A DNA stretch of 30,827 bases, taken from IMG/VR virus record IMGVR_UViG_2897375277_000004; one strand, written 5' to 3'. How positions within the stretch are numbered: the first letter of the stretch is position 1; each line of letters begins with the position of its first letter. The position numbers and the translations under genes were made by a program. This DNA is from a virus. Lineage: Duplodnaviria; Heunggongvirae; Uroviricota; Caudoviricetes. The notes below the pieces were generated by a model. The model saw only the letters and a list, made by a program, of their open reading frames with translations. It did not search any database and was not told where the DNA came from. Positions 1 to 30,827 of the stretch are shown in pieces.

Positions 1-219
1 TCACATCCACATAATTTGCTGCCCTGACGGCAACGGGTGCGGCCTTACGGCGTGGACTTCTCCCGGCTTCACGATGTATCGCTGTACCGACTCATAAGTG
101 ATGAACGTGGCGCTGCAATTCACATTCTGGCACTGGTGATAACGCTCTTTTGTCGTGTCAGTGATATAGCGACTTGTACGCGCATGTGCGGCATGCTGGC
201 ATAAAGGACAATGAAACAT
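1..219 (-). CDS. ogr: Ogr late-gene transcription activator, C4 zinc finger
   Basis: 72-aa product from internal Met (MFHCPLCQHAAHAR...); CPLC...C..C cysteine pattern; position next to D as in P2; stop at 1..3. Confidence 0.9.
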   Translation of the reverse strand: MFHCPLCQHAAHARTSRYITDTTKERYHQCQNVNCSATFITYESVQRYIVKPGEVHAVRPHPLPSGQQIMWM

Positions 220-253
220 CGCGAGCACCTCTTCCGGTTTTGTTGATGGTGCC

Positions 254-282
254 ATTTTAGTTAATTTATCCTTACAAAACAA
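254..282 (-). promoter_or_regulatory. Candidate sigma70 promoter for ogr (-35 TTGTTT, 17-bp spacer, -10 TAAAAT on minus strand)
   Basis: Hexamers read directly on the minus strand about 35-65 nt upstream of the ogr ATG; not verified experimentally. Confidence 0.3.
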
Positions 283-300
283 ACACATAAAATAAAAACA

Positions 301-1464
301 TCACTCATCATCTTCTGTTTCGTACTCCACATCAGAAAGCCTGACCTCAAGCTCTAAGGACGTCGTGAAGCCGCTATTATTCAGAAAATGTGTCACCTTA
401 GTGATGGTCCAGTCCTGCTCGTCTATGACGCGCTTAAAGCCTGACACTTTGACCGGTGTTTCCGTGTAAATATCTGCCCGACCGGTAGCCAGGCTGATGG
501 AGAACTCCGCAACGCCCCGTTGCAGTTTATCCCACTTCGCCTGAGCGGCACGCATGGCCTGCGCTTTTGTGGCATATACCGTGGTCAGGGCAAAAACGTT
601 GTCAGCCTCACCGGCCATGTATTCACCTTCGCGCGCTTCCGGTACTTTTGGCGCTTTCTTCTGCGTGACCGGTTTCGCTTTCGGGTGCTCCAGTGCGCGC
701 AGGTGTTTCTCTTTCTTTTTGCGTTTCAGTTTTACCTTCTGCTTTTGCGGCTTCGGGTCTTTGGTGTGTAACCACTTTGCCGTTACGCCGGTGTAAGCTC
801 CACGGTCAGCAATCGCAAAATGATGACGGTCGCCGTCGCTGCGGGTGATGGTAATCTGCGGGATTTTTTTACCGCTGGCCGTCACCCCCTGCCCCGCTTT
901 GAGAAACAGCAGTTTTCCCATTTTTACCGACACCTCACCGCCGTTGCGCTCTGCAAGACGGGTCAGGAATTTCGCATCAGACTCCTGCGACTGGTCGATG
1001 TGCGGGATTTTAATTCCGGCCAGTGACGGAGCGACACTGGCTTCCAGCCTGTTACGGGAGGCAATCGCCTCAACAATCGCACCGAGCGTGGTGTCATGCC
1101 AGGAGCCTTCACGGCGGGAATTGAGCGTCCCGCGGAAATCTGCACTCCGGGCGCGGATGGTGACCACATCCGGCGCGCCCCGGTGTTCAACCTCATCAAC
1201 GGTAAATTTCCCTTTGCATACCAGGGCAAAACCTTTCCAGCCGATATACACCGTCAGGACAGCGCCACGAACCGGCAGCCCGACCTGCCCGTCGGCATCG
1301 TTCAGTTCAATATCAAGCTGGTCAGCCTCAAAGCCCCGGTTATCCGTCAGGGTCATGCTCATCAGACGGTCACTGATATTGCCGGTAATATCCCTGCTGT
1401 CGAGCATCAGCATGTAATCCGGCGTCAGCGTACTGCCTGCATCAAATGTCAGCGCATCCAGCAT
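301..1464 (-). CDS. D: Tail protein D (late control/tail formation)
   Basis: 387-aa ORF, same length and position as P2 gpD; lysine-rich central segment; start overlaps U stop. Confidence 0.92.
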   Translation of the reverse strand: MLDALTFDAGSTLTPDYMLMLDSRDITGNISDRLMSMTLTDNRGFEADQLDIELNDADGQVGLPVRGAVLTVYIGWKGFALVCKGKFTVDEVEHRGAPDVVTIRARSADFRGTLNSRREGSWHDTTLGAIVEAIASRNRLEASVAPSLAGIKIPHIDQSQESDAKFLTRLAERNGGEVSVKMGKLLFLKAGQGVTASGKKIPQITITRSDGDRHHFAIADRGAYTGVTAKWLHTKDPKPQKQKVKLKRKKKEKHLRALEHPKAKPVTQKKAPKVPEAREGEYMAGEADNVFALTTVYATKAQAMRAAQAKWDKLQRGVAEFSISLATGRADIYTETPVKVSGFKRVIDEQDWTITKVTHFLNNSGFTTSLELEVRLSDVEYETEDDE

Positions 1465-1943
1465 TATCCCGCCCCCGTCATACCCGTGAATTTAGTCGCC
1501 ATACTGCCAGCCTTACCGATGAGCGATTCCGCCTGTTTACCGATATCGCCATAAAGCGCGGCCAGTGATTCATCAACGCGGGTGAGCGACAGCGTAAAAT
1601 CAATTTTCCGGGGTGTGCCGTCTGCAAAGAAAATACTCCCTGTTTCACTCACCTTGCTGATGACATACATGCCGTAAATCATGCCGGTGCCATCCAGCAA
1701 CGGCCACGCCCGGCCTTCCTCTGCCATCAGTCTGAGCGTGGTCATCGTCAGCTTGCCGCCGGTCAGTTCGGGATAAAGCACACCGGCAAGCGTGATGTTT
1801 TCCTCACCCACACCGAGAAACTGAAAGGCATCCCGTTTACCGATACGGGAATTTGACGGCCAGCGATAATCTGATTCACGCTGCATGGTCTGGTGTGGCA
1901 GCGTCTGGCGCATAAAAACAAACATACCTAACGCGAGCATCAT
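1464..1943 (-). CDS. U: Tail protein U
   Basis: 159-aa ORF, P2 gpU length and position between T and D. Confidence 0.9.
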   Translation of the reverse strand: MMLALGMFVFMRQTLPHQTMQRESDYRWPSNSRIGKRDAFQFLGVGEENITLAGVLYPELTGGKLTMTTLRLMAEEGRAWPLLDGTGMIYGMYVISKVSETGSIFFADGTPRKIDFTLSLTRVDESLAALYGDIGKQAESLIGKAGSMATKFTGMTGAG

Positions 1944-1957
1944 TTTTCGTCACCTCC

Positions 1958-4405
1958 TTAACCGTCATGCATCATGCTGGCACGGGCGCGCGCACGTTTA
2001 TCCCGCTCGTATTTTTCGAGCGCATCCTGTAACTGGCGGTCAAGCTGTGTCCCCGGCGCAGTACCACCCGTCAGGCTGATGTGATATTCGTTTTTACTCT
2101 GGTCTACATAAGAGCGGCCAGCCGGTGCCGTGACCGGCTGATAAGCCTGATAGCCTGCATAAGAGCTGGTCGCCGGAATATAACCACCGGTGCCATACGT
2201 GGCGGCATTAGTCCTTGCGGCGGTCTGGTCAAGTGTGTCTGACTCTTTGTTGATAACACCGAGTTTTTCCAGTACCCAGTCAATACCACTGCGCAGTTTG
2301 TTGAACGCATTAAGCGGCAGCATCAGCGCATCAGCCAGTGCCTGCCCGAACATGACCCCCGTGTCACGGCAACTGTTCAGGGTGTCCTGAGTGGCTTTGA
2401 CCGGGGCAATCAGGTTTTTAAACCACTGCCACGCGGCCTGTAACTTTTCACCCAGCCAGTCAAACACCGGCTTAAGTGGCGTGAACAGTTCCCCCACCGG
2501 CGCAAATGCCACTTTCAGCCCTTCAACCACACCGCCAAAGAATGCGCTGACAGGCTCCCAGTATTTACGGATAAGCAACGCCCCGGCGACAATTGCGGCC
2601 ACCACGGCCACAACCGGCCAGCTAATCGCCCCGATGGCGGTCATAACAGCACTGCCAACCGTCGTGAAGACTGCCCCCATTGCGCCTGCTGCCGCGATGA
2701 TGGCATTGATGCCGGTGATAACCGGCCAGGCTACAAGACCAATGGCACCGATGATGCCAGTCAGCACCAGTGCGCCACCGGCAATGAGGCCGATGGTTGA
2801 CGCCAGTGATTTGTTTTTCTGTATCCAGCCGTCGAGTTTTAACACATACTTTGTGGCCATCTGCGTGAGCTTACGCAGCGCACCTTCCTGCTGGTCAAAC
2901 AGGTCAGTCCCTACCGCCTCATAAGCGGACTGAAACTCCTTAAAGTCACCGCCGAGGTTGTCCTGCATGATATTTACCAGCTCCGCGGCCTTCCCGTCTG
3001 AGGCTTTAAACGCAGCGGTCAGTTTGTCCAGCTTTCCGGTTGAGGCGGCAGTAATCAGCACGGCGGCGGCTGAGCTGGCCTCCTCCCCGAAAATGGTTTT
3101 CATGTATTCAGCCTGCTGGGCAGTACCGAGCCGGTTTTTCTCAAAACTGGCCTGCATTTCTTTCAGAATGGTAAATATTGGCCGGGTGTTTCCCTTGCTG
3201 TCTGAGGTTTTCACTCCAAGCTCTTTGAGAGCATCCCATGCTTTTCCCGTCGGTGCCTGCAGGCGGCTTAACACGGCACGGCTTCCCGTCCCCGCCATTG
3301 AGCCTGTGATTTTTGCATCATGCAGCGCCCCGACCATTGCGGCGGTTTCTTCAATGCTGACACCGGCATTTTTTGCCACAGGTGCGGCATAGGTCAGCGC
3401 ATCGCTCATGCCGTCAAAATCGGCGGCGGTTTTGTTCATCGTCATGGAGAGAACATCCCCGATATGAGCGACCTTATCGTTTGAAAGCTGAAAGGCGGAT
3501 TTCATCCCCATCAGCAGGGCGGCGTTTTCTTCCATCGTGCGGCGGTTCGCCAGCGCCATATTCAGCGTGACCGGCGTTGCCGCCTGAATGGCATCAACAT
3601 CCCCACCGGCTTTCGCAATAATAATCTGCGCACCGGCTGCATCATCTGCCGAGGCGGCGGTATTGTCGCCAAGCTGACGCGCCTGTTTGCGTAGTGCGGC
3701 CATTTCGGTGGAGTCTTTTGCCACTCCGAGCACAGCCTGTAATTCTGAGTTTTTCTGCGCAAACTCATAACCGGGCATCAGCAGCTTAACTCCGGCCATC
3801 GTTCCCGCAGCAGCAATCCCCACACCGGCAGCGCCCACTGAGGCCATATTTCCGGCCAGTTCCTTTCCGGCCTGATAACGCTGTTTGACTGCGTTAAGTT
3901 TTGCCTGTTGTGCACTGACACGCGCCAGCGCGTCACGCTGACGGTTAAGCTGTGCGGTGGTTTCACTGATACGGTTTTTCAGTCCCTGCTCATCATGTGC
4001 AAGATTGCGGGTATTAATTCCCACAACGGCCAGTTCCCGCTGCTGGCGTTTAACGGAATCCGTCAGGCGGTTATATTTCGCCTGTAAGTCCTCCGCCGCA
4101 CGCTTTGCTGATTCCAGCACTTTCGCCTGAGCACGGGTCGGTCGTTCGGTATTTTTAAACTGTGTGGCAAGGGCTTCGGCTTCCTGCCGCGCCTTTTCAA
4201 GTGCATGACCAGTCACGGCGAGCTGTGCACTGGTCTTGCGAAATCCCTCAATACGGGATGCCTGACCGTTCAGCTCGCGCAGTGATTTTTGTGTTTCCCG
4301 GATATCCCCCGACAGCGATTTGCTCGCTGTGCGGATGGATTTAAACGGGCGGGATGCCTGGTCAACAGCCCTGAGCAATACCTGTAATTTTACATTGTTA
4401 CTCAT
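1958..4405 (-). CDS. T: Tail tape measure protein T
   Basis: 815-aa ORF with coiled-coil N-terminal part and Gly/Ala-rich hydrophobic segments typical of tape measure proteins; same length as P2 gpT. Confidence 0.92.
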   Translation of the reverse strand: MSNNVKLQVLLRAVDQASRPFKSIRTASKSLSGDIRETQKSLRELNGQASRIEGFRKTSAQLAVTGHALEKARQEAEALATQFKNTERPTRAQAKVLESAKRAAEDLQAKYNRLTDSVKRQQRELAVVGINTRNLAHDEQGLKNRISETTAQLNRQRDALARVSAQQAKLNAVKQRYQAGKELAGNMASVGAAGVGIAAAGTMAGVKLLMPGYEFAQKNSELQAVLGVAKDSTEMAALRKQARQLGDNTAASADDAAGAQIIIAKAGGDVDAIQAATPVTLNMALANRRTMEENAALLMGMKSAFQLSNDKVAHIGDVLSMTMNKTAADFDGMSDALTYAAPVAKNAGVSIEETAAMVGALHDAKITGSMAGTGSRAVLSRLQAPTGKAWDALKELGVKTSDSKGNTRPIFTILKEMQASFEKNRLGTAQQAEYMKTIFGEEASSAAAVLITAASTGKLDKLTAAFKASDGKAAELVNIMQDNLGGDFKEFQSAYEAVGTDLFDQQEGALRKLTQMATKYVLKLDGWIQKNKSLASTIGLIAGGALVLTGIIGAIGLVAWPVITGINAIIAAAGAMGAVFTTVGSAVMTAIGAISWPVVAVVAAIVAGALLIRKYWEPVSAFFGGVVEGLKVAFAPVGELFTPLKPVFDWLGEKLQAAWQWFKNLIAPVKATQDTLNSCRDTGVMFGQALADALMLPLNAFNKLRSGIDWVLEKLGVINKESDTLDQTAARTNAATYGTGGYIPATSSYAGYQAYQPVTAPAGRSYVDQSKNEYHISLTGGTAPGTQLDRQLQDALEKYERDKRARARASMMHDG

Positions 4406-4825
4406 TCGTGTTTCCGCTTCGCCGGAGCGCCTTTTCGCGCCATGTGATGAGTTCGGTCAGGCTCATGGGATATAGTTCTGATGGCGGCCAGTGAAATATC
4501 ACTGCCACATCCGCCATCAGGTCATCGACCGAGAGATTTTTCGGAAACGTCACTGCACCGAGTTCGGCGACAAAAAACCGACCACCTTACCGGCCAGCGC
4601 CACAAGGTCAGGCAGTTCCAGCGCGGCGACCTCCTGCTCGGTCAGCATCGGTGCCGTCATGCGCGGCAGCACTTTAATCAGTGCATCGACTTCGGAGTTT
4701 GCGACCGCAGCCAGACTGACACCGCGCAGCGTCCCGGCACTGGGTTTCATCAGCGTGACCTGTTCGATAACCTGCTCACCACGCTTGACCGGATTGTCCA
4801 GGGTAATCACATTTTCTTTGTTCAT
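4398..4825 (-). CDS. Tail assembly chaperone E+E' produced by programmed -1 frameshift
   Basis: The -1 frame after T TTT TTG stays open (V A E L G A V T F P K N L S V D D L M A D V A V I F H W P P S E L Y P M S L T E L I T W R E K A L R R S G N T N E) to a TAA at 4398..4400 that overlaps the T start codon. Confidence 0.75.
4550..4825 (-). CDS. E: Tail assembly chaperone E
   Basis: 91-aa ORF directly upstream of T; ends 8 codons after the slippery heptamer. Confidence 0.85.
   Translation of the reverse strand: MNKENVITLDNPVKRGEQVIEQVTLMKPSAGTLRGVSLAAVANSEVDALIKVLPRMTAPMLTEQEVAALELPDLVALAGKVVGFLSPNSVQ
4571..4577 (-). other. Slippery heptamer T TTT TTG (programmed -1 frameshift site, E to E')
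   Basis: Minus-strand GGT TTT TTG TCG in the E frame, 8 codons before the E stop; arrangement analogous to lambda G/GT. Confidence 0.75.
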
Positions 4826-4882
4826 GGTTTTCTCACTTCTGAATCGGGGGTTAACCGGTCAGCCTGGCTGACCGGATGAAAA

Positions 4883-5401
4883 TCACAGGCCGATATTGCG
4901 GCGGTGTTGCTCCAGCCGGTCGACGCCGTTCACCTTCTCAATCATGTTGATGGTGTCAATTTCGACCAGCTCCTTACCGTCCATCGTCAGCCGGAAATAG
5001 GTGCAGACCACGGAGATTTTCGACTCGGTATCTTCTCCCTGTTTCCCCTCGCCGGTGTCGATTTCTTTCTGACGTCCACGCATGACCACCTCGACGGCCA
5101 CCGTTTCGCCGGTATCGTCGCGCTGGTAAGAGCCTGCAAAACGAATCGGTACGGCATCCACACCGGTTGCGGCGTAAAGCTCCCAGATAACCGAATCCGG
5201 GAAGCCCCCGAGCGACCACTCCATTGACAGCGCATCGTCATCAAGGCCGAGGTCTACCGGTGCGCTGCCGTTCATCCCCGCACCGCGATAGTTTTCGAGC
5301 TTACGGGTCAGTTTTGGCAGCGTGACGGACTTTGCAACGCCCTGATAGCTGTAGCCGTTCAGAAAGACGTTCATTAACTTGAGTTTGCGCGGCATTGCCA
5401 T
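4883..5401 (-). CDS. FII: Tail tube protein FII
   Basis: 172-aa ORF following FI; P2 gpFII length. Confidence 0.92.
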   Translation of the reverse strand: MAMPRKLKLMNVFLNGYSYQGVAKSVTLPKLTRKLENYRGAGMNGSAPVDLGLDDDALSMEWSLGGFPDSVIWELYAATGVDAVPIRFAGSYQRDDTGETVAVEVVMRGRQKEIDTGEGKQGEDTESKISVVCTYFRLTMDGKELVEIDTINMIEKVNGVDRLEQHRRNIGL

Positions 5402-5413
5402 CGGTCAGACTCC

Positions 5414-6604
5414 TTAATTGCTGTTAACCGAGGTGACCAGACCTGCCAGGTATCTTGAAGTAATACGCTGGCGCAGGGTCAGGTTTTCGAGAGGAGGCAC
5501 CGGGGTATAGTCGTAGTCGATATACAGTTTTCCGGCCTTGAGGGTTTCCGCATCGTTGGATTCTTCACTGAACCAGCATGTGCCATCCACGATATAACCG
5601 TTGTTTTTCAGCTCGCGGAATTTGGCATTGATGCCATCAATGATGTCGCGAATCAGCGTTGCGGTGATGGGCTTATCAATAGCCCACATGTGCGCCTCAG
5701 CCATCGTGTCGGCCAGTACCTGCGCGGTGCGGGTGTAGCTTTCAAAGAGGAATAGTGGGTCATCGGAGCAGGTACGGTTACCCCAGAAACGGAAACCGTC
5801 GCGGCGAACCAGCGTTGTGACGCCTGCCTCGTTCAGCAGGTCAGCATCAGTACCAGACTTCTGCAAATCCCAGAATACAGATGCACTGATGCCGGTAACA
5901 CCGTTTACCCCGACGTTGGACAGCGTTTTATGCCAGCCCTGCTCCTGGTCGATTTTAGCGCGCAGACCCAGCGCACGGGCGGTGGCATACGCGGTGGCGG
6001 TGGCACTGGTGACCGTATCCCATGCGAGGAAATCCGGCCAGATGACCATCAGCTCACGCTGGCTGAAATTCTGACGGTAGGCTTTTGCCTCGGAAATGGT
6101 TTTACAGCCCCATGCGCTGATATACCCGAATGCATTCAGTTCCTGGCATACCGATGCCAGTGCGACGGCGACCTCTTTGGTGTCCAGTCCCGGCACGCCG
6201 AGAATACGCGGTTTAACGCCGGTAACCGACTCAGCGCCCATCAGGGCTTTCAGTCCGGTGTACTGACCGTTTTCGTCGGTGGTGCCGATGATATTGGAAA
6301 CGGTCTGCGCGAGTTTCGTTTCCTCGTCGTCGCCGGTGCCGTCTTCCACACGCACGACAACGGTGACCGGTTTTGACTGGTCGGCGATGGCCTGCAACGA
6401 TGCCGCCAGCGTGCCTTTTTTACCGGCCTTTGCAATTGCGCTCTGCACATTGGTAATCAGCACAGGTTTATTGAGGGGGAAGGTTTCCGCATCCGCATCG
6501 CTGGCCGTGCAGACCATGCCGACAATGGCAGTGGATACGGTGGAAATGACGCGGGTGCCGTCGTTAATCTCCAGCACCTGCACGCCGTGATGATAGTCAC
6601 TCAT
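5414..6604 (-). CDS. FI: Contractile tail sheath protein FI
   Basis: 396-aa ORF; P2 gpFI length; first gene of the FI-FII-E-T-U-D operon. Confidence 0.92.
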   Translation of the reverse strand: MSDYHHGVQVLEINDGTRVISTVSTAIVGMVCTASDADAETFPLNKPVLITNVQSAIAKAGKKGTLAASLQAIADQSKPVTVVVRVEDGTGDDEETKLAQTVSNIIGTTDENGQYTGLKALMGAESVTGVKPRILGVPGLDTKEVAVALASVCQELNAFGYISAWGCKTISEAKAYRQNFSQRELMVIWPDFLAWDTVTSATATAYATARALGLRAKIDQEQGWHKTLSNVGVNGVTGISASVFWDLQKSGTDADLLNEAGVTTLVRRDGFRFWGNRTCSDDPLFLFESYTRTAQVLADTMAEAHMWAIDKPITATLIRDIIDGINAKFRELKNNGYIVDGTCWFSEESNDAETLKAGKLYIDYDYTPVPPLENLTLRQRITSRYLAGLVTSVNSN

Positions 6605-6903
6605 CCGTTTAACTCCGTGGTTAATGGGTGCAACTATTTTCTGTTGTGCAGAGCATGAGACGCTATTTGACCTGACTGGTCAGTGGATGAAACAACAGAT
6701 AAAGAAAAGGCGGACAATTCGCCCGCTATCCTGATTTGTACTCACTCATTTTCCAACTGACAGTTTACATAGCCCAAACGCTATCAAATCTGACAGCCTG
6801 CTTTGAGCGAACAGCAGACATTCATTAATATGTTTGTTAGGCTAACTTTATATGATGATTACTGAAATTGACCTTAGTTTGAGAATTGCATTAGGGGAAT
6901 AAA

Positions 6904-8010
6904 ATGGATGTCAATGAACTTAGAGAGTTACTTATCAAGTATAATGGCCTTCAAAATACTGATGAAGTCTATACGTTTTATTATGATGAAACGAATAACA
7001 TTCGAAAACTATATTTAAAAGATTCTGGCTTTAATGTTGTAAAGGCGGATAACTTCATCCTTGCAGGAATACTACACAAAGGGTTAAGCACTGACAGCGA
7101 TTATTCAACCCTGTTTCAAAAGCTTAATCTTCAAAAAAGTGTCAATGAGTTAAAACTCAGATATATCGCTAAGGGTAGTTTTTTGGATATGCTTAAATCC
7201 GATAAGCTTTTAATTATTCTAAACTGGCTTATCGAAAACAATTTCTACATCCATTATTTTAATCTTAATATCACATACTGGTCTATTATTGACATTGTTG
7301 ATTCTATTATTGGAGAGCTACATAATCCTTTTTATATCATGAACCACATGTCACTTAAGAGCGATTTTTATGAGCTTGCCAATAGCAATCCCGATGTTTT
7401 CCTGAATGCTCTACATAAATTTAACTACCCCGATATTCCAGAAGAAAAAGTTTATGAGTTTTGCCTCTGGCTTATCGATTTTACATGCATGCACAGTTGT
7501 ATGCTGCCAGATTTTCGAGCACACGCACTCGAAAATTTGGTTAAAGAATCTCTAAAAATCGAAGAACTACCGTTCATATCGGGATTTCATGGTCGAAAAC
7601 TGATCGATAGCTTTATGGTATTTTATTTAAGAAACTTGTATCTATTTAAAAATTCCGTTCACATATTTGATGAAGAAAAAAGCATTCAAGATGAAGTTAA
7701 AAACTTCCCGTTAACTGAAAATGGCATACCAATACAGAATCATGAATTCGTTAAATCCCACAACTCAGAGGCTATCCAACTATCTGATGTTATCGCAGGC
7801 TTTTTGGGTAAGTATTTTTCTTACTTAAAAGATGTAAATGACGAGCAATTAGCGATTGATAAGTCAGCCTTAACGAGCAAGCAATTTAAGACCCTTTCTG
7901 CGTTAAAACACATTATTGATGTTTCTGATGATGTTAGCAGAGGATTTTTTAATGAAGTTAGCAGCGAGGGAGAGCGACGGAGAAATAATCGTTTTTTACA
8001 TGGCGTATAA
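6904..8010 (+). CDS. Hypothetical cargo protein (368 aa) at the Z/fun variable locus; function unknown, candidate defence/exclusion gene
   Basis: Long ORF in visibly AT-rich DNA, opposite strand to all flanking late genes, good SD (AGGGG, 7 nt before ATG); motifs YYDET (aa 26-30) and IQLSDVIAG (aa 291-299). Confidence 0.7.
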   Translation: MDVNELRELLIKYNGLQNTDEVYTFYYDETNNIRKLYLKDSGFNVVKADNFILAGILHKGLSTDSDYSTLFQKLNLQKSVNELKLRYIAKGSFLDMLKSDKLLIILNWLIENNFYIHYFNLNITYWSIIDIVDSIIGELHNPFYIMNHMSLKSDFYELANSNPDVFLNALHKFNYPDIPEEKVYEFCLWLIDFTCMHSCMLPDFRAHALENLVKESLKIEELPFISGFHGRKLIDSFMVFYLRNLYLFKNSVHIFDEEKSIQDEVKNFPLTENGIPIQNHEFVKSHNSEAIQLSDVIAGFLGKYFSYLKDVNDEQLAIDKSALTSKQFKTLSALKHIIDVSDDVSRGFFNEVSSEGERRRNNRFLHGV

Positions 8011-8109
8011 TCGTAAGGGGTAAATTCTGCTTTTGGCACAGGGCGAACTGTCAGATTGGTTTTCACTCTGTGCCATAGATGTATAAACTCACATCAGAGC
8101 TTATACAAT

Positions 8110-8688
8110 TTATTGCGGCATTTCAGGCCATTCTATATTCGGAGCATCTTCCGGCTGAACTCGGTTAAGTAATACCCGGTATTTTTTCCATTTTGTCAGA
8201 CTTGATTTTTCTTCTTCGGTAGCCATATCTAAATCGACTGCATCCTGCAAAGTGGCAATAATTTCGCCTGCATATGCGGTCTGCTCTTTCTTCTGAAACT
8301 CAGCCTCCCTGACAAGCGCATCACGCTCTGCGCTCTCATCGTCCACCCACGCATTCCCGTTCCATTTCTGATAGTTGCCGGTCGGGGAAATTGTTGTTAC
8401 ATCAGATGGTAATGAGCCAAGTTCAGAAATATAAATGGCTGCTCCTGTTTTTGTTTCATAGACAGTCTTTCCGCGATGGTCTTCCACCAGCTCCCATTTC
8501 ATTTCATCTGCATTGAAAACGGCGGCAAAACCCACCGGAATATCTGGAGGTGCAATGTCTGTACTGTTTGCAGGAAGACCTGTATGCGGCGGAATATATG
8601 CGTCACTTTCGCCAATAAATTCATTGGTTCCATCAAGTAAATTGAAAACGCGGATGGTTTGTGCCTCTGCACTCATTCTGAAAGTCAT
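8110..8688 (-). CDS. G: Tail fibre assembly chaperone
   Basis: 192-aa ORF immediately downstream of tail fibre gene H, sharing a stop/start overlap; P2 gpG position but longer than P2 gpG (175 aa as recalled). Confidence 0.85.
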
Positions 8689-10505
8689 TATGCCAGCCTC
8701 ACAATATAGTTATACGCAACGTTTTTTACGGTGTTCTCTGAATTACCGGTGGCACTTACAGTGACGGTGTGACTATGTGCGCCAATCGCAATGGAATGGC
8801 TGTGAGCACCAATGCCAACCGTGTGATTATGCTGACCAATATCAACAGTATGGGCGTGCGCCCCGGCAGAGCTTGACACCTGGTTGTTTCCTGATACCTG
8901 TACGCGTTGTTTACCCCCGATGGAGTCACCACCGTAACGACCACCGACAGTGTGTGTATGCGCTCCCGTATTGTTTGTCGTTTTTGTGCCGTGGTTAAAC
9001 GTGCTGACCGTTTTTGTCCCGTAATCAAACGAACTGGTTGTTTTCGTCCCTAAATCCGTACTGGATGCACTGGCACTGTGGGTATGTGATTTAATTCCGT
9101 CCTGTTCCTGTGATAATACGGCGCGACCACTGGCGGGTTTGCCCTTGATTGTCCAGCCGCGCATATCTGGAATCACCCCTGACGGATAAGCTACTGCAAG
9201 CAGGGGATAGGCTGCTTTATCAAAAGTCTGCCCCTGCATCATGGCATAGCCTGTAGGTACTGAATCAGAAGGCCACGGGATTGGAGCACCTACCGGAAAT
9301 GAATCCTGCGGTGTCCATGGTGTCCAGCCACCCGTTGAATACTGGCTGCGGGTATAGCTTCTTGATGTGTTATAGACATAGTAAATTTGTGTTATTCCGG
9401 CATTTCTAAGCACAACCAGAGTACCTGCAAGATTCTCCGGGTATTTCAGCGATGCGCTTGTATTCGCATTCAGTGGCTGATGGTACAGTCCCGGCGTTTT
9501 GTAATTATCCAGATTCTGGTTTGCACCAATCCCAATACTCTGACCGTTAAAAATATCCTGCGATGTAATATTGACATCATTGGTCAGCGGTTTGCCATTG
9601 ACCTTACGCTCACCAGGAACGCGCCCGTTTGCATTGTCATTCGCGGCTTTAACCGCTTTTGGAGTCGCGGCAAGTGTTTCAGAATCGCTGTTAGTGGCGC
9701 TGCTTAACTGAACAATCCCTTTTCGTGCCGTGGTGGCGTCCTGTGCAGTGTATTTGCCATTAGCAAGGTCATATGCTGTCTTAACCGCCTTTGGCGTTGC
9801 TGCGAGCGTCTCAGATTCGCTGTTGATGGCACTACTTAGCTGAACAAGACCTTTTCGCCCCGTGCTGGCGTCCTGTGCGGTATATTTCCCGTTAGCAAGG
9901 TCATAGGCGTCCTTTACCGCTTTCGGCGTTGCGGCCAGTGTTTCAGACGTGCTGTTGGTCGCGCTGCTTAACTGAGTAAAACCTTTTGCGGTCAGCGAGG
10001 CGTCCGGGTGACGTCGTGACTGTTCGTGCTCTGCAATTTTGTCATCAACGTAATCCTGCGTCGCCATCACCGTTGTGGTGTCAATGGTCAGTTCCACTGA
10101 GGCCACACTGCTGACGATGATGACCATGCGGCAGGTCTGCGAACGCCCTGAGCCTTCGGCAAGGGCTGGCTTATAACTTTCGGCCATGTTCGCCACGGCA
10201 ATTAACGTTCCCGCATCATCGTACAGGCCAAGCTCACGCATCCAGAAACCGCCCACCTCCGGCGGGATAACCAGCTCTGCGATAATATAATTACTGTGTC
10301 GATTGTCCTGACTGATTTTATTCAGGGTATGTCGCCAGACCTCATTAACAAGTTTTGTCTGTCCGGCATCCGGGACAGGCAATTTACCACCACCATCCCC
10401 GACGGCCATCGTGGTAATGTTGACCTTCCGCCCTCCCGGCGCGGTTGCCGCTGCCAGCTTTGCTGCACCGGCAGTGGTGATAACGGTTTTGAATTTTGTG
10501 CTCAT
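8688..10505 (-). CDS. H: Tail fibre protein H
   Basis: 605-aa ORF; N-terminal part P2 H-like, three tandem ~44-aa [12 protein letters not shown] repeats, C-terminal part with six HxH motifs; shorter than P2 H (669 aa as recalled). Confidence 0.9.
9620..10000. repeat. Three tandem imperfect ~132-bp repeats inside H (encode ...[33 protein letters not shown]...)
   Basis: Repeat visible both in DNA and in the translated protein (aa ~170-296). Confidence 0.7.
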
Positions 10506-10515
10506 TATTCCTCAC

Positions 10516-11046
10516 TTATCCGGGGTAAACCGTAATTACATCGCCGTCGTAAGCCACACCACCGGCGAACAGGTGGCCGGGAATGTCCTGGGTAATGTTC
10601 AGACCAATAAGGTGACGGCTTGCAGGTTTGGCATCAGCAATCAGCCTCTCCATTTCCAGATACATTTCCTCTGTGATGCCGCTTTCCAGTACACCAATAT
10701 CAAGCCGGAAGGTGCCGGGCGGGTCACTGTTTTCCCACCACTCCGTCACGTTGATGAGATAGCCGAGCGGCTCCACCACACGCCGGATTGCGCCGATAGT
10801 GCCTTTATGACAGTGGATGAAATAGGCATCGCGGATAACGGCGCGTTTTGTCGCTTCCGGCCACTTTTCATCCCACCTGTCGACCGAAAACGCCCACGCC
10901 AGCCACGGCAGCAGATTTGCCGGGCAGGTGTCCGGGTTCCACAGCTCACGAATACTGACCGGTGTTTTTTCAATTTCCGCACAGGCTTTTGCGGCGGCGA
11001 CCTCAAGCGGTGATGAGCCGGTCGGCAGCAGTCGCGAATCACTCAT
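10516..11046 (-). CDS. I: Baseplate assembly protein I
   Basis: 176-aa ORF; P2 gpI length and position; overlaps J by 8 nt. Confidence 0.9.
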   Translation of the reverse strand: MSDSRLLPTGSSPLEVAAAKACAEIEKTPVSIRELWNPDTCPANLLPWLAWAFSVDRWDEKWPEATKRAVIRDAYFIHCHKGTIGAIRRVVEPLGYLINVTEWWENSDPPGTFRLDIGVLESGITEEMYLEMERLIADAKPASRHLIGLNITQDIPGHLFAGGVAYDGDVITVYPG

Positions 11047-11947
11047 CCGAGCCTCCGGTCACGACGCGGTATTCGGTACAGAAAGACGCCTGCGTACTGT
11101 TGAGCACGATGTCGGCCAGTGGTGAAGCCAGTTCAACACGCTGCACGCCTTCCACATGCAAAGCGGCATAAATGGCAGACAGACGGATGTCGCGCCCCAG
11201 CCGGTGCTGTGCCGTGATGTACGCTTCCAGTTTTTTCACGGCAGCAGCGCGGATGGGTTCGCTTTCAGGACCTGGGTAAAGGTAAAGCGTGGCGTTTATC
11301 TGATATTCAACAATGGCGGCAGACTGCACGGTCACGCGGTCGGCCACCGGCCTGACGTCCTCGCCATTAAGGGCGTTACGCACCACGGCCAGCAGGTCTT
11401 CGGATGCGACGCCGTTATTTTCACGTGACAGCACAGAGATGGTGACGCAGGCCGGAGACGGACTGGTGACAGAGATATCCGCGACACGCCCGTCGGCACT
11501 GCGACCATGATACTGATAGGCACCCACCGACCCGGCGACGCTTAAGCCCTCAAACGCCTGCTGAATACGCAGACGATAATCGGTGTCAGACTCCATCACT
11601 GCCGGTGTCGGCGGAATGGTCGAATCATCTTCCGGGGTGATAGTCAGGCGCGTGGTGTTGTAATTGGCACCAATCACATCAAGGTCATTACCGGCTGCAC
11701 AGGCCAGCATCACCGCCCGTGCAGCCTCATTCACACGCTGACGCCAGATAAGCTCACGATAAGCATTTTCCTCCAGCAGTTTGACGAGAGGCTCAGATTC
11801 CAGCGTCAGGGTACGGGCGACCGCCTCCTGCTGGTCTTCCGGGTAAAGGGAAATCAGTGTCGCCTTGCGTTCGGCGAGAATGGTTTCAAAGTCCAGCTCC
11901 TCGACCACATCCGGTGCAGGTAGCTGGTTCAGGTCGATAATCGGCAT
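11039..11947 (-). CDS. J: Baseplate assembly protein J
   Basis: 302-aa ORF; P2 gpJ length and position. Confidence 0.9.
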   Translation of the reverse strand: MPIIDLNQLPAPDVVEELDFETILAERKATLISLYPEDQQEAVARTLTLESEPLVKLLEENAYRELIWRQRVNEAARAVMLACAAGNDLDVIGANYNTTRLTITPEDDSTIPPTPAVMESDTDYRLRIQQAFEGLSVAGSVGAYQYHGRSADGRVADISVTSPSPACVTISVLSRENNGVASEDLLAVVRNALNGEDVRPVADRVTVQSAAIVEYQINATLYLYPGPESEPIRAAAVKKLEAYITAQHRLGRDIRLSAIYAALHVEGVQRVELASPLADIVLNSTQASFCTEYRVVTGGSDE

Positions 11948-11951
11948 GGTT

Positions 11952-12299
11952 TCAACTCACAGGGATGTTTAACGAAAGTGGCTGGCCGGTGTCGTTGTGC
12001 TGGCCGGTTAACGTAACTCTCATTCGCCCGTCAAAACTGCGCTCAGTGGTGACGGATGACAGGGTGACGCGGGGTTCCCATTTCAGCACCGCCATGTAAC
12101 AGGCGACCTTAATCTGCAACTCAAGCGCCGGGGTCTGCGGCTGGTCAATCATTGACGCCAGCAATGAGCCGTAATCACGACGCATCACCCGTGAGCCGAC
12201 CGGCGTGCGCAGGATATCACCGATACTCTGGCTGATATGCTCAAGGTCAGTGACAGTCAGGCCATCACTGCGATTCATTCCGAGATAACGCGCAGTCAT
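11952..12299 (-). CDS. W: Baseplate assembly protein W
   Basis: 115-aa ORF; P2 gpW length; 4-nt overlap with V. Confidence 0.9.
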   Translation of the reverse strand: MTARYLGMNRSDGLTVTDLEHISQSIGDILRTPVGSRVMRRDYGSLLASMIDQPQTPALELQIKVACYMAVLKWEPRVTLSSVTTERSFDGRMRVTLTGQHNDTGQPLSLNIPVS

Positions 12300-12931
12300 A
12301 GAGGTCCCCCTGTTGTGCCGCCACTGTCGCCGGGGTGTTTATGGGTATGCAGTACCTTACCGTTTGATGAGAGTTCACCGCCGGTGTGTTCAATGTTGCC
12401 GCGCATCGTCCCGCCCTTCTGTACTTCCAGCGTGCCGGTAATCAGCCTGTTGGTGCAGACCACCTCCGGTGTGTCCAGGGTGACGCGGGTTGACGCTTTC
12501 ACCATGACCACCGGCACCGTGGCGGTAACAGAATCAGAAGCCGTCACGCTGGCCGTTTTAATTCCGCTTACCGTCAGTGCACTGGTTTCGGGTTCATACT
12601 CAATCACCGCCCCGTCAGGGAAACGGATATGCAGGGCATCCGCCGACGCAGACGGCGCGGGGTTATCACCGGAATAAATTCCCGGCAGAACAAACGCCGT
12701 GTCAAGTTCACCGCCCACGGCCAGAATCAGCACCTGCTCCCCCACGGAAGGTGCCCACCATGTGCGCGAACGCCCGGCACGACAGGTCAGCCACTGAAGC
12801 CAGTCGGTGCACATACCGCCGGTCTGCACACGGCAGCGACCGGCGTTAAGGTCGGTTTCAACGATAATGCCGGTGCGGATCATGTTGCGCAGTGCGCGCG
12901 CGAGTTCCTGAATATTTGCGAGAGTGTTCAT
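12296..12931 (-). CDS. V: Baseplate spike protein V
   Basis: 211-aa ORF; P2 gpV length; first gene of V-W-J-I-H-G operon. Confidence 0.9.
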   Translation of the reverse strand: MNTLANIQELARALRNMIRTGIIVETDLNAGRCRVQTGGMCTDWLQWLTCRAGRSRTWWAPSVGEQVLILAVGGELDTAFVLPGIYSGDNPAPSASADALHIRFPDGAVIEYEPETSALTVSGIKTASVTASDSVTATVPVVMVKASTRVTLDTPEVVCTNRLITGTLEVQKGGTMRGNIEHTGGELSSNGKVLHTHKHPGDSGGTTGGPL

Positions 12932-12942
12932 AACGGGAAGGA

Positions 12943-12966
12943 TGCCGCCGGGTCATACCGGCGGCA
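12943..12966 (-). other. GC-rich hairpin between S and V (9-bp stem, 6-nt loop); possible attenuator or RNA-stability element
   Basis: Stem TGCCGCCGG / CCGGCGGCA read directly; no clear U-tract follows on the minus strand, so not called as a terminator. Confidence 0.4.
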
Positions 12967-12997
12967 ATGTGACGATGAGGTGTCAGGAATGGCACAA

Positions 12998-13450
12998 CTA
13001 ACGGTCGAGGTGAGCCAGAATAATCTCTTCAATCATCTGCACATCCTCACCGGTAAAGCCGAGCAGAGGACGCGCCGGATAATCAATTTTCTTACCGTCT
13101 TTCCGGGTTTCTTCCGACAGACCGAACTGATGCACGCTGGCGATTTTCGGTGACTTCCCGCCGTAAAACTCCATTGATGCCTGTTCCGGGCTGGCGCGGA
13201 TATGCAAAAAACGACTGGTGATAAGTTTCGCAAACATTTTTCGCTTAACACGACCGGTCTTTTTTCTGGCGCTCTGCTGCTGGCGTGGCGCGTAGGGTGT
13301 GCCGTCCGGGGCTTTCTGAGCCATCACCCGACGCTGCTGACTCTGCCGCAGACGTTTCGCCAGTTCGGCACTCAGTCGCCGACGCCCTGACGGTGACAGC
13401 GACTCAATCAGTCCGGTCAGCCGGTCTTCAAAACGCTTAAACTCATTCAT
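12998..13450 (-). CDS. S: Tail completion protein S
   Basis: 150-aa ORF; P2 gpS length and position. Confidence 0.88.
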   Translation of the reverse strand: MNEFKRFEDRLTGLIESLSPSGRRRLSAELAKRLRQSQQRRVMAQKAPDGTPYAPRQQQSARKKTGRVKRKMFAKLITSRFLHIRASPEQASMEFYGGKSPKIASVHQFGLSEETRKDGKKIDYPARPLLGFTGEDVQMIEEIILAHLDR

Positions 13451-13910
13451 CCCACTTGCTCACCAGTTCGCCATTGATATAAAGCTCCATCGGGCGGGTG
13501 ACCGACTCCGGCGGCGGGGGTTCCGGGATATTCTTCACATGCAGTGCGCCGTCGACCTCACTGACCAGCGTGCGCTCGGTCAGCATCAGGCTGATGCTGA
13601 CATCAAAGCTGCTGTCATTGTTGATGTCTGCATAAAACGTGAAGCCCTTTTTCTGGCCTTCGTCGGTGGTCATGATGTCGGGCTGATTTTCCCGCAGCCA
13701 CGCCAGTACCGGCACGATGAGCAGGTCAAAATCACCGGTAAAGTCGGTCACAATGACATTGAGCGTGTAACGCTTTTCGAATGACAACGACGCCGCCAGC
13801 GTGGAGGCAATACTCCCGTTATCCACGAATATCCGCAGCATATCGGGGTTAGTTTTCAGCACCGTGACGGCATCAGTCAGCGCCCTGCGCAGGCTGTCGG
13901 GTTTGAGCAT
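13443..13910 (-). CDS. R: Tail completion protein R
   Basis: 155-aa ORF; P2 gpR length and position. Confidence 0.88.
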   Translation of the reverse strand: MLKPDSLRRALTDAVTVLKTNPDMLRIFVDNGSIASTLAASLSFEKRYTLNVIVTDFTGDFDLLIVPVLAWLRENQPDIMTTDEGQKKGFTFYADINNDSSFDVSISLMLTERTLVSEVDGALHVKNIPEPPPPESVTRPMELYINGELVSKWDE

Positions 13911-14163
13911 CGTTTTCGTCCTGACAGTGTTTAATCATTTTTACCTGGCTGGCACAGCGTGCCAGCGCGTTCTCAAGCTGCCGGATATCAGCACTTAAAT
14001 CGCCGTTCGTCTGCGGGTCACTGCCCGGCATCGGGCAAAGGCTCACTTTCGGGCAGGCGTTGGCGACAATCACTGGCGTCGGTGCAGGCCGGGCGCTGGT
14101 GCAACCGGCGCACAGCATCAGGCAGGCCAGCGCCGTACCAGCGGCGAAAATCTTCGTTTTCAT
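13873..14163 (-). CDS. lysC: LysC, Rz1-like outer-membrane spanin lipoprotein
   Basis: 96-aa ORF starting inside the 3' end of lysB in another frame; N-terminal hydrophobic signal with Cys (MKTKIFAAGTALACLMLCAGC), Pro-rich body. Confidence 0.7.
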   Translation of the reverse strand: MKTKIFAAGTALACLMLCAGCTSARPAPTPVIVANACPKVSLCPMPGSDPQTNGDLSADIRQLENALARCASQVKMIKHCQDENDAQTRQPAQGAD

Positions 14164-14443
14164 TCAGTAACCTCGTGATGGTTTTCTCGCGCTGTGCTTC
14201 ACGCTTCGCCGCGTTCTCCAGTTCCTGACGCAGTGCCACCTGCGCCAGCTCGTTTTTGTCTGCTCTGGTGAGGGCAACATGAAGCTGATTTTTCAGCATG
14301 GTGATGGTCGTCTGCTGCCCGTTGGCGACGTTGTTCGCCCTGTCCAGCGAGGTGCGCAGGCTGGCGTTTTCATGCTTCGCCAGAAACAGACCGGCCACCG
14401 CCAGTGATAACAACACAACCAGCACAATCATCAGCTTTGACAT
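14018..14443 (-). CDS. lysB: LysB, Rz-like inner-membrane spanin
   Basis: 141-aa ORF with N-terminal transmembrane segment and coiled-coil body; lysC nested at its 3' end. Confidence 0.8.
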   Translation of the reverse strand: MSKLMIVLVVLLSLAVAGLFLAKHENASLRTSLDRANNVANGQQTTITMLKNQLHVALTRADKNELAQVALRQELENAAKREAQREKTITRLLNENEDFRRWYGAGLPDAVRRLHQRPACTDASDCRQRLPESEPLPDAGQ

Positions 14444-14856
14444 GGTTCCCGCCCCTCAAAACGCTGACGACAGGCCGTGCGTATCAACCGGAAGAACACC
14501 GACGCCACGAGGTAAATCAGCGCGGTAAAAATCCACCCGGCAGCGACCAGCGAGATAAACGTCGCCACCATCACTACCAGAGCCGCCGCCCGTCTGCGCC
14601 ACGGCACCGGCTGCAAAAACAGCGACGTGACAATCTTCACGGCCAGCGATTCCGGCGGCAGCTCCCGCCCGTAGCGTTCCAGTACATACTCTGTGGCATA
14701 CACGCCGACACCACCGGCAACCACACAGATAACCGTCGCCAGAATCGCCCAGGCGGCGACAAAACTGACGGCCACGCTCTGCGGGTAAATCAGGGACAGT
14801 GCCAGCATCAGCGCCAGCGACACGTTCAGCATCAGTGAAAGGGATAATTTCTTCAT
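14431..14856 (-). CDS. lysA: LysA lysis-timing membrane protein
   Basis: 141-aa ORF with four hydrophobic segments; P2 lysA length and position. Confidence 0.8.
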   Translation of the reverse strand: MKKLSLSLMLNVSLALMLALSLIYPQSVAVSFVAAWAILATVICVVAGGVGVYATEYVLERYGRELPPESLAVKIVTSLFLQPVPWRRRAAALVVMVATFISLVAAGWIFTALIYLVASVFFRLIRTACRQRFEGREPCQS

Positions 14857-14870
14857 GGTGTTTACTCCGT

Positions 14871-15368
14871 TTAAGCCGGTACACCGCCAGCGGTACGCCA
14901 GACGGTGACCAGTTTTTCCAGTGAATGCTCACGCTGACCGTAACCGGCACCCGGCAGGGACGCCCAGATATTGCGACAGCGTGAAATGGCGCGCTCAATG
15001 CGTCCCGCCCGGATGTCATCCAGTGCACCGCGTTCGCGGATCAACTGAATGGCGAGCCTGTCCTGTGACAACGGACTGAAATCCGGCAGGGCAAGCTGTT
15101 TGCGGTAATGCGGCCAGAACAGGTAAAGCTGCTGATAGCGACCGGAGGCCGTGGATTTTTCACCGCGACGGTTAAACACCTTCGCCGGTCGGCCATACGC
15201 GAACGGGTGGTCACTGTAGTCGGTGAAAATTTCCGGCTTCCCGTCCAGTCCGGTGACTATCACGTCATAGCCCCGGTTTTTCGTCAGCGGATGATTCGCC
15301 GTCCCTTCGGACACGGCCAGCATGTCGAGAAAGGCCGCGATATTCTGATGCGTGTTAATCACCGGCAT
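14871..15368 (-). CDS. K: Endolysin K (lysozyme-like)
   Basis: 165-aa ORF following the holin; P2 gpK length and position. Confidence 0.9.
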   Translation of the reverse strand: MPVINTHQNIAAFLDMLAVSEGTANHPLTKNRGYDVIVTGLDGKPEIFTDYSDHPFAYGRPAKVFNRRGEKSTASGRYQQLYLFWPHYRKQLALPDFSPLSQDRLAIQLIRERGALDDIRAGRIERAISRCRNIWASLPGAGYGQREHSLEKLVTVWRTAGGVPA

Positions 15369-15649
15369 TACTGTTTCCCCCTGCCCTTAAAGCGGCGCTG
15401 AATGGCAATCTCAATCACCTGATAACCGGCGATACCCAGCATGGAGCCGATGCCGCACACCGCAGGCAGTGACAGGTCAGGAAACTGCACCAGAACAACA
15501 CCGGCAACCATCGAGACAAAACCACCGAGCAACATGCGCCCGATAAACAGACGCGGGGTGATAGGTTCACCACCGGCAAGCACCTTGCCGACAACAATCA
15601 GCACCCCAATCATGAAAAGCGACAGGACGCTTTTTTCTTCTGCTGTCAT
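15368..15649 (-). CDS. Y: Holin Y
   Basis: 93-aa ORF with transmembrane segments and basic C-terminus (RRFKGRGKQ); P2 gpY length. Confidence 0.88.
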   Translation of the reverse strand: MTAEEKSVLSLFMIGVLIVVGKVLAGGEPITPRLFIGRMLLGGFVSMVAGVVLVQFPDLSLPAVCGIGSMLGIAGYQVIEIAIQRRFKGRGKQ

Positions 15650-15652
15650 GCG

Positions 15653-15856
15653 TTACTCCCACAGATTGACAGTTTCAGCCACGGGCGCGGTCTGAACGTC
15701 GGGCAGTTCGACGGCGGTGCCGTGCGGCAGCACCGCACCCAGTTCAGCCAGTCCCGGATTTGCGGCGAGCACGGTCTCAACCACGCCCTCAGTGCGCCCG
15801 TAATACCGGACACAGATGGCGTCGAGCGTGTCGCCCTGTAGCGCAAAGGTCTTCAT
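15653..15856 (-). CDS. X: Tail protein X
   Basis: 67-aa product from internal Met (MKTFALQGDTLDAICVRYYGR...); its ATG overlaps the L stop. Confidence 0.85.
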   Translation of the reverse strand: MKTFALQGDTLDAICVRYYGRTEGVVETVLAANPGLAELGAVLPHGTAVELPDVQTAPVAETVNLWE

Positions 15857-16365
15857 CAGATTTGACTCACGATGCAGCGCGGCTTGTCCTGGATGCGCGC
15901 CACTGCCCAGCGCATATCCCGCCACAGCTCATCAATGGTGCTGTCAATGCTGTCGGCCTTCTTGTCGCCTTTGGCGCTGGCATCCACGCCGCGATAACGC
16001 TCATAAAGCGACGCGGTCGCCATCGCACACACGGCGCGCTCGTAGTAAAAAACCCTGATGCTTTCACCGTCGATGTCGTCCGCCGGGACGTCCGCCAGAC
16101 GCGTAAAACCGGCAGCAATTTTCTGTTCGCGGTACTCGTACAGCTCCGCATTCGTCTCCGCCATGCCTGACTTGATGGCCTCACGCAGACGGGCGGGGGC
16201 GACGGTCTGCTCAAGGCGCATACGTTCCCGGACGCGCTTCGGGTCGATATCGGGAAAAAAGAACGTGTTTTTAATCACCGGCTCGTCGCCTGCCGGTTGC
16301 GGGATGACCACCGTACCCTCACCGGATACAGGAGCCTCCTTTCGCGGAATAATCAGCGTCATCAT
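15856..16365 (-). CDS. L: Head completion protein L
   Basis: 169-aa product from Met-Met at 16365 preceded by a GAGG SD; P2 gpL length. Confidence 0.88.
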   Translation of the reverse strand: MMTLIIPRKEAPVSGEGTVVIPQPAGDEPVIKNTFFFPDIDPKRVRERMRLEQTVAPARLREAIKSGMAETNAELYEYREQKIAAGFTRLADVPADDIDGESIRVFYYERAVCAMATASLYERYRGVDASAKGDKKADSIDSTIDELWRDMRWAVARIQDKPRCIVSQI

Positions 16366-16464
16366 AACTACCTCTGAAAAGTCGGGCGGTGGACGCCGGT
16401 ACAGTGTCAGGTGATTCACCCTCACTGACCGGCGTGCCGCCCTGGCGCGGGGCGCATTCGGTTG

Positions 16465-17202
16465 TTAACTGGCTTTCTTTTTCGGGCGTCCACGTTTTGC
16501 CGGTGTCACGCTCCGGGTCTTACGCGGGGCGCGGGTGACCGCTTTTGGCTCCGGCTTCGGTTTCAGCTCCCGCTCCAGTCGTTCAATCTCTTTTTTGACG
16601 CCTGCCTGACAGTCGAGCTGTGTCGCACGTTGCAGGTGCGCCAGCGCACCGGCGGCATCACCACCGTCACGCAGAAACAGACCGGTGATTTTGTGCAGCT
16701 TTGCGCGCACTTCATCAGGCATGTCAGCCGTGGCAGTCAGTTCAAGGGTGTCCGTCAGCAGGCGGGTATCCACAGACTCACCGGCAGCGTGGGCGCGCAT
16801 GGCCGCAAGTGCGACCTCCTCGGTGAACATGTACGGCGGGGTACGGCGGTGTTTACCCGGCATGGTCAGACCGTACTTCAGGGCATAACGGGCAATCTCC
16901 AGCGCACCGGCAATATCGCCGGTATCCAGACGCCACAGCATGACCGTCATCAGAATGTCATCCTGTGCACCTTTGCCCTGCTCCAGCACGCCGTTCACCC
17001 ACGGCAACCAGAACGGCAGCAGTTCGCGTTTTTTCGCGGCCTTCAGCTCTTTTGAATAAATCGCTTTCAGTGTGCGCTGGTCTGCGGCGAGCTTAACCAG
17101 CATCTGCTCATAGACAGTTGCATGTCGCAGCGGGGCGGCTTCCCGCTGCGCGGTCATCGCTGCCGAGACCCGCATCATGTGGCGCTGTGCGGGACTCGTC
17201 AT
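16465..17202 (-). CDS. M: Terminase endonuclease (small) subunit M
   Basis: 245-aa ORF with basic C-terminal tail; P2 gpM position. Confidence 0.9.
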   Translation of the reverse strand: MTSPAQRHMMRVSAAMTAQREAAPLRHATVYEQMLVKLAADQRTLKAIYSKELKAAKKRELLPFWLPWVNGVLEQGKGAQDDILMTVMLWRLDTGDIAGALEIARYALKYGLTMPGKHRRTPPYMFTEEVALAAMRAHAAGESVDTRLLTDTLELTATADMPDEVRAKLHKITGLFLRDGGDAAGALAHLQRATQLDCQAGVKKEIERLERELKPKPEPKAVTRAPRKTRSVTPAKRGRPKKKAS

Positions 17203-17205
17203 CGG

Positions 17206-18279
17206 TTACGCTCCCGGCTCTGCGGTCGCTTTAGCCAGTGTGGAGAAATCACCGACCTTAATTTTTTCCACCAGACAACCGGCGGCGTAGTCTTCCACCA
17301 CGTAATCAATGTTCATTGACTCGTAGTTCTCCACGCGGTCGAGTTTCGGGTTTTCCTCAATCACGCGGCGATGGCTGTCATCCATGTAGTAGATGGACAG
17401 GTTTTCCAGCTTTGTGATGAGCATCGCATCCGCCGGGAAGTACGGGACGCGTACCGCCGGCAGGTTACCGATGCGTTTCTGGCTGATGATGACGTCAGCG
17501 GCCAGCATTTCGCTGTTGTCCTGCTCCTTGTTGACGATGGGAAAATACTTGTCCGCCAGTAGCTGACGTCCCACAATCACCACAAGGTCAGGGTCTTCCT
17601 GATACCACGGCTCAATCAGGTTGTTGGTCGCATCCATCACCAGTGCGTCAAGGCTGGCATAATCACCGCCCTTACCCACGCGGATAACCTCAGAGGTGGT
17701 GTGCCCTTCCTCGTCAGTGACCTTGCTCATCACGCGCGCCGGGGCTTCATTGCGGTATTTCTGCAGCCAGCCGACCGCCACATCCTGCAGCATCGGATTG
17801 CTGCTGCGGTCAGAGGTTTCGGCACGCCTCACGCCGTTAAAACCGGCCATGATTAAATCAAGGGACTGGCGTTTGATAATGGCGTTACGGACACGGAGCT
17901 GGAAATCCTGATAACGCGCCCACAGGTCCAGCGTTTTGTAGCGGATATAAAAATCGAAGTTAATCTGGTCGCATTCGTACTTGTTTGACGCCAGCTTCGA
18001 GAAGTCCTTCGGCTGACGCTCGGTGCCACCGGCGGTGTCGGTGGTGCTGGCGATGGAGCCGGTGACACCGATGCCAATTTTTTCCCCTTTCATTTCGCTG
18101 ACCGGCACAATGTTGATGCGGGTCAGAAAGTCAGAGGACTCCTGCATGGTGTTCATCAGGGTCTGGGTGACCGACGGTTCAACGGTGAATTTTTTCGACA
18201 CATCACCGGCGTCGATGCCGTTCAGTTCGGCAACACGGGACAGGTAGGCATTAAATTTAAAGCGGGTTTCCTGGCGCAT
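17206..18279 (-). CDS. N: Major capsid protein N
   Basis: 357-aa ORF; P2 gpN length and position. Confidence 0.92.
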   Translation of the reverse strand: MRQETRFKFNAYLSRVAELNGIDAGDVSKKFTVEPSVTQTLMNTMQESSDFLTRINIVPVSEMKGEKIGIGVTGSIASTTDTAGGTERQPKDFSKLASNKYECDQINFDFYIRYKTLDLWARYQDFQLRVRNAIIKRQSLDLIMAGFNGVRRAETSDRSSNPMLQDVAVGWLQKYRNEAPARVMSKVTDEEGHTTSEVIRVGKGGDYASLDALVMDATNNLIEPWYQEDPDLVVIVGRQLLADKYFPIVNKEQDNSEMLAADVIISQKRIGNLPAVRVPYFPADAMLITKLENLSIYYMDDSHRRVIEENPKLDRVENYESMNIDYVVEDYAAGCLVEKIKVGDFSTLAKATAEPGA

Positions 18280-18337
18280 AGTTTTTCCTGAAATTAAGGG
18301 TTAATCGTGAAGGTTTTCCCGGACTGACTGACGCCGG

Positions 18338-19192
18338 TCAGCAGTTCGTCATCAGGGCGTCACCGCCACCACCGGTGGCCTTGCTGCGGCGCTGCTGGGT
18401 CAGACTTTCGGTGTGGTCGAGACTGTTTTTCAGGCGGGTGAATGCCTGGCTGGTTTCATCCGCCCTGTCAGTCACATCCTGCTTAAGTGCGGAAAAAGCG
18501 GTTTCCATCTCAGCGAGGCGCTGCTCAGTGGCGCTCAGTTTTTCCTGCACATGTTCAGCAACAGCGGTCACCGCTTCATGCACATCATTCAGACGGGCGT
18601 CATCGCTGGCCTGTTTGCGGCCAAAAATGGATTTCACCTTTTCAGTCAGGGCGGTGAACACGGTTTCAGGCAGGTCTTCAAATTCCAGCTCAACAGGCGT
18701 TGCCACTGAAATCAGGTTTTCAGGGCTTAATTTGAAGCGGTTCAGAGGGTTGTGTTTTGCCGTGCGGCAGAATTCCAGGTATTCCGTGCCGAGGCTTGCC
18801 GGGTCATCGGTGACGGCCAGACCCACCAGATAACATTTGCCTGTATTGGCAAAGTTCGGCTGAATTTCCATTGAGGTATAGACCTTCTGCGCGGCCTTGT
18901 TCATTGCGATAAGGTCATCGGTCGGGGTGATTTTCGCAAACAGCGCCCATTTGCCTTTCAGCGCCGAATCATCGTCAATCTTTTCGGCCTTCAGTTCGGC
19001 CACATCGCCATAACGCTTAAAAATACCGTCAGGCAGGATGCCGCGCAGATGTTCCAGGTTAATGCGGCAACCATAGACACGCGGGTCAAAGGTTTCGGCC
19101 ATTTCCTGAATATCCTGCGCACTGATGACACGCCCGTCACAGGTGTCACCCTCAACGCCGATACGAAAGAATTTTGAGACTTTTTTTGCCAT
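18338..19192 (-). CDS. O: Capsid scaffolding protein O
   Basis: 284-aa product from internal Met (MAKKVSKFFRIG...); P2 gpO length. Confidence 0.9.
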   Translation of the reverse strand: MAKKVSKFFRIGVEGDTCDGRVISAQDIQEMAETFDPRVYGCRINLEHLRGILPDGIFKRYGDVAELKAEKIDDDSALKGKWALFAKITPTDDLIAMNKAAQKVYTSMEIQPNFANTGKCYLVGLAVTDDPASLGTEYLEFCRTAKHNPLNRFKLSPENLISVATPVELEFEDLPETVFTALTEKVKSIFGRKQASDDARLNDVHEAVTAVAEHVQEKLSATEQRLAEMETAFSALKQDVTDRADETSQAFTRLKNSLDHTESLTQQRRSKATGGGGDALMTNC

Positions 19193-19365
19193 TGTCAGGA
19201 GTCCTGAATAGTGATTAGAGGAGTCACATGTCGGCATCAGTTTCCCGACGATGCGCATCCTCCGCCATCAGTCCCGGATGGCTTATCACTGACACAACAG
19301 CACCTTAGCGAATCGCGTGGCGCGACTCAGTAGCCTTGCCGTGTATTCATCACGGCGAGGTATTC
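19193..19365. promoter_or_regulatory. Divergent late-promoter region (P_O leftward, P_P rightward), expected Ogr-dependent
   Basis: Non-coding gap between divergently transcribed O and P, as in P2; exact -10 and Ogr sites not resolved by eye. Confidence 0.4.
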
Positions 19366-21138
19366 ATGACCATCACCACAGACACCACTCTTTTACACGA
19401 CCCGCGTCGTCAGGCGGCGCTGCTGTACTGGCAGGGGTTTTCCGTGCCGCAGATTGCCGCCATGTTGCAGATGAAACGCCCGACGGTGCAGAGCTGGAAA
19501 CAGCGCGACGGCTGGGACAGCGTTGCCCCCATCAGCCGTGTCGAAATGAGTCTGGAAGCGCGGCTGACCCAGCTCATCATCAAACCGCAGAAAACCGGCG
19601 GTGACTTCAAGGAAATTGACCTGCTGGGACGTCAGATTGAACGACTGGCACGGGTAAACCGCTACAGTCAGACCGGCAACGAGGCAGACCTTAATCCGAA
19701 CGTCGCTAACCGCAACAAAGGCGGGCGCCGCAAACCGAAAAAGAATTTTTTCAGTGACGAGGCCATCGAAAAGCTGGAGCAGATTTTCTTTGAGCAGTCT
19801 TTCGAATATCAGTTGCACTGGTATCGCGCCGGGCTTGAGCACCGCATCCGCGATATCCTGAAATCCCGCCAGATTGGCGCGACGTTTTATTTTTCCCGCG
19901 AGGCGCTGCTGCGCGCCCTGAAAACCGGTCATAACCAGATTTTTCTGTCGGCCAGTAAAACACAGGCGTATGTGTTCCGCGAATACATCATCGCCTTTGC
20001 CCGGCTGGTTGACGTTGACCTGACCGGTGACCCGATTGTCCTGGGCAATAACGGCGCAAAACTGATTTTTCTCGGCACCAACTCCAACACCGCACAGAGC
20101 CATAACGGTGACCTGTACGTCGACGAGATTTTCTGGATCCCGAATTTTCAGGTACTGCGTAAGGTGGCATCAGGTATGGCCTCACAGAGCCACCTGCGCT
20201 CTACCTATTTCTCCACCCCGTCCACGCTGGCGCACGACGCCTACCCGTTCTGGTCGGGTGAACTGTTCAACCGGGGACGCGCCAGCGCCGCCGAACGTGT
20301 GGAAATCGACGTCAGTCATAACGCCCTTGCCGGTGGGCTTCTCTGTGCGGACGGCCAGTGGCGGCAGATTGTCACCATTGAGGACGCCCTGAAAGGTGGC
20401 TGCACGCTGTTCGACATTGAGCAGCTTAAACGCGAAAACAGCGCCGACGATTTTAAAAACCTGTTCATGTGTGAATTTGTTGACGACAAGGCGTCGGTGT
20501 TCCCGTTCGAGGAGCTGCAACGCTGCATGGTCGACACGCTGGAAGAATGGGAAGACTATGCGCCGTTTGCCGCGAATCCGTTCGGCTCACGTCCGGTATG
20601 GATTGGTTACGACCCGTCACACCGTGGCGACAGCGCCGGATGCGTGGTGCTGGCACCGCCGGTGGTGGCCGGTGGCAAATTCAGAATACTTGAGCGTCAC
20701 CAGTGGAAAGGCATGGACTTTGCCACCCAGGCGGAATCCATCCGCAAACTCACCGAAAAATACAACGTCGAATACATCGGTATTGATGCCACCGGCCTCG
20801 GTGTCGGCGTGTTCCAGCTCGTGCGCTCGTTCTATCCCGCCGCGCGCGATATCCGCTACACGCCGGAAATGAAAACCGCAATGGTGCTCAAGGCAAAAGA
20901 CGTTATCCGTCGTGGCTGTCTGGAATATGACGTCAGCGCCACCGACATCACCAGCTCGTTTATGGCTATCCGCAAGACCATGACCAGCAGCGGACGCAGC
21001 GCCACCTATGAGGCCAGCCGCAGCGAGGAAGCCAGCCACGCCGACCTCGCCTGGGCGACCATGCACGCCCTGTTAAATGAGCCACTCACCGCCGGGATCA
21101 GCACCCCGCTGACATCCACCATTCTGGAGTTTTACTGA
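19366..21138 (+). CDS. P: Terminase ATPase (large) subunit P
   Basis: 590-aa product from Met at 19366 (MTITTDTTLLHD...) with GAGG SD; P2 gpP length; stop overlaps Q start (ATGA). Confidence 0.92.
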   Translation: MTITTDTTLLHDPRRQAALLYWQGFSVPQIAAMLQMKRPTVQSWKQRDGWDSVAPISRVEMSLEARLTQLIIKPQKTGGDFKEIDLLGRQIERLARVNRYSQTGNEADLNPNVANRNKGGRRKPKKNFFSDEAIEKLEQIFFEQSFEYQLHWYRAGLEHRIRDILKSRQIGATFYFSREALLRALKTGHNQIFLSASKTQAYVFREYIIAFARLVDVDLTGDPIVLGNNGAKLIFLGTNSNTAQSHNGDLYVDEIFWIPNFQVLRKVASGMASQSHLRSTYFSTPSTLAHDAYPFWSGELFNRGRASAAERVEIDVSHNALAGGLLCADGQWRQIVTIEDALKGGCTLFDIEQLKRENSADDFKNLFMCEFVDDKASVFPFEELQRCMVDTLEEWEDYAPFAANPFGSRPVWIGYDPSHRGDSAGCVVLAPPVVAGGKFRILERHQWKGMDFATQAESIRKLTEKYNVEYIGIDATGLGVGVFQLVRSFYPAARDIRYTPEMKTAMVLKAKDVIRRGCLEYDVSATDITSSFMAIRKTMTSSGRSATYEASRSEEASHADLAWATMHALLNEPLTAGISTPLTSTILEFY

Positions 21139-22172
21139 TGAGCAAGAAAAAAGGGAAAACACCGCAACCTGCGGCAAAAACAATGACCGCCAGCGCCCCG
21201 AAAATGGAGGCATTCACCTTTGGTGAGCCGGTGCCGGTACTCGACCGCCGTGACATTCTGGATTACGTCGAGTGCATCAGTAACGGCAGATGGTATGAGC
21301 CGCCGGTCAGCTTTACCGGTCTGGCAAAAAGCCTGCGTGCTGCCGTGCATCACAGCTCCCCGATTTACGTCAAACGTAATATTCTGGCCTCGACATTTAT
21401 CCCGCATCCGTGGCTGTCCCAGCAGGATTTCAGCCGCTTTGTGCTGGATTTTCTGGTGTTCGGTAATGCGTTTCTGGAAAAGCGTTACAGCACCACCGGT
21501 AAGGTCATCAGACTGGAAACCTCACCGGCAAAATATACCCGCCGTGGCGTGGAGGAGGATGTTTACTGGTGGGTGCCGTCCTTCAACGAGCCGACACCTT
21601 TCACGCCCGGCTCCGTGTTTCACCTGCTGGAGCCGGATATCAATCAGGAGCTGTACGGCCTGCCAGAATATCTCAGCGCCCTTAACTCTGCCTGGCTGAA
21701 TGAGTCGGCCACGCTGTTCCGCCGCAAGTATTACGAAAACGGCGCACATGCCGGATATATCATGTATATCACCGACGCATTGCAGGATCGCGATTACATT
21801 GACTCACTTCGCGAAAACATGGCCAAGTCGAAAGGACGCAATAACTTTAATAATCTGTTTCTCTATGCACCACAGGGAAAGCCAGACGGCATCAAAATTA
21901 TCCCGCTCAGTGAAGTGGCGACAAAGGACGATTTTTTTAATATCAAAAAATCCAGCGCCGCTGACCTGCTGGACGCGCACCGCATCCCCTTTCAGTTGAT
22001 GGGCGGCAAGCCGGAGAACGTCGGGTCACTGGGAGATATTGAGAAAGTGGCAAAGGTCTTTGTCCGCAATGAGCTTATCCCGTTACAGGACAGGATCCGC
22101 GAGATAAACGGCTGGCTCGGTCAGGAGGTCATCCGCTTTAAAAACTACTCACTGGACACTGACAACGGCTGA
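21138..22172 (+). CDS. Q: Portal protein Q
   Basis: 344-aa ORF; P2 gpQ length; adjacent to cos. Confidence 0.92.
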   Translation: MSKKKGKTPQPAAKTMTASAPKMEAFTFGEPVPVLDRRDILDYVECISNGRWYEPPVSFTGLAKSLRAAVHHSSPIYVKRNILASTFIPHPWLSQQDFSRFVLDFLVFGNAFLEKRYSTTGKVIRLETSPAKYTRRGVEEDVYWWVPSFNEPTPFTPGSVFHLLEPDINQELYGLPEYLSALNSAWLNESATLFRRKYYENGAHAGYIMYITDALQDRDYIDSLRENMAKSKGRNNFNNLFLYAPQGKPDGIKIIPLSEVATKDDFFNIKKSSAADLLDAHRIPFQLMGGKPENVGSLGDIEKVAKVFVRNELIPLQDRIREINGWLGQEVIRFKNYSLDTDNG

Positions 22173-22176
22173 ACAT

Positions 22177-22199
22177 CGCCGCCTGCGGGCGGCTTTTTT
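22177..22199 (+). terminator. Rho-independent terminator after Q
   Basis: GCCGCC-TGCG-GGCGGC hairpin immediately followed by TTTTTT, 5 nt after the Q stop. Confidence 0.75.
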
Positions 22200-22341
22200 A
22201 CACCCCGTCAGCACGCCCTCACACGCTCACCTCCGCGCAAAACAGCTCGCAGACAAACCAACGCCCCGGCACACAATCTAAACGCCATCACGACGCGCTC
22301 AGACGCTGAAAAAATAAAATCAGCACCACTGCCAGCGCGCG

Positions 22342-22360
22342 GTGCTTTCCCCGCCTCGCC
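22342..22360. other. cos site, 19-nt cohesive-end sequence
   Basis: Plus strand gtgctttccccgcctcgcc is the reverse complement of GGCGAGGCGGGGAAAGCAC, the P2 cohesive end as I recall it; located next to Q as in P2. Confidence 0.8.
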
Positions 22361-22602
22361 CGCCCGCTTCATGGGTCGGTTTTAATGCAGTTGCATTCGT
22401 ATACACACACCTTACCCAACAAAGTGTTCATCTTAGGTTTTAGACCACAAAATCAAATGCAAAATCATGCAACTGAAAGCTTGGCTGTGGCTTGAAAATG
22501 TTACTCATCTAAGGTAGATCTTTTGTAATTGCCATGTCTTTTCCAGAGCAATTTTTGACCAGTTTTCATATATACACACACAAACAATAGAGAAAAATAA
22601 AA

Positions 22603-24810
22603 ATGGAACTTAGTCTAAAAAATGTAACAAGCTACGACAAAAATAAATATACGAAAATATCCCTCGAAAAAAGAATAAATATCCTTTACGGGCAAAACGG
22701 AGCTGGGAAATCTACCATATCAAATTTTTTCTATAATCCAGCAGACGATGACTATAGGGACTGCCGCTGCACAAACATTAATAACTATCGTCCATTGGTT
22801 TATAATACAAAGTTCATTGAAGACAACTTCTTTGATAAAGATGTTCAAAAAGGGATTTTTACATTAAGCAAAGAAAATACCGAGATCGAAAAAGAGATAA
22901 GTAAGAAAAGAGAAATAGTTAAAACATTAAAAATAAAACTAGAGGCAACAAAAACAAATTATCAAAAAATTAAAGACCGCAATCATGATGCAGAAACAAG
23001 TTGTACTGAATCAATATGGTTAAATACCGAATACATAAGAAACTCTGATGTCAACTCATTAATGGCAGGGTACCTTAAGAATAAAAGAAACCTTTTCACA
23101 AAGGTAAAGTCTTCTATTAGATTATCTGATATAGATTTAAATCAATTATTAACTGACTACAGAGAGTTATTGAATCATAAAAACACCACCATACAAACAA
23201 TATCTCCATATAATCCTTATCCTATTTCTTTTGATGATGAAAATTTATTAAAGACTCCTGTCATTGATTCTAGCAATAGCTATCTATCAGAAACAATCAA
23301 AAAGCTTCAGAATCTCGATTGGGTTAAAAAAGGTAAAGAAAATTATTTAGTTGGCGACATTTGCCCTTTTTGTCAAAAAGAAACCATTGATGATAAATTC
23401 ACAGAGGCGCTCGAGCAAATTTTTGATGAAAGCTACGCTCAGAAAATAACATCAATTGAAAAATTAAAATATATTTATGAATTAACTACTCAAGAACAAC
23501 TTCAATTACTAAAAACACAGTTAAATGACTGTACAGCAATCTCAATTGAAGAAAGAAAAACTAGTCTTGCTCACATTTCTTCCCTTGAGAAAATGCTAAA
23601 AAGTAACATTGAGTTAATTAATAACAAGATACAAAACCCGTCACTCAGCGTAACTCTTGATAAAGATAAAGATATTGAGGAATCTCTTCTAAAAGACATA
23701 AAACAATATAACTCTAGAATTAATGACCTTAATGAAAAGGTAAAACAATTTAACCTTACTCAAGATAAAATAAAAAATCAGTTTTGGGGAGCATTGAGAA
23801 ACTACTGCAATACAGACTTTGAAGTTTTAGAGAAAATTCAAGCCGAAAACGACATCATTATCAAGAGTCTCGAAGAAAGCATTGATTCTATTAACAAAGA
23901 AATCAAACACACTGATGATGAAATAAAGGAATTAAGAAATAAAACATCCAATATCGACGCAACAATCTCCTCGATAAACTCAAAATTAAAAAACCTTGGC
24001 ATTACCTGTTTCTACATTGATAAACATCCAACCATAAAAAATAGTTTCGTTATAGTTCGCTCAGATAATACACCAAGTAAAAATGTATATAGATCTCTTA
24101 GCGAAGGTGAAAAAACTCTCATTACATTTCTCTATTTTATTGAATATTGTAAGGGACAAACAAACACAGATGAATTCGACAACCGAGACAGTTTAATCGT
24201 CATTGACGATCCTATTTCAAGTCTCTCTCAGAACTATATCTATGATATAGCATCGATGATTCACTATGACATTTTCACTTCTGCTAATAAAGTGATAATC
24301 CTCACTCATAATCTATATTTTTTTCATGAGCTAATAAAGTTAGCTCCAATTTCAGAAAGGAAATTCAATAGCACCTATCAGCTTTTTAGAATAACAAAAA
24401 ACCTACATAGTTCTTTTTCTAACATCAGCAGAGATAGTTTGCAAAATGAATATCAATCTTTATGGCAAATACTCAAGGATGCCAGAGATGGAAAAGTTCA
24501 CAATGTAGTTATCCCTAATACAATGAGAAACATCTTAGAATATTACTTTGCATTTGTTCATAAAACTAACGAGTTACAAGAAGAATTGAACAAGCTTGCA
24601 CAAAATGAAAGCAATAGTAATTTTAAGGCTTTCTATAGATATATAAATAGAGGTTCACACTCAGATTCGATAAACATAACAGATATGGGTGAAATAACAC
24701 CCGACATATACATCACACAATTTAAAGAGATATTTAGACTTATGGGAGATATTTCACATTTTAATAAAATGTATGAAGAGAAAAAGAATATAGAAGACAC
24801 TACCGCTTAG
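22603..24810 (+). CDS. Cargo protein (735 aa): Rad50/SMC-like ABC ATPase with coiled coil, CxxC hook and C-terminal extra domain; candidate defence effector
   Basis: Walker A GQNGAGKST (aa 30-38), long Lys/Glu-rich predicted coiled coil, CPFC (aa 254-257), signature-like LSEGEK (aa 499-504), Walker B LIVIDD (aa 531-536), H-loop LTHN (aa 567-570), ~165-aa C-terminal region; very AT-rich. Confidence 0.85.
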   Translation: MELSLKNVTSYDKNKYTKISLEKRINILYGQNGAGKSTISNFFYNPADDDYRDCRCTNINNYRPLVYNTKFIEDNFFDKDVQKGIFTLSKENTEIEKEISKKREIVKTLKIKLEATKTNYQKIKDRNHDAETSCTESIWLNTEYIRNSDVNSLMAGYLKNKRNLFTKVKSSIRLSDIDLNQLLTDYRELLNHKNTTIQTISPYNPYPISFDDENLLKTPVIDSSNSYLSETIKKLQNLDWVKKGKENYLVGDICPFCQKETIDDKFTEALEQIFDESYAQKITSIEKLKYIYELTTQEQLQLLKTQLNDCTAISIEERKTSLAHISSLEKMLKSNIELINNKIQNPSLSVTLDKDKDIEESLLKDIKQYNSRINDLNEKVKQFNLTQDKIKNQFWGALRNYCNTDFEVLEKIQAENDIIIKSLEESIDSINKEIKHTDDEIKELRNKTSNIDATISSINSKLKNLGITCFYIDKHPTIKNSFVIVRSDNTPSKNVYRSLSEGEKTLITFLYFIEYCKGQTNTDEFDNRDSLIVIDDPISSLSQNYIYDIASMIHYDIFTSANKVIILTHNLYFFHELIKLAPISERKFNSTYQLFRITKNLHSSFSNISRDSLQNEYQSLWQILKDARDGKVHNVVIPNTMRNILEYYFAFVHKTNELQEELNKLAQNESNSNFKAFYRYINRGSHSDSINITDMGEITPDIYITQFKEIFRLMGDISHFNKMYEEKKNIEDTTA

Positions 24811-25040
24811 GCCGCATATCATCTCATCGTGTTGGGTAAGAACGGCGGTGTTTACGCACCGTCTCCCAACGTCCGAAACGATAGCGGTTGTACTGACGTA
24901 CTCTCACTAGTTTCAACATGAGTTTATCTCCATGTCAGCACAATTGTTGCCAATTGCAGCCTTTATACCCTATGCATAAAGCGTATACACTGAGCATTCC
25001 ATGGGATATCCCAAGCGGTAGCCTGAGCATTTTATGGTAA

Positions 25041-27329
25041 TTACTCAAAAAGATCAAAGTGTTCAGCAAAACCACTCCAGTCATGGCTATCCGTGAATGC
25101 AAAATTTTGTCCCTCATAACTAACAGTAGCGCCTCGTGCCAACACTTCGAGCTCCCATCGCTGCGGCCTGATACCCTTTTGAGCAAGGTCAACACGGATA
25201 CGGGTAATTTGCATTCGTTCCGACCTGGTCAGTCTGGCCGATGGTGCCATTTCATATGGTTTTAACGGGCTTCCGTTTCTTTGCTGACGGTTTTGCGTTC
25301 TCCGATCGTGTTTTAATGCGCCCCTGAGCGCCCTCACAACCTCCGGGTCATTCCATTCTATAACCCCGTCATCAACCAGATTAAGCACTGCTGCAGCGTG
25401 CTCAGACGGTGTGGGAGCCTGTAATGAAGTATCACCACCGGTGAGCTTTCCACAGTTATTGACAGGACTCCGAGGCGCGGCGATGCCGCTTTTTAAAGTC
25501 AAAGGCTCAACGACCGGCACTTTCGGCACAATGCGCCAGTCCGTGGTTCTGGTGATATGAATATGACGCGCGCCGAGATGCGGCGCGTAAATGCCGACCA
25601 CTCTCTCGACTTCTTCCTCGTACTCGTTAACGTCATCCGACGGGCTACGGGCGACCCTGACAGTCTGACAATCGCGCGGGACATTTGCCCCGCCCTGCGC
25701 GCTGATATACAACGCAAAATCACCACTGTCTGCAGCGGCGCGTGCAGCCTCGACGCGCTCGTCAAACTCATCAGCAATGCTGACGCCGCGAGGCAATTTG
25801 CGTAGTTCACGGTAAGCCCCCATTGTCGGCAGACCAACCGTTTTAAATTGCGGGATGCGCCACGTTGACGCCCATGCGGTAACAGCCGCGGCAGTATCTT
25901 TCAGCGGTCTGCCGGTATCATTATCGAGCTGACCATCCAGTGCATAGCCGTCGATATTTTTTGAGATGTATTTCGCGATATACCCCGCAGCACCGCCCCG
26001 GTTAAGATGTTTTGCCTGAAAACGGTTTCGCGCGGCTCCTCTTTCGTCTCCATCCTCTTTGAGCGCGTAGCGACGCATGATTTCAATAATCTGGTTACGC
26101 TGGCGTGGATTACAAAAAAGCATCATATGCCAGTGCGGCGTTCCGTCGTGGTGTGGCTCGACGACACGCAAACCGTAGACCTGTAAATCATTATCCTTGA
26201 ATGCCGTGCGCATCAGGCTCCAGATACGGCAGAGATAACGCTGCGCATCCTTTGGATTAAATGCCTCATCGTTCCAGCCGTGATTAAGCTGCACGGTTTT
26301 ACTTTCGCCTTTTCCGACCTGACGTGTCGGGTGATACTTTGACGGCGCGGTCAGCGTGATAAACATCCCCACATCACCCTCTGCAGCGGCGTAACGCTCA
26401 ATACCGGCAATGGTGTTCATCAGCTCCATCCGGCGAATTTCAGGATTAGAAATACTGCCCATCACCTTACTGATAAGGTCGATGCGCTCGCCGGTTTCCC
26501 TGTTCTCAAGGTCACACGATTTAAGAAACTCCAGATTTGCCTGGCGGCGCGCACGCACATCACGAATGGCATGTTTACTGGCATAAGGAGAACGGTCTTT
26601 ATTGACCTCCCCGACAGCAATCAGTAACGCCTCATGCCAGCGCATACGCTGGCCTTTAAGCTGATGAGTCCACCACTCATCGTTAAACAGGCGGACAATG
26701 GCAGAATATGCCTGCCTCGTGGTCATCTGTCCTTTACGGTATTTTTTCCAGTAGAGAGGGGAAATATTGAAAGCACGTGCAGCGCCAGCAACATGACCAT
26801 AGAGGTGAGCCTGCGCCTCATCCGTAAACAGCGATTCTTTCTCGCCATGCGCATCCACCCAGGCATCGCAGAGTTCCTCATACATCATGAAAAGCTGTGA
26901 TGAGATACGGGCGGCAAACTTTTTCAGCTCCTTGTCATTCATTCCCGGCAGGCGCGCATAGTGGTCACGCTCTGCCAGAAACAGCAACGACGCGTCGGTG
27001 TTCATTTCATGGCGCTGATTCACGCGCTCAATGCGCGGCCATAAACGACGCTGAAAAGTGGATGTGAGGAAATAAAACCCGTGCACCGGGCTTTTATTGC
27101 GCCGGATGTAGTCATAGCGTGAAGTAAACAGCGAGCGCAAAAAGTAAGGCAGGCGGTTAATCGTGGATAAAACACCTTGCACCTGACGCATCTCGTCACG
27201 TGTAAGGGGTCTTTCGCGCCCGACAGCCTCGCGTGGCGCGTTCCATGCATAAGCACCGGTAAACGTCTTACCGGTGCCTGCGGCAAATGCTGACGGAGGG
27301 ACAAAACGCCCGGAGGCTTTAACGGCCAT
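25041..27329 (-). CDS. A: Replication initiation protein A (rolling-circle initiator)
   Basis: About 762 aa from Met at 27329 (MAVKASGRF...); P2 gpA size and position; longest ORF starts 14 codons upstream at 27371. Confidence 0.9.
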   Translation of the reverse strand: MAVKASGRFVPPSAFAAGTGKTFTGAYAWNAPREAVGRERPLTRDEMRQVQGVLSTINRLPYFLRSLFTSRYDYIRRNKSPVHGFYFLTSTFQRRLWPRIERVNQRHEMNTDASLLFLAERDHYARLPGMNDKELKKFAARISSQLFMMYEELCDAWVDAHGEKESLFTDEAQAHLYGHVAGAARAFNISPLYWKKYRKGQMTTRQAYSAIVRLFNDEWWTHQLKGQRMRWHEALLIAVGEVNKDRSPYASKHAIRDVRARRQANLEFLKSCDLENRETGERIDLISKVMGSISNPEIRRMELMNTIAGIERYAAAEGDVGMFITLTAPSKYHPTRQVGKGESKTVQLNHGWNDEAFNPKDAQRYLCRIWSLMRTAFKDNDLQVYGLRVVEPHHDGTPHWHMMLFCNPRQRNQIIEIMRRYALKEDGDERGAARNRFQAKHLNRGGAAGYIAKYISKNIDGYALDGQLDNDTGRPLKDTAAAVTAWASTWRIPQFKTVGLPTMGAYRELRKLPRGVSIADEFDERVEAARAAADSGDFALYISAQGGANVPRDCQTVRVARSPSDDVNEYEEEVERVVGIYAPHLGARHIHITRTTDWRIVPKVPVVEPLTLKSGIAAPRSPVNNCGKLTGGDTSLQAPTPSEHAAAVLNLVDDGVIEWNDPEVVRALRGALKHDRRTQNRQQRNGSPLKPYEMAPSARLTRSERMQITRIRVDLAQKGIRPQRWELEVLARGATVSYEGQNFAFTDSHDWSGFAEHFDLFE

Positions 27330-27594
27330 ATGAGCCAAAAGCCTCTGAACAACGCTTGCTGAGTTGCTCAACCTGCGCGTTTAAATCAGCAAAAGACTTT
27401 GCGCTTCCGGTCAGAATATCGTGATGCATCAGGCCGGAAACGAGCTGGCTTAATTTCGGGTAATAACCAACCACCGACAGCCATTCCTGACCGGCGTTTT
27501 TACCGCTTTCCGCTCTCTTTTTCTCGTGGAGAATAAACTGAAAGCTGTCACTGGTAATGACATAACGTTCGCCAATTTCAATACGAATACTCAT
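27319..27594 (-). CDS. Small early-region protein, function unknown
   Basis: 91-aa ORF in the A-proximal early operon, tightly packed with neighbours. Confidence 0.6.
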   Translation of the reverse strand: MSIRIEIGERYVITSDSFQFILHEKKRAESGKNAGQEWLSVVGYYPKLSQLVSGLMHHDILTGSAKSFADLNAQVEQLSKRCSEAFGSYGR

Positions 27595-27815
27595 GCCGTT
27601 CTCCGGTAATGTTTGTTTTTTGCTTCAAAGACTGACTGACAGGAAACACAACGCGTGGCTGACGGATAAGCCGCACGACGGGCAGCAGGTATTGGCGCAT
27701 CACACTCTTCGCAAACCAGCGAAGAAACACCGCAATGTTTTACCCTTGCCGCGTTAATCTGGCGCTCCAGTAATTCAGCCTGTTGTTCCTGAATAAAATC
27801 TACGTTGTCCGGCAT
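27591..27815 (-). CDS. DksA/TraR-type C4 zinc-finger protein
   Basis: 74-aa ORF with CEEC ... CVSC cysteine pairs. Confidence 0.75.
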   Translation of the reverse strand: MPDNVDFIQEQQAELLERQINAARVKHCGVSSLVCEECDAPIPAARRAAYPSATRCVSCQSVFEAKNKHYRRTA

Positions 27816-28120
27816 TACCAGCTCCTTTTGTCGTTCAGCTTCTTAAATTCATCAGCGCAATAGCTGGCGATTTCTGTCGTTAATTTTGTCAGTTCATCCA
27901 CGGATGAAATTTGCTTATGAAATACAGCGCGTTTAACAAGTAAATTGACCACATCAGACAGGAGATTTAATTCGTTCTGATAAATCGCGAAAACAGATTC
28001 AGTTATTTCGCGTTTTTCTTTATCAAGACCAAGTTGAATAAGAGACAAATCGCCATTTTTCATAACGGCGATTTTTAAGGCGTTATTCAGTAATACAACT
28101 GAATGAGAACAGGACATCAA
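27815..28120 (-). CDS. Hypothetical AT-rich small protein (101 aa)
   Basis: ORF in translationally coupled early operon; composition visibly more AT-rich than neighbours. Confidence 0.6.
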
Positions 28121-28341
28121 AGCACCTCCCCGCGAGATAATCCGATATTGTGAAATTTTTCCGACTCCTGACTGAGCAGCTCGACTATCTCCACGCGGGA
28201 TAACTCCGCCTTTGTGATGTGGCGAATCATGGCGTCAAGATGAGAAGAAAAGCGCGTCGCAGCGTCGGCCTGTGCTTCGGTTCTGGCCTGTTGCAGCAGT
28301 AATGCGTATATACCGCACTGATTTTCAGAAACTGTATGCAT
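28117..28341 (-). CDS. Small early-region protein, function unknown
   Basis: 74-aa ORF overlapping the next gene by 4 nt. Confidence 0.6.
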
Positions 28342-28404
28342 GACTTTCTCCAGGCAAAAAGAAGCCCCGCACGATTAAGTGCGTTAAAAACTCTGGTTAA
28401 TTAT

Positions 28405-28905
28405 TTAATGCAGATATTGCTCTGGTTTTACCGACGTCAGAATTGTCGGTGCGTACTCAAACAGGCTGAATAATTCACGTAATGCACGGAATAAAGCATC
28501 ACGCCAGTAACATGATTCTTCATTAATTCGCCAGTATGGCTGGTTGAATTCTTTTTCAGTCAATCCGGCATGCATAAATAAAGTACGACGCTGACTGACT
28601 GTTAAAAAACTAATATATGCATACTCACTTGCGCCAACCTGACGGCGTTTTGAGAATGCCCCACGCAATTCATCAATTGCACAAACCAGCCGTTCACGTT
28701 CGACGTCGTTCATTTCTTCAAAACGCATCGTTGCGTGACGCTGTTTTAACTGCGCATGAAAGCAAACCGTTAACCGTTCGCGCTCCATCATCTGATTATA
28801 ATAATCACATGTATCCTGCCAGCGAGGGACGGCAAGATGCTTACCAATTATCCGGCGCATAGCTGCTGGCTGTTTTTCAACGAGATTAAGCGTCATCACT
28901 GTCAT
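28405..28905 (-). CDS. B: Replication protein B (helicase-loader-like)
   Basis: About 166-aa product (MTVMTLNLVEKQP...); P2 gpB position after cox; start codon choice uncertain. Confidence 0.8.
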   Translation of the reverse strand: MTVMTLNLVEKQPAAMRRIIGKHLAVPRWQDTCDYYNQMMERERLTVCFHAQLKQRHATMRFEEMNDVERERLVCAIDELRGAFSKRRQVGASEYAYISFLTVSQRRTLFMHAGLTEKEFNQPYWRINEESCYWRDALFRALRELFSLFEYAPTILTSVKPEQYLH

Positions 28906-29099
28906 TTCCATACCCTCCGGCTTTTCAGAAAGGTCAGAGCCTTCTTTAACGGACTCTGTTTTTTGGTGCGGATAATGATTCCCTTGCGCCCCTTCCCGTG
29001 GGTGATGGTGAAGTCAATCGCCCTGGGGCTTTCGTTACGCAGTAACTGAGCAATACAACGCGGCTCATTCATAATCACAACCCCATCCACAAAAGCCAT
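28902..29099 (-). CDS. Possible small ORF between cox and B
   Basis: 65-aa ORF overlapping the cox 3' end; start uncertain; may be spurious. Confidence 0.35.
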   Translation of the reverse strand: MAFVDGVVIMNEPRCIAQLLRNESPRAIDFTITHGKGRKGIIIRTKKQSPLKKALTFLKSRRVWK

Positions 29100-29362
29100 G
29101 CATCACGCTGTTCAACCGGTCGGTTATAAAACGCCTCACGTACAGCGCGATTAAACTCAGGAATGAAAACCCATTTTTCACCGGCACGAGCCTTCGGTTT
29201 GCAAGGATCACGCAATTCAATAATTGGTAATTTATTTGCCTTCACCATTTCACTGACGGCTGTCTTTGGCTTCCCTAATAAATCAGCAAATTTATCCACA
29301 TGAACCGCATCAAGCGGATACTGAATCACATAATTTTCAGCGTCCATATATGGTACCCTCAT
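29075..29362 (-). CDS. cox: Cox excisionase/repressor of Pc
   Basis: 95-aa ORF with the P2 Cox-like pattern KLPIIEL...RAGEKWVFIPEFN...RPVEQRDAWLLWMGL; first gene of the early operon, divergent from C. Confidence 0.8.
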   Translation of the reverse strand: MRVPYMDAENYVIQYPLDAVHVDKFADLLGKPKTAVSEMVKANKLPIIELRDPCKPKARAGEKWVFIPEFNRAVREAFYNRPVEQRDAWLLWMGL

Positions 29363-29428
29363 AGGATCCAGCCCTTTCTAAACCACTCAAAACCGTTTAG
29401 ACGCTGGTTTATTCTCAAATCAATGGAA

Positions 29429-29472
29429 CCTATATAGGTTCCAGTTTTGAGGGAATTTAGTCCCTATATAGG
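29429..29472. promoter_or_regulatory. Two copies of the 10-bp palindrome CCTATATAGG, 34 bp apart centre to centre; candidate operator sites
   Basis: Read directly at 29429..29438 and 29463..29472 in the C/cox intergenic region; they flank the candidate -10 of the early promoter. Confidence 0.5.
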
Positions 29473-29483
29473 CACCATGTCAA
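29454..29483 (-). promoter_or_regulatory. Candidate early promoter Pe (minus strand: -35 TTGACA, 18-bp spacer, -10 TAAATT)
   Basis: Consensus TTGACA at 29478..29483 abutting the C start codon; -10 at 29454..29459; directs transcription toward cox. Confidence 0.45.
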
Positions 29484-29777
29484 ATGAAATTAAGCGAAAA
29501 GATTAAGGCCTTGCGTGAGGCTGAAGGGCTAAGCCAATCAAAATTCTGTGAAATCATAGAGTTACCGCTAAGCACACTTAAAAAATATGAAGGAGGAAAC
29601 TTTGAACCCGGTGGCACAGCTTTGCTAAAAATCACTATGCATCCCACATTCCAAAAATATGCTCTATGGCTTATGACAGATAAAACCGCGCCGGACGCAG
29701 GACAAATCGCACCGGCTCTCGCGCACATTGGGCCAGAGTCAACAGAGTCCAACCACTCCGCGAAAAGGATTGGCTAA
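29484..29777 (+). CDS. C: Immunity repressor C
   Basis: 97-aa ORF with the P2 C-like segment ...QIAPALAH...; upstream of int on the same strand. Confidence 0.88.
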   Translation: MKLSEKIKALREAEGLSQSKFCEIIELPLSTLKKYEGGNFEPGGTALLKITMHPTFQKYALWLMTDKTAPDAGQIAPALAHIGPESTESNHSAKRIG

Positions 29778-29797
29778 CTCTATATAAAGATTATATT

Positions 29798-29824
29798 TTC
29801 ACCATTTGCTACCAAGATGGTGAA
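29798..29824. other. 8-bp inverted repeat TTCACCAT / ATGGTGAA (11-nt loop) between C and int
   Basis: Read directly; position suggests a regulatory hairpin or protein-binding site ahead of int. Confidence 0.35.
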
Positions 29825-29846
29825 TACAGCGCCGGAGGGCTTTCTT

Positions 29847-30827
29847 ATGGCAATTAAGAAGCTCGATGATGGTCGCTATGAAGTGGACATTAGACCTCGC
29901 GGTCGCGACGGAAAACGCATCCGCAGGAAATTCGAAAGAAAAGCTGAAGCACTAGCATTTGAGCGATACACAATCGCCAATGCCAGTCAGAAAGAATGGG
30001 GAGGCCAGCGAGCAGACCGCCGAACTTTGAGTGAGTTGCTGGACATCTGGTGGAAATATCACGGGCAAAACCACGAGCATGGAACAAAAGAGTTTAATCA
30101 TCTACTCAAAACCATCAGCGGCATAGGTGATATACCAGTGAGCCGGATGAGCAAAAGGGCTTTGATGGATTATCGTTCCATACGACTACGTGATGGTATC
30201 AGTGCCGCAACGATAAACCGTGACATGTACCGATTATCCGGCATGTTCACAAAATTAATTCAATTGGATGAATTTTCCGGGCAACACCCAATTCACGGAC
30301 TGCCGCCACTGGCGGAGGCCAACCCTGAAATGACGTTCCTGGAAAAAGCAGAAATCGAAAAACTGTTAAATGTTTTGGCTGGTGATGACTTACTTGTCGC
30401 GCTTTTATGTCTGAGCACTGGAGGAAGATGGACGGAAGTTGCCACGCTAAAACCAGCACAGATTACAAATTGCAGGGTTACCTTCCTGAAAACCAAAAAC
30501 GGTAAAAAGCGAACCGTGCCGATTTCTGAGGAACTGGAGAAAAAAGTTAAAGAGGAGGCAAGCGCCAAATTATTCAAAGTTGATTATGAGAAATTTTGCG
30601 GGATTTTACGCAGAGTGAAACCTGATATACCACCCAATCAGGCAACCCACATCCTGCGGCATACATTCGCAAGCCATTTCATGATGAACGGGGGCAATAT
30701 AATCGCACTGCAACAGATTCTGGGACATGCGAGCATTCAGCAGACGATGGCCTATGCGCACCTTGCGCCTGACTACCTGCAAAATGCCGTCGCTCTGAAT
30801 CCACTAAAAGGCGGAGTGACGTTATAA
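29847..30827 (+). CDS. int: Tyrosine integrase (P2 Int family)
   Basis: 326-aa product from Met at 29847 (MAIKKLDDGRYEVDIRP...); C-terminal catalytic motifs HILRHTFASHF and MAYAHL; window ends at its stop codon. Confidence 0.92.
   Translation: MAIKKLDDGRYEVDIRPRGRDGKRIRRKFERKAEALAFERYTIANASQKEWGGQRADRRTLSELLDIWWKYHGQNHEHGTKEFNHLLKTISGIGDIPVSRMSKRALMDYRSIRLRDGISAATINRDMYRLSGMFTKLIQLDEFSGQHPIHGLPPLAEANPEMTFLEKAEIEKLLNVLAGDDLLVALLCLSTGGRWTEVATLKPAQITNCRVTFLKTKNGKKRTVPISEELEKKVKEEASAKLFKVDYEKFCGILRRVKPDIPPNQATHILRHTFASHFMMNGGNIIALQQILGHASIQQTMAYAHLAPDYLQNAVALNPLKGGVTL

Follow-up and report, generated by a model that had tools for sequence, protein, structure and literature searches.

The question raised by this locus is what purpose is served by a single low-GC gene that lies among the late genes of a P2-type prophage and runs against their direction. 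The window, that is, the whole stretch of 30,827 nucleotides analysed here, has the gene content of such a prophage, including tail sheath, tube, tape-measure, baseplate and fibre genes, a terminase, a portal, replication protein A, and an integrase. In the gap between FI and G, the only long ORF (6904..8010) occupies the plus strand, opposite to the late genes, with a GC content of 0.34 (GC3 0.33). Base composition across the region follows the same boundary, with values of 0.31-0.38 over positions ~6750-8100 and of 0.55-0.60 in the backbone on either side. The gene and its two neighbours are as follows:

5414..6604, minus strand: left flank, tail sheath protein FI (Pfam Phage_sheath_1, Phage_sheath_1C, and Gp18_domIII_N)
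6904..8010, plus strand: cargo gene, encoding a 368-aa DUF3800 / PADLOC PDC-S51 protein with a predicted RNase H2-like core
8110..8688, minus strand: right flank, tail-fibre assembly protein G (Pfam Caudo_TAP, E 1.1e-39)

The original prediction, made from the letters of the sequence, had described a single ORF antisense to the flanking late genes, located between FI and the tail fibre assembly gene and preceded by a strong Shine-Dalgarno (SD) motif. All three points were borne out, the first by the ORF listing, the second by the Pfam matches on both flanks, and the third by an AGGGGA motif at 6893-6898, 5 nt upstream of the cargo ATG.

The FI-G slot and the borders of the cassette

The site itself has a history. 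The fun locus was reported as the second defence-enriched hotspot of P2, with three validated systems in addition to fun (Vassallo et al. 2022, PMC9519451), and defence loci within the P2 late genes are also given in a 2026 preprint. Here, inspection of the slot in four other phages revealed fun (181 codons), a protein of 251 aa, one of 360 aa whose N-terminus is restriction-endonuclease-like, and a full-length PD-T7-1 (E 1.5e-156), the latter in Yersinia phage vB_YpM_46. The ORF found in the Z/fun slot of P2 (181 codons, an unnamed hypothetical protein in the record) is encoded on the late-gene strand, and the cargo genes of three other P2-like phages are oriented as 6904..8010. The cargo gene thus resembles P2 Z/fun and the other FI-G cargo in its slot, in its conserved borders, and in its organization as a single-gene, low-GC cassette, but its sequence is unrelated both to PD-T7-1 and to the P2 Z/fun-slot ORF, which lies on the opposite strand and with which it shares position only. 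Homology to P2 fun(Z) was absent, and DNA identity to P2 collapses within the borders of the cassette.

These borders were placed by alignment with P2 and with phage fiAA91-ss. Identity with P2 is lost past ~6823 and returns at ~8022, with fiAA91-ss being alignable throughout, and in P2-like E. coli prophages devoid of the gene, the match to the query is confined to its last ~87 nt (~8023-8109). The exchanged unit is therefore ~1.2 kb in size and comprises the gene, ~80 nt of upstream DNA, and ~12 nt of downstream DNA. The low GC of the island described in the original prediction was confirmed, but its proposed size of ~1.5 kb was not, the alignment with P2 and fiAA91-ss reducing the cassette to ~1.2 kb. 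Likewise, the leader of ~300 bp proposed for the gene does exist as an ORF-free stretch, but its first 218 nt are P2 backbone rather than cargo. The elements recognized within and beside the cassette are listed below:

6605..6822, no strand assigned: intergenic DNA of the P2 backbone, lying upstream of FI and outside the cargo (92-94% identity in ~60 P2-like phages, including P2)
6710..6726, minus strand: intrinsic-terminator-like hairpin with a T-run, located in the backbone (terminator scan; kept in P2 and fiAA91-ss)
~6823..8022, no strand assigned: exchanged low-GC cassette in place of the Z/fun cassette of P2 (borders good to a few bases)
6866..6903, plus strand: conserved 5' region (AAATTGACCTT...AGGGGA), which includes the SD motif at 6893-6898 and travels with the gene between genera
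8035..8074, no strand assigned: backbone hairpin GGCACAG...CTGTGCC, downstream of G and beside the right border (read from the sequence; conserved in P2 and fiAA91-ss)

Since region 6605-6822 is shared with the backbone, the cargo gene carries only ~80 nt of upstream DNA of its own. Judging from P2 biology, 6605..6822 would be expected to contain the late promoter of the FI operon. Within the cassette, region 6866-6903 exhibits 80-87% identity with the DNA upstream of homologues in five other genera, and conservation with these homologues reaches only ~55 nt on the 5' side and ~30 nt on the 3' side of the gene. The hairpin at 8035-8074 is followed by no T-run on either strand, and an Rfam match to mir-263 at this position was regarded as spurious.

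Expression signals and the probable trace of a lost neighbour

A standard scan of the upstream region detected no sigma-70 site with a score of 9/12 or higher on the plus strand, and no canonical terminator for the plus-strand cargo gene. A relaxed scan of 6700-6903 yielded a single plus-strand promoter candidate, and a second short element was recognized by comparison with distant relatives:

6803..6831, plus strand: weak candidate sigma-70-like promoter, TTGAGC-N17-TAATAT, 8/12
6848..6865, plus strand: probable remnant of the 3' end of a PD-T7-1-like gene, TTATATGATGATTACTGA, with its final codons translated as L Y D D Y and followed by a stop (modest support, ~17/20 nt match to the loci described below)

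The promoter candidate straddles the junction, with its -35 element in the backbone and its -10 element in the cassette, and its sequence is unchanged in fiAA91-ss and in two copies from E. coli prophages (four P2 copies compared). Its role as the cargo promoter is a weak prediction. Expression of the cargo gene in the lysogen is accordingly a prediction as well. On the other strand, the late H-G operon converges on the cargo gene and the next terminator (6710-6726) lies beyond it, making antisense late transcription possible. As a speculation, the operon could read antisense across the cargo gene during the lytic growth of the prophage itself, and the 6710-6726 hairpin would then halt these minus-strand transcripts once they had passed over the gene.

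The element at 6848-6865 may point to the origin of the cassette. In Vibrio, Ketobacter, and Thiodiazotropha, where the closest non-phage relatives were found, the stop of a PD-T7-1 homologue (E 4.9e-73) precedes the DUF3800 gene by 33-39 nt. As 6848-6865 matches the end of this PD-T7-1 gene, it is probably a remnant of such a gene, and the cassette was probably clipped from the tandem with its original upstream DNA left behind. The PD-T7-1 cassette of the Yersinia phage was considered as a donor of this relic and rejected, its C-terminus being different.

Family membership and conserved residues

Pfam searches identified the cargo protein as a member of DUF3800 (PF12686; 32.2 bits, E 2.1e-7, profile positions 2-147/149), above the curated gathering score of 21 bits. 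The match to the 149-position profile extends from residue 25 to residue 302, a spread indicative of a large insertion. Most relatives have a precomputed PF12686 match, and the protein is already named 'DUF3800 domain-containing protein' in RefSeq. Its sole PADLOC match is PDC-S51, which is aligned over nearly its entire length (residues 2-366 against profile positions 4-370/376, E 1.4e-106). The protein also belongs to PHROG family 15126, for which function is not assigned, and an NCBIfam search returned no family. A Pfam match to DUF1831 (16.4 bits) was rejected as it fell below the cut-off of 25.

The PDC families are predictions obtained by 'guilt-by-embedding' (Payne et al. 2024 preprint, 10.1101/2024.01.29.577857), and no experimental test of PDC-S51 was found in the literature searched. 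The cargo protein is a member of PDC-S51 by its end-to-end HMM match, its single-gene architecture, and the other defence loci found near its relatives; its location in the P2 late-gene slot falls outside the definition of the family.

Two motifs are prominent in the translation, F25-Y-Y-D28-E29-T30 near the N-terminus and I291-Q292-L-S-D295-V-I-A-G299 towards the C-terminus. In a set of 254 relatives (median identity 36%, minimum 27%), D28 and D295 were kept in all sequences, E29, D130, D256, and Q292 in 253, and H253 and E258 in 251. These eight residues are also invariant in an alignment of 49 sequences with identities down to 36%, where the invariant positions listed further include N32, K152, and S285. 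Much of the original prediction can be judged at this level. It had located the Y-Y-D-E-T and IQLSDVIAG motifs, and both occur at the positions given, in the translation as in the alignment. Their proposed likeness to DUF3800 agrees with the Pfam score (32.2 bits against 21), and the searches of Pfam and of defence databases that it had proposed returned DUF3800 above the gathering score and a full-length PDC-S51. The acidic residues that it had highlighted showed no loss among the 254 relatives, at identities down to 27%. Finally, the protein was said to be devoid of virion or lysis features, and searches of PHROGs, of the PDB with Foldseek, and of BFVD revealed no likeness to virion proteins. 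In BFVD, the one genuine match is likewise a DUF3800 protein encoded by a phage, and a virion or lysis protein was rejected.

A predicted RNase H2-type core

The AlphaFold2 model of the cargo protein, obtained with very high confidence (pLDDT 94.4, pTM 0.92), displays an RNase H-like fold of the type-2 kind, and the core is thus predicted to be an RNase H2-type nuclease fold. The suggestion of the original prediction that the product might be a metal-dependent nuclease agrees with this predicted core, and the protein would accordingly be expected to cleave nucleic acids with the help of metal ions. Type-2 RNase H enzymes are not within reach of sequence comparisons: a Pfam scan at E values up to 10 found no RNase H family in the cargo protein, a sequence-profile search of PDB sequences for a link to RNase HII gave 0 matches, and hhalign against E. 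coli RNase HII returned a probability of 0.1%. Foldseek against the PDB produced no match at E <= 1e-3. As RNase HII is not reached by sequence profiles and the PDB Foldseek search is not significant, the relationship is one of fold only.

In the model, strand 1 ends with D28 and E29, the helix that follows strand 4 contains D130, and H253, D256, and E258 lie at or after strand 5, with Q292 and D295 on the next helix. RNase HII has a 'DE' motif at the end of strand 1, in the same place as D28-E29. Together, D28-E29, D130, H253/D256/E258, and Q292/D295 would form the likely active site. In contrast to type-2 RNase H, the cargo protein has additional conserved residues (D130, H253, D256, and E258), is ~170 residues longer, and is borne by mobile elements instead of being encoded by a core gene; compared with RNase HII, HIII, and H2A, it has no detectable sequence similarity and only 7-11% identity in structural alignments. 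The model further predicts a helical insertion of ~80-100 residues and a C-terminal helical domain, neither of which occurs in RNase H2 and both of which would probably be involved in substrate choice or regulation. Independently of these data, two publications attribute to DUF3800 an RNase H fold that has undergone a catalytic rearrangement (PMC10910872; PMC7736814).

Relation to other DUF3800 systems and search for an RNA partner

Other members of DUF3800 (PF12686), including the effectors of type VII retrons and the TPR-DUF3800 proteins, share with the cargo protein the N-terminal DE and the C-terminal QxxD, as well as an RNase H-like core whose catalytic residues form a non-canonical set. 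The cargo protein differs from them by its large helical insertion and its C-terminal helical domain. According to PMC7736814, the retron VII effectors are devoid of the Q of QxxD, whereas Q292 of the cargo protein is found in 253/254 relatives. As for the systems themselves, no adjacent or fused reverse transcriptase and no msr/msd of a type VII retron were found, the cassette consisting of one ORF in which DUF3800 was the only domain detected. Similarly, the protein has no TPR match and the locus has no type V CRISPR-Cas genes of the kind expected for Cas12a2/a3 TPR-DUF3800, its neighbours being P2 tail genes.

Since DUF3800 genes are known for their associated RNA motifs, eleven of which are reported in PMC5737381, an RNA partner was looked for at this locus. 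Searches of region 6400-8300 against the families included in Rfam 15, at E values up to 10, returned no DUF3800-I to XI, drum, or skipping-rope motif and, apart from the spurious mir-263, no other family, and the whole window gave 0 matches at the gathering score. When the 300 nt flanking 86 loci on either side were compared all against all, no non-coding block was shared beyond close relatives. In the conserved 5' stretch, the sole structure detected was a weak ATTGAC/GTCAAT stem surrounding the ribosome-binding site, with no covariation.

Distribution, selection, and genomic neighbourhood

The family comprises 1,121 representatives at 50% identity, nearly all of them unfused proteins of 355-395 aa, and its members were detected in 304 species-level genomes, which belong to Proteobacteria and some other phyla. 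The exact protein occupies the P2 slot in 8/8 contigs listed, and a sequence identical to it is assigned to Escherichia albertii. Yet the cassette is rare: it was found in 6/5,426 complete E. coli genomes, in which the adjacent backbone occurs in ~1,960 copies (1,692 genomes), so that ~0.3% of E. coli P2-like prophages have the cargo gene in the slot. Among 50,697 phage records, the gene was detected only in fiAA91-ss and in one uncultured contig. Between P2 copies, dN/dS was 0.20-0.22, comparisons across genera gave 0.14-0.22, and the GC content of the gene was steady at 0.31-0.34 across hosts, including hosts of ~50% GC. These low dN/dS values, together with a GC content independent of the host, indicate that the gene is selectively maintained and was recently spread by horizontal transfer.

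The relatives are carried by prophages, ICEs, plasmids, and defence islands, near Shedu, GmrSD, Gabija, SIR2-HerA, and PD-T7-1, and homologues were found on 148 plasmids, 65 of which are conjugative. Examples include an integrase-bounded island of Vibrio with SIR2+DUF87, PLD, and a methyltransferase, islands of Alteromonas with DUF4365, GmrSD, and SduA, and a relaxase/integrase island of Pectobacterium in which SduA adjoins the homologue. When the 149 nearest flanking ORFs of ~80 independent loci were compared with PADLOC, matches were obtained to PD-T7-1 (5), MADS (4), and AbiEii, GajA/GajB, AriA, DRT, Ppl, and IetS (2 each). No fixed partner gene emerged when 723 neighbouring ORFs were clustered, no neighbour family being present in more than 10/86 loci. 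With no recurrent neighbour family across these loci, the cargo gene can be regarded as stand-alone.

A probable role in the protection of the lysogen

Overall, these data suggest that the FI-G slot of this prophage harbours a single-gene accessory cassette encoding a stand-alone DUF3800 protein, which is probably an RNase H2-like, metal-dependent nuclease whose most likely role is to protect the lysogen. The inference of the original prediction that the gene is a defence cargo is supported by the PDC-S51 match, by the defence and mobile contexts of the homologues, and by the published fun hotspot (PMC9519451). Under this hypothesis, the cargo protein would defend the lysogen from other phages or from mobile elements, either by direct cutting of the nucleic acid of the invader or by RNA cleavage leading to abortive infection. 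The weakness of the promoter candidate and the rarity of the cassette in E. coli are arguments against it. In a more tentative proposal, which we consider possible but rather doubtful, the ~370-aa DUF3800 subfamily would represent a new class of stand-alone immune nucleases with an RNase H2-derived core, extra catalytic residues, and a helical sensor domain, recognizing a nucleic-acid structure that only the invader presents, such as RNA-DNA hybrids, replication primers, or R-loops.

Several other explanations deserve attention. The RNase H-like chemistry of the protein could be directed at mobile elements other than lytic phages or serve the prophage itself, for instance, in the exclusion of plasmids or P4-type satellites, in counter-defence, or as an addiction-like module, with R-loop or primer intermediates as possible targets. 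The frequent presence of relatives on conjugative elements, next to the ArdC anti-restriction protein and relaxases, and on the 65 conjugative plasmids is in line with such roles, as is the suitability of an RNase H-type fold for RNA-DNA replication intermediates. However, classic anti-phage systems make up many of the neighbours, anti-phage genes are documented in the P2 slot (PMC9519451), and an addiction-like module is difficult to reconcile with a gene that has no antitoxin-like partner; this explanation is therefore unlikely, if worth keeping in mind. A gene unrelated to defence, whether a 'moron' or a housekeeping-type RNase H engaged in primer or ribonucleotide removal or in some aspect of host fitness unrelated to conflict, is also conceivable given the predicted RNase H2-like core, and purifying selection alone is silent on function. 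Yet the absence of the gene from more than 99% of P2-like prophages makes it dispensable for P2, no sequence relation to true RNase HII is detectable, and its patchy distribution on mobile elements, its foreign GC content, and its defence-gene neighbours argue against such a role, which we hold to be distinctly unlikely.

Two further explanations concern a missing partner. The cargo gene might be the orphaned half of a two-gene system composed of PD-T7-1 and DUF3800, and be inactive or mis-expressed when alone, as it is here. In the closest non-phage relatives, a PD-T7-1 homologue immediately precedes the gene, in three distant ones it lies downstream, and with a probable relic of the PD-T7-1 stop region retained, the native promoter may have been lost. 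This pairing was nevertheless seen in only 7/86 loci; PD-T7-1 functions as a single gene (PMC9519451) and is found alone in the P2 slot. Moreover, the lone gene is intact, with all its predicted catalytic residues present, is under purifying selection between P2 copies (dN/dS ~0.2), and is conserved in at least 8 independent contigs, making an orphaned half very unlikely. As for the missing partner being a non-coding RNA, as in an RNA-guided or RNA-regulated nuclease, such an association is suggested by the eleven motifs attached to other DUF3800 genes (PMC5737381) and by the ties of DUF3800 domains to retrons and Cas12a2/a3 loci. At this locus, the Rfam searches of 6400-8300 and of the entire window were negative, the conserved flanks are short (~55 nt and ~30 nt) with no covarying structure on the 5' side, and the cassette offers little room besides the ORF. 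An RNA-partnered enzyme is accordingly the most improbable of these explanations, and protection of the lysogen by a stand-alone nuclease is the hypothesis that we retain.

Implications for the DUF3800 superfamily

Part of this picture is already known: the hotspot is published, the family is in Pfam and among the PADLOC candidates, and the gene is annotated in RefSeq. The novelty of the locus was thus rated too high in the original prediction, as the gene already bears the DUF3800 name and is a listed defence candidate. What the locus offers lies elsewhere. Despite the wide distribution of the domain, no published biochemistry of DUF3800 was found, nor any test of a stand-alone DUF3800 gene in the literature consulted. 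Compact, encoded by a single gene, free of partners, and derived from an Escherichia prophage, the cargo protein is an unusually easy entry point to the superfamily. Evidence of protection would validate PDC-S51, add a system to the P2 FI-G hotspot, and provide a first functional anchor for DUF3800; conversely, the absence of protection would weaken the 'guilt-by-embedding' predictions for PDC-S51. DUF3800 domains recur in conflict systems, from type VII retrons to Cas12a2/a3 loci and eleven orphan RNA motifs, and if the protein is indeed an immune nuclease, it would reveal the first biochemical function for the superfamily and give a handle on this recurrence. The value of the locus is thus that of a clean, partner-free DUF3800 gene, which could give a first function to this enigmatic domain.

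PD-T7-1 and other cargos of the FI-G slot

Directly 5' of the DUF3800 gene, the segment 6848-6865 (+) of the window probably represents, judging from its sequence, a remnant of the final codons of a PD-T7-1-like gene. This segment matches Vibrio, Ketobacter and Thiodiazotropha loci (L003 7946-7963, L010 and L011), in which the single-gene defence system PD-T7-1 and the DUF3800 gene are arranged in tandem with a spacing of 33-39 nt. In three distant relatives (L072, L083 and L085), PD-T7-1 is located downstream of the DUF3800 gene, and the pairing is therefore recurrent in either order. Other P2-like phages carry the following cargos in the FI-G slot:

L104 2099-3448, Yersinia phage vB_YpM_46: full-length PD-T7-1 (PADLOC E 1.5e-156)
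L101 3519-4601, phage vB_EcoM-12474II: 360-aa protein, N-terminus resembling part of a PADLOC 'Aga' model
L102 3711-4466, phage P22H4: 251-aa protein

In the Yersinia P2-like phages vB_YpM_46 and VB-YPM-4, PD-T7-1 occupies this slot in the same orientation as the DUF3800 gene and is annotated only as a hypothetical protein. The cargos of vB_EcoM-12474II and P22H4, both also annotated as hypothetical, are additional putative candidates. The N-terminus of the 360-aa protein is similar to the REase domain of the 'Aga' model (E 4e-18), and a PADLOC search with the 251-aa protein gave no match.

A relaxase/integrase island of Pectobacterium parmentieri (L098) was found to bring together a Shedu SduA gene and two DUF3800 genes, the shorter of which lies ca. 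4 kb from the long-form homologue:

L098 12290-13024 (-): second DUF3800 gene, 244 aa

Start region and right-hand border of the cassette

Two short motifs flank the start of the DUF3800 gene, and an inverted repeat lies at the right-hand cassette border:

6873-6878 (+): ATTGAC, upstream of the gene
6910-6915 (+): GTCAAT, codons 3-4
8035-8074: inverted repeat GGCACAG...CTGTGCC, immediately downstream of G

From their sequence, the two motifs could pair, enclosing the SD and the start codon. Both are kept in six genera, across which the stem shows no covariation, and its consensus energy is just ca. -4 kcal/mol. The inverted repeat, also kept in P2 and fiAA91-ss, differs from a canonical terminator in that no T-run follows it on either strand; it possibly marks the boundary at which cassettes are exchanged by recombination. 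Positions 8147-8300 (-), which are coding sequence of G (tail-fibre assembly), gave a partial, sub-threshold match to Rfam IS009 (E 6.8e-8; 42 bits, where the gathering score is 117), an 'sRNA' family whose model may have been based on remnants of prophage tail-fibre-assembly genes.

A second cargo hotspot

In P2, tin and old occupy a cargo hotspot flanked by the portal gene Q and the replication gene A, where the prophage carries:

22603-24810 (+): AAA_13 ATPase gene, 735 aa

PADLOC gave an end-to-end match of its product to the candidate family PDC-S06 (E 3.3e-250); the similarity to LmuB, AriA and JetC is weaker. Together with the DUF3800 gene, this single prophage therefore carries two predicted defence candidates.

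Follow-up and report, generated by a model that had tools for sequence, protein, structure and literature searches.

A P2-like prophage with an RloC-family gene and a DUF3800 gene at two published variable loci

The Z region, the TO region, and orf30 are published variable loci of the P2-like coliphages (PMC3091744), and P2 defense hotspots have been described by Rousset et al. 2022 (PMC9122126), Vassallo et al. 2022 (PMC9519451), and Moura de Sousa et al. 2026 (PMC13586616), with hotspot #1 between gpA and gpQ beside cos and hotspot #2 in the tail-gene region, at the fun locus. An "AAA_13 / RloC-like" gene with 420 occurrences is listed as system #5 of the A-Q hotspot (Table S5B of PMC9122126) and corresponds to the cargo that we find at this locus; eight further P2-hotspot systems were cloned in that study and three were active, and the RloC-like gene is not among the three described. 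For RloC, tRNase activity and activation by inducers of DNA breaks have been reported rather than phage exclusion, and the anti-phage role is largely inferred (PMC2610378, PMC3458546, PMC3874168). PrrC, from the E. coli prr locus, has been published as a protein without a coiled-coil/zinc-hook insert that always resides inside a type I R-M locus by which it is silenced (PMC2610378, PMC3458546).

The DNA analyzed here, 30,827 nt in its entirety (the window), is a complete P2-like (Peduovirus) prophage that runs from ogr to int in the orientation opposite to the P2 map. Its two cargo genes occupy the same two positions as the P2 hotspots, from which nothing essential differs.

The P2 backbone and its divergent places

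The window has the gene order, cos, late operons, and replication genes of P2 and the P2-like coliphages. Nucleotide alignment to P2 (NC_001895) over the whole window gave four collinear blocks and left the cargo islands unaligned; identity by blastn was 96.2% over 3-6818, 95.6% over 9778-12931, 97.3% over 12996-22360, and 96.9% over 25103-29073. With every P2 protein as a tblastn query, 33 backbone proteins were 94 to 100% identical.

4..6604, minus strand: block 1, ogr, D, U, T, E/E', FII, and FI (late tail); P2 24252-17433, 96.2% nucleotide identity; proteins 94-100%
10516..12931, minus strand: block 2, I, J, W, and V (baseplate); 95.6% nucleotide identity; proteins 97-99%
12998..22172: block 3, S, R, lysC/B/A, K, Y, X, L, M, N, and O (minus strand), P and Q (plus strand); P2 9369-1, 97.3% nucleotide identity; proteins 94-100%
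22342..22360, no strand: cos, 19-nt cohesive-end sequence matching P2 cosL 1-19 and cosR 33575-33593
25041..29072, minus strand: block 4, A, orf83, orf82, orf81, orf80, B, and orf78 (replication); P2 30261-26290, 96.9% nucleotide identity; proteins 94-100%

The 15 backbone ORF lengths given in the first-pass annotation were all right, each at its expected place: D 387 aa (301-1464), FI 396 (5414-6604), Q 344 (21138-22172), U 159, T 815, FII 172, V 211, W 115, J 302, I 176, N 357, Y 93, and K 165, with P at 590 and O at 284 if started at the ATG equivalent to that of P2 (600 and 306 aa as mechanical ORFs). The same annotation had confined the differences from P2 to three places. H/G, Z/fun, and tin/old are indeed divergent, but the places number five in all, as orf30, within the annotated 6605-25040, and int/C/cox, beyond it, have to be added. 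P2 differs from the window in having fun(Z), old, tin, orf91, and orf30, none of which found a match in the window by tblastn of every P2 protein, as well as in the C-terminus of H, in G, and in int/C/cox.

8110..8688, minus strand: G, tail-fiber assembly chaperone, 192 aa, non-P2 allele (Pfam Caudo_TAP, 1e-39)
8688..10505, minus strand: H, tail fiber, 605 aa, with a P2-like N-terminal ~250 aa (9753-10505) and an exchanged C-terminal part (8688-9752)
12932..12997, no strand: empty orf30 site, third classical variable locus; the 786-bp P2 orf30 is unmatched
29075..30827: cox (minus strand), C and int (plus strand), non-P2 immunity/integration module of L-413C/P24B2 type

As had been noted, H and G measure 605 and 192 aa here against 669 and 175 aa in P2. 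Residues 1-251 of H match P2 at 91.6% and the remainder has no match, with the nucleotide breakpoint at 9778 (blastn), and only the last 70 aa of G match P2 G, at 46% (tblastn). The H/G pair is 96.5% identical in nucleotides to that of Salmonella phage STYP1, and window positions 8701-9290, within H, are 80 to 81% identical to T-even-type long tail-fiber genes. Exchange of the receptor-binding C-terminal ~350 aa of H together with chaperone G as a unit would alter the host range. At the third classical locus the S-V gap is only ~64 bp (blastn against P2), and orf30, which STYP1 lacks as well, is simply absent. Cox, C, and Int are only 43 to 52% identical to P2 in amino acids and 99.7 to 99.9% identical in nucleotides to L-413C and Peduovirus P24B2, and thereby of a different immunity and integration type.

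STYP1 (NC_073747) has a chassis 96.7 to 97.2% identical to that of the window and the same lengths of H and G, but its Z locus is empty and a Fic/VbhT gene stands at its A-Q locus. Enterobacteria phage fiAA91-ss (NC_022750) carries a DUF3800 gene at the same junctions (95.7% amino acid identity), but its G and H are of the P2 type. Because these two phages share single modules with the window in other combinations, the modules assort independently; with neither cargo gene in P2 (tblastn), the proposed horizontal exchange on a conserved chassis held.

Borders of the two islands

No P2 match was found by blastn over 6819-8025 and 22390-25102, and the GC profile shows two islands at 0.28-0.37 amid a backbone at 0.52-0.61, exactly at Z/fun and tin/old. 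Up to each border the final 50-nt windows are 74 to 100% identical, and the alignment then ends. The flanks of the A-Q locus match 2,147 of 5,426 complete E. coli genomes and the window's cargo is in only 17; for the FI-G locus the flanks match 1,685 of the 5,426 and the cargo occurs in only 6, in line with independent assortment of the modules.

Divergence or decay of the P2 genes in place, rather than their horizontal replacement, was refuted by these tests. Nothing was found in its favor beyond a somewhat greater divergence, at 70 to 86% identity, over the final 100-200 nt next to some borders. Even at the protein level nothing similar to fun(Z), old, tin, or orf91 remains, GC falls by ~25 points, the two cargo genes have intact ORFs whose catalytic residues are invariant, the exact same cargo proteins are encoded by several other public assemblies, and the STYP1 site is empty.

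The DUF3800 gene of the Z/fun locus

In the Z region, from G to the V-operon terminator, a single DUF3800 gene takes the place of fun(Z).

6708..6726, minus strand: hairpin and T-run, terminator-like site
6737..6818, no strand: Z-region element, left terminal repeat; equivalent to the feature called "right inverted repeat" in GenBank AJ512677/AJ512680
6819..8025, plus strand: Z/fun-locus cargo cassette, 1,207 bp, GC ~0.33, no P2 match
6904..8010, plus strand: cargo 1, 368-aa DUF3800 protein with an RNase H-like fold (PADLOC PDC-S51, phrog_15126)
8026..8107, no strand: right terminal repeat, ending in GAGCTTATACA, 2 nt before the G stop codon

Because the Z site of STYP1 is empty, 6727-8108 is a clean insertion; in STYP1 the terminator at 6708..6726 directly follows the stop codon of G, and here it is split from G by the insertion. 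The cargo lies within a transposon-like element with ~83-nt terminal inverted repeats, copies of which elsewhere have 7-bp target duplications. The ~83-nt end is conserved in 17 other loci, the element termini read TGTA...TACA, and 24 of 32 positions are complementary between 6787-6818 and 8026-8057. Identical inner junctions were found in six P2-like Z regions with five different cargoes. The left and right inverted repeats annotated in P2-EC31 (AJ512677) and P2-EC46 (AJ512680), reportedly those of Nilsson et al. 2004, Mol Biol Evol 21:1, map to 8022-8133 and 6729-6822 of the window and likewise have cargo between them, which differs: Shedu (SduA) in P2-EC31, a Lit-like gene and an HNH-type effector gene in P2-EC46, and DUF3800 here. 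The Z-locus flanks would be the two ~83-nt ends of an old transposon-like insertion, with cargo swapped always at the same inner junctions.

The 368-aa protein belongs to Pfam PF12686, has the DE and QxxD motifs with conserved D28, E29, D130, Q292, and D295, and contains a large helical insertion; its best fold matches are RNase H2/H3. It shares the family, motifs, and RNase H2-like fold with PADLOC PDC-S51 and with the DUF3800 proteins found at retron type VII and Cas12a2/a3 loci, but is a stand-alone protein of 368 aa with the long insertion, and no RT, TPR, CRISPR neighbor, or Rfam DUF3800 RNA motif accompanies it. That this protein is the cassette's own mobility enzyme, a DDE-type transposase of RNase H fold that works on the inverted repeats at its flanks, is highly improbable. 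The RNase H-like fold with conserved acidic residues, the long terminal inverted repeats on either side of the gene with their TGTA...TACA termini, and the lack of any other transposase within any element copy would suit such a role, but the same ends enclose at least 7 unrelated cargoes without DUF3800, integrases score lower than RNase H2/H3 in the fold comparison, and at least one close homologue (Vibrio, L010) has only a local hairpin after the gene and no full end pair. We consider a passenger that is a stand-alone nuclease-type anti-phage effector most likely, as suggested by the locus, the defense-island neighbors of its homologues, and its PADLOC candidate status. We found no functional test of the 368-aa protein in the literature, and the searchable hotspot texts (PMC9122126, PMC9519451, PMC13586616) do not mention DUF3800 as cargo of the fun locus.

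The RloC-family gene and the role of the cargo

Between cos and gene A, one RloC-family gene replaces P2 old, tin, and orf91.

22390..25102, plus strand: TO-region/hotspot #1 island, 2.7 kb, GC ~0.30, no P2 or STYP1 match
22603..24810, plus strand: cargo 2, 735-aa RloC-family ABC-ATPase/anticodon nuclease (Pfam AAA_13, PADLOC PDC-S06, phrog_2801)

Besides old, tin, and orf91, the island takes the place of the final ~19 codons of A, and the P2 and STYP1 comparisons stop at identical borders. The protein matches AAA_13 over its full length (7e-111) and PDC-S06 (3e-250). The family motifs, taken as defined in PMC2610378, are G30-K36, C254-P-F-C257, L499SEGE, D535D536, H569, and R642-x3-E646-x39-S685H686, and do not vary across 85 homologues, the most distant at 18% identity. 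In the AF2 model the head is split, the insert is helical, and the C-domain is all-alpha; the top Foldseek matches are Rad50/SMC. One homologue (P0081) is annotated as "wobble nucleotide-excising tRNase" and others as "translation-disabling ACNase," and identity to annotated RloCs is only ~26 to 28%. Judged by every sequence criterion for the family, the protein is an RloC-family member. It has the ABC ATPase motifs, the coiled-coil/CXXC zinc-hook insert, and the C-terminal R-x3-E-x36-52-(S)H triad of the Geobacillus kaustophilus and Acinetobacter baylyi proteins, and like them is a single gene without a linked R-M locus; at 735 rather than 804 aa and prophage-borne, it is likened to RloC through published motifs (PMC2610378). 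It shares with PrrC an ABC ATPase N-domain, the anticodon-nuclease triad, and the concept of abortive infection via tRNA cleavage, but unlike PrrC it has the insert, and its neighbors are cos and gene A.

The architecture of the protein is RloC-like, whereas activity and trigger are argued by analogy. A Rad50-like ABC ATPase, its head split by a coiled-coil insert with a CPFC zinc-hook tip, precedes an all-alpha, putative anticodon-nuclease domain (R642, E646, H686). By the RloC regulation model (PMC3458546, PMC3874168), the ATPase/zinc-hook part may silence the nuclease until DNA ends or damage of an infection are sensed, and the freed nuclease would excise the wobble nucleotide of certain tRNAs, halting translation and aborting the infection.

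It is unlikely, in our judgment, that the cargo genes serve lysogenic-conversion or selfish functions other than anti-phage defense; the RloC-like protein could, for example, be a DNA-damage-responsive translation brake for prophage or host in genotoxic stress, and the DUF3800 protein could be an RNA/DNA-processing enzyme outside immunity. In keeping with such functions, elements with the same ends bear a ClC channel or a 6-kb metabolic set elsewhere, about a quarter of P2 A-Q loci hold partition genes and some hold toxins (PMC9122126), and DUF3800 has undefined roles alongside retrons and Cas12 systems. Against them, both loci are documented defense hotspots with validated systems (PMC9122126, PMC9519451), other P2-like phages have Shedu (SduA), Lit-like, and fun(Z) genes at these Z junctions, DUF3800 homologues adjoin SIR2/HerA-type, Shedu SduA_C-domain, and GmrSD_C genes, and PADLOC counts both families as defense candidates.

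The suggestion that the two cargo genes are likely carriers of novel biology was overstated, because both loci are published as variable regions and defense hotspots, the 735-aa protein is listed as "RloC-like," and the 368-aa protein belongs to a PADLOC candidate family and a PHROG and is present in a sequenced phage. The reading of a chassis with swapped cassettes is correct, yet already published knowledge, and the prophage is an ordinary one. Modules may be swapped as conserved flanks recombine, and very probably, with our readings of the RloC-family, DUF3800, and H/G modules included, a near-invariant chassis for morphogenesis, lysis, and replication bears exchangeable modules at fixed loci.

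Modular composition of the prophage

The window is a complete P2-like prophage that runs from ogr to int in the orientation opposite to the P2 map. Its capsid, tail, lysis and replication genes are homologous to those of P2 and follow the P2 gene order, as in other members of Peduovirus, and when all annotated P2 proteins were used as tblastn queries, 33 were found to be 94 to 100% identical in the window. The closest sequences in the phage collection are Peduoviruses of Escherichia, Yersinia and Salmonella, with 95 to 97% identity over 69 to 79% of the region.

Prophage ends, cos and segments aligned to P2 (ends from the ORF map; identities in nucleotides, from blastn against NC_001895)
4-219: ogr, at the left end of the window
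3-6818: aligned to P2 24252-17433, 96.2% identity
9778-12931: aligned to P2 13461-10308, 95.6% identity
12996-22360: aligned to P2 9369-1, 97.3% identity
22342-22360: P2-type cos, a 19-mer matching P2 cosL/cosR, between Q and the right-end accessory region
25103-29073: aligned to P2 30261-26290, 96.9% identity
[quoted passage not shown]

The first-pass annotation had described a backbone colinear with P2 on which cargo had been replaced, and the comparison bears this out. All of the backbone ORF lengths that it gave agree with the ORF map, the P2 comparison and tblastn, as do the altered lengths of the tail fiber proteins H and G (605 and 192 amino acids, versus 669 and 175 in P2). By blastn, two segments have no P2 counterpart, 6819-8025 at the Z/fun locus between G and FI and 22390-25102 at the A-Q locus beside cos. 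They coincide with troughs in GC content (0.32-0.37 and 0.28-0.34, respectively, against 0.52-0.61 in the backbone), and at their borders identity is 74 to 100% in the last 50-nt windows before the alignment ends abruptly. Both loci hold variable, non-core genes at the positions of the known hotspots, gpA-gpQ (hotspot #1) and fun(Z) (hotspot #2). No match to fun(Z), old, tin or orf91 was found in the window at the protein level by tblastn of P2 proteins, so that no homologs of the three P2 exclusion proteins OLD, Tin and Fun(Z) were identified in it. Conversely, P2 lacks both cargo genes, and the cargo is rare where the flanks are present: among 5,426 complete E. coli genomes, the A-Q flanks occur in 2,147 and the window's cargo in 17 of these, and the FI-G flanks occur in 1,685 and the cargo in 6. 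Because the cargo is rare and absent from P2, the alternative that these are core genes of most P2-like phages, or genes of P2 itself, does not hold.

Divergence from P2 extends beyond the Z/fun, tin/old and H/G loci, the three places to which it had been assigned. The absence of orf30 and the divergence of the cox/C/int region had been overlooked, bringing the total to five. The orf30 site, the third classical variable locus of P2, is empty at 12932-12997, leaving about 64 bp from S to V, as in Salmonella phage STYP1 (NC_073747). The cox/C/int region (29075-30827) has only 43 to 52% amino acid identity to P2 and 99.7 to 99.9% nucleotide identity to Yersinia phage L-413C and Peduovirus P24B2, and is of an immunity and integration type other than that of P2.

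Exchange of the tips of tail fibers among unrelated phages is reportedly a classic observation made with P2 (Haggard-Ljungquist and colleagues, 1992). In the window, the C terminus of H (8701-9290, the last ~200 codons) has 80 to 81% DNA identity to long tail-fiber genes of T-even-type phages of ~170 kb, including vB_EcoM_PTE-Eco15 and Salmonella phage Lv5cm, and a 237-nt piece of it is 96% identical to the 86-kb Salmonella phages SP4 and SEP1. The prophage has its tail-fiber tip in common with a phage of Salmonella Typhi, a point relevant to host range. Inside G (8147-8250, minus strand) there is a sub-threshold Rfam match to IS009, an E. coli sRNA family, and this was the one notable match of a permissive scan of 6500-8250. 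It scores 42 bits (E = 6e-8), below the gathering score of 117, and is clipped at the edge of the scanned stretch; it probably reflects remnants of a tail-fiber-assembly gene in the family seed and not an RNA gene in the window.

Horizontal exchange on a conserved chassis, as had been proposed, is seen in how differently the same modules combine in relatives. STYP1 has 96.7 to 97.2% chassis identity with the window and the same H/G alleles; it also lacks orf30, but its Z locus is empty, with 128 bp from G to FI, and its A-Q locus holds a Fic/VbhT gene. Against STYP1, the Z locus of the window is one clean insertion (6727-8108). The border of the A-Q island on the A side falls at base 25103 in both the P2 and STYP1 comparisons, and that on the cos side differs by a few bases (22389 against P2, 22396 against STYP1). 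Enterobacteria phage fiAA91-ss (NC_022750) carries the same Z-locus gene, encoding a DUF3800 protein (95.7% amino acid identity), with identical junctions, but its G is of the P2 type, and the comparison contig L002 encodes the identical DUF3800 protein with a different H/G pair of 607 and 181 amino acids. Both exact cargo proteins are encoded on the same contigs in at least three public assemblies. In contigs encoding the identical DUF3800 protein, fieF and pfkA adjoin the prophage on the ogr side and the order of tail genes is the same; this protein is also 100% identical to a cluster whose representative is named by one source as Escherichia albertii. For the A-Q island, the maximum identity among complete E. 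coli genomes is 99.1%.

The mosaic is real and was correctly modeled, and it is a textbook case of the modular evolution known for P2-like phages. The TO region, the Z region and orf30 have been described as three common sites of horizontally acquired genes in these phages (Lynch et al. 2010, PMC3091744); 18,150 E. coli A-Q loci have been analyzed as a defense hotspot (Rousset et al. 2022, PMC9122126); hotspots have been described at both the A-Q and the fun locus (Vassallo et al. 2022, PMC9519451); and the hotspot analysis has been widened to 1,511 P2-like prophages (Moura de Sousa et al. 2026, PMC13586616). The expectation that the two cargo genes carry novel biology was overstated. The two hotspots, the inverted repeats and the RloC-like gene had all been recorded before, and the DUF3800 gene has been catalogued as a candidate. 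As originally stated, the finding contains nothing new and is a clean example of P2-like modularity. Some potential for novelty lies only in the DUF3800 candidate and in the Z-locus element, with its resemblance to a transposon and its distribution.

The RloC-like gene of the A-Q locus

The A-Q cargo gene encodes a 735-residue protein matched end to end by Pfam AAA_13 (7e-111) and over its full length by PADLOC PDC-S06 (3.3e-250), a candidate system that is not validated. A near-identical sequence is listed as P2-hotspot system #5, "AAA_13," with 420 occurrences and the description "RloC-like" (Rousset Table S5B, PMC9122126). RloC is defined by ABC-ATPase motifs, a coiled-coil insert bearing a CXXC zinc hook, and a C-terminal triad (Davidov and Kaufmann 2008, PMC2610378), the last being Arg-X3-Glu-X36-52-His, often with Ser preceding the His (PMC2610378). 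The protein has the ATPase motifs, the Rad50-like insert that splits the nucleotide-binding head, and the triad, and all of the residues listed are invariant in 85 homologs with identities down to 18%.

RloC motifs of the A-Q cargo protein (22603-24810, plus strand)
G30QNGAGKS: Walker A
C254PFC257: CXXC zinc hook
L499SEGE: ABC signature
D535D536PISS: Walker B/D-loop
H569: linchpin His
R642-NIL-E646, 39 residues, S685-H686: C-terminal triad

An AlphaFold (AF2) model (pLDDT 84) likewise has a split nucleotide-binding head, with long helices spanning residues 90-448, the CPFC loop at 249-263 between helices, and an all-alpha C-terminal domain (616-724) that holds the triad. C254-P-F-C257 is a predicted zinc hook. 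Foldseek places Rad50 and SMC heads as the best solved-structure matches of the model, whereas sequence searches of the PDB gave no meaningful match and NCBIfam returned only SMC-type matches far below threshold. One homolog (P0081) is annotated as a "wobble nucleotide-excising tRNase," and homologs in Streptococcus prophages as a "translation-disabling ACNase." The related nuclease PrrC is described as having no zinc-hook insert and as residing within a type I restriction-modification (hsd/prr) locus (PMC2610378), whereas the protein in the window has the insert and its gene neighbors cos and gene A, which rules out PrrC. By analogy to RloC of Geobacillus and Acinetobacter, an RloC-type mechanism is likely, in which a DNA-dependent ATPase and the zinc hook would restrain the nuclease until DNA ends or damage have been detected; once released, the nuclease would cut the wobble nucleotide out of target tRNAs and translation would come to a halt.

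No flanking inverted repeats were found at the A-Q island. A basic 31-residue ORF between the RloC-like gene and gene A (24824-24919, minus strand), called in some public contigs and not in others, is probably spurious. Promoter scans of both islands gave counts that did not exceed the shuffled expectation, and we therefore claim no promoter for either.

The DUF3800 gene of the Z locus

The Z-locus cargo gene (6904-8010, plus strand) encodes a 368-residue protein that matches Pfam DUF3800 (PF12686) over residues 25-302 at 32.2 bits against a cut-off of 21, and PADLOC PDC-S51, also a candidate system that is not validated, over its full length (1.4e-106). The corresponding phrog_15126 is annotated as "unknown function." The protein conforms to the RNase H-like fold of the DUF3800 family, and its DE motif (D28-E29) and QxxD motif (Q292-L-S-D295), together with D130, D256 and E258, are invariant in 73 homologous sequences. 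No relative in the PDB was detectable by sequence, and NCBIfam gave no family for DUF3800, G or H. Structured RNA motifs have been associated with DUF3800 (Weinberg et al. 2017); motifs DUF3800-I to -XI accompany part of the family and are no requirement for membership, and none gave an Rfam match at the gathering threshold in the whole window or at E<=10 in a permissive scan of 6500-8250. ORF2 of P2-EC46 has the same length of 368 residues but no BLASTP similarity to the protein, and we therefore regard the equal length as coincidence.

Homologs with 56 to 88% identity lie in island-like contexts, where their neighbors include SIR2+DUF87, PLDc_2, a Shedu SduA_C-domain gene, GmrSD_C, DUF4365, integrases and a relaxase. 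In an island of Pectobacterium parmentieri (L014), a second, shorter DUF3800 gene encoding 244 residues (12290-13024) lies 4 kb from a PDC-S51-type homolog, and an SduA_C-domain (Shedu) gene and an Imm63 gene are also present. Our literature search returned no experimental record for either cargo gene and no experimental test of the DUF3800 protein's family. From genomic context, our best guess is a nuclease-type role in defense, and the DUF3800/PDC-S51 gene may on its own encode a genuine RNase H-like effector against phages. For annotation, a DUF3800 nuclease candidate and a tRNA-cutting enzyme of the RloC type would be assigned to the prophage, and phage exclusion by either is cheap to test.

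A transposon-like element at the Z locus and elsewhere

The DUF3800 gene lies within an element with long terminal inverted repeats, or arms, whose inner ends are exactly where homology between the window and P2 stops. The same inner junctions were found in six P2-like Z regions with five different cargoes of 1,062 to 3,060 bp. The arms have been annotated as left and right inverted repeats since 2002-2004, in GenBank AJ512677 (P2-EC31) and AJ512680 (P2-EC46).

Features of the Z-locus element
6737-8107: whole element, with ~83-nt terminal inverted repeats and consensus termini 5'-TGTATTAGCTCA...TGAGCTAATACA-3'
6787-6818 and 8026-8057: imperfect inverted repeat, 24 of 32 positions complementary, bracketing the 1,207-bp cargo
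8034-8075: local hairpin (TGGCACAGGGCGAA / TTCACTCTGTGCCA) within the right end, just 3' of the DUF3800 stop codon

The local hairpin lacks a T-run and is therefore not a canonical terminator; its equivalent in P2 has a perfect 11-bp stem. The arm consensus has no match elsewhere in the window, in P2 or in STYP1.

When one genome per species was scanned with the left-arm pattern, 17 further loci were identified in Enterobacterales and Shewanella. These loci have in common an ~83-nt end beginning TGTATTAGCTCA and carry unrelated cargo, and no P2 tail genes lie within 8 kb of any of them. A matching right end was present within the examined stretch at 6 of the 17, and 4 of these 6 two-ended copies are flanked by perfect 7-bp direct duplications (AGTTAGC, AATAATT, CACTATT and GCTAATA). 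These duplications point to movement of the element by transposition. A reading of the repeats as integron attC sites was dropped, as the repeats form pairs of ends on either side of the cargo, beyond which the target duplications lie, and are not single 3' sites. No transposase was found within the element in the loci inspected. The Z/fun hotspot of P2 may be a resident non-autonomous transposon that makes 7-bp target duplications, and not just a recombination-prone gap. This reading, taken with that of the DUF3800/PDC-S51 gene as a single-gene RNase H-like anti-phage effector, is a tentative proposal to which we give a less than even chance.

Element-related copies occur in 1,798 of 5,426 E. 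coli genomes, with a median of one copy, and on 64 plasmids. One copy lies in a Kosakonia P2-like prophage, at the A-Q hotspot, beside a helicase/ATPase pair that by eye resembles Gabija, and other contexts include P4-type integrases, a tRNA-Leu island in O157:H7, plasmids and Enterobacterales chromosomes. Shedu (SduA), PDC-S31, DUF3800 and a Lit-like peptidase paired with an HNH-type effector are among the cargoes, as are a ClC channel and a set of metabolic genes, which are not related to defense. We speculate that the conserved ends could serve as portable homology, by which Shedu, Lit-like, PDC-S31, DUF3800 and non-defense cargo would be shuttled between elements.

At three of the comparison loci (L029 at ~2395, L031 at ~1242 and L037 at ~2049), the left end is interrupted at one and the same position, between CTTTGAGC and TGTGAGTT. 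In L029, the remaining arm resumes ~1.2 kb downstream, with complementary sequence (TTGAACTCACAG) just before it. This pattern hints that the arm is the target of a second small element.

A full-text literature search for the end sequences of the Z-type element returned nothing relevant. This transposon-like element with long conserved ends, which holds the Z-locus cargo and recurs in other mobile elements, could matter more than the mosaic itself and, if not already described, would provide a concrete mechanism for moving defense cassettes between phages, satellites, plasmids and islands.

Follow-up and report, generated by a model that had tools for sequence, protein, structure and literature searches.

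Gene H of a P2-like prophage: a mosaic tail-fibre gene with a predicted gp37/Stf-type needle tip

Results

The window, i.e. the whole stretch of 30,827 nucleotides that was analysed, carries a tail fibre gene H that is flanked by gene I (Tail_P2_I, 10516..11046) on one side and by gene G on the other, the start codon of G overlapping the stop codon of H. The coordinates of H, its parts and G are collected in Table 1. The order V-W-J-I-H-G places H at the same operon position as in P2, and synteny is also shared with the Salmonella phage STYP1. With PF12571 and a late-operon site flanked by I and G, the gene corresponds to a Peduovirus gpH. Pfam analysis of H further gave three copies of PF03406, PF07484 and PF03335. 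Judged from its sequence, H is a mosaic tail-fibre gene of the ordinary kind in a P2-like (Peduovirus) prophage, composed of a P2 part (aa 1-~294), a knob-like part (aa ~295-401) and a tip of the T4 gp37/lambda Stf type (aa 402-605).

Table 1. Features of the H-G locus in the window.
Feature	Coordinates	Strand	Basis
Gene H, tail fibre protein	8688..10505 (stop codon included)	minus	605-aa ORF
P2-type N-terminal domain (aa 1-151)	10053..10505	minus	Pfam Phage_tail_fib PF12571, E=5e-58
Three tandem 44-aa Phage_fiber_2 repeats (aa 170-301), shaft part	9603..9998	minus	Tandem Repeats Finder and PF03406
Knob-like beta domain (aa 323-400), between shaft and collar	9306..9539	minus	AF2 monomer, Foldseek
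Collar domain, first part (aa 402-472)	9090..9302	minus	Pfam Collar PF07484, E=1e-9
Ascending needle stem (aa 473-518; HTH474, HTH516, degenerate site H504)	8952..9089	minus	2XGF alignment
Apex or 'head' (aa 519-545), presumed receptor-contacting loop	8871..8951	minus	equivalent to T4 932-959
237-nt patch (H nt 1474-1710, aa 492-570)	8796..9032	minus	96.2% DNA identity, SEP1 tail-fibre gene
Descending needle stem (aa 546-588; HAH550, HNH559, HSH568, HSH577)	8742..8870	minus	2XGF alignment
C-terminal strand back to collar (aa 589-605)	8691..8741	minus	alignment to T4 1010-1026
Gene G, lambda Tfa-type tail-fibre assembly chaperone (predicted), 192 aa	8110..8688	minus	Pfam Caudo_TAP PF02413, E=1e-39

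The front part of H is that of P2. N-terminal domain and Phage_fiber_2 repeats are 83% identical to P2 gpH over about aa 1-288 (blastp), and at the DNA level the front end matches P2 H nt 1-728 with 93% identity. By this relationship, the N-terminal domain is predicted to anchor the fibre at the baseplate. Beyond aa 288 no similarity between the two proteins was returned by blastp, so that the C-terminal receptor-binding part of Peduovirus gpH has no counterpart here. P2 H contains two repeats instead of three, lacks the Collar domain, is unrelated past aa ~290 and, when scanned for HxH motifs, contained none. H can thus be ruled out to be P2's own sequence. Comparison with further relatives delimits the modules. 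In both protein and DNA alignments only aa 1-~294 are common to P2 and its relatives; positions 871-2177 of the query, the tip excluded, are common to other E. coli prophages; and G forms with the tip a single block (query 1-1190), found in other prophages and in phage P24A7b, which ends at H aa ~402.

The three tandem repeats of about 44 aa proposed by the first-pass annotation were recovered by two methods. Tandem Repeats Finder reported 9649..9987 with a period of 132 nt, 2.6 copies, 79% matches and a score of 431, and Pfam Phage_fiber_2 (PF03406, a family of tandem ~42-aa units) matched three stretches of H with E=1.9e-61. The units comprise aa 170-213, 214-257 and 258-301 and share 36/44, 29/44 and 27/44 residues in pairwise comparison; the third aligns with residues 98-189 of the solved phage Mu fibre S (5YVQ/8JU3). 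The variation in repeat number that had been suggested for related prophages is real as well, P2-type H proteins carrying 2, 3 or 4 copies. According to these sequence comparisons the repeats are a standard feature of P2 H and nothing special to the gene investigated here.

For structural analysis, aa 289-605 were modelled by AF2 as a monomer with a 50-sequence alignment. The knob-like domain was the sole confident part (pLDDT about 90). In a Foldseek search of the PDB it resembled the R1/R2 pyocin fibres 6CT8, 6CL5 and 6CL6 (E=1e-4 to 1e-3), and phmmer gave weak matches of H to the same chains. Collar and needle reached a pLDDT of 40-60 only, which is expected when an obligate intertwined trimer is modelled as a monomer, and the prediction is therefore uninformative for the tip. 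Here the top Foldseek match was 2XGF with a TM of 0.17-0.24; this match is driven by sequence and adds nothing to the alignments.

Residues 401-605 of H match PDB 2XGF, the T4 gp37 tip (chain residues 27-242), with E=6.2e-75 in phmmer, and blastp gives 62% identity to T4 gp37 812-1026 over 217 columns. Pfam hits to Collar and Phage_fiber support the homology of the tip. Lambda orf-314 (69-314) is likewise 62% identical by blastp and 74% identical in the MAFFT alignment. The collar (aa 402-472) shares 81% of its residues with T4 and 85% with orf-314 and, using the published domain limits of gp37, which include a tip subdomain 932-959 (PMC6957217), is equivalent to D10 811-881. Collar, proximal stem and C-terminus taken together are 71-88% identical to T4 and lambda. 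By alignment, the chain reverses at a 27-aa apex and its C-terminus returns to the collar, T4 1010-1026 being part of D10; nearly all full-length homologues likewise end in …NYIVRLA or NYLVRLA.

Similar to T4 gp37/gp38, the order is collar, needle and apex with a reversing chain and a chaperone gene directly downstream. In contrast to T4, the stem of H is ~4-5 residues shorter per strand and has one HxH motif fewer, and the fibre body is P2-type instead of that of the 1026-aa gp37. The nearest classical homologue of tip and chaperone is the lambda pair Stf (orf-401/orf-314) and Tfa (orf-194): gene order is alike, with an orf-314 homologue followed by an adjacent Tfa homologue. Lambda Stf differs by eight HxH motifs and a far larger apex insert, and its N-terminal part has only the Phage_fiber_2 repeat region in common with H (36-40% identity). 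The earlier proposal of a T-even-type tip on a P2 fibre is supported for the graft itself by the match to 2XGF. The label 'T-even' is too narrow: by sequence, the module equals the lambda Stf C-terminus plus Tfa and is shared by phages of the P2-like, lambdoid, T4-like, Felix O1-like and other types. The apex, moreover, is Felix O1-like.

Six HxH motifs were found in the tip, HTH474, HTH516, HAH550, HNH559, HSH568 and HSH577 (DNA 8769..9086), exactly those listed by the first-pass annotation and in the same order. Their surroundings, described there as rich in Gly, Thr and Val, consist of G/T/S/V/H/A to 71% (aa 470-581). The regular spacing that had been claimed applies to the last four motifs, which lie 9 residues apart, but not to the preceding intervals of 42 and 34 residues. 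None of 20,000 shuffles yielded six HxH motifs, the mean being 0.50 for the whole protein and 0.75 for aa 401-605 alone. In an alignment of 50 homologues with 61-96% identity, all twelve histidines of the motifs are invariant or at least 90% conserved, in contrast to the lone H504. Among the 120 best homologues, six motifs occur in 88, seven in 23 and five in 3.

T4 gp37 holds seven irons by HxH motifs (PMC6957217). Six of these seven sites are paired in H (474/883, 516/929, 550/966, 559/980, 568/989 and 577/998). Of the seventh, H915/H917, only H504 is left, which pairs with H915. MAFFT and HMMER differ in the T4 ascending partner of HTH516; we adopted the HMMER pairing with 929, since under it the glycine-rich loops of the apex stay aligned and the two strands are shortened by equal amounts. 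For T4 gp12 an HxH site able to hold Zn instead of Fe has been described (PMC6116203).

Along its full length (191 aa aligned), the predicted chaperone G shares 66% of its residues with lambda Tfa, compared to 28% identity with T4 gp38; its last 72 aa are similar to the Mu chaperone U (5YVQ_B, E=8e-9). The similarity to P2 G (33%) is confined to the C-terminal part and, as had been noted before, G is longer with 192 aa compared to 175 aa in P2. On this sequence evidence G is not P2-like; a gene of the gp38/Tfa type lies directly downstream of the tip.

Across the homologues no part of the tip varies more than the apex, as would be expected of a specificity determinant. Over the 27 apex residues H reaches only 11-15% identity with T4 and 33% with lambda, compared to 81% with ORF77 of Felix O1 and 96% with Salmonella phage SEP1, a virulent Felix O1-like phage. 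By blastn and pairwise alignment the 237-nt patch listed in Table 1 was found in the tail-fibre gene of the latter, and tblastn gave 98.7% identity between H aa 489-563 and SEP1. Within SEP1 the patch has a GC content of 49.8% compared to 38.8% for the remainder of that gene. Apex and distal stem (aa 489-563) are thus shared with Felixounavirus fibres (73% for Felix O1 ORF77, 99% for SEP1 QXN67034). This homology does not extend over the whole tip, since the collar is only 21% and the C-terminus 38% identical, and the fibre bodies with their gp37_trimer repeats are unrelated to H. A Tfa homologue next to the fibre genes of Felix O1 and SEP1 was not found within the loci inspected. For Felixounavirus fibres, and for the LTF and STF of Bas63 in a cryo-EM study, the same gp37-like tip of collar, needle and head with 6-7 HxH motifs is reported, six of them in the shortest needle (PMC12609058). 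Felix O1 possesses two fibres, either of which may be the one that binds LPS.

Discussion

Taken together, the homologies, the order of the domains, the conserved motifs and the boundaries of the modules make it very probable that H forms a modular P2-like fibre with a trimeric, metal-binding needle tip and a receptor-binding apex of the Felix O1 type, with LPS as the most likely receptor and G as the chaperone. The tip chain would leave the collar, run out along the needle, turn at the small apex and return to the collar, and by homology with T4 gp37 three such chains are expected to intertwine. Each HxH motif would then contribute six histidines from the three chains around one metal ion, which is Fe2+ in T4. 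As each motif, taken from all three chains, represents one site, six axial ions are predicted for the H fibre, one fewer than in T4. As a homologue of lambda Tfa and T4 gp38, G should assist the tip in folding and trimerisation.

Receptor binding is expected to take place at the apex, the distal end of the fibre; in T4 the receptor-binding residues are located in the tip subdomain 932-959 (PMC6957217). Since the apex of H is Felix O1-like and not T4-like, the receptor is probably not the T4 combination of OmpC and E. coli B LPS. The LPS (core) of Salmonella or related enterobacteria appears most likely instead, and the Felix O1 type of the apex is the one ground for naming it.

The same fold and metal needle could also serve an outer-membrane protein such as OmpC in place of LPS, which we consider unlikely. 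T4 gp37 is linked to OmpC (PMC6957217). Lambda Stf, with the same tip fold, is reportedly linked to it as well. The high identity of collar, proximal stem and C-terminus to T4 and lambda is in favour of such a receptor, as are the strong binding of OmpC by the T4 needle and the apex loop GGDSIGG, which is in register with NGTGVGG of T4 including the critical G938, G942 and G943 (PMC6957217). The apex as a whole, however, follows Felix O1 far more closely than T4 or lambda, and Felix O1 reportedly targets LPS with no protein receptor, its host recognition being termed elusive (PMC8594841). Moreover, one and the same apex surface of T4 handles both LPS and OmpC (PMC6957217), so that the fold alone does not decide the ligand.

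Alternatively, host specificity might depend chiefly on the knob-like domain (aa 323-400), with the HxH needle acting as a spacer or secondary contact. The confidently predicted fold is reminiscent of the R1/R2 pyocin knobs, and in pyocins Knob2 belongs to the regions of highest diversity and was proposed as a determinant of the killing spectrum (PMC6116203). The domain is also separately exchangeable, as the other E. coli prophages that share query 871-2177 without the tip illustrate. In T4, on the other hand, apex mutations abolish receptor binding and plaque formation (PMC6957217), and in the homologues of H it is the apex that varies most within the tip; a leading role of the knob therefore seems quite improbable. 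That the HxH motifs and the repeats lack a specific role and arose by chance from the composition of a low-complexity fibre rich in Gly, Ser and Thr, as the residue content could suggest, has a negligible probability, since the shuffles (even in the His-rich C-terminal 205 aa), the conservation of the motif histidines as opposed to H504 and the one-to-one alignment with crystallographic iron sites in 2XGF rule out chance and low complexity as the source of the motifs.

For the needle tip with its Felix O1-type apex, the SEP1 patch opens up a more tentative extension. Distal stem and apex (aa ~489-563) may constitute a portable specificity cassette that is swapped within the needle independently of collar and chaperone and that moved recently between temperate P2-like prophages and a virulent Salmonella phage of the Felix O1-like group. 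We regard this as possible, with the odds somewhat against it. A patch of 50% GC inside a 39%-GC gene of SEP1 suggests the direction from prophage to virulent phage. If the proposal is true, recognition of the Felix O1 type (LPS) would reside in the 75-residue insert alone; such an insert would represent a minimal unit for retargeting fibres of the P2, lambda or T4 type and provide a handle on the receptor-binding site of Felix O1.

The value of the analysis lies mostly in annotation: a fibre of P2 type whose needle tip is of the gp37/Stf type, with six predicted metal sites and a Tfa-type chaperone, for which the host range of P2 should not be presumed. The module boundaries at aa ~294, ~402 and ~489-563 may be useful for the engineering of P2, pyocin or lambda fibres, and the apex shared with Felix O1-like phages offers a testable guess at an LPS receptor. 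Mosaicism of tail fibres has reportedly been recognised since the work on the P2 H/G sequences in the early 1990s, and our knowledge of it is unchanged by H.

These features are not rare, and the tip type is known from thousands of enterobacterial phage genes: aa 289-605 of H match 3,547 database proteins, and at least 80% of the 205-aa tip is covered in 304 phage records. The Gifsy-1 Stf paper, consulted with regard to the receptor of this tip type, contains no mention of gp37, HxH or Tfa. Among the relatives, STYP1 (KX833211) carries an H that is 95% and a G that is 97% identical over the full length; all six HxH motifs and the apex are the same as here. Its published description speaks merely of 'novel tail fiber genes' and holds no analysis of the tip. 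The entire late region is 97% identical to the window, the two differing in the gap between G and FI, which measures only ~128 bp in STYP1 compared to a low-GC insert of 1.5 kb in the window.

Results and Discussion

The tail fibre H of this genome, which overall is P2-like (Peduovirus), is a string of modules with a known relative for every one, and it is of a well-known kind in which a gp37-type tip, predicted to be a metal needle, is carried on a P2 body. Across the late region, identity to Salmonella phage STYP1, fiAA91-ss and further P2 relatives is about 97%; in STYP1, deposited in 2016, H is 95% and the assembly chaperone G 97% identical to the proteins described here. Two contigs are known to encode an identical H protein; one of them, 31 kb long and from a public sequencing run, has the same neighbouring genes. 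A search with H aa 289-605 at a cut-off of E<=1e-10 returned 3,547 database proteins, the best 120 of which stem from Escherichia, Citrobacter, Hafnia, Enterobacter, Salmonella and other genera and include 42 with a P2-type N-terminus. By tblastn the 205-aa tip was found in 497 phage records (304 with at least 80% coverage), comprising Tequatrovirus, lambdoid, P2-like and Felix O1-like phages, phage 9g and others.

Features of the fibre locus and of the low-GC islands (nucleotide positions refer to the window, aa positions to H)
Feature	Position	Strand	Remarks
Tail_P2_I gene	10516..11046		before H
H	8688..10505	minus	605-aa ORF
G	8110..8688	minus	192-aa ORF, after H
P2-type N-terminal domain	aa 1-151		PF12571, E=5e-58
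Three 44-aa units	aa 170-213, 214-257, 258-301		27-36/44 residues shared pairwise
Collar	aa 402-472 and 589-605		T4 scheme
Collar, identity	aa 401-472		T4 81%, lambda 85%, Felix O1 21%, SEP1 21%
Ascending stem	aa 473-518		T4 scheme
Apex	aa 519-545		T4 scheme; identity T4 11-15%, lambda 33%, Felix O1 81%, SEP1 96%
Descending stem	aa 546-588		T4 scheme
C-terminus, identity	aa 564-605		T4 74%, lambda 71%, Felix O1 38%, SEP1 38%
237-nt patch	8796-9032		SEP1 (L006) 3010-3246, tail-fibre gene of a virulent Felix O1-like Salmonella phage
DUF3800 protein	6904..8010	plus	368 aa; in the 6727-8110 insert
AAA_13 ATPase	22603..24810	plus	735 aa; second low-GC island, about 30% GC

The front end is that of P2, with 83% identity between H aa 1-288 and P2 H 1-286 and 93% identical DNA over nt 1-728 of H. 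The three tandem repeats of about 44 aa noted in the first-pass annotation were recovered by Tandem Repeats Finder (9649..9987, period 132 nt, 2.6 copies), by three matches to Pfam Phage_fiber_2 (E=1.9e-61) and by comparison of the units, one of which can be aligned to the solved Mu fibre S (5YVQ/8JU3). Since they belong to the P2-type part and P2 H has Phage_fiber_2 units in common with it, the repeats are not peculiar to this fibre: in P2-type fibres they are usual and vary in copy number. The suggested variation in copy number is supported, as P2-type homologues contain 0-3 repeats when counted with a motif regex. Compared to three units here, canonical P2 H (NC_001895, 669 aa) has two, and the 736-aa H of NC_070905 (locus L004, 1172-3382), which is labelled Peduovirus P2, has four together with a gp37_C domain; H thus differs in length and repeats even between records named P2.

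At the other end, H aa 401-605 match the sequence of the T4 gp37 tip crystal structure (2XGF) with E=6.2e-75. The identity is 62% to gp37 812-1026 and likewise 62% to lambda orf-314 69-314, and Pfam Collar matches at aa 406-453. This homology supports in substance the earlier proposal that a P2 fibre carries a metal needle of gp37 type, a tip unlike that of P2. Six HxH motifs, the same and in the same order as first listed, are located at aa 474, 516, 550, 559, 568 and 577; their reported regular spacing holds for the last four, which follow every 9 residues, but the earlier ones are uneven. Six motifs were not reached in any of 20,000 shuffles, which averaged 0.5 motifs when the entire protein was shuffled and 0.75 when only its last, His-rich 205 aa were. 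Across 50 homologues of 61-96% identity, conservation of each of the 12 HxH histidines is complete or at least 90%; no such conservation is seen for the lone H504.

For T4 gp37, the D10 collar (811-881 and 1010-1026), stem (882-931 and 960-1009) and tip (932-959) have been delimited, with seven iron ions in HxH sites (PMC6957217). HMMER pairs the H motifs, in order, with T4 883, 929, 966, 980, 989 and 998 and the remaining T4 site, 915/917, with the single H504, so by homology the H fibre should hold six ions. In comparison to T4, both needle strands are consistently shortened: the inter-motif span is 42 residues against 46 in the ascending strand (4 fewer) and 27 against 32 in the descending one (5 fewer). 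The best 120 homologues, too, most often have six HxH motifs (88, with seven in 23 and five in 3), and the Bas63 cryo-EM paper describes gp37-like tips with 6-7 motifs, six in the shortest needle (PMC12609058). A trimeric needle with bound metal is predicted from homology at 62-66% identity. The lone histidine (window 8994-8996) lies in FNHGTK at the position of the second T4 iron site (H915-x-H917), where most homologues have FDYGTK; it appears to be the remnant of a metal site that gave way to a copy of the DYGTK repeat.

In the AF2 model, computed as monomer only, the tip reaches a pLDDT of 40-60, and its Foldseek comparison with 2XGF (TM 0.17-0.24) brought no gain beyond sequence. The sole high-confidence part, aa 323-400 (pLDDT about 90), resembles the knob domains described for R1/R2 pyocin fibres (Foldseek E=1e-4 to 1e-3; PMC6116203).

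G contains a Caudo_TAP domain (E=1e-39). Its identity amounts to 66% with lambda Tfa across the full length, to 28% with T4 gp38 and to 33% with P2 G in the C-terminal part only; the final 72 residues of G also match the Mu chaperone U of 5YVQ. The probable cognate chaperone of the tip is therefore non-P2 and, as previously stated, longer than in P2 (192 vs 175 aa). Its chaperone activity is predicted, likewise by homology at 62-66% identity. G and the tip travel together: as one block of ~85% identity (query nt 1-1190), G plus H from aa ~402 on recur in phage P24A7b and many E. coli prophages. What P2-type relatives have in common with H is confined to aa 1-~294. The closest classical relative of the tip module is therefore lambda Stf-Tfa, T4 gp37-gp38 being more distant in the same family. 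The designation as T-even type is thus correct as to gp37-type homology, but the tip is nearer to lambda Stf/Tfa and its apex, by sequence, Felix O1-like (Table).

The SEP1 patch corresponds to H nt 1474-1710 with 96.2% identical DNA. With a GC content of 49.8% against 38.8% in the remainder of the SEP1 gene, it is presumably foreign there and at home in the enterobacterial prophage pool, which suggests a recent transfer from a prophage-type fibre to the virulent phage. T4 residues for LPS and OmpC binding are located in the apex (PMC6957217), and the target of Felix O1 was reported as LPS, not protein, by a mechanism called elusive (PMC8594841). Because the apex is Felix O1-like, LPS of Salmonella or of related hosts is hypothesized as the probable receptor, unlike those of T4 and P2. 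In Felix O1-like phages (SEP1, L006 632-737; a further locus, L007 641-860), another fibre gene lies upstream, and its tip is likewise similar to the H needle DNA (73-81% identity), in agreement with the two gp37-like tips that were reported in Bas63 for its long and its short fibres.

Two low-GC islands encode candidate defence genes. The insert at 6727-8110 (about 34-40% GC) lies between G and the operon terminator/FI promoter and starts directly after a conserved terminator hairpin (6708-6726). STYP1 has merely ~128 bp at this site, and P2 has fun(Z) at the equivalent one. Among the candidate defence families of PADLOC, PDC-S51 is matched by the DUF3800 protein (E=1e-106) and PDC-S06 by the AAA_13 ATPase (E=3e-250). 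Likeness to STYP1 and other P2 relatives stops at about 22,396, shortly before the second island.

Follow-up and report, generated by a model that had tools for sequence, protein, structure and literature searches.

Organization of the cox-C region

The region of interest is located between two divergent genes of the window, by which we mean the whole stretch of 30,827 bp that was analysed. On the plus strand, gene C (29484..29777) encodes a 97-residue putative immunity repressor with a helix-turn-helix domain (Pfam HTH_3), which is 100% identical to the gpC of phage L-413C and clearly related to the P2 C protein of known structure (2XCJ/2L49, E 1.9e-21). The int gene follows C. On the minus strand, the first gene of the early operon is cox (29075..29347), identified by its Pfam domain (Phage_Cox, E 1e-23) and by alignment with the WPhi cox, and annotated accordingly in L-413C and RefSeq. 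A 97-residue C reading frame with int next to it and a divergent cox heading the early operon are characteristic of P2-type switches, and the gene order is that of L-413C, WPhi and P2.

The cox start codon is most likely the ATG at 29347 rather than the one at 29362, since RefSeq gives a 273-nt cox in identical prophages and the resulting N-terminus MDAENY aligns with the MEVNDY of WPhi. The public annotation is inconsistent in this respect: the GenBank record of L-413C uses the upstream ATG equivalent to 29362, which gives a protein of 95 residues, whereas a 90-residue Cox from 29347, which aligns with the WPhi Cox, is found in the RefSeq, FSL SP-004, HQ103 and R18C records. The earlier note had described the space between cox and C as 121 bp long; the sequence features reported for it hold, but its length becomes 136 bp when cox begins at 29347.

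A consensus scan of the minus strand between 29000 and 29900 finds a sole promoter-like site, Pe, which consists of the -35 element TTGACA (29483..29478), an 18-bp spacer and the -10 element TAAATT (29459..29454) and agrees with the sigma-70 consensus in 10 of 12 positions. The perfect -35 hexamer directly abuts the C start codon at 29484 and the -10 hexamer lies 18 bp from it, both as had been claimed before. The -10 element aligns with the TATATT of WPhi, and of the 59 distinct sequences upstream of C that were compared, 57, that of WPhi among them, have TGTCAA adjoining the C ATG, which is lacking in P2 and one other locus. Judging from the distance and from the annotated WPhi promoter, transcription from Pe probably starts at about 29447. 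A substitution in the -10 element, A29454G, is present in 80 of 420 prophage-bearing E. coli genomes (loci L041, L042, L124 and L126), where it converts TAAATT to TAAATC with loss of the conserved final T; this lineage, with genomes of ~4.8 Mb that come from human isolates, may represent a Pe-down, locked-in prophage.

On the plus strand, the consensus scan of the spacer did not find a promoter. Alignment with WPhi, whose record AJ245959 includes an annotated promoter, nevertheless points to a candidate extended -10 element of Pc, TGgTACCCT, at 29351..29359; the pattern TGnTAAYCT occupies this position in four sister classes, and the hexamer is TACCCT in both the window and WPhi. Transcription from such a promoter would start near 29364 and converge with that from Pe, and the two transcripts would overlap by ~84 nt. 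The remark that Pe and Pc stand face to face fits this arrangement, with Pc placed by homology. Just downstream of the probable Pc start, a block consisting of GGATCCAGCCCTTTC followed by AAACC-type repeats (29364-29392) is maintained in WPhi and the sister classes and may be the leader of Pc or a region to which Cox binds.

A duplicated palindrome around the Pe -10 element

The 10-mer CCTATATAGG occurs at 29429-29438 and 29463-29472, 34 bp apart from start to start, as two exact self-complementary copies, in line with the earlier description. These are the only matches in the 30,827-bp window even if one mismatch is tolerated, against a chance expectation of 0.28. The proximal copy, the core of a putative operator O1, is located inside the Pe spacer between the -35 and -10 elements, in a position homologous to the WPhi O1. 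The distal copy, the putative core of O2, begins 16 bp downstream of the -10 element and would cover approximately +10 to +19 of the Pe transcript; the claim that one copy lies in the promoter spacer and the other past the -10 is thereby borne out. Two half-sites around a Pe element, here flanking the -10 at 29454-59, are again an arrangement typical of P2-type switches.

Both copies are embedded in more extensive symmetry. The distal one forms the centre of TGGAACCTATATAGGTTCCA (29424-29443), a perfect palindrome of 20 bp and the longest in the window, which contains the probable full dimer site, an 18-mer of the form GGAACC..GGTTCC at 29425-29442. Around it, the outer dyad arms CTCAAA (29414-19) and TTTGAG (29446-51) extend the symmetry to 29414..29451; these arms, delineated by the covariation in alignment A3, are the counterpart of the AAAAGGT..ACCTTTT arms of other classes. 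The proximal copy is part of a 16-bp near-palindrome (29460-29475), and the likely full O1 site is the 18-mer AGTCCCTATATAGGCACC at 29459-29476.

When the 121-bp spacer was shuffled 20,000 times, at least one 10-bp palindrome appeared in 2,512 of the shuffled sequences (~13%), at least two in 165 and a 10-bp direct repeat in 97. The additional inverted pair CTCAAAAC/GTTTTGAG of the earlier note does exist, although its true positions are 29386-93 and 29444-51 and not those given previously; such pairs were found in 1,373 of the 20,000 shuffles, and the pair is therefore not significant by itself. A third palindrome of the CC(W6)GG type, CCATATATGG (29344-29353), is located 85 bp from O2 and shares bases with the cox start codon and with the TG in the extended -10 element of the candidate Pc. 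The switch holds three of the four CCW6GG matches of the window. As a third operator it was rejected, since all six of its central bases differ from those of the operator and it is missing from the sister classes.

Immunity class

The 1-kb region around the switch is 99.2-99.8% identical to that of Peduovirus P24B2, Yersinia phage L-413C, R18C, FSL SP-004 and others, and the P2-like phage of E. coli O157:H43 T22 falls in the same range. Of 5,426 complete E. coli genomes, 420 carry the spacer itself as a single chromosomal copy, and its identity to these prophages and to 18 phage records is 97.5-100%. Within one immunity class, phages are expected to share the spacer and to have C proteins of 95% identity or more (PMC3448106). 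Along with the identical C, the window has a spacer matching that of L-413C, which places it in the L-413C immunity class. The C protein is only 55.7% identical to that of WPhi, the representative of class III, and the operator 10-mer is different. The match of 10-bp sites 34 bp apart would have led one to expect WPhi itself, but this identification was discarded in view of the C divergence and the absence of the WPhi primer sequence. From P2 the C protein is more distant still, with 43% identity. Taken together, the homologies of C, Cox and int and the C identities to WPhi and P2 indicate a C/Cox switch of the P2 type whose immunity class is neither that of P2 nor those of P2 Hy dis and WPhi; by 2007 these were the only three classes with located operators (PMC1904268).

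Comparison with characterized operators

The closest counterpart of the duplicated palindrome is the operator of WPhi, whose half-sites are 10 bp long, lie 34 bp apart from centre to centre and flank the Pe -10 element (PMC1904268). This operator has been proven by CAT reporter assays, EMSA and SPR, and the WPhi C protein is a dimer in solution and bends the DNA (PMC1904268, PMC1904263). According to the WPhi record AJ245959 and the oligonucleotides in PMC1904263, the WPhi half-site GTCACCAATA is present in two copies that lie at -56 and -22 relative to the C start codon, and the window 10-mer is found at -55 and -21; the shift by one base arises because the Pe spacer is 18 bp long in the window and 17 bp in WPhi. 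In both phages, then, exact 10-bp repeats 34 bp apart are found with one copy in the Pe spacer and the other just past the start, TTGACA adjoins the C ATG and the genes are arranged in the same order. With the candidate Pc of the window, the convergent promoters would also be comparable, ~83-84 nt apart, with an overlap of 83 nt in WPhi and ~84 nt in the window. WPhi also has its attP core in common with L-413C (PMC3448106). The two switches differ, apart from the C divergence, in the half-site itself, which is GTCACCAATA in WPhi and CCTATATAGG in the window, in its symmetry, the window sites being palindromic and those of WPhi not, and in the distance between cox and Pc, which is 19 nt shorter in the window. 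The WPhi C/Cox switch is also said to have been treated by Liu and Haggard-Ljungquist in 1999.

The likeness to P2 is more general and consists of a homologous repressor, two sites around the Pe -10 element and, with the candidate Pc, promoters that face each other. The P2 sites O1 and O2 are 8-bp non-palindromic direct repeats 22 bp, or two helical turns, apart, and P2 C is unable to bind a lone half-site (PMC2995052). The P2 C protein is a symmetric dimer surprisingly similar to repressors that bind palindromes, and yet it reads non-palindromic direct repeats (PMC2995052). Such non-palindromic half-sites, emphasized for P2 C (PMC2995052), are not what is seen in the window, where the 10-mer is self-complementary. 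P2 Hy dis shares the repressor family and the two-site logic, but belongs to another immunity class, and its 8-bp repeats, which are not palindromic either, are 26 bp apart, flank the -35 element of Pe and lie on opposite faces of the helix.

For dyad-symmetric sites, a parallel can be drawn to repressors of other systems. The 434 repressor binds such sites with one symmetric helix-turn-helix dimer each. The same holds for C.Esp1396I and P22 c2, of which the former places two adjacent dimers on sites 15 bp apart and the latter can be superimposed on P2 C with an RMSD of 1.9 Å (PMC2995052). Unlike WPhi and P2, these three proteins have no family-level homology to the switch of the window, and the analogy is one of mechanism. 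As for earlier reports, all seven coliphage classes reportedly have direct repeats according to Karlsson 2006, and the string CCTATATAGG had no match in the phage papers searched, although it may already be noted in Karlsson 2006 or Garcia 2008, which lie outside that set.

Conservation among sister classes

A scan of IMG/VR combined with C alignment yielded 80 loci with C proteins 55-100% identical to that of the window. In a footprint of the spacers from five sister classes, with C proteins 67-85% identical, the sole invariant islands are ATATAGG at the distal site, A.ATAGG at the proximal site, AAT.TA at the Pe -10 element and GTCAAATG, which comprises the Pe -35 element and the C start, and the sequence between the islands has diverged. 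Such conserved islands with diverged flanks are the pattern that would be expected of functional protein-binding sites. Two classes (L066 and L080) carry an exact CCTATATAGG at the distal position and CCTAAATAGG at the proximal one, 32 bp apart.

When 39 distinct C classes are anchored on TGTCAA, both sites fit an 18-bp frame of the form [A/G]GT-N12-ACC. The end bases of the O2 frame, GGT...ACC, are each present in 32-39 of the 39 classes and those of the O1 frame, AGT...ACC, in 25-33, and the 12-bp interior is class-specific. Comparison of O1 with O2 shows them to be direct repeats in some classes (15 of 18 positions in L064 and L084, 16 in L103) and inverted copies in others (15 of 18 in L071, L107 and L121, 14 in L072). 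In the window, symmetry over the 18 bp extends to 9 of 9 pairs in O2 and 7 of 9 in O1, which is the top joint symmetry among the 39 classes. Depending on the class, the interior of the frame may be symmetric (the window), directly repeated (WPhi, L064, L084 and L103) or inverted (L071, L072, L107 and L121).

Position 2 of the 18-mer is a G in 38 of the 39 O2 sites, and the L-413C substitution G29426T falls at exactly this position, which suggests that the functional site is the 18-mer and not the 10-mer. Each 18-bp site may then accommodate one C dimer, in a symmetric manner in the class of the window. Among the sister classes, the operator type does not follow in any simple way from the residues that have been proposed to contact bases in P2 C. 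There is no simple residue-to-base code by which helix 3 would specify the operator: L103 has the same helix-3 sequence as the window, STLKKYEGG, but a different operator.

Natural mutants and lysogens

Forty copies of the region 28400-30700 were compared, namely L-413C, 33 IMG/VR contigs including R18C, FSL SP-004, HQ103 and four E. coli prophages. Only L-413C and R18C, both lytic and with an intact C, have altered bases in either of the two sites. L-413C has six private changes in the 2.3 kb, among them G29426T in the arm of the distal palindrome, A29455G in the Pe -10 element and G29472T at the last base of O1 (clustering P 2.3e-4); the change at 29426 is outside the 10-mer and fits only with an 18-mer site. 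R18C has 11 private changes, of which G29438A affects the last base of O2 and C29464A the second base of O1 (clustering P 3.9e-3), and both are confirmed in the GenBank record MN016939. The site changes do not stand alone, since nine further private changes are present in the R18C region, and in L-413C the Pe -10 element and one cox codon are also altered. Beyond the operator, the private changes of L-413C (locus L001) comprise an adjacent pair at 28696-28697, inside an open reading frame (28405-28911) that by position is the gene B homolog, and 29196 in cox.

L-413C is known to be lytic, a mutant with clear plaques derived from a temperate phage (PMC2893161, PMC3448106), and the authors who described R18C called it a virulent P2-like phage and gave no reason for its lytic phenotype (PMC6823313). 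In WPhi, repression persists when one half-site is mutated and is abolished when both are (PMC1904268, PMC1904263), and one hit per site, as in L-413C and R18C, is what these experiments require for an escape from repression. Operator mutation with the C gene intact would be a candidate explanation for the lytic behaviour of the two phages. A third lytic isolate, the Yersinia phage HQ103 (locus L038), which was isolated on Y. pestis, has a 7-bp deletion at 29640-29646 that truncates C to a coding sequence of 186 nt, and is a repressor-null relative of the window's class.

In the E. coli lysogens the sites are maintained. Identity over 29421-29480 is complete in 316 of the 420 genomes, and the 30-mers around O2 and O1 are exact in 415 and 407, respectively. 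Both 10-mers are intact in at least 415 of the 420, with no altered copy in the sample and up to five genomes with a mismatch near the sites outside the inspected set. The sampled variants, at 29402, 29422, 29444, 29453, 29454, 29476 and 29477, are all located beyond the 10-mers. The invariance of 20 bp by itself is weak evidence, because the prophage copies are ~99% identical overall, and the informative part is the contrast between the intact lysogens and the mutated lytic isolates. The variant C29476T is present in ten of the 420 genomes, including that of the O157:H7 strain F8492 (locus L123); it alters the proposed 18-mer of O1 at its final base, so that ACC becomes ACT, and a T is found there in five of the 39 other classes.

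Discussion

The two palindromes are very probably the sites at which C shuts off Pe, and together they would constitute a WPhi-like operator of another immunity class. The proposal of the earlier note that they are C operators of a non-P2 immunity gains support from the WPhi layout, the distinct C class, the footprint among sister classes and the natural mutants, so that it now has a basis in both homology and natural variation. The positional homology to the WPhi half-sites argues for their assignment as O1 and O2 of the window's class, and since the layout copies that of a proven operator, the system appears to be an ordinary switch with a new and unusually symmetric operator. The sequence features, the homology of protein and layout, the conservation and the pattern of natural mutants are all directly observed.

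In the mechanism that we envisage, Pe would read leftward into cox, and one dimer of the 97-residue helix-turn-helix repressor would occupy each palindromic site, O1 in the Pe spacer and O2 three helical turns from it, at ~+10 to +19. The C dimers on both sites would cooperate, occlude the RNA polymerase and bend the DNA, and Pe would thereby be turned off. This in turn would relieve the interference on the convergent weak Pc, the source of C and Int. We infer the binding of C, the stoichiometry of the dimers, their cooperativity and both transcription starts.

A more far-reaching proposal, which we regard as tentative and somewhat more likely to fail than to hold, is that the sites of the family are built on the 18-bp dyad frame with one symmetric dimer on each, that the reading of direct repeats is not the rule for the P2 C family, and that L-413C and R18C are virulent operator mutants. 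If the frame reading is true, the class of the window would be a natural system for studying how the C dimer reads DNA. The known sites of this family are asymmetric direct repeats, which has made its symmetric dimer puzzling, and the window offers a naturally symmetric operator, with GGAACCTATATAGGTTCC as a DNA for testing symmetric binding by the C dimer. The putative operator is also assigned to a P2-like immunity class that is common and widespread but uncharacterised, with a single chromosomal prophage in 420 of the 5,426 complete E. coli genomes and with L-413C, R18C, P24B2 and FSL SP-004 among its phages, and a testable genetic cause is suggested for the lytic nature of the plague-diagnostic phage L-413C and of R18C, in both of which the repressor gene is intact. 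What the analysis adds are the palindromic nature of the sites, the 18-bp dyad frame and the operator-mutant explanation for the two phages; the accepted picture of the P2 switch remains unchanged.

Alternative roles of the palindromes

Other explanations of the repeat were weighed against the operator. That it might have arisen by chance or be neutral, given an AT-rich spacer, is hardly credible: while a single 10-bp palindrome is common enough in the shuffles, a pair of identical copies is seldom seen (97 to 165 of 20,000), the two matches in 30.8 kb exceed the expected 0.28, and the cores are kept in sister classes where the flanks diverge. Nor does it seem at all likely, although slightly less remote, that the palindromes bind Cox or a host factor instead of C. 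Palindromes are generic protein sites and Cox does act in the cox-C spacer of P2 and WPhi (PMC3448106), but in P2 C and Cox use separate operators, each located at the controlled promoter or close to it, the one controlled by Cox being Pc (PMC3448106), and the conserved block that possibly serves Pc or Cox is found elsewhere, at 29364-29392. The sites, moreover, coincide exactly with the positions of the WPhi C half-sites, and clear-plaque or virulent phages would not be expected from mutations in a Cox site.

More weight, if still well on the improbable side, is given to the possibility that the distal palindrome mainly acts as a nucleic-acid hairpin, either as a stem-loop at the 5′ end of the early mRNA with a role in stability or pausing, or as a structure in the Pc leader. 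A hairpin with an 8-bp stem and a 4-nt loop is predicted in both transcript senses, and a scan flags it as terminator-like at 29443..29424, approximately +5 to +24 of the early operon, with 4 of 8 stem pairs being G-C and an interrupted tail, TTGATTTGAG. Comparable extended arms are lacking around the proximal site. The inverted repeat is maintained across the 39 C classes with compensatory changes: in alignment A3, which spans 29414-29451 of the window and, in the loci L043-L122, the positions from about -70 to about -35 relative to the C start codon, 82% of the cells of the dyad are paired, compared with 68.7% in shuffles (reached in 0 of 500), and 52 cells have double changes compared with 16.5, with far lower values in slid controls. 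The distal arms are mostly AAAAGGT..ACCTTTT, in some classes CAACTGGTTC..GAACCAGTTG, and in the window TGGAACC..GGTTCCA plus CTCAAA..TTTGAG. A hairpin would nevertheless not account for the presence of an identical second copy between the promoter elements, for the distance of 34 bp between the copies or for the mutations that R18C and L-413C carry in the proximal one, and its outer arms would fall upstream of the probable Pe start. G.T and A.C mismatches are equally frequent in the stem (23 and 22), and nothing in this points to selection acting on a single RNA strand, so that a dyad acting at the DNA level is equally possible. The hairpin is best taken as a function that may exist in addition to that of the operator, and not as its replacement.
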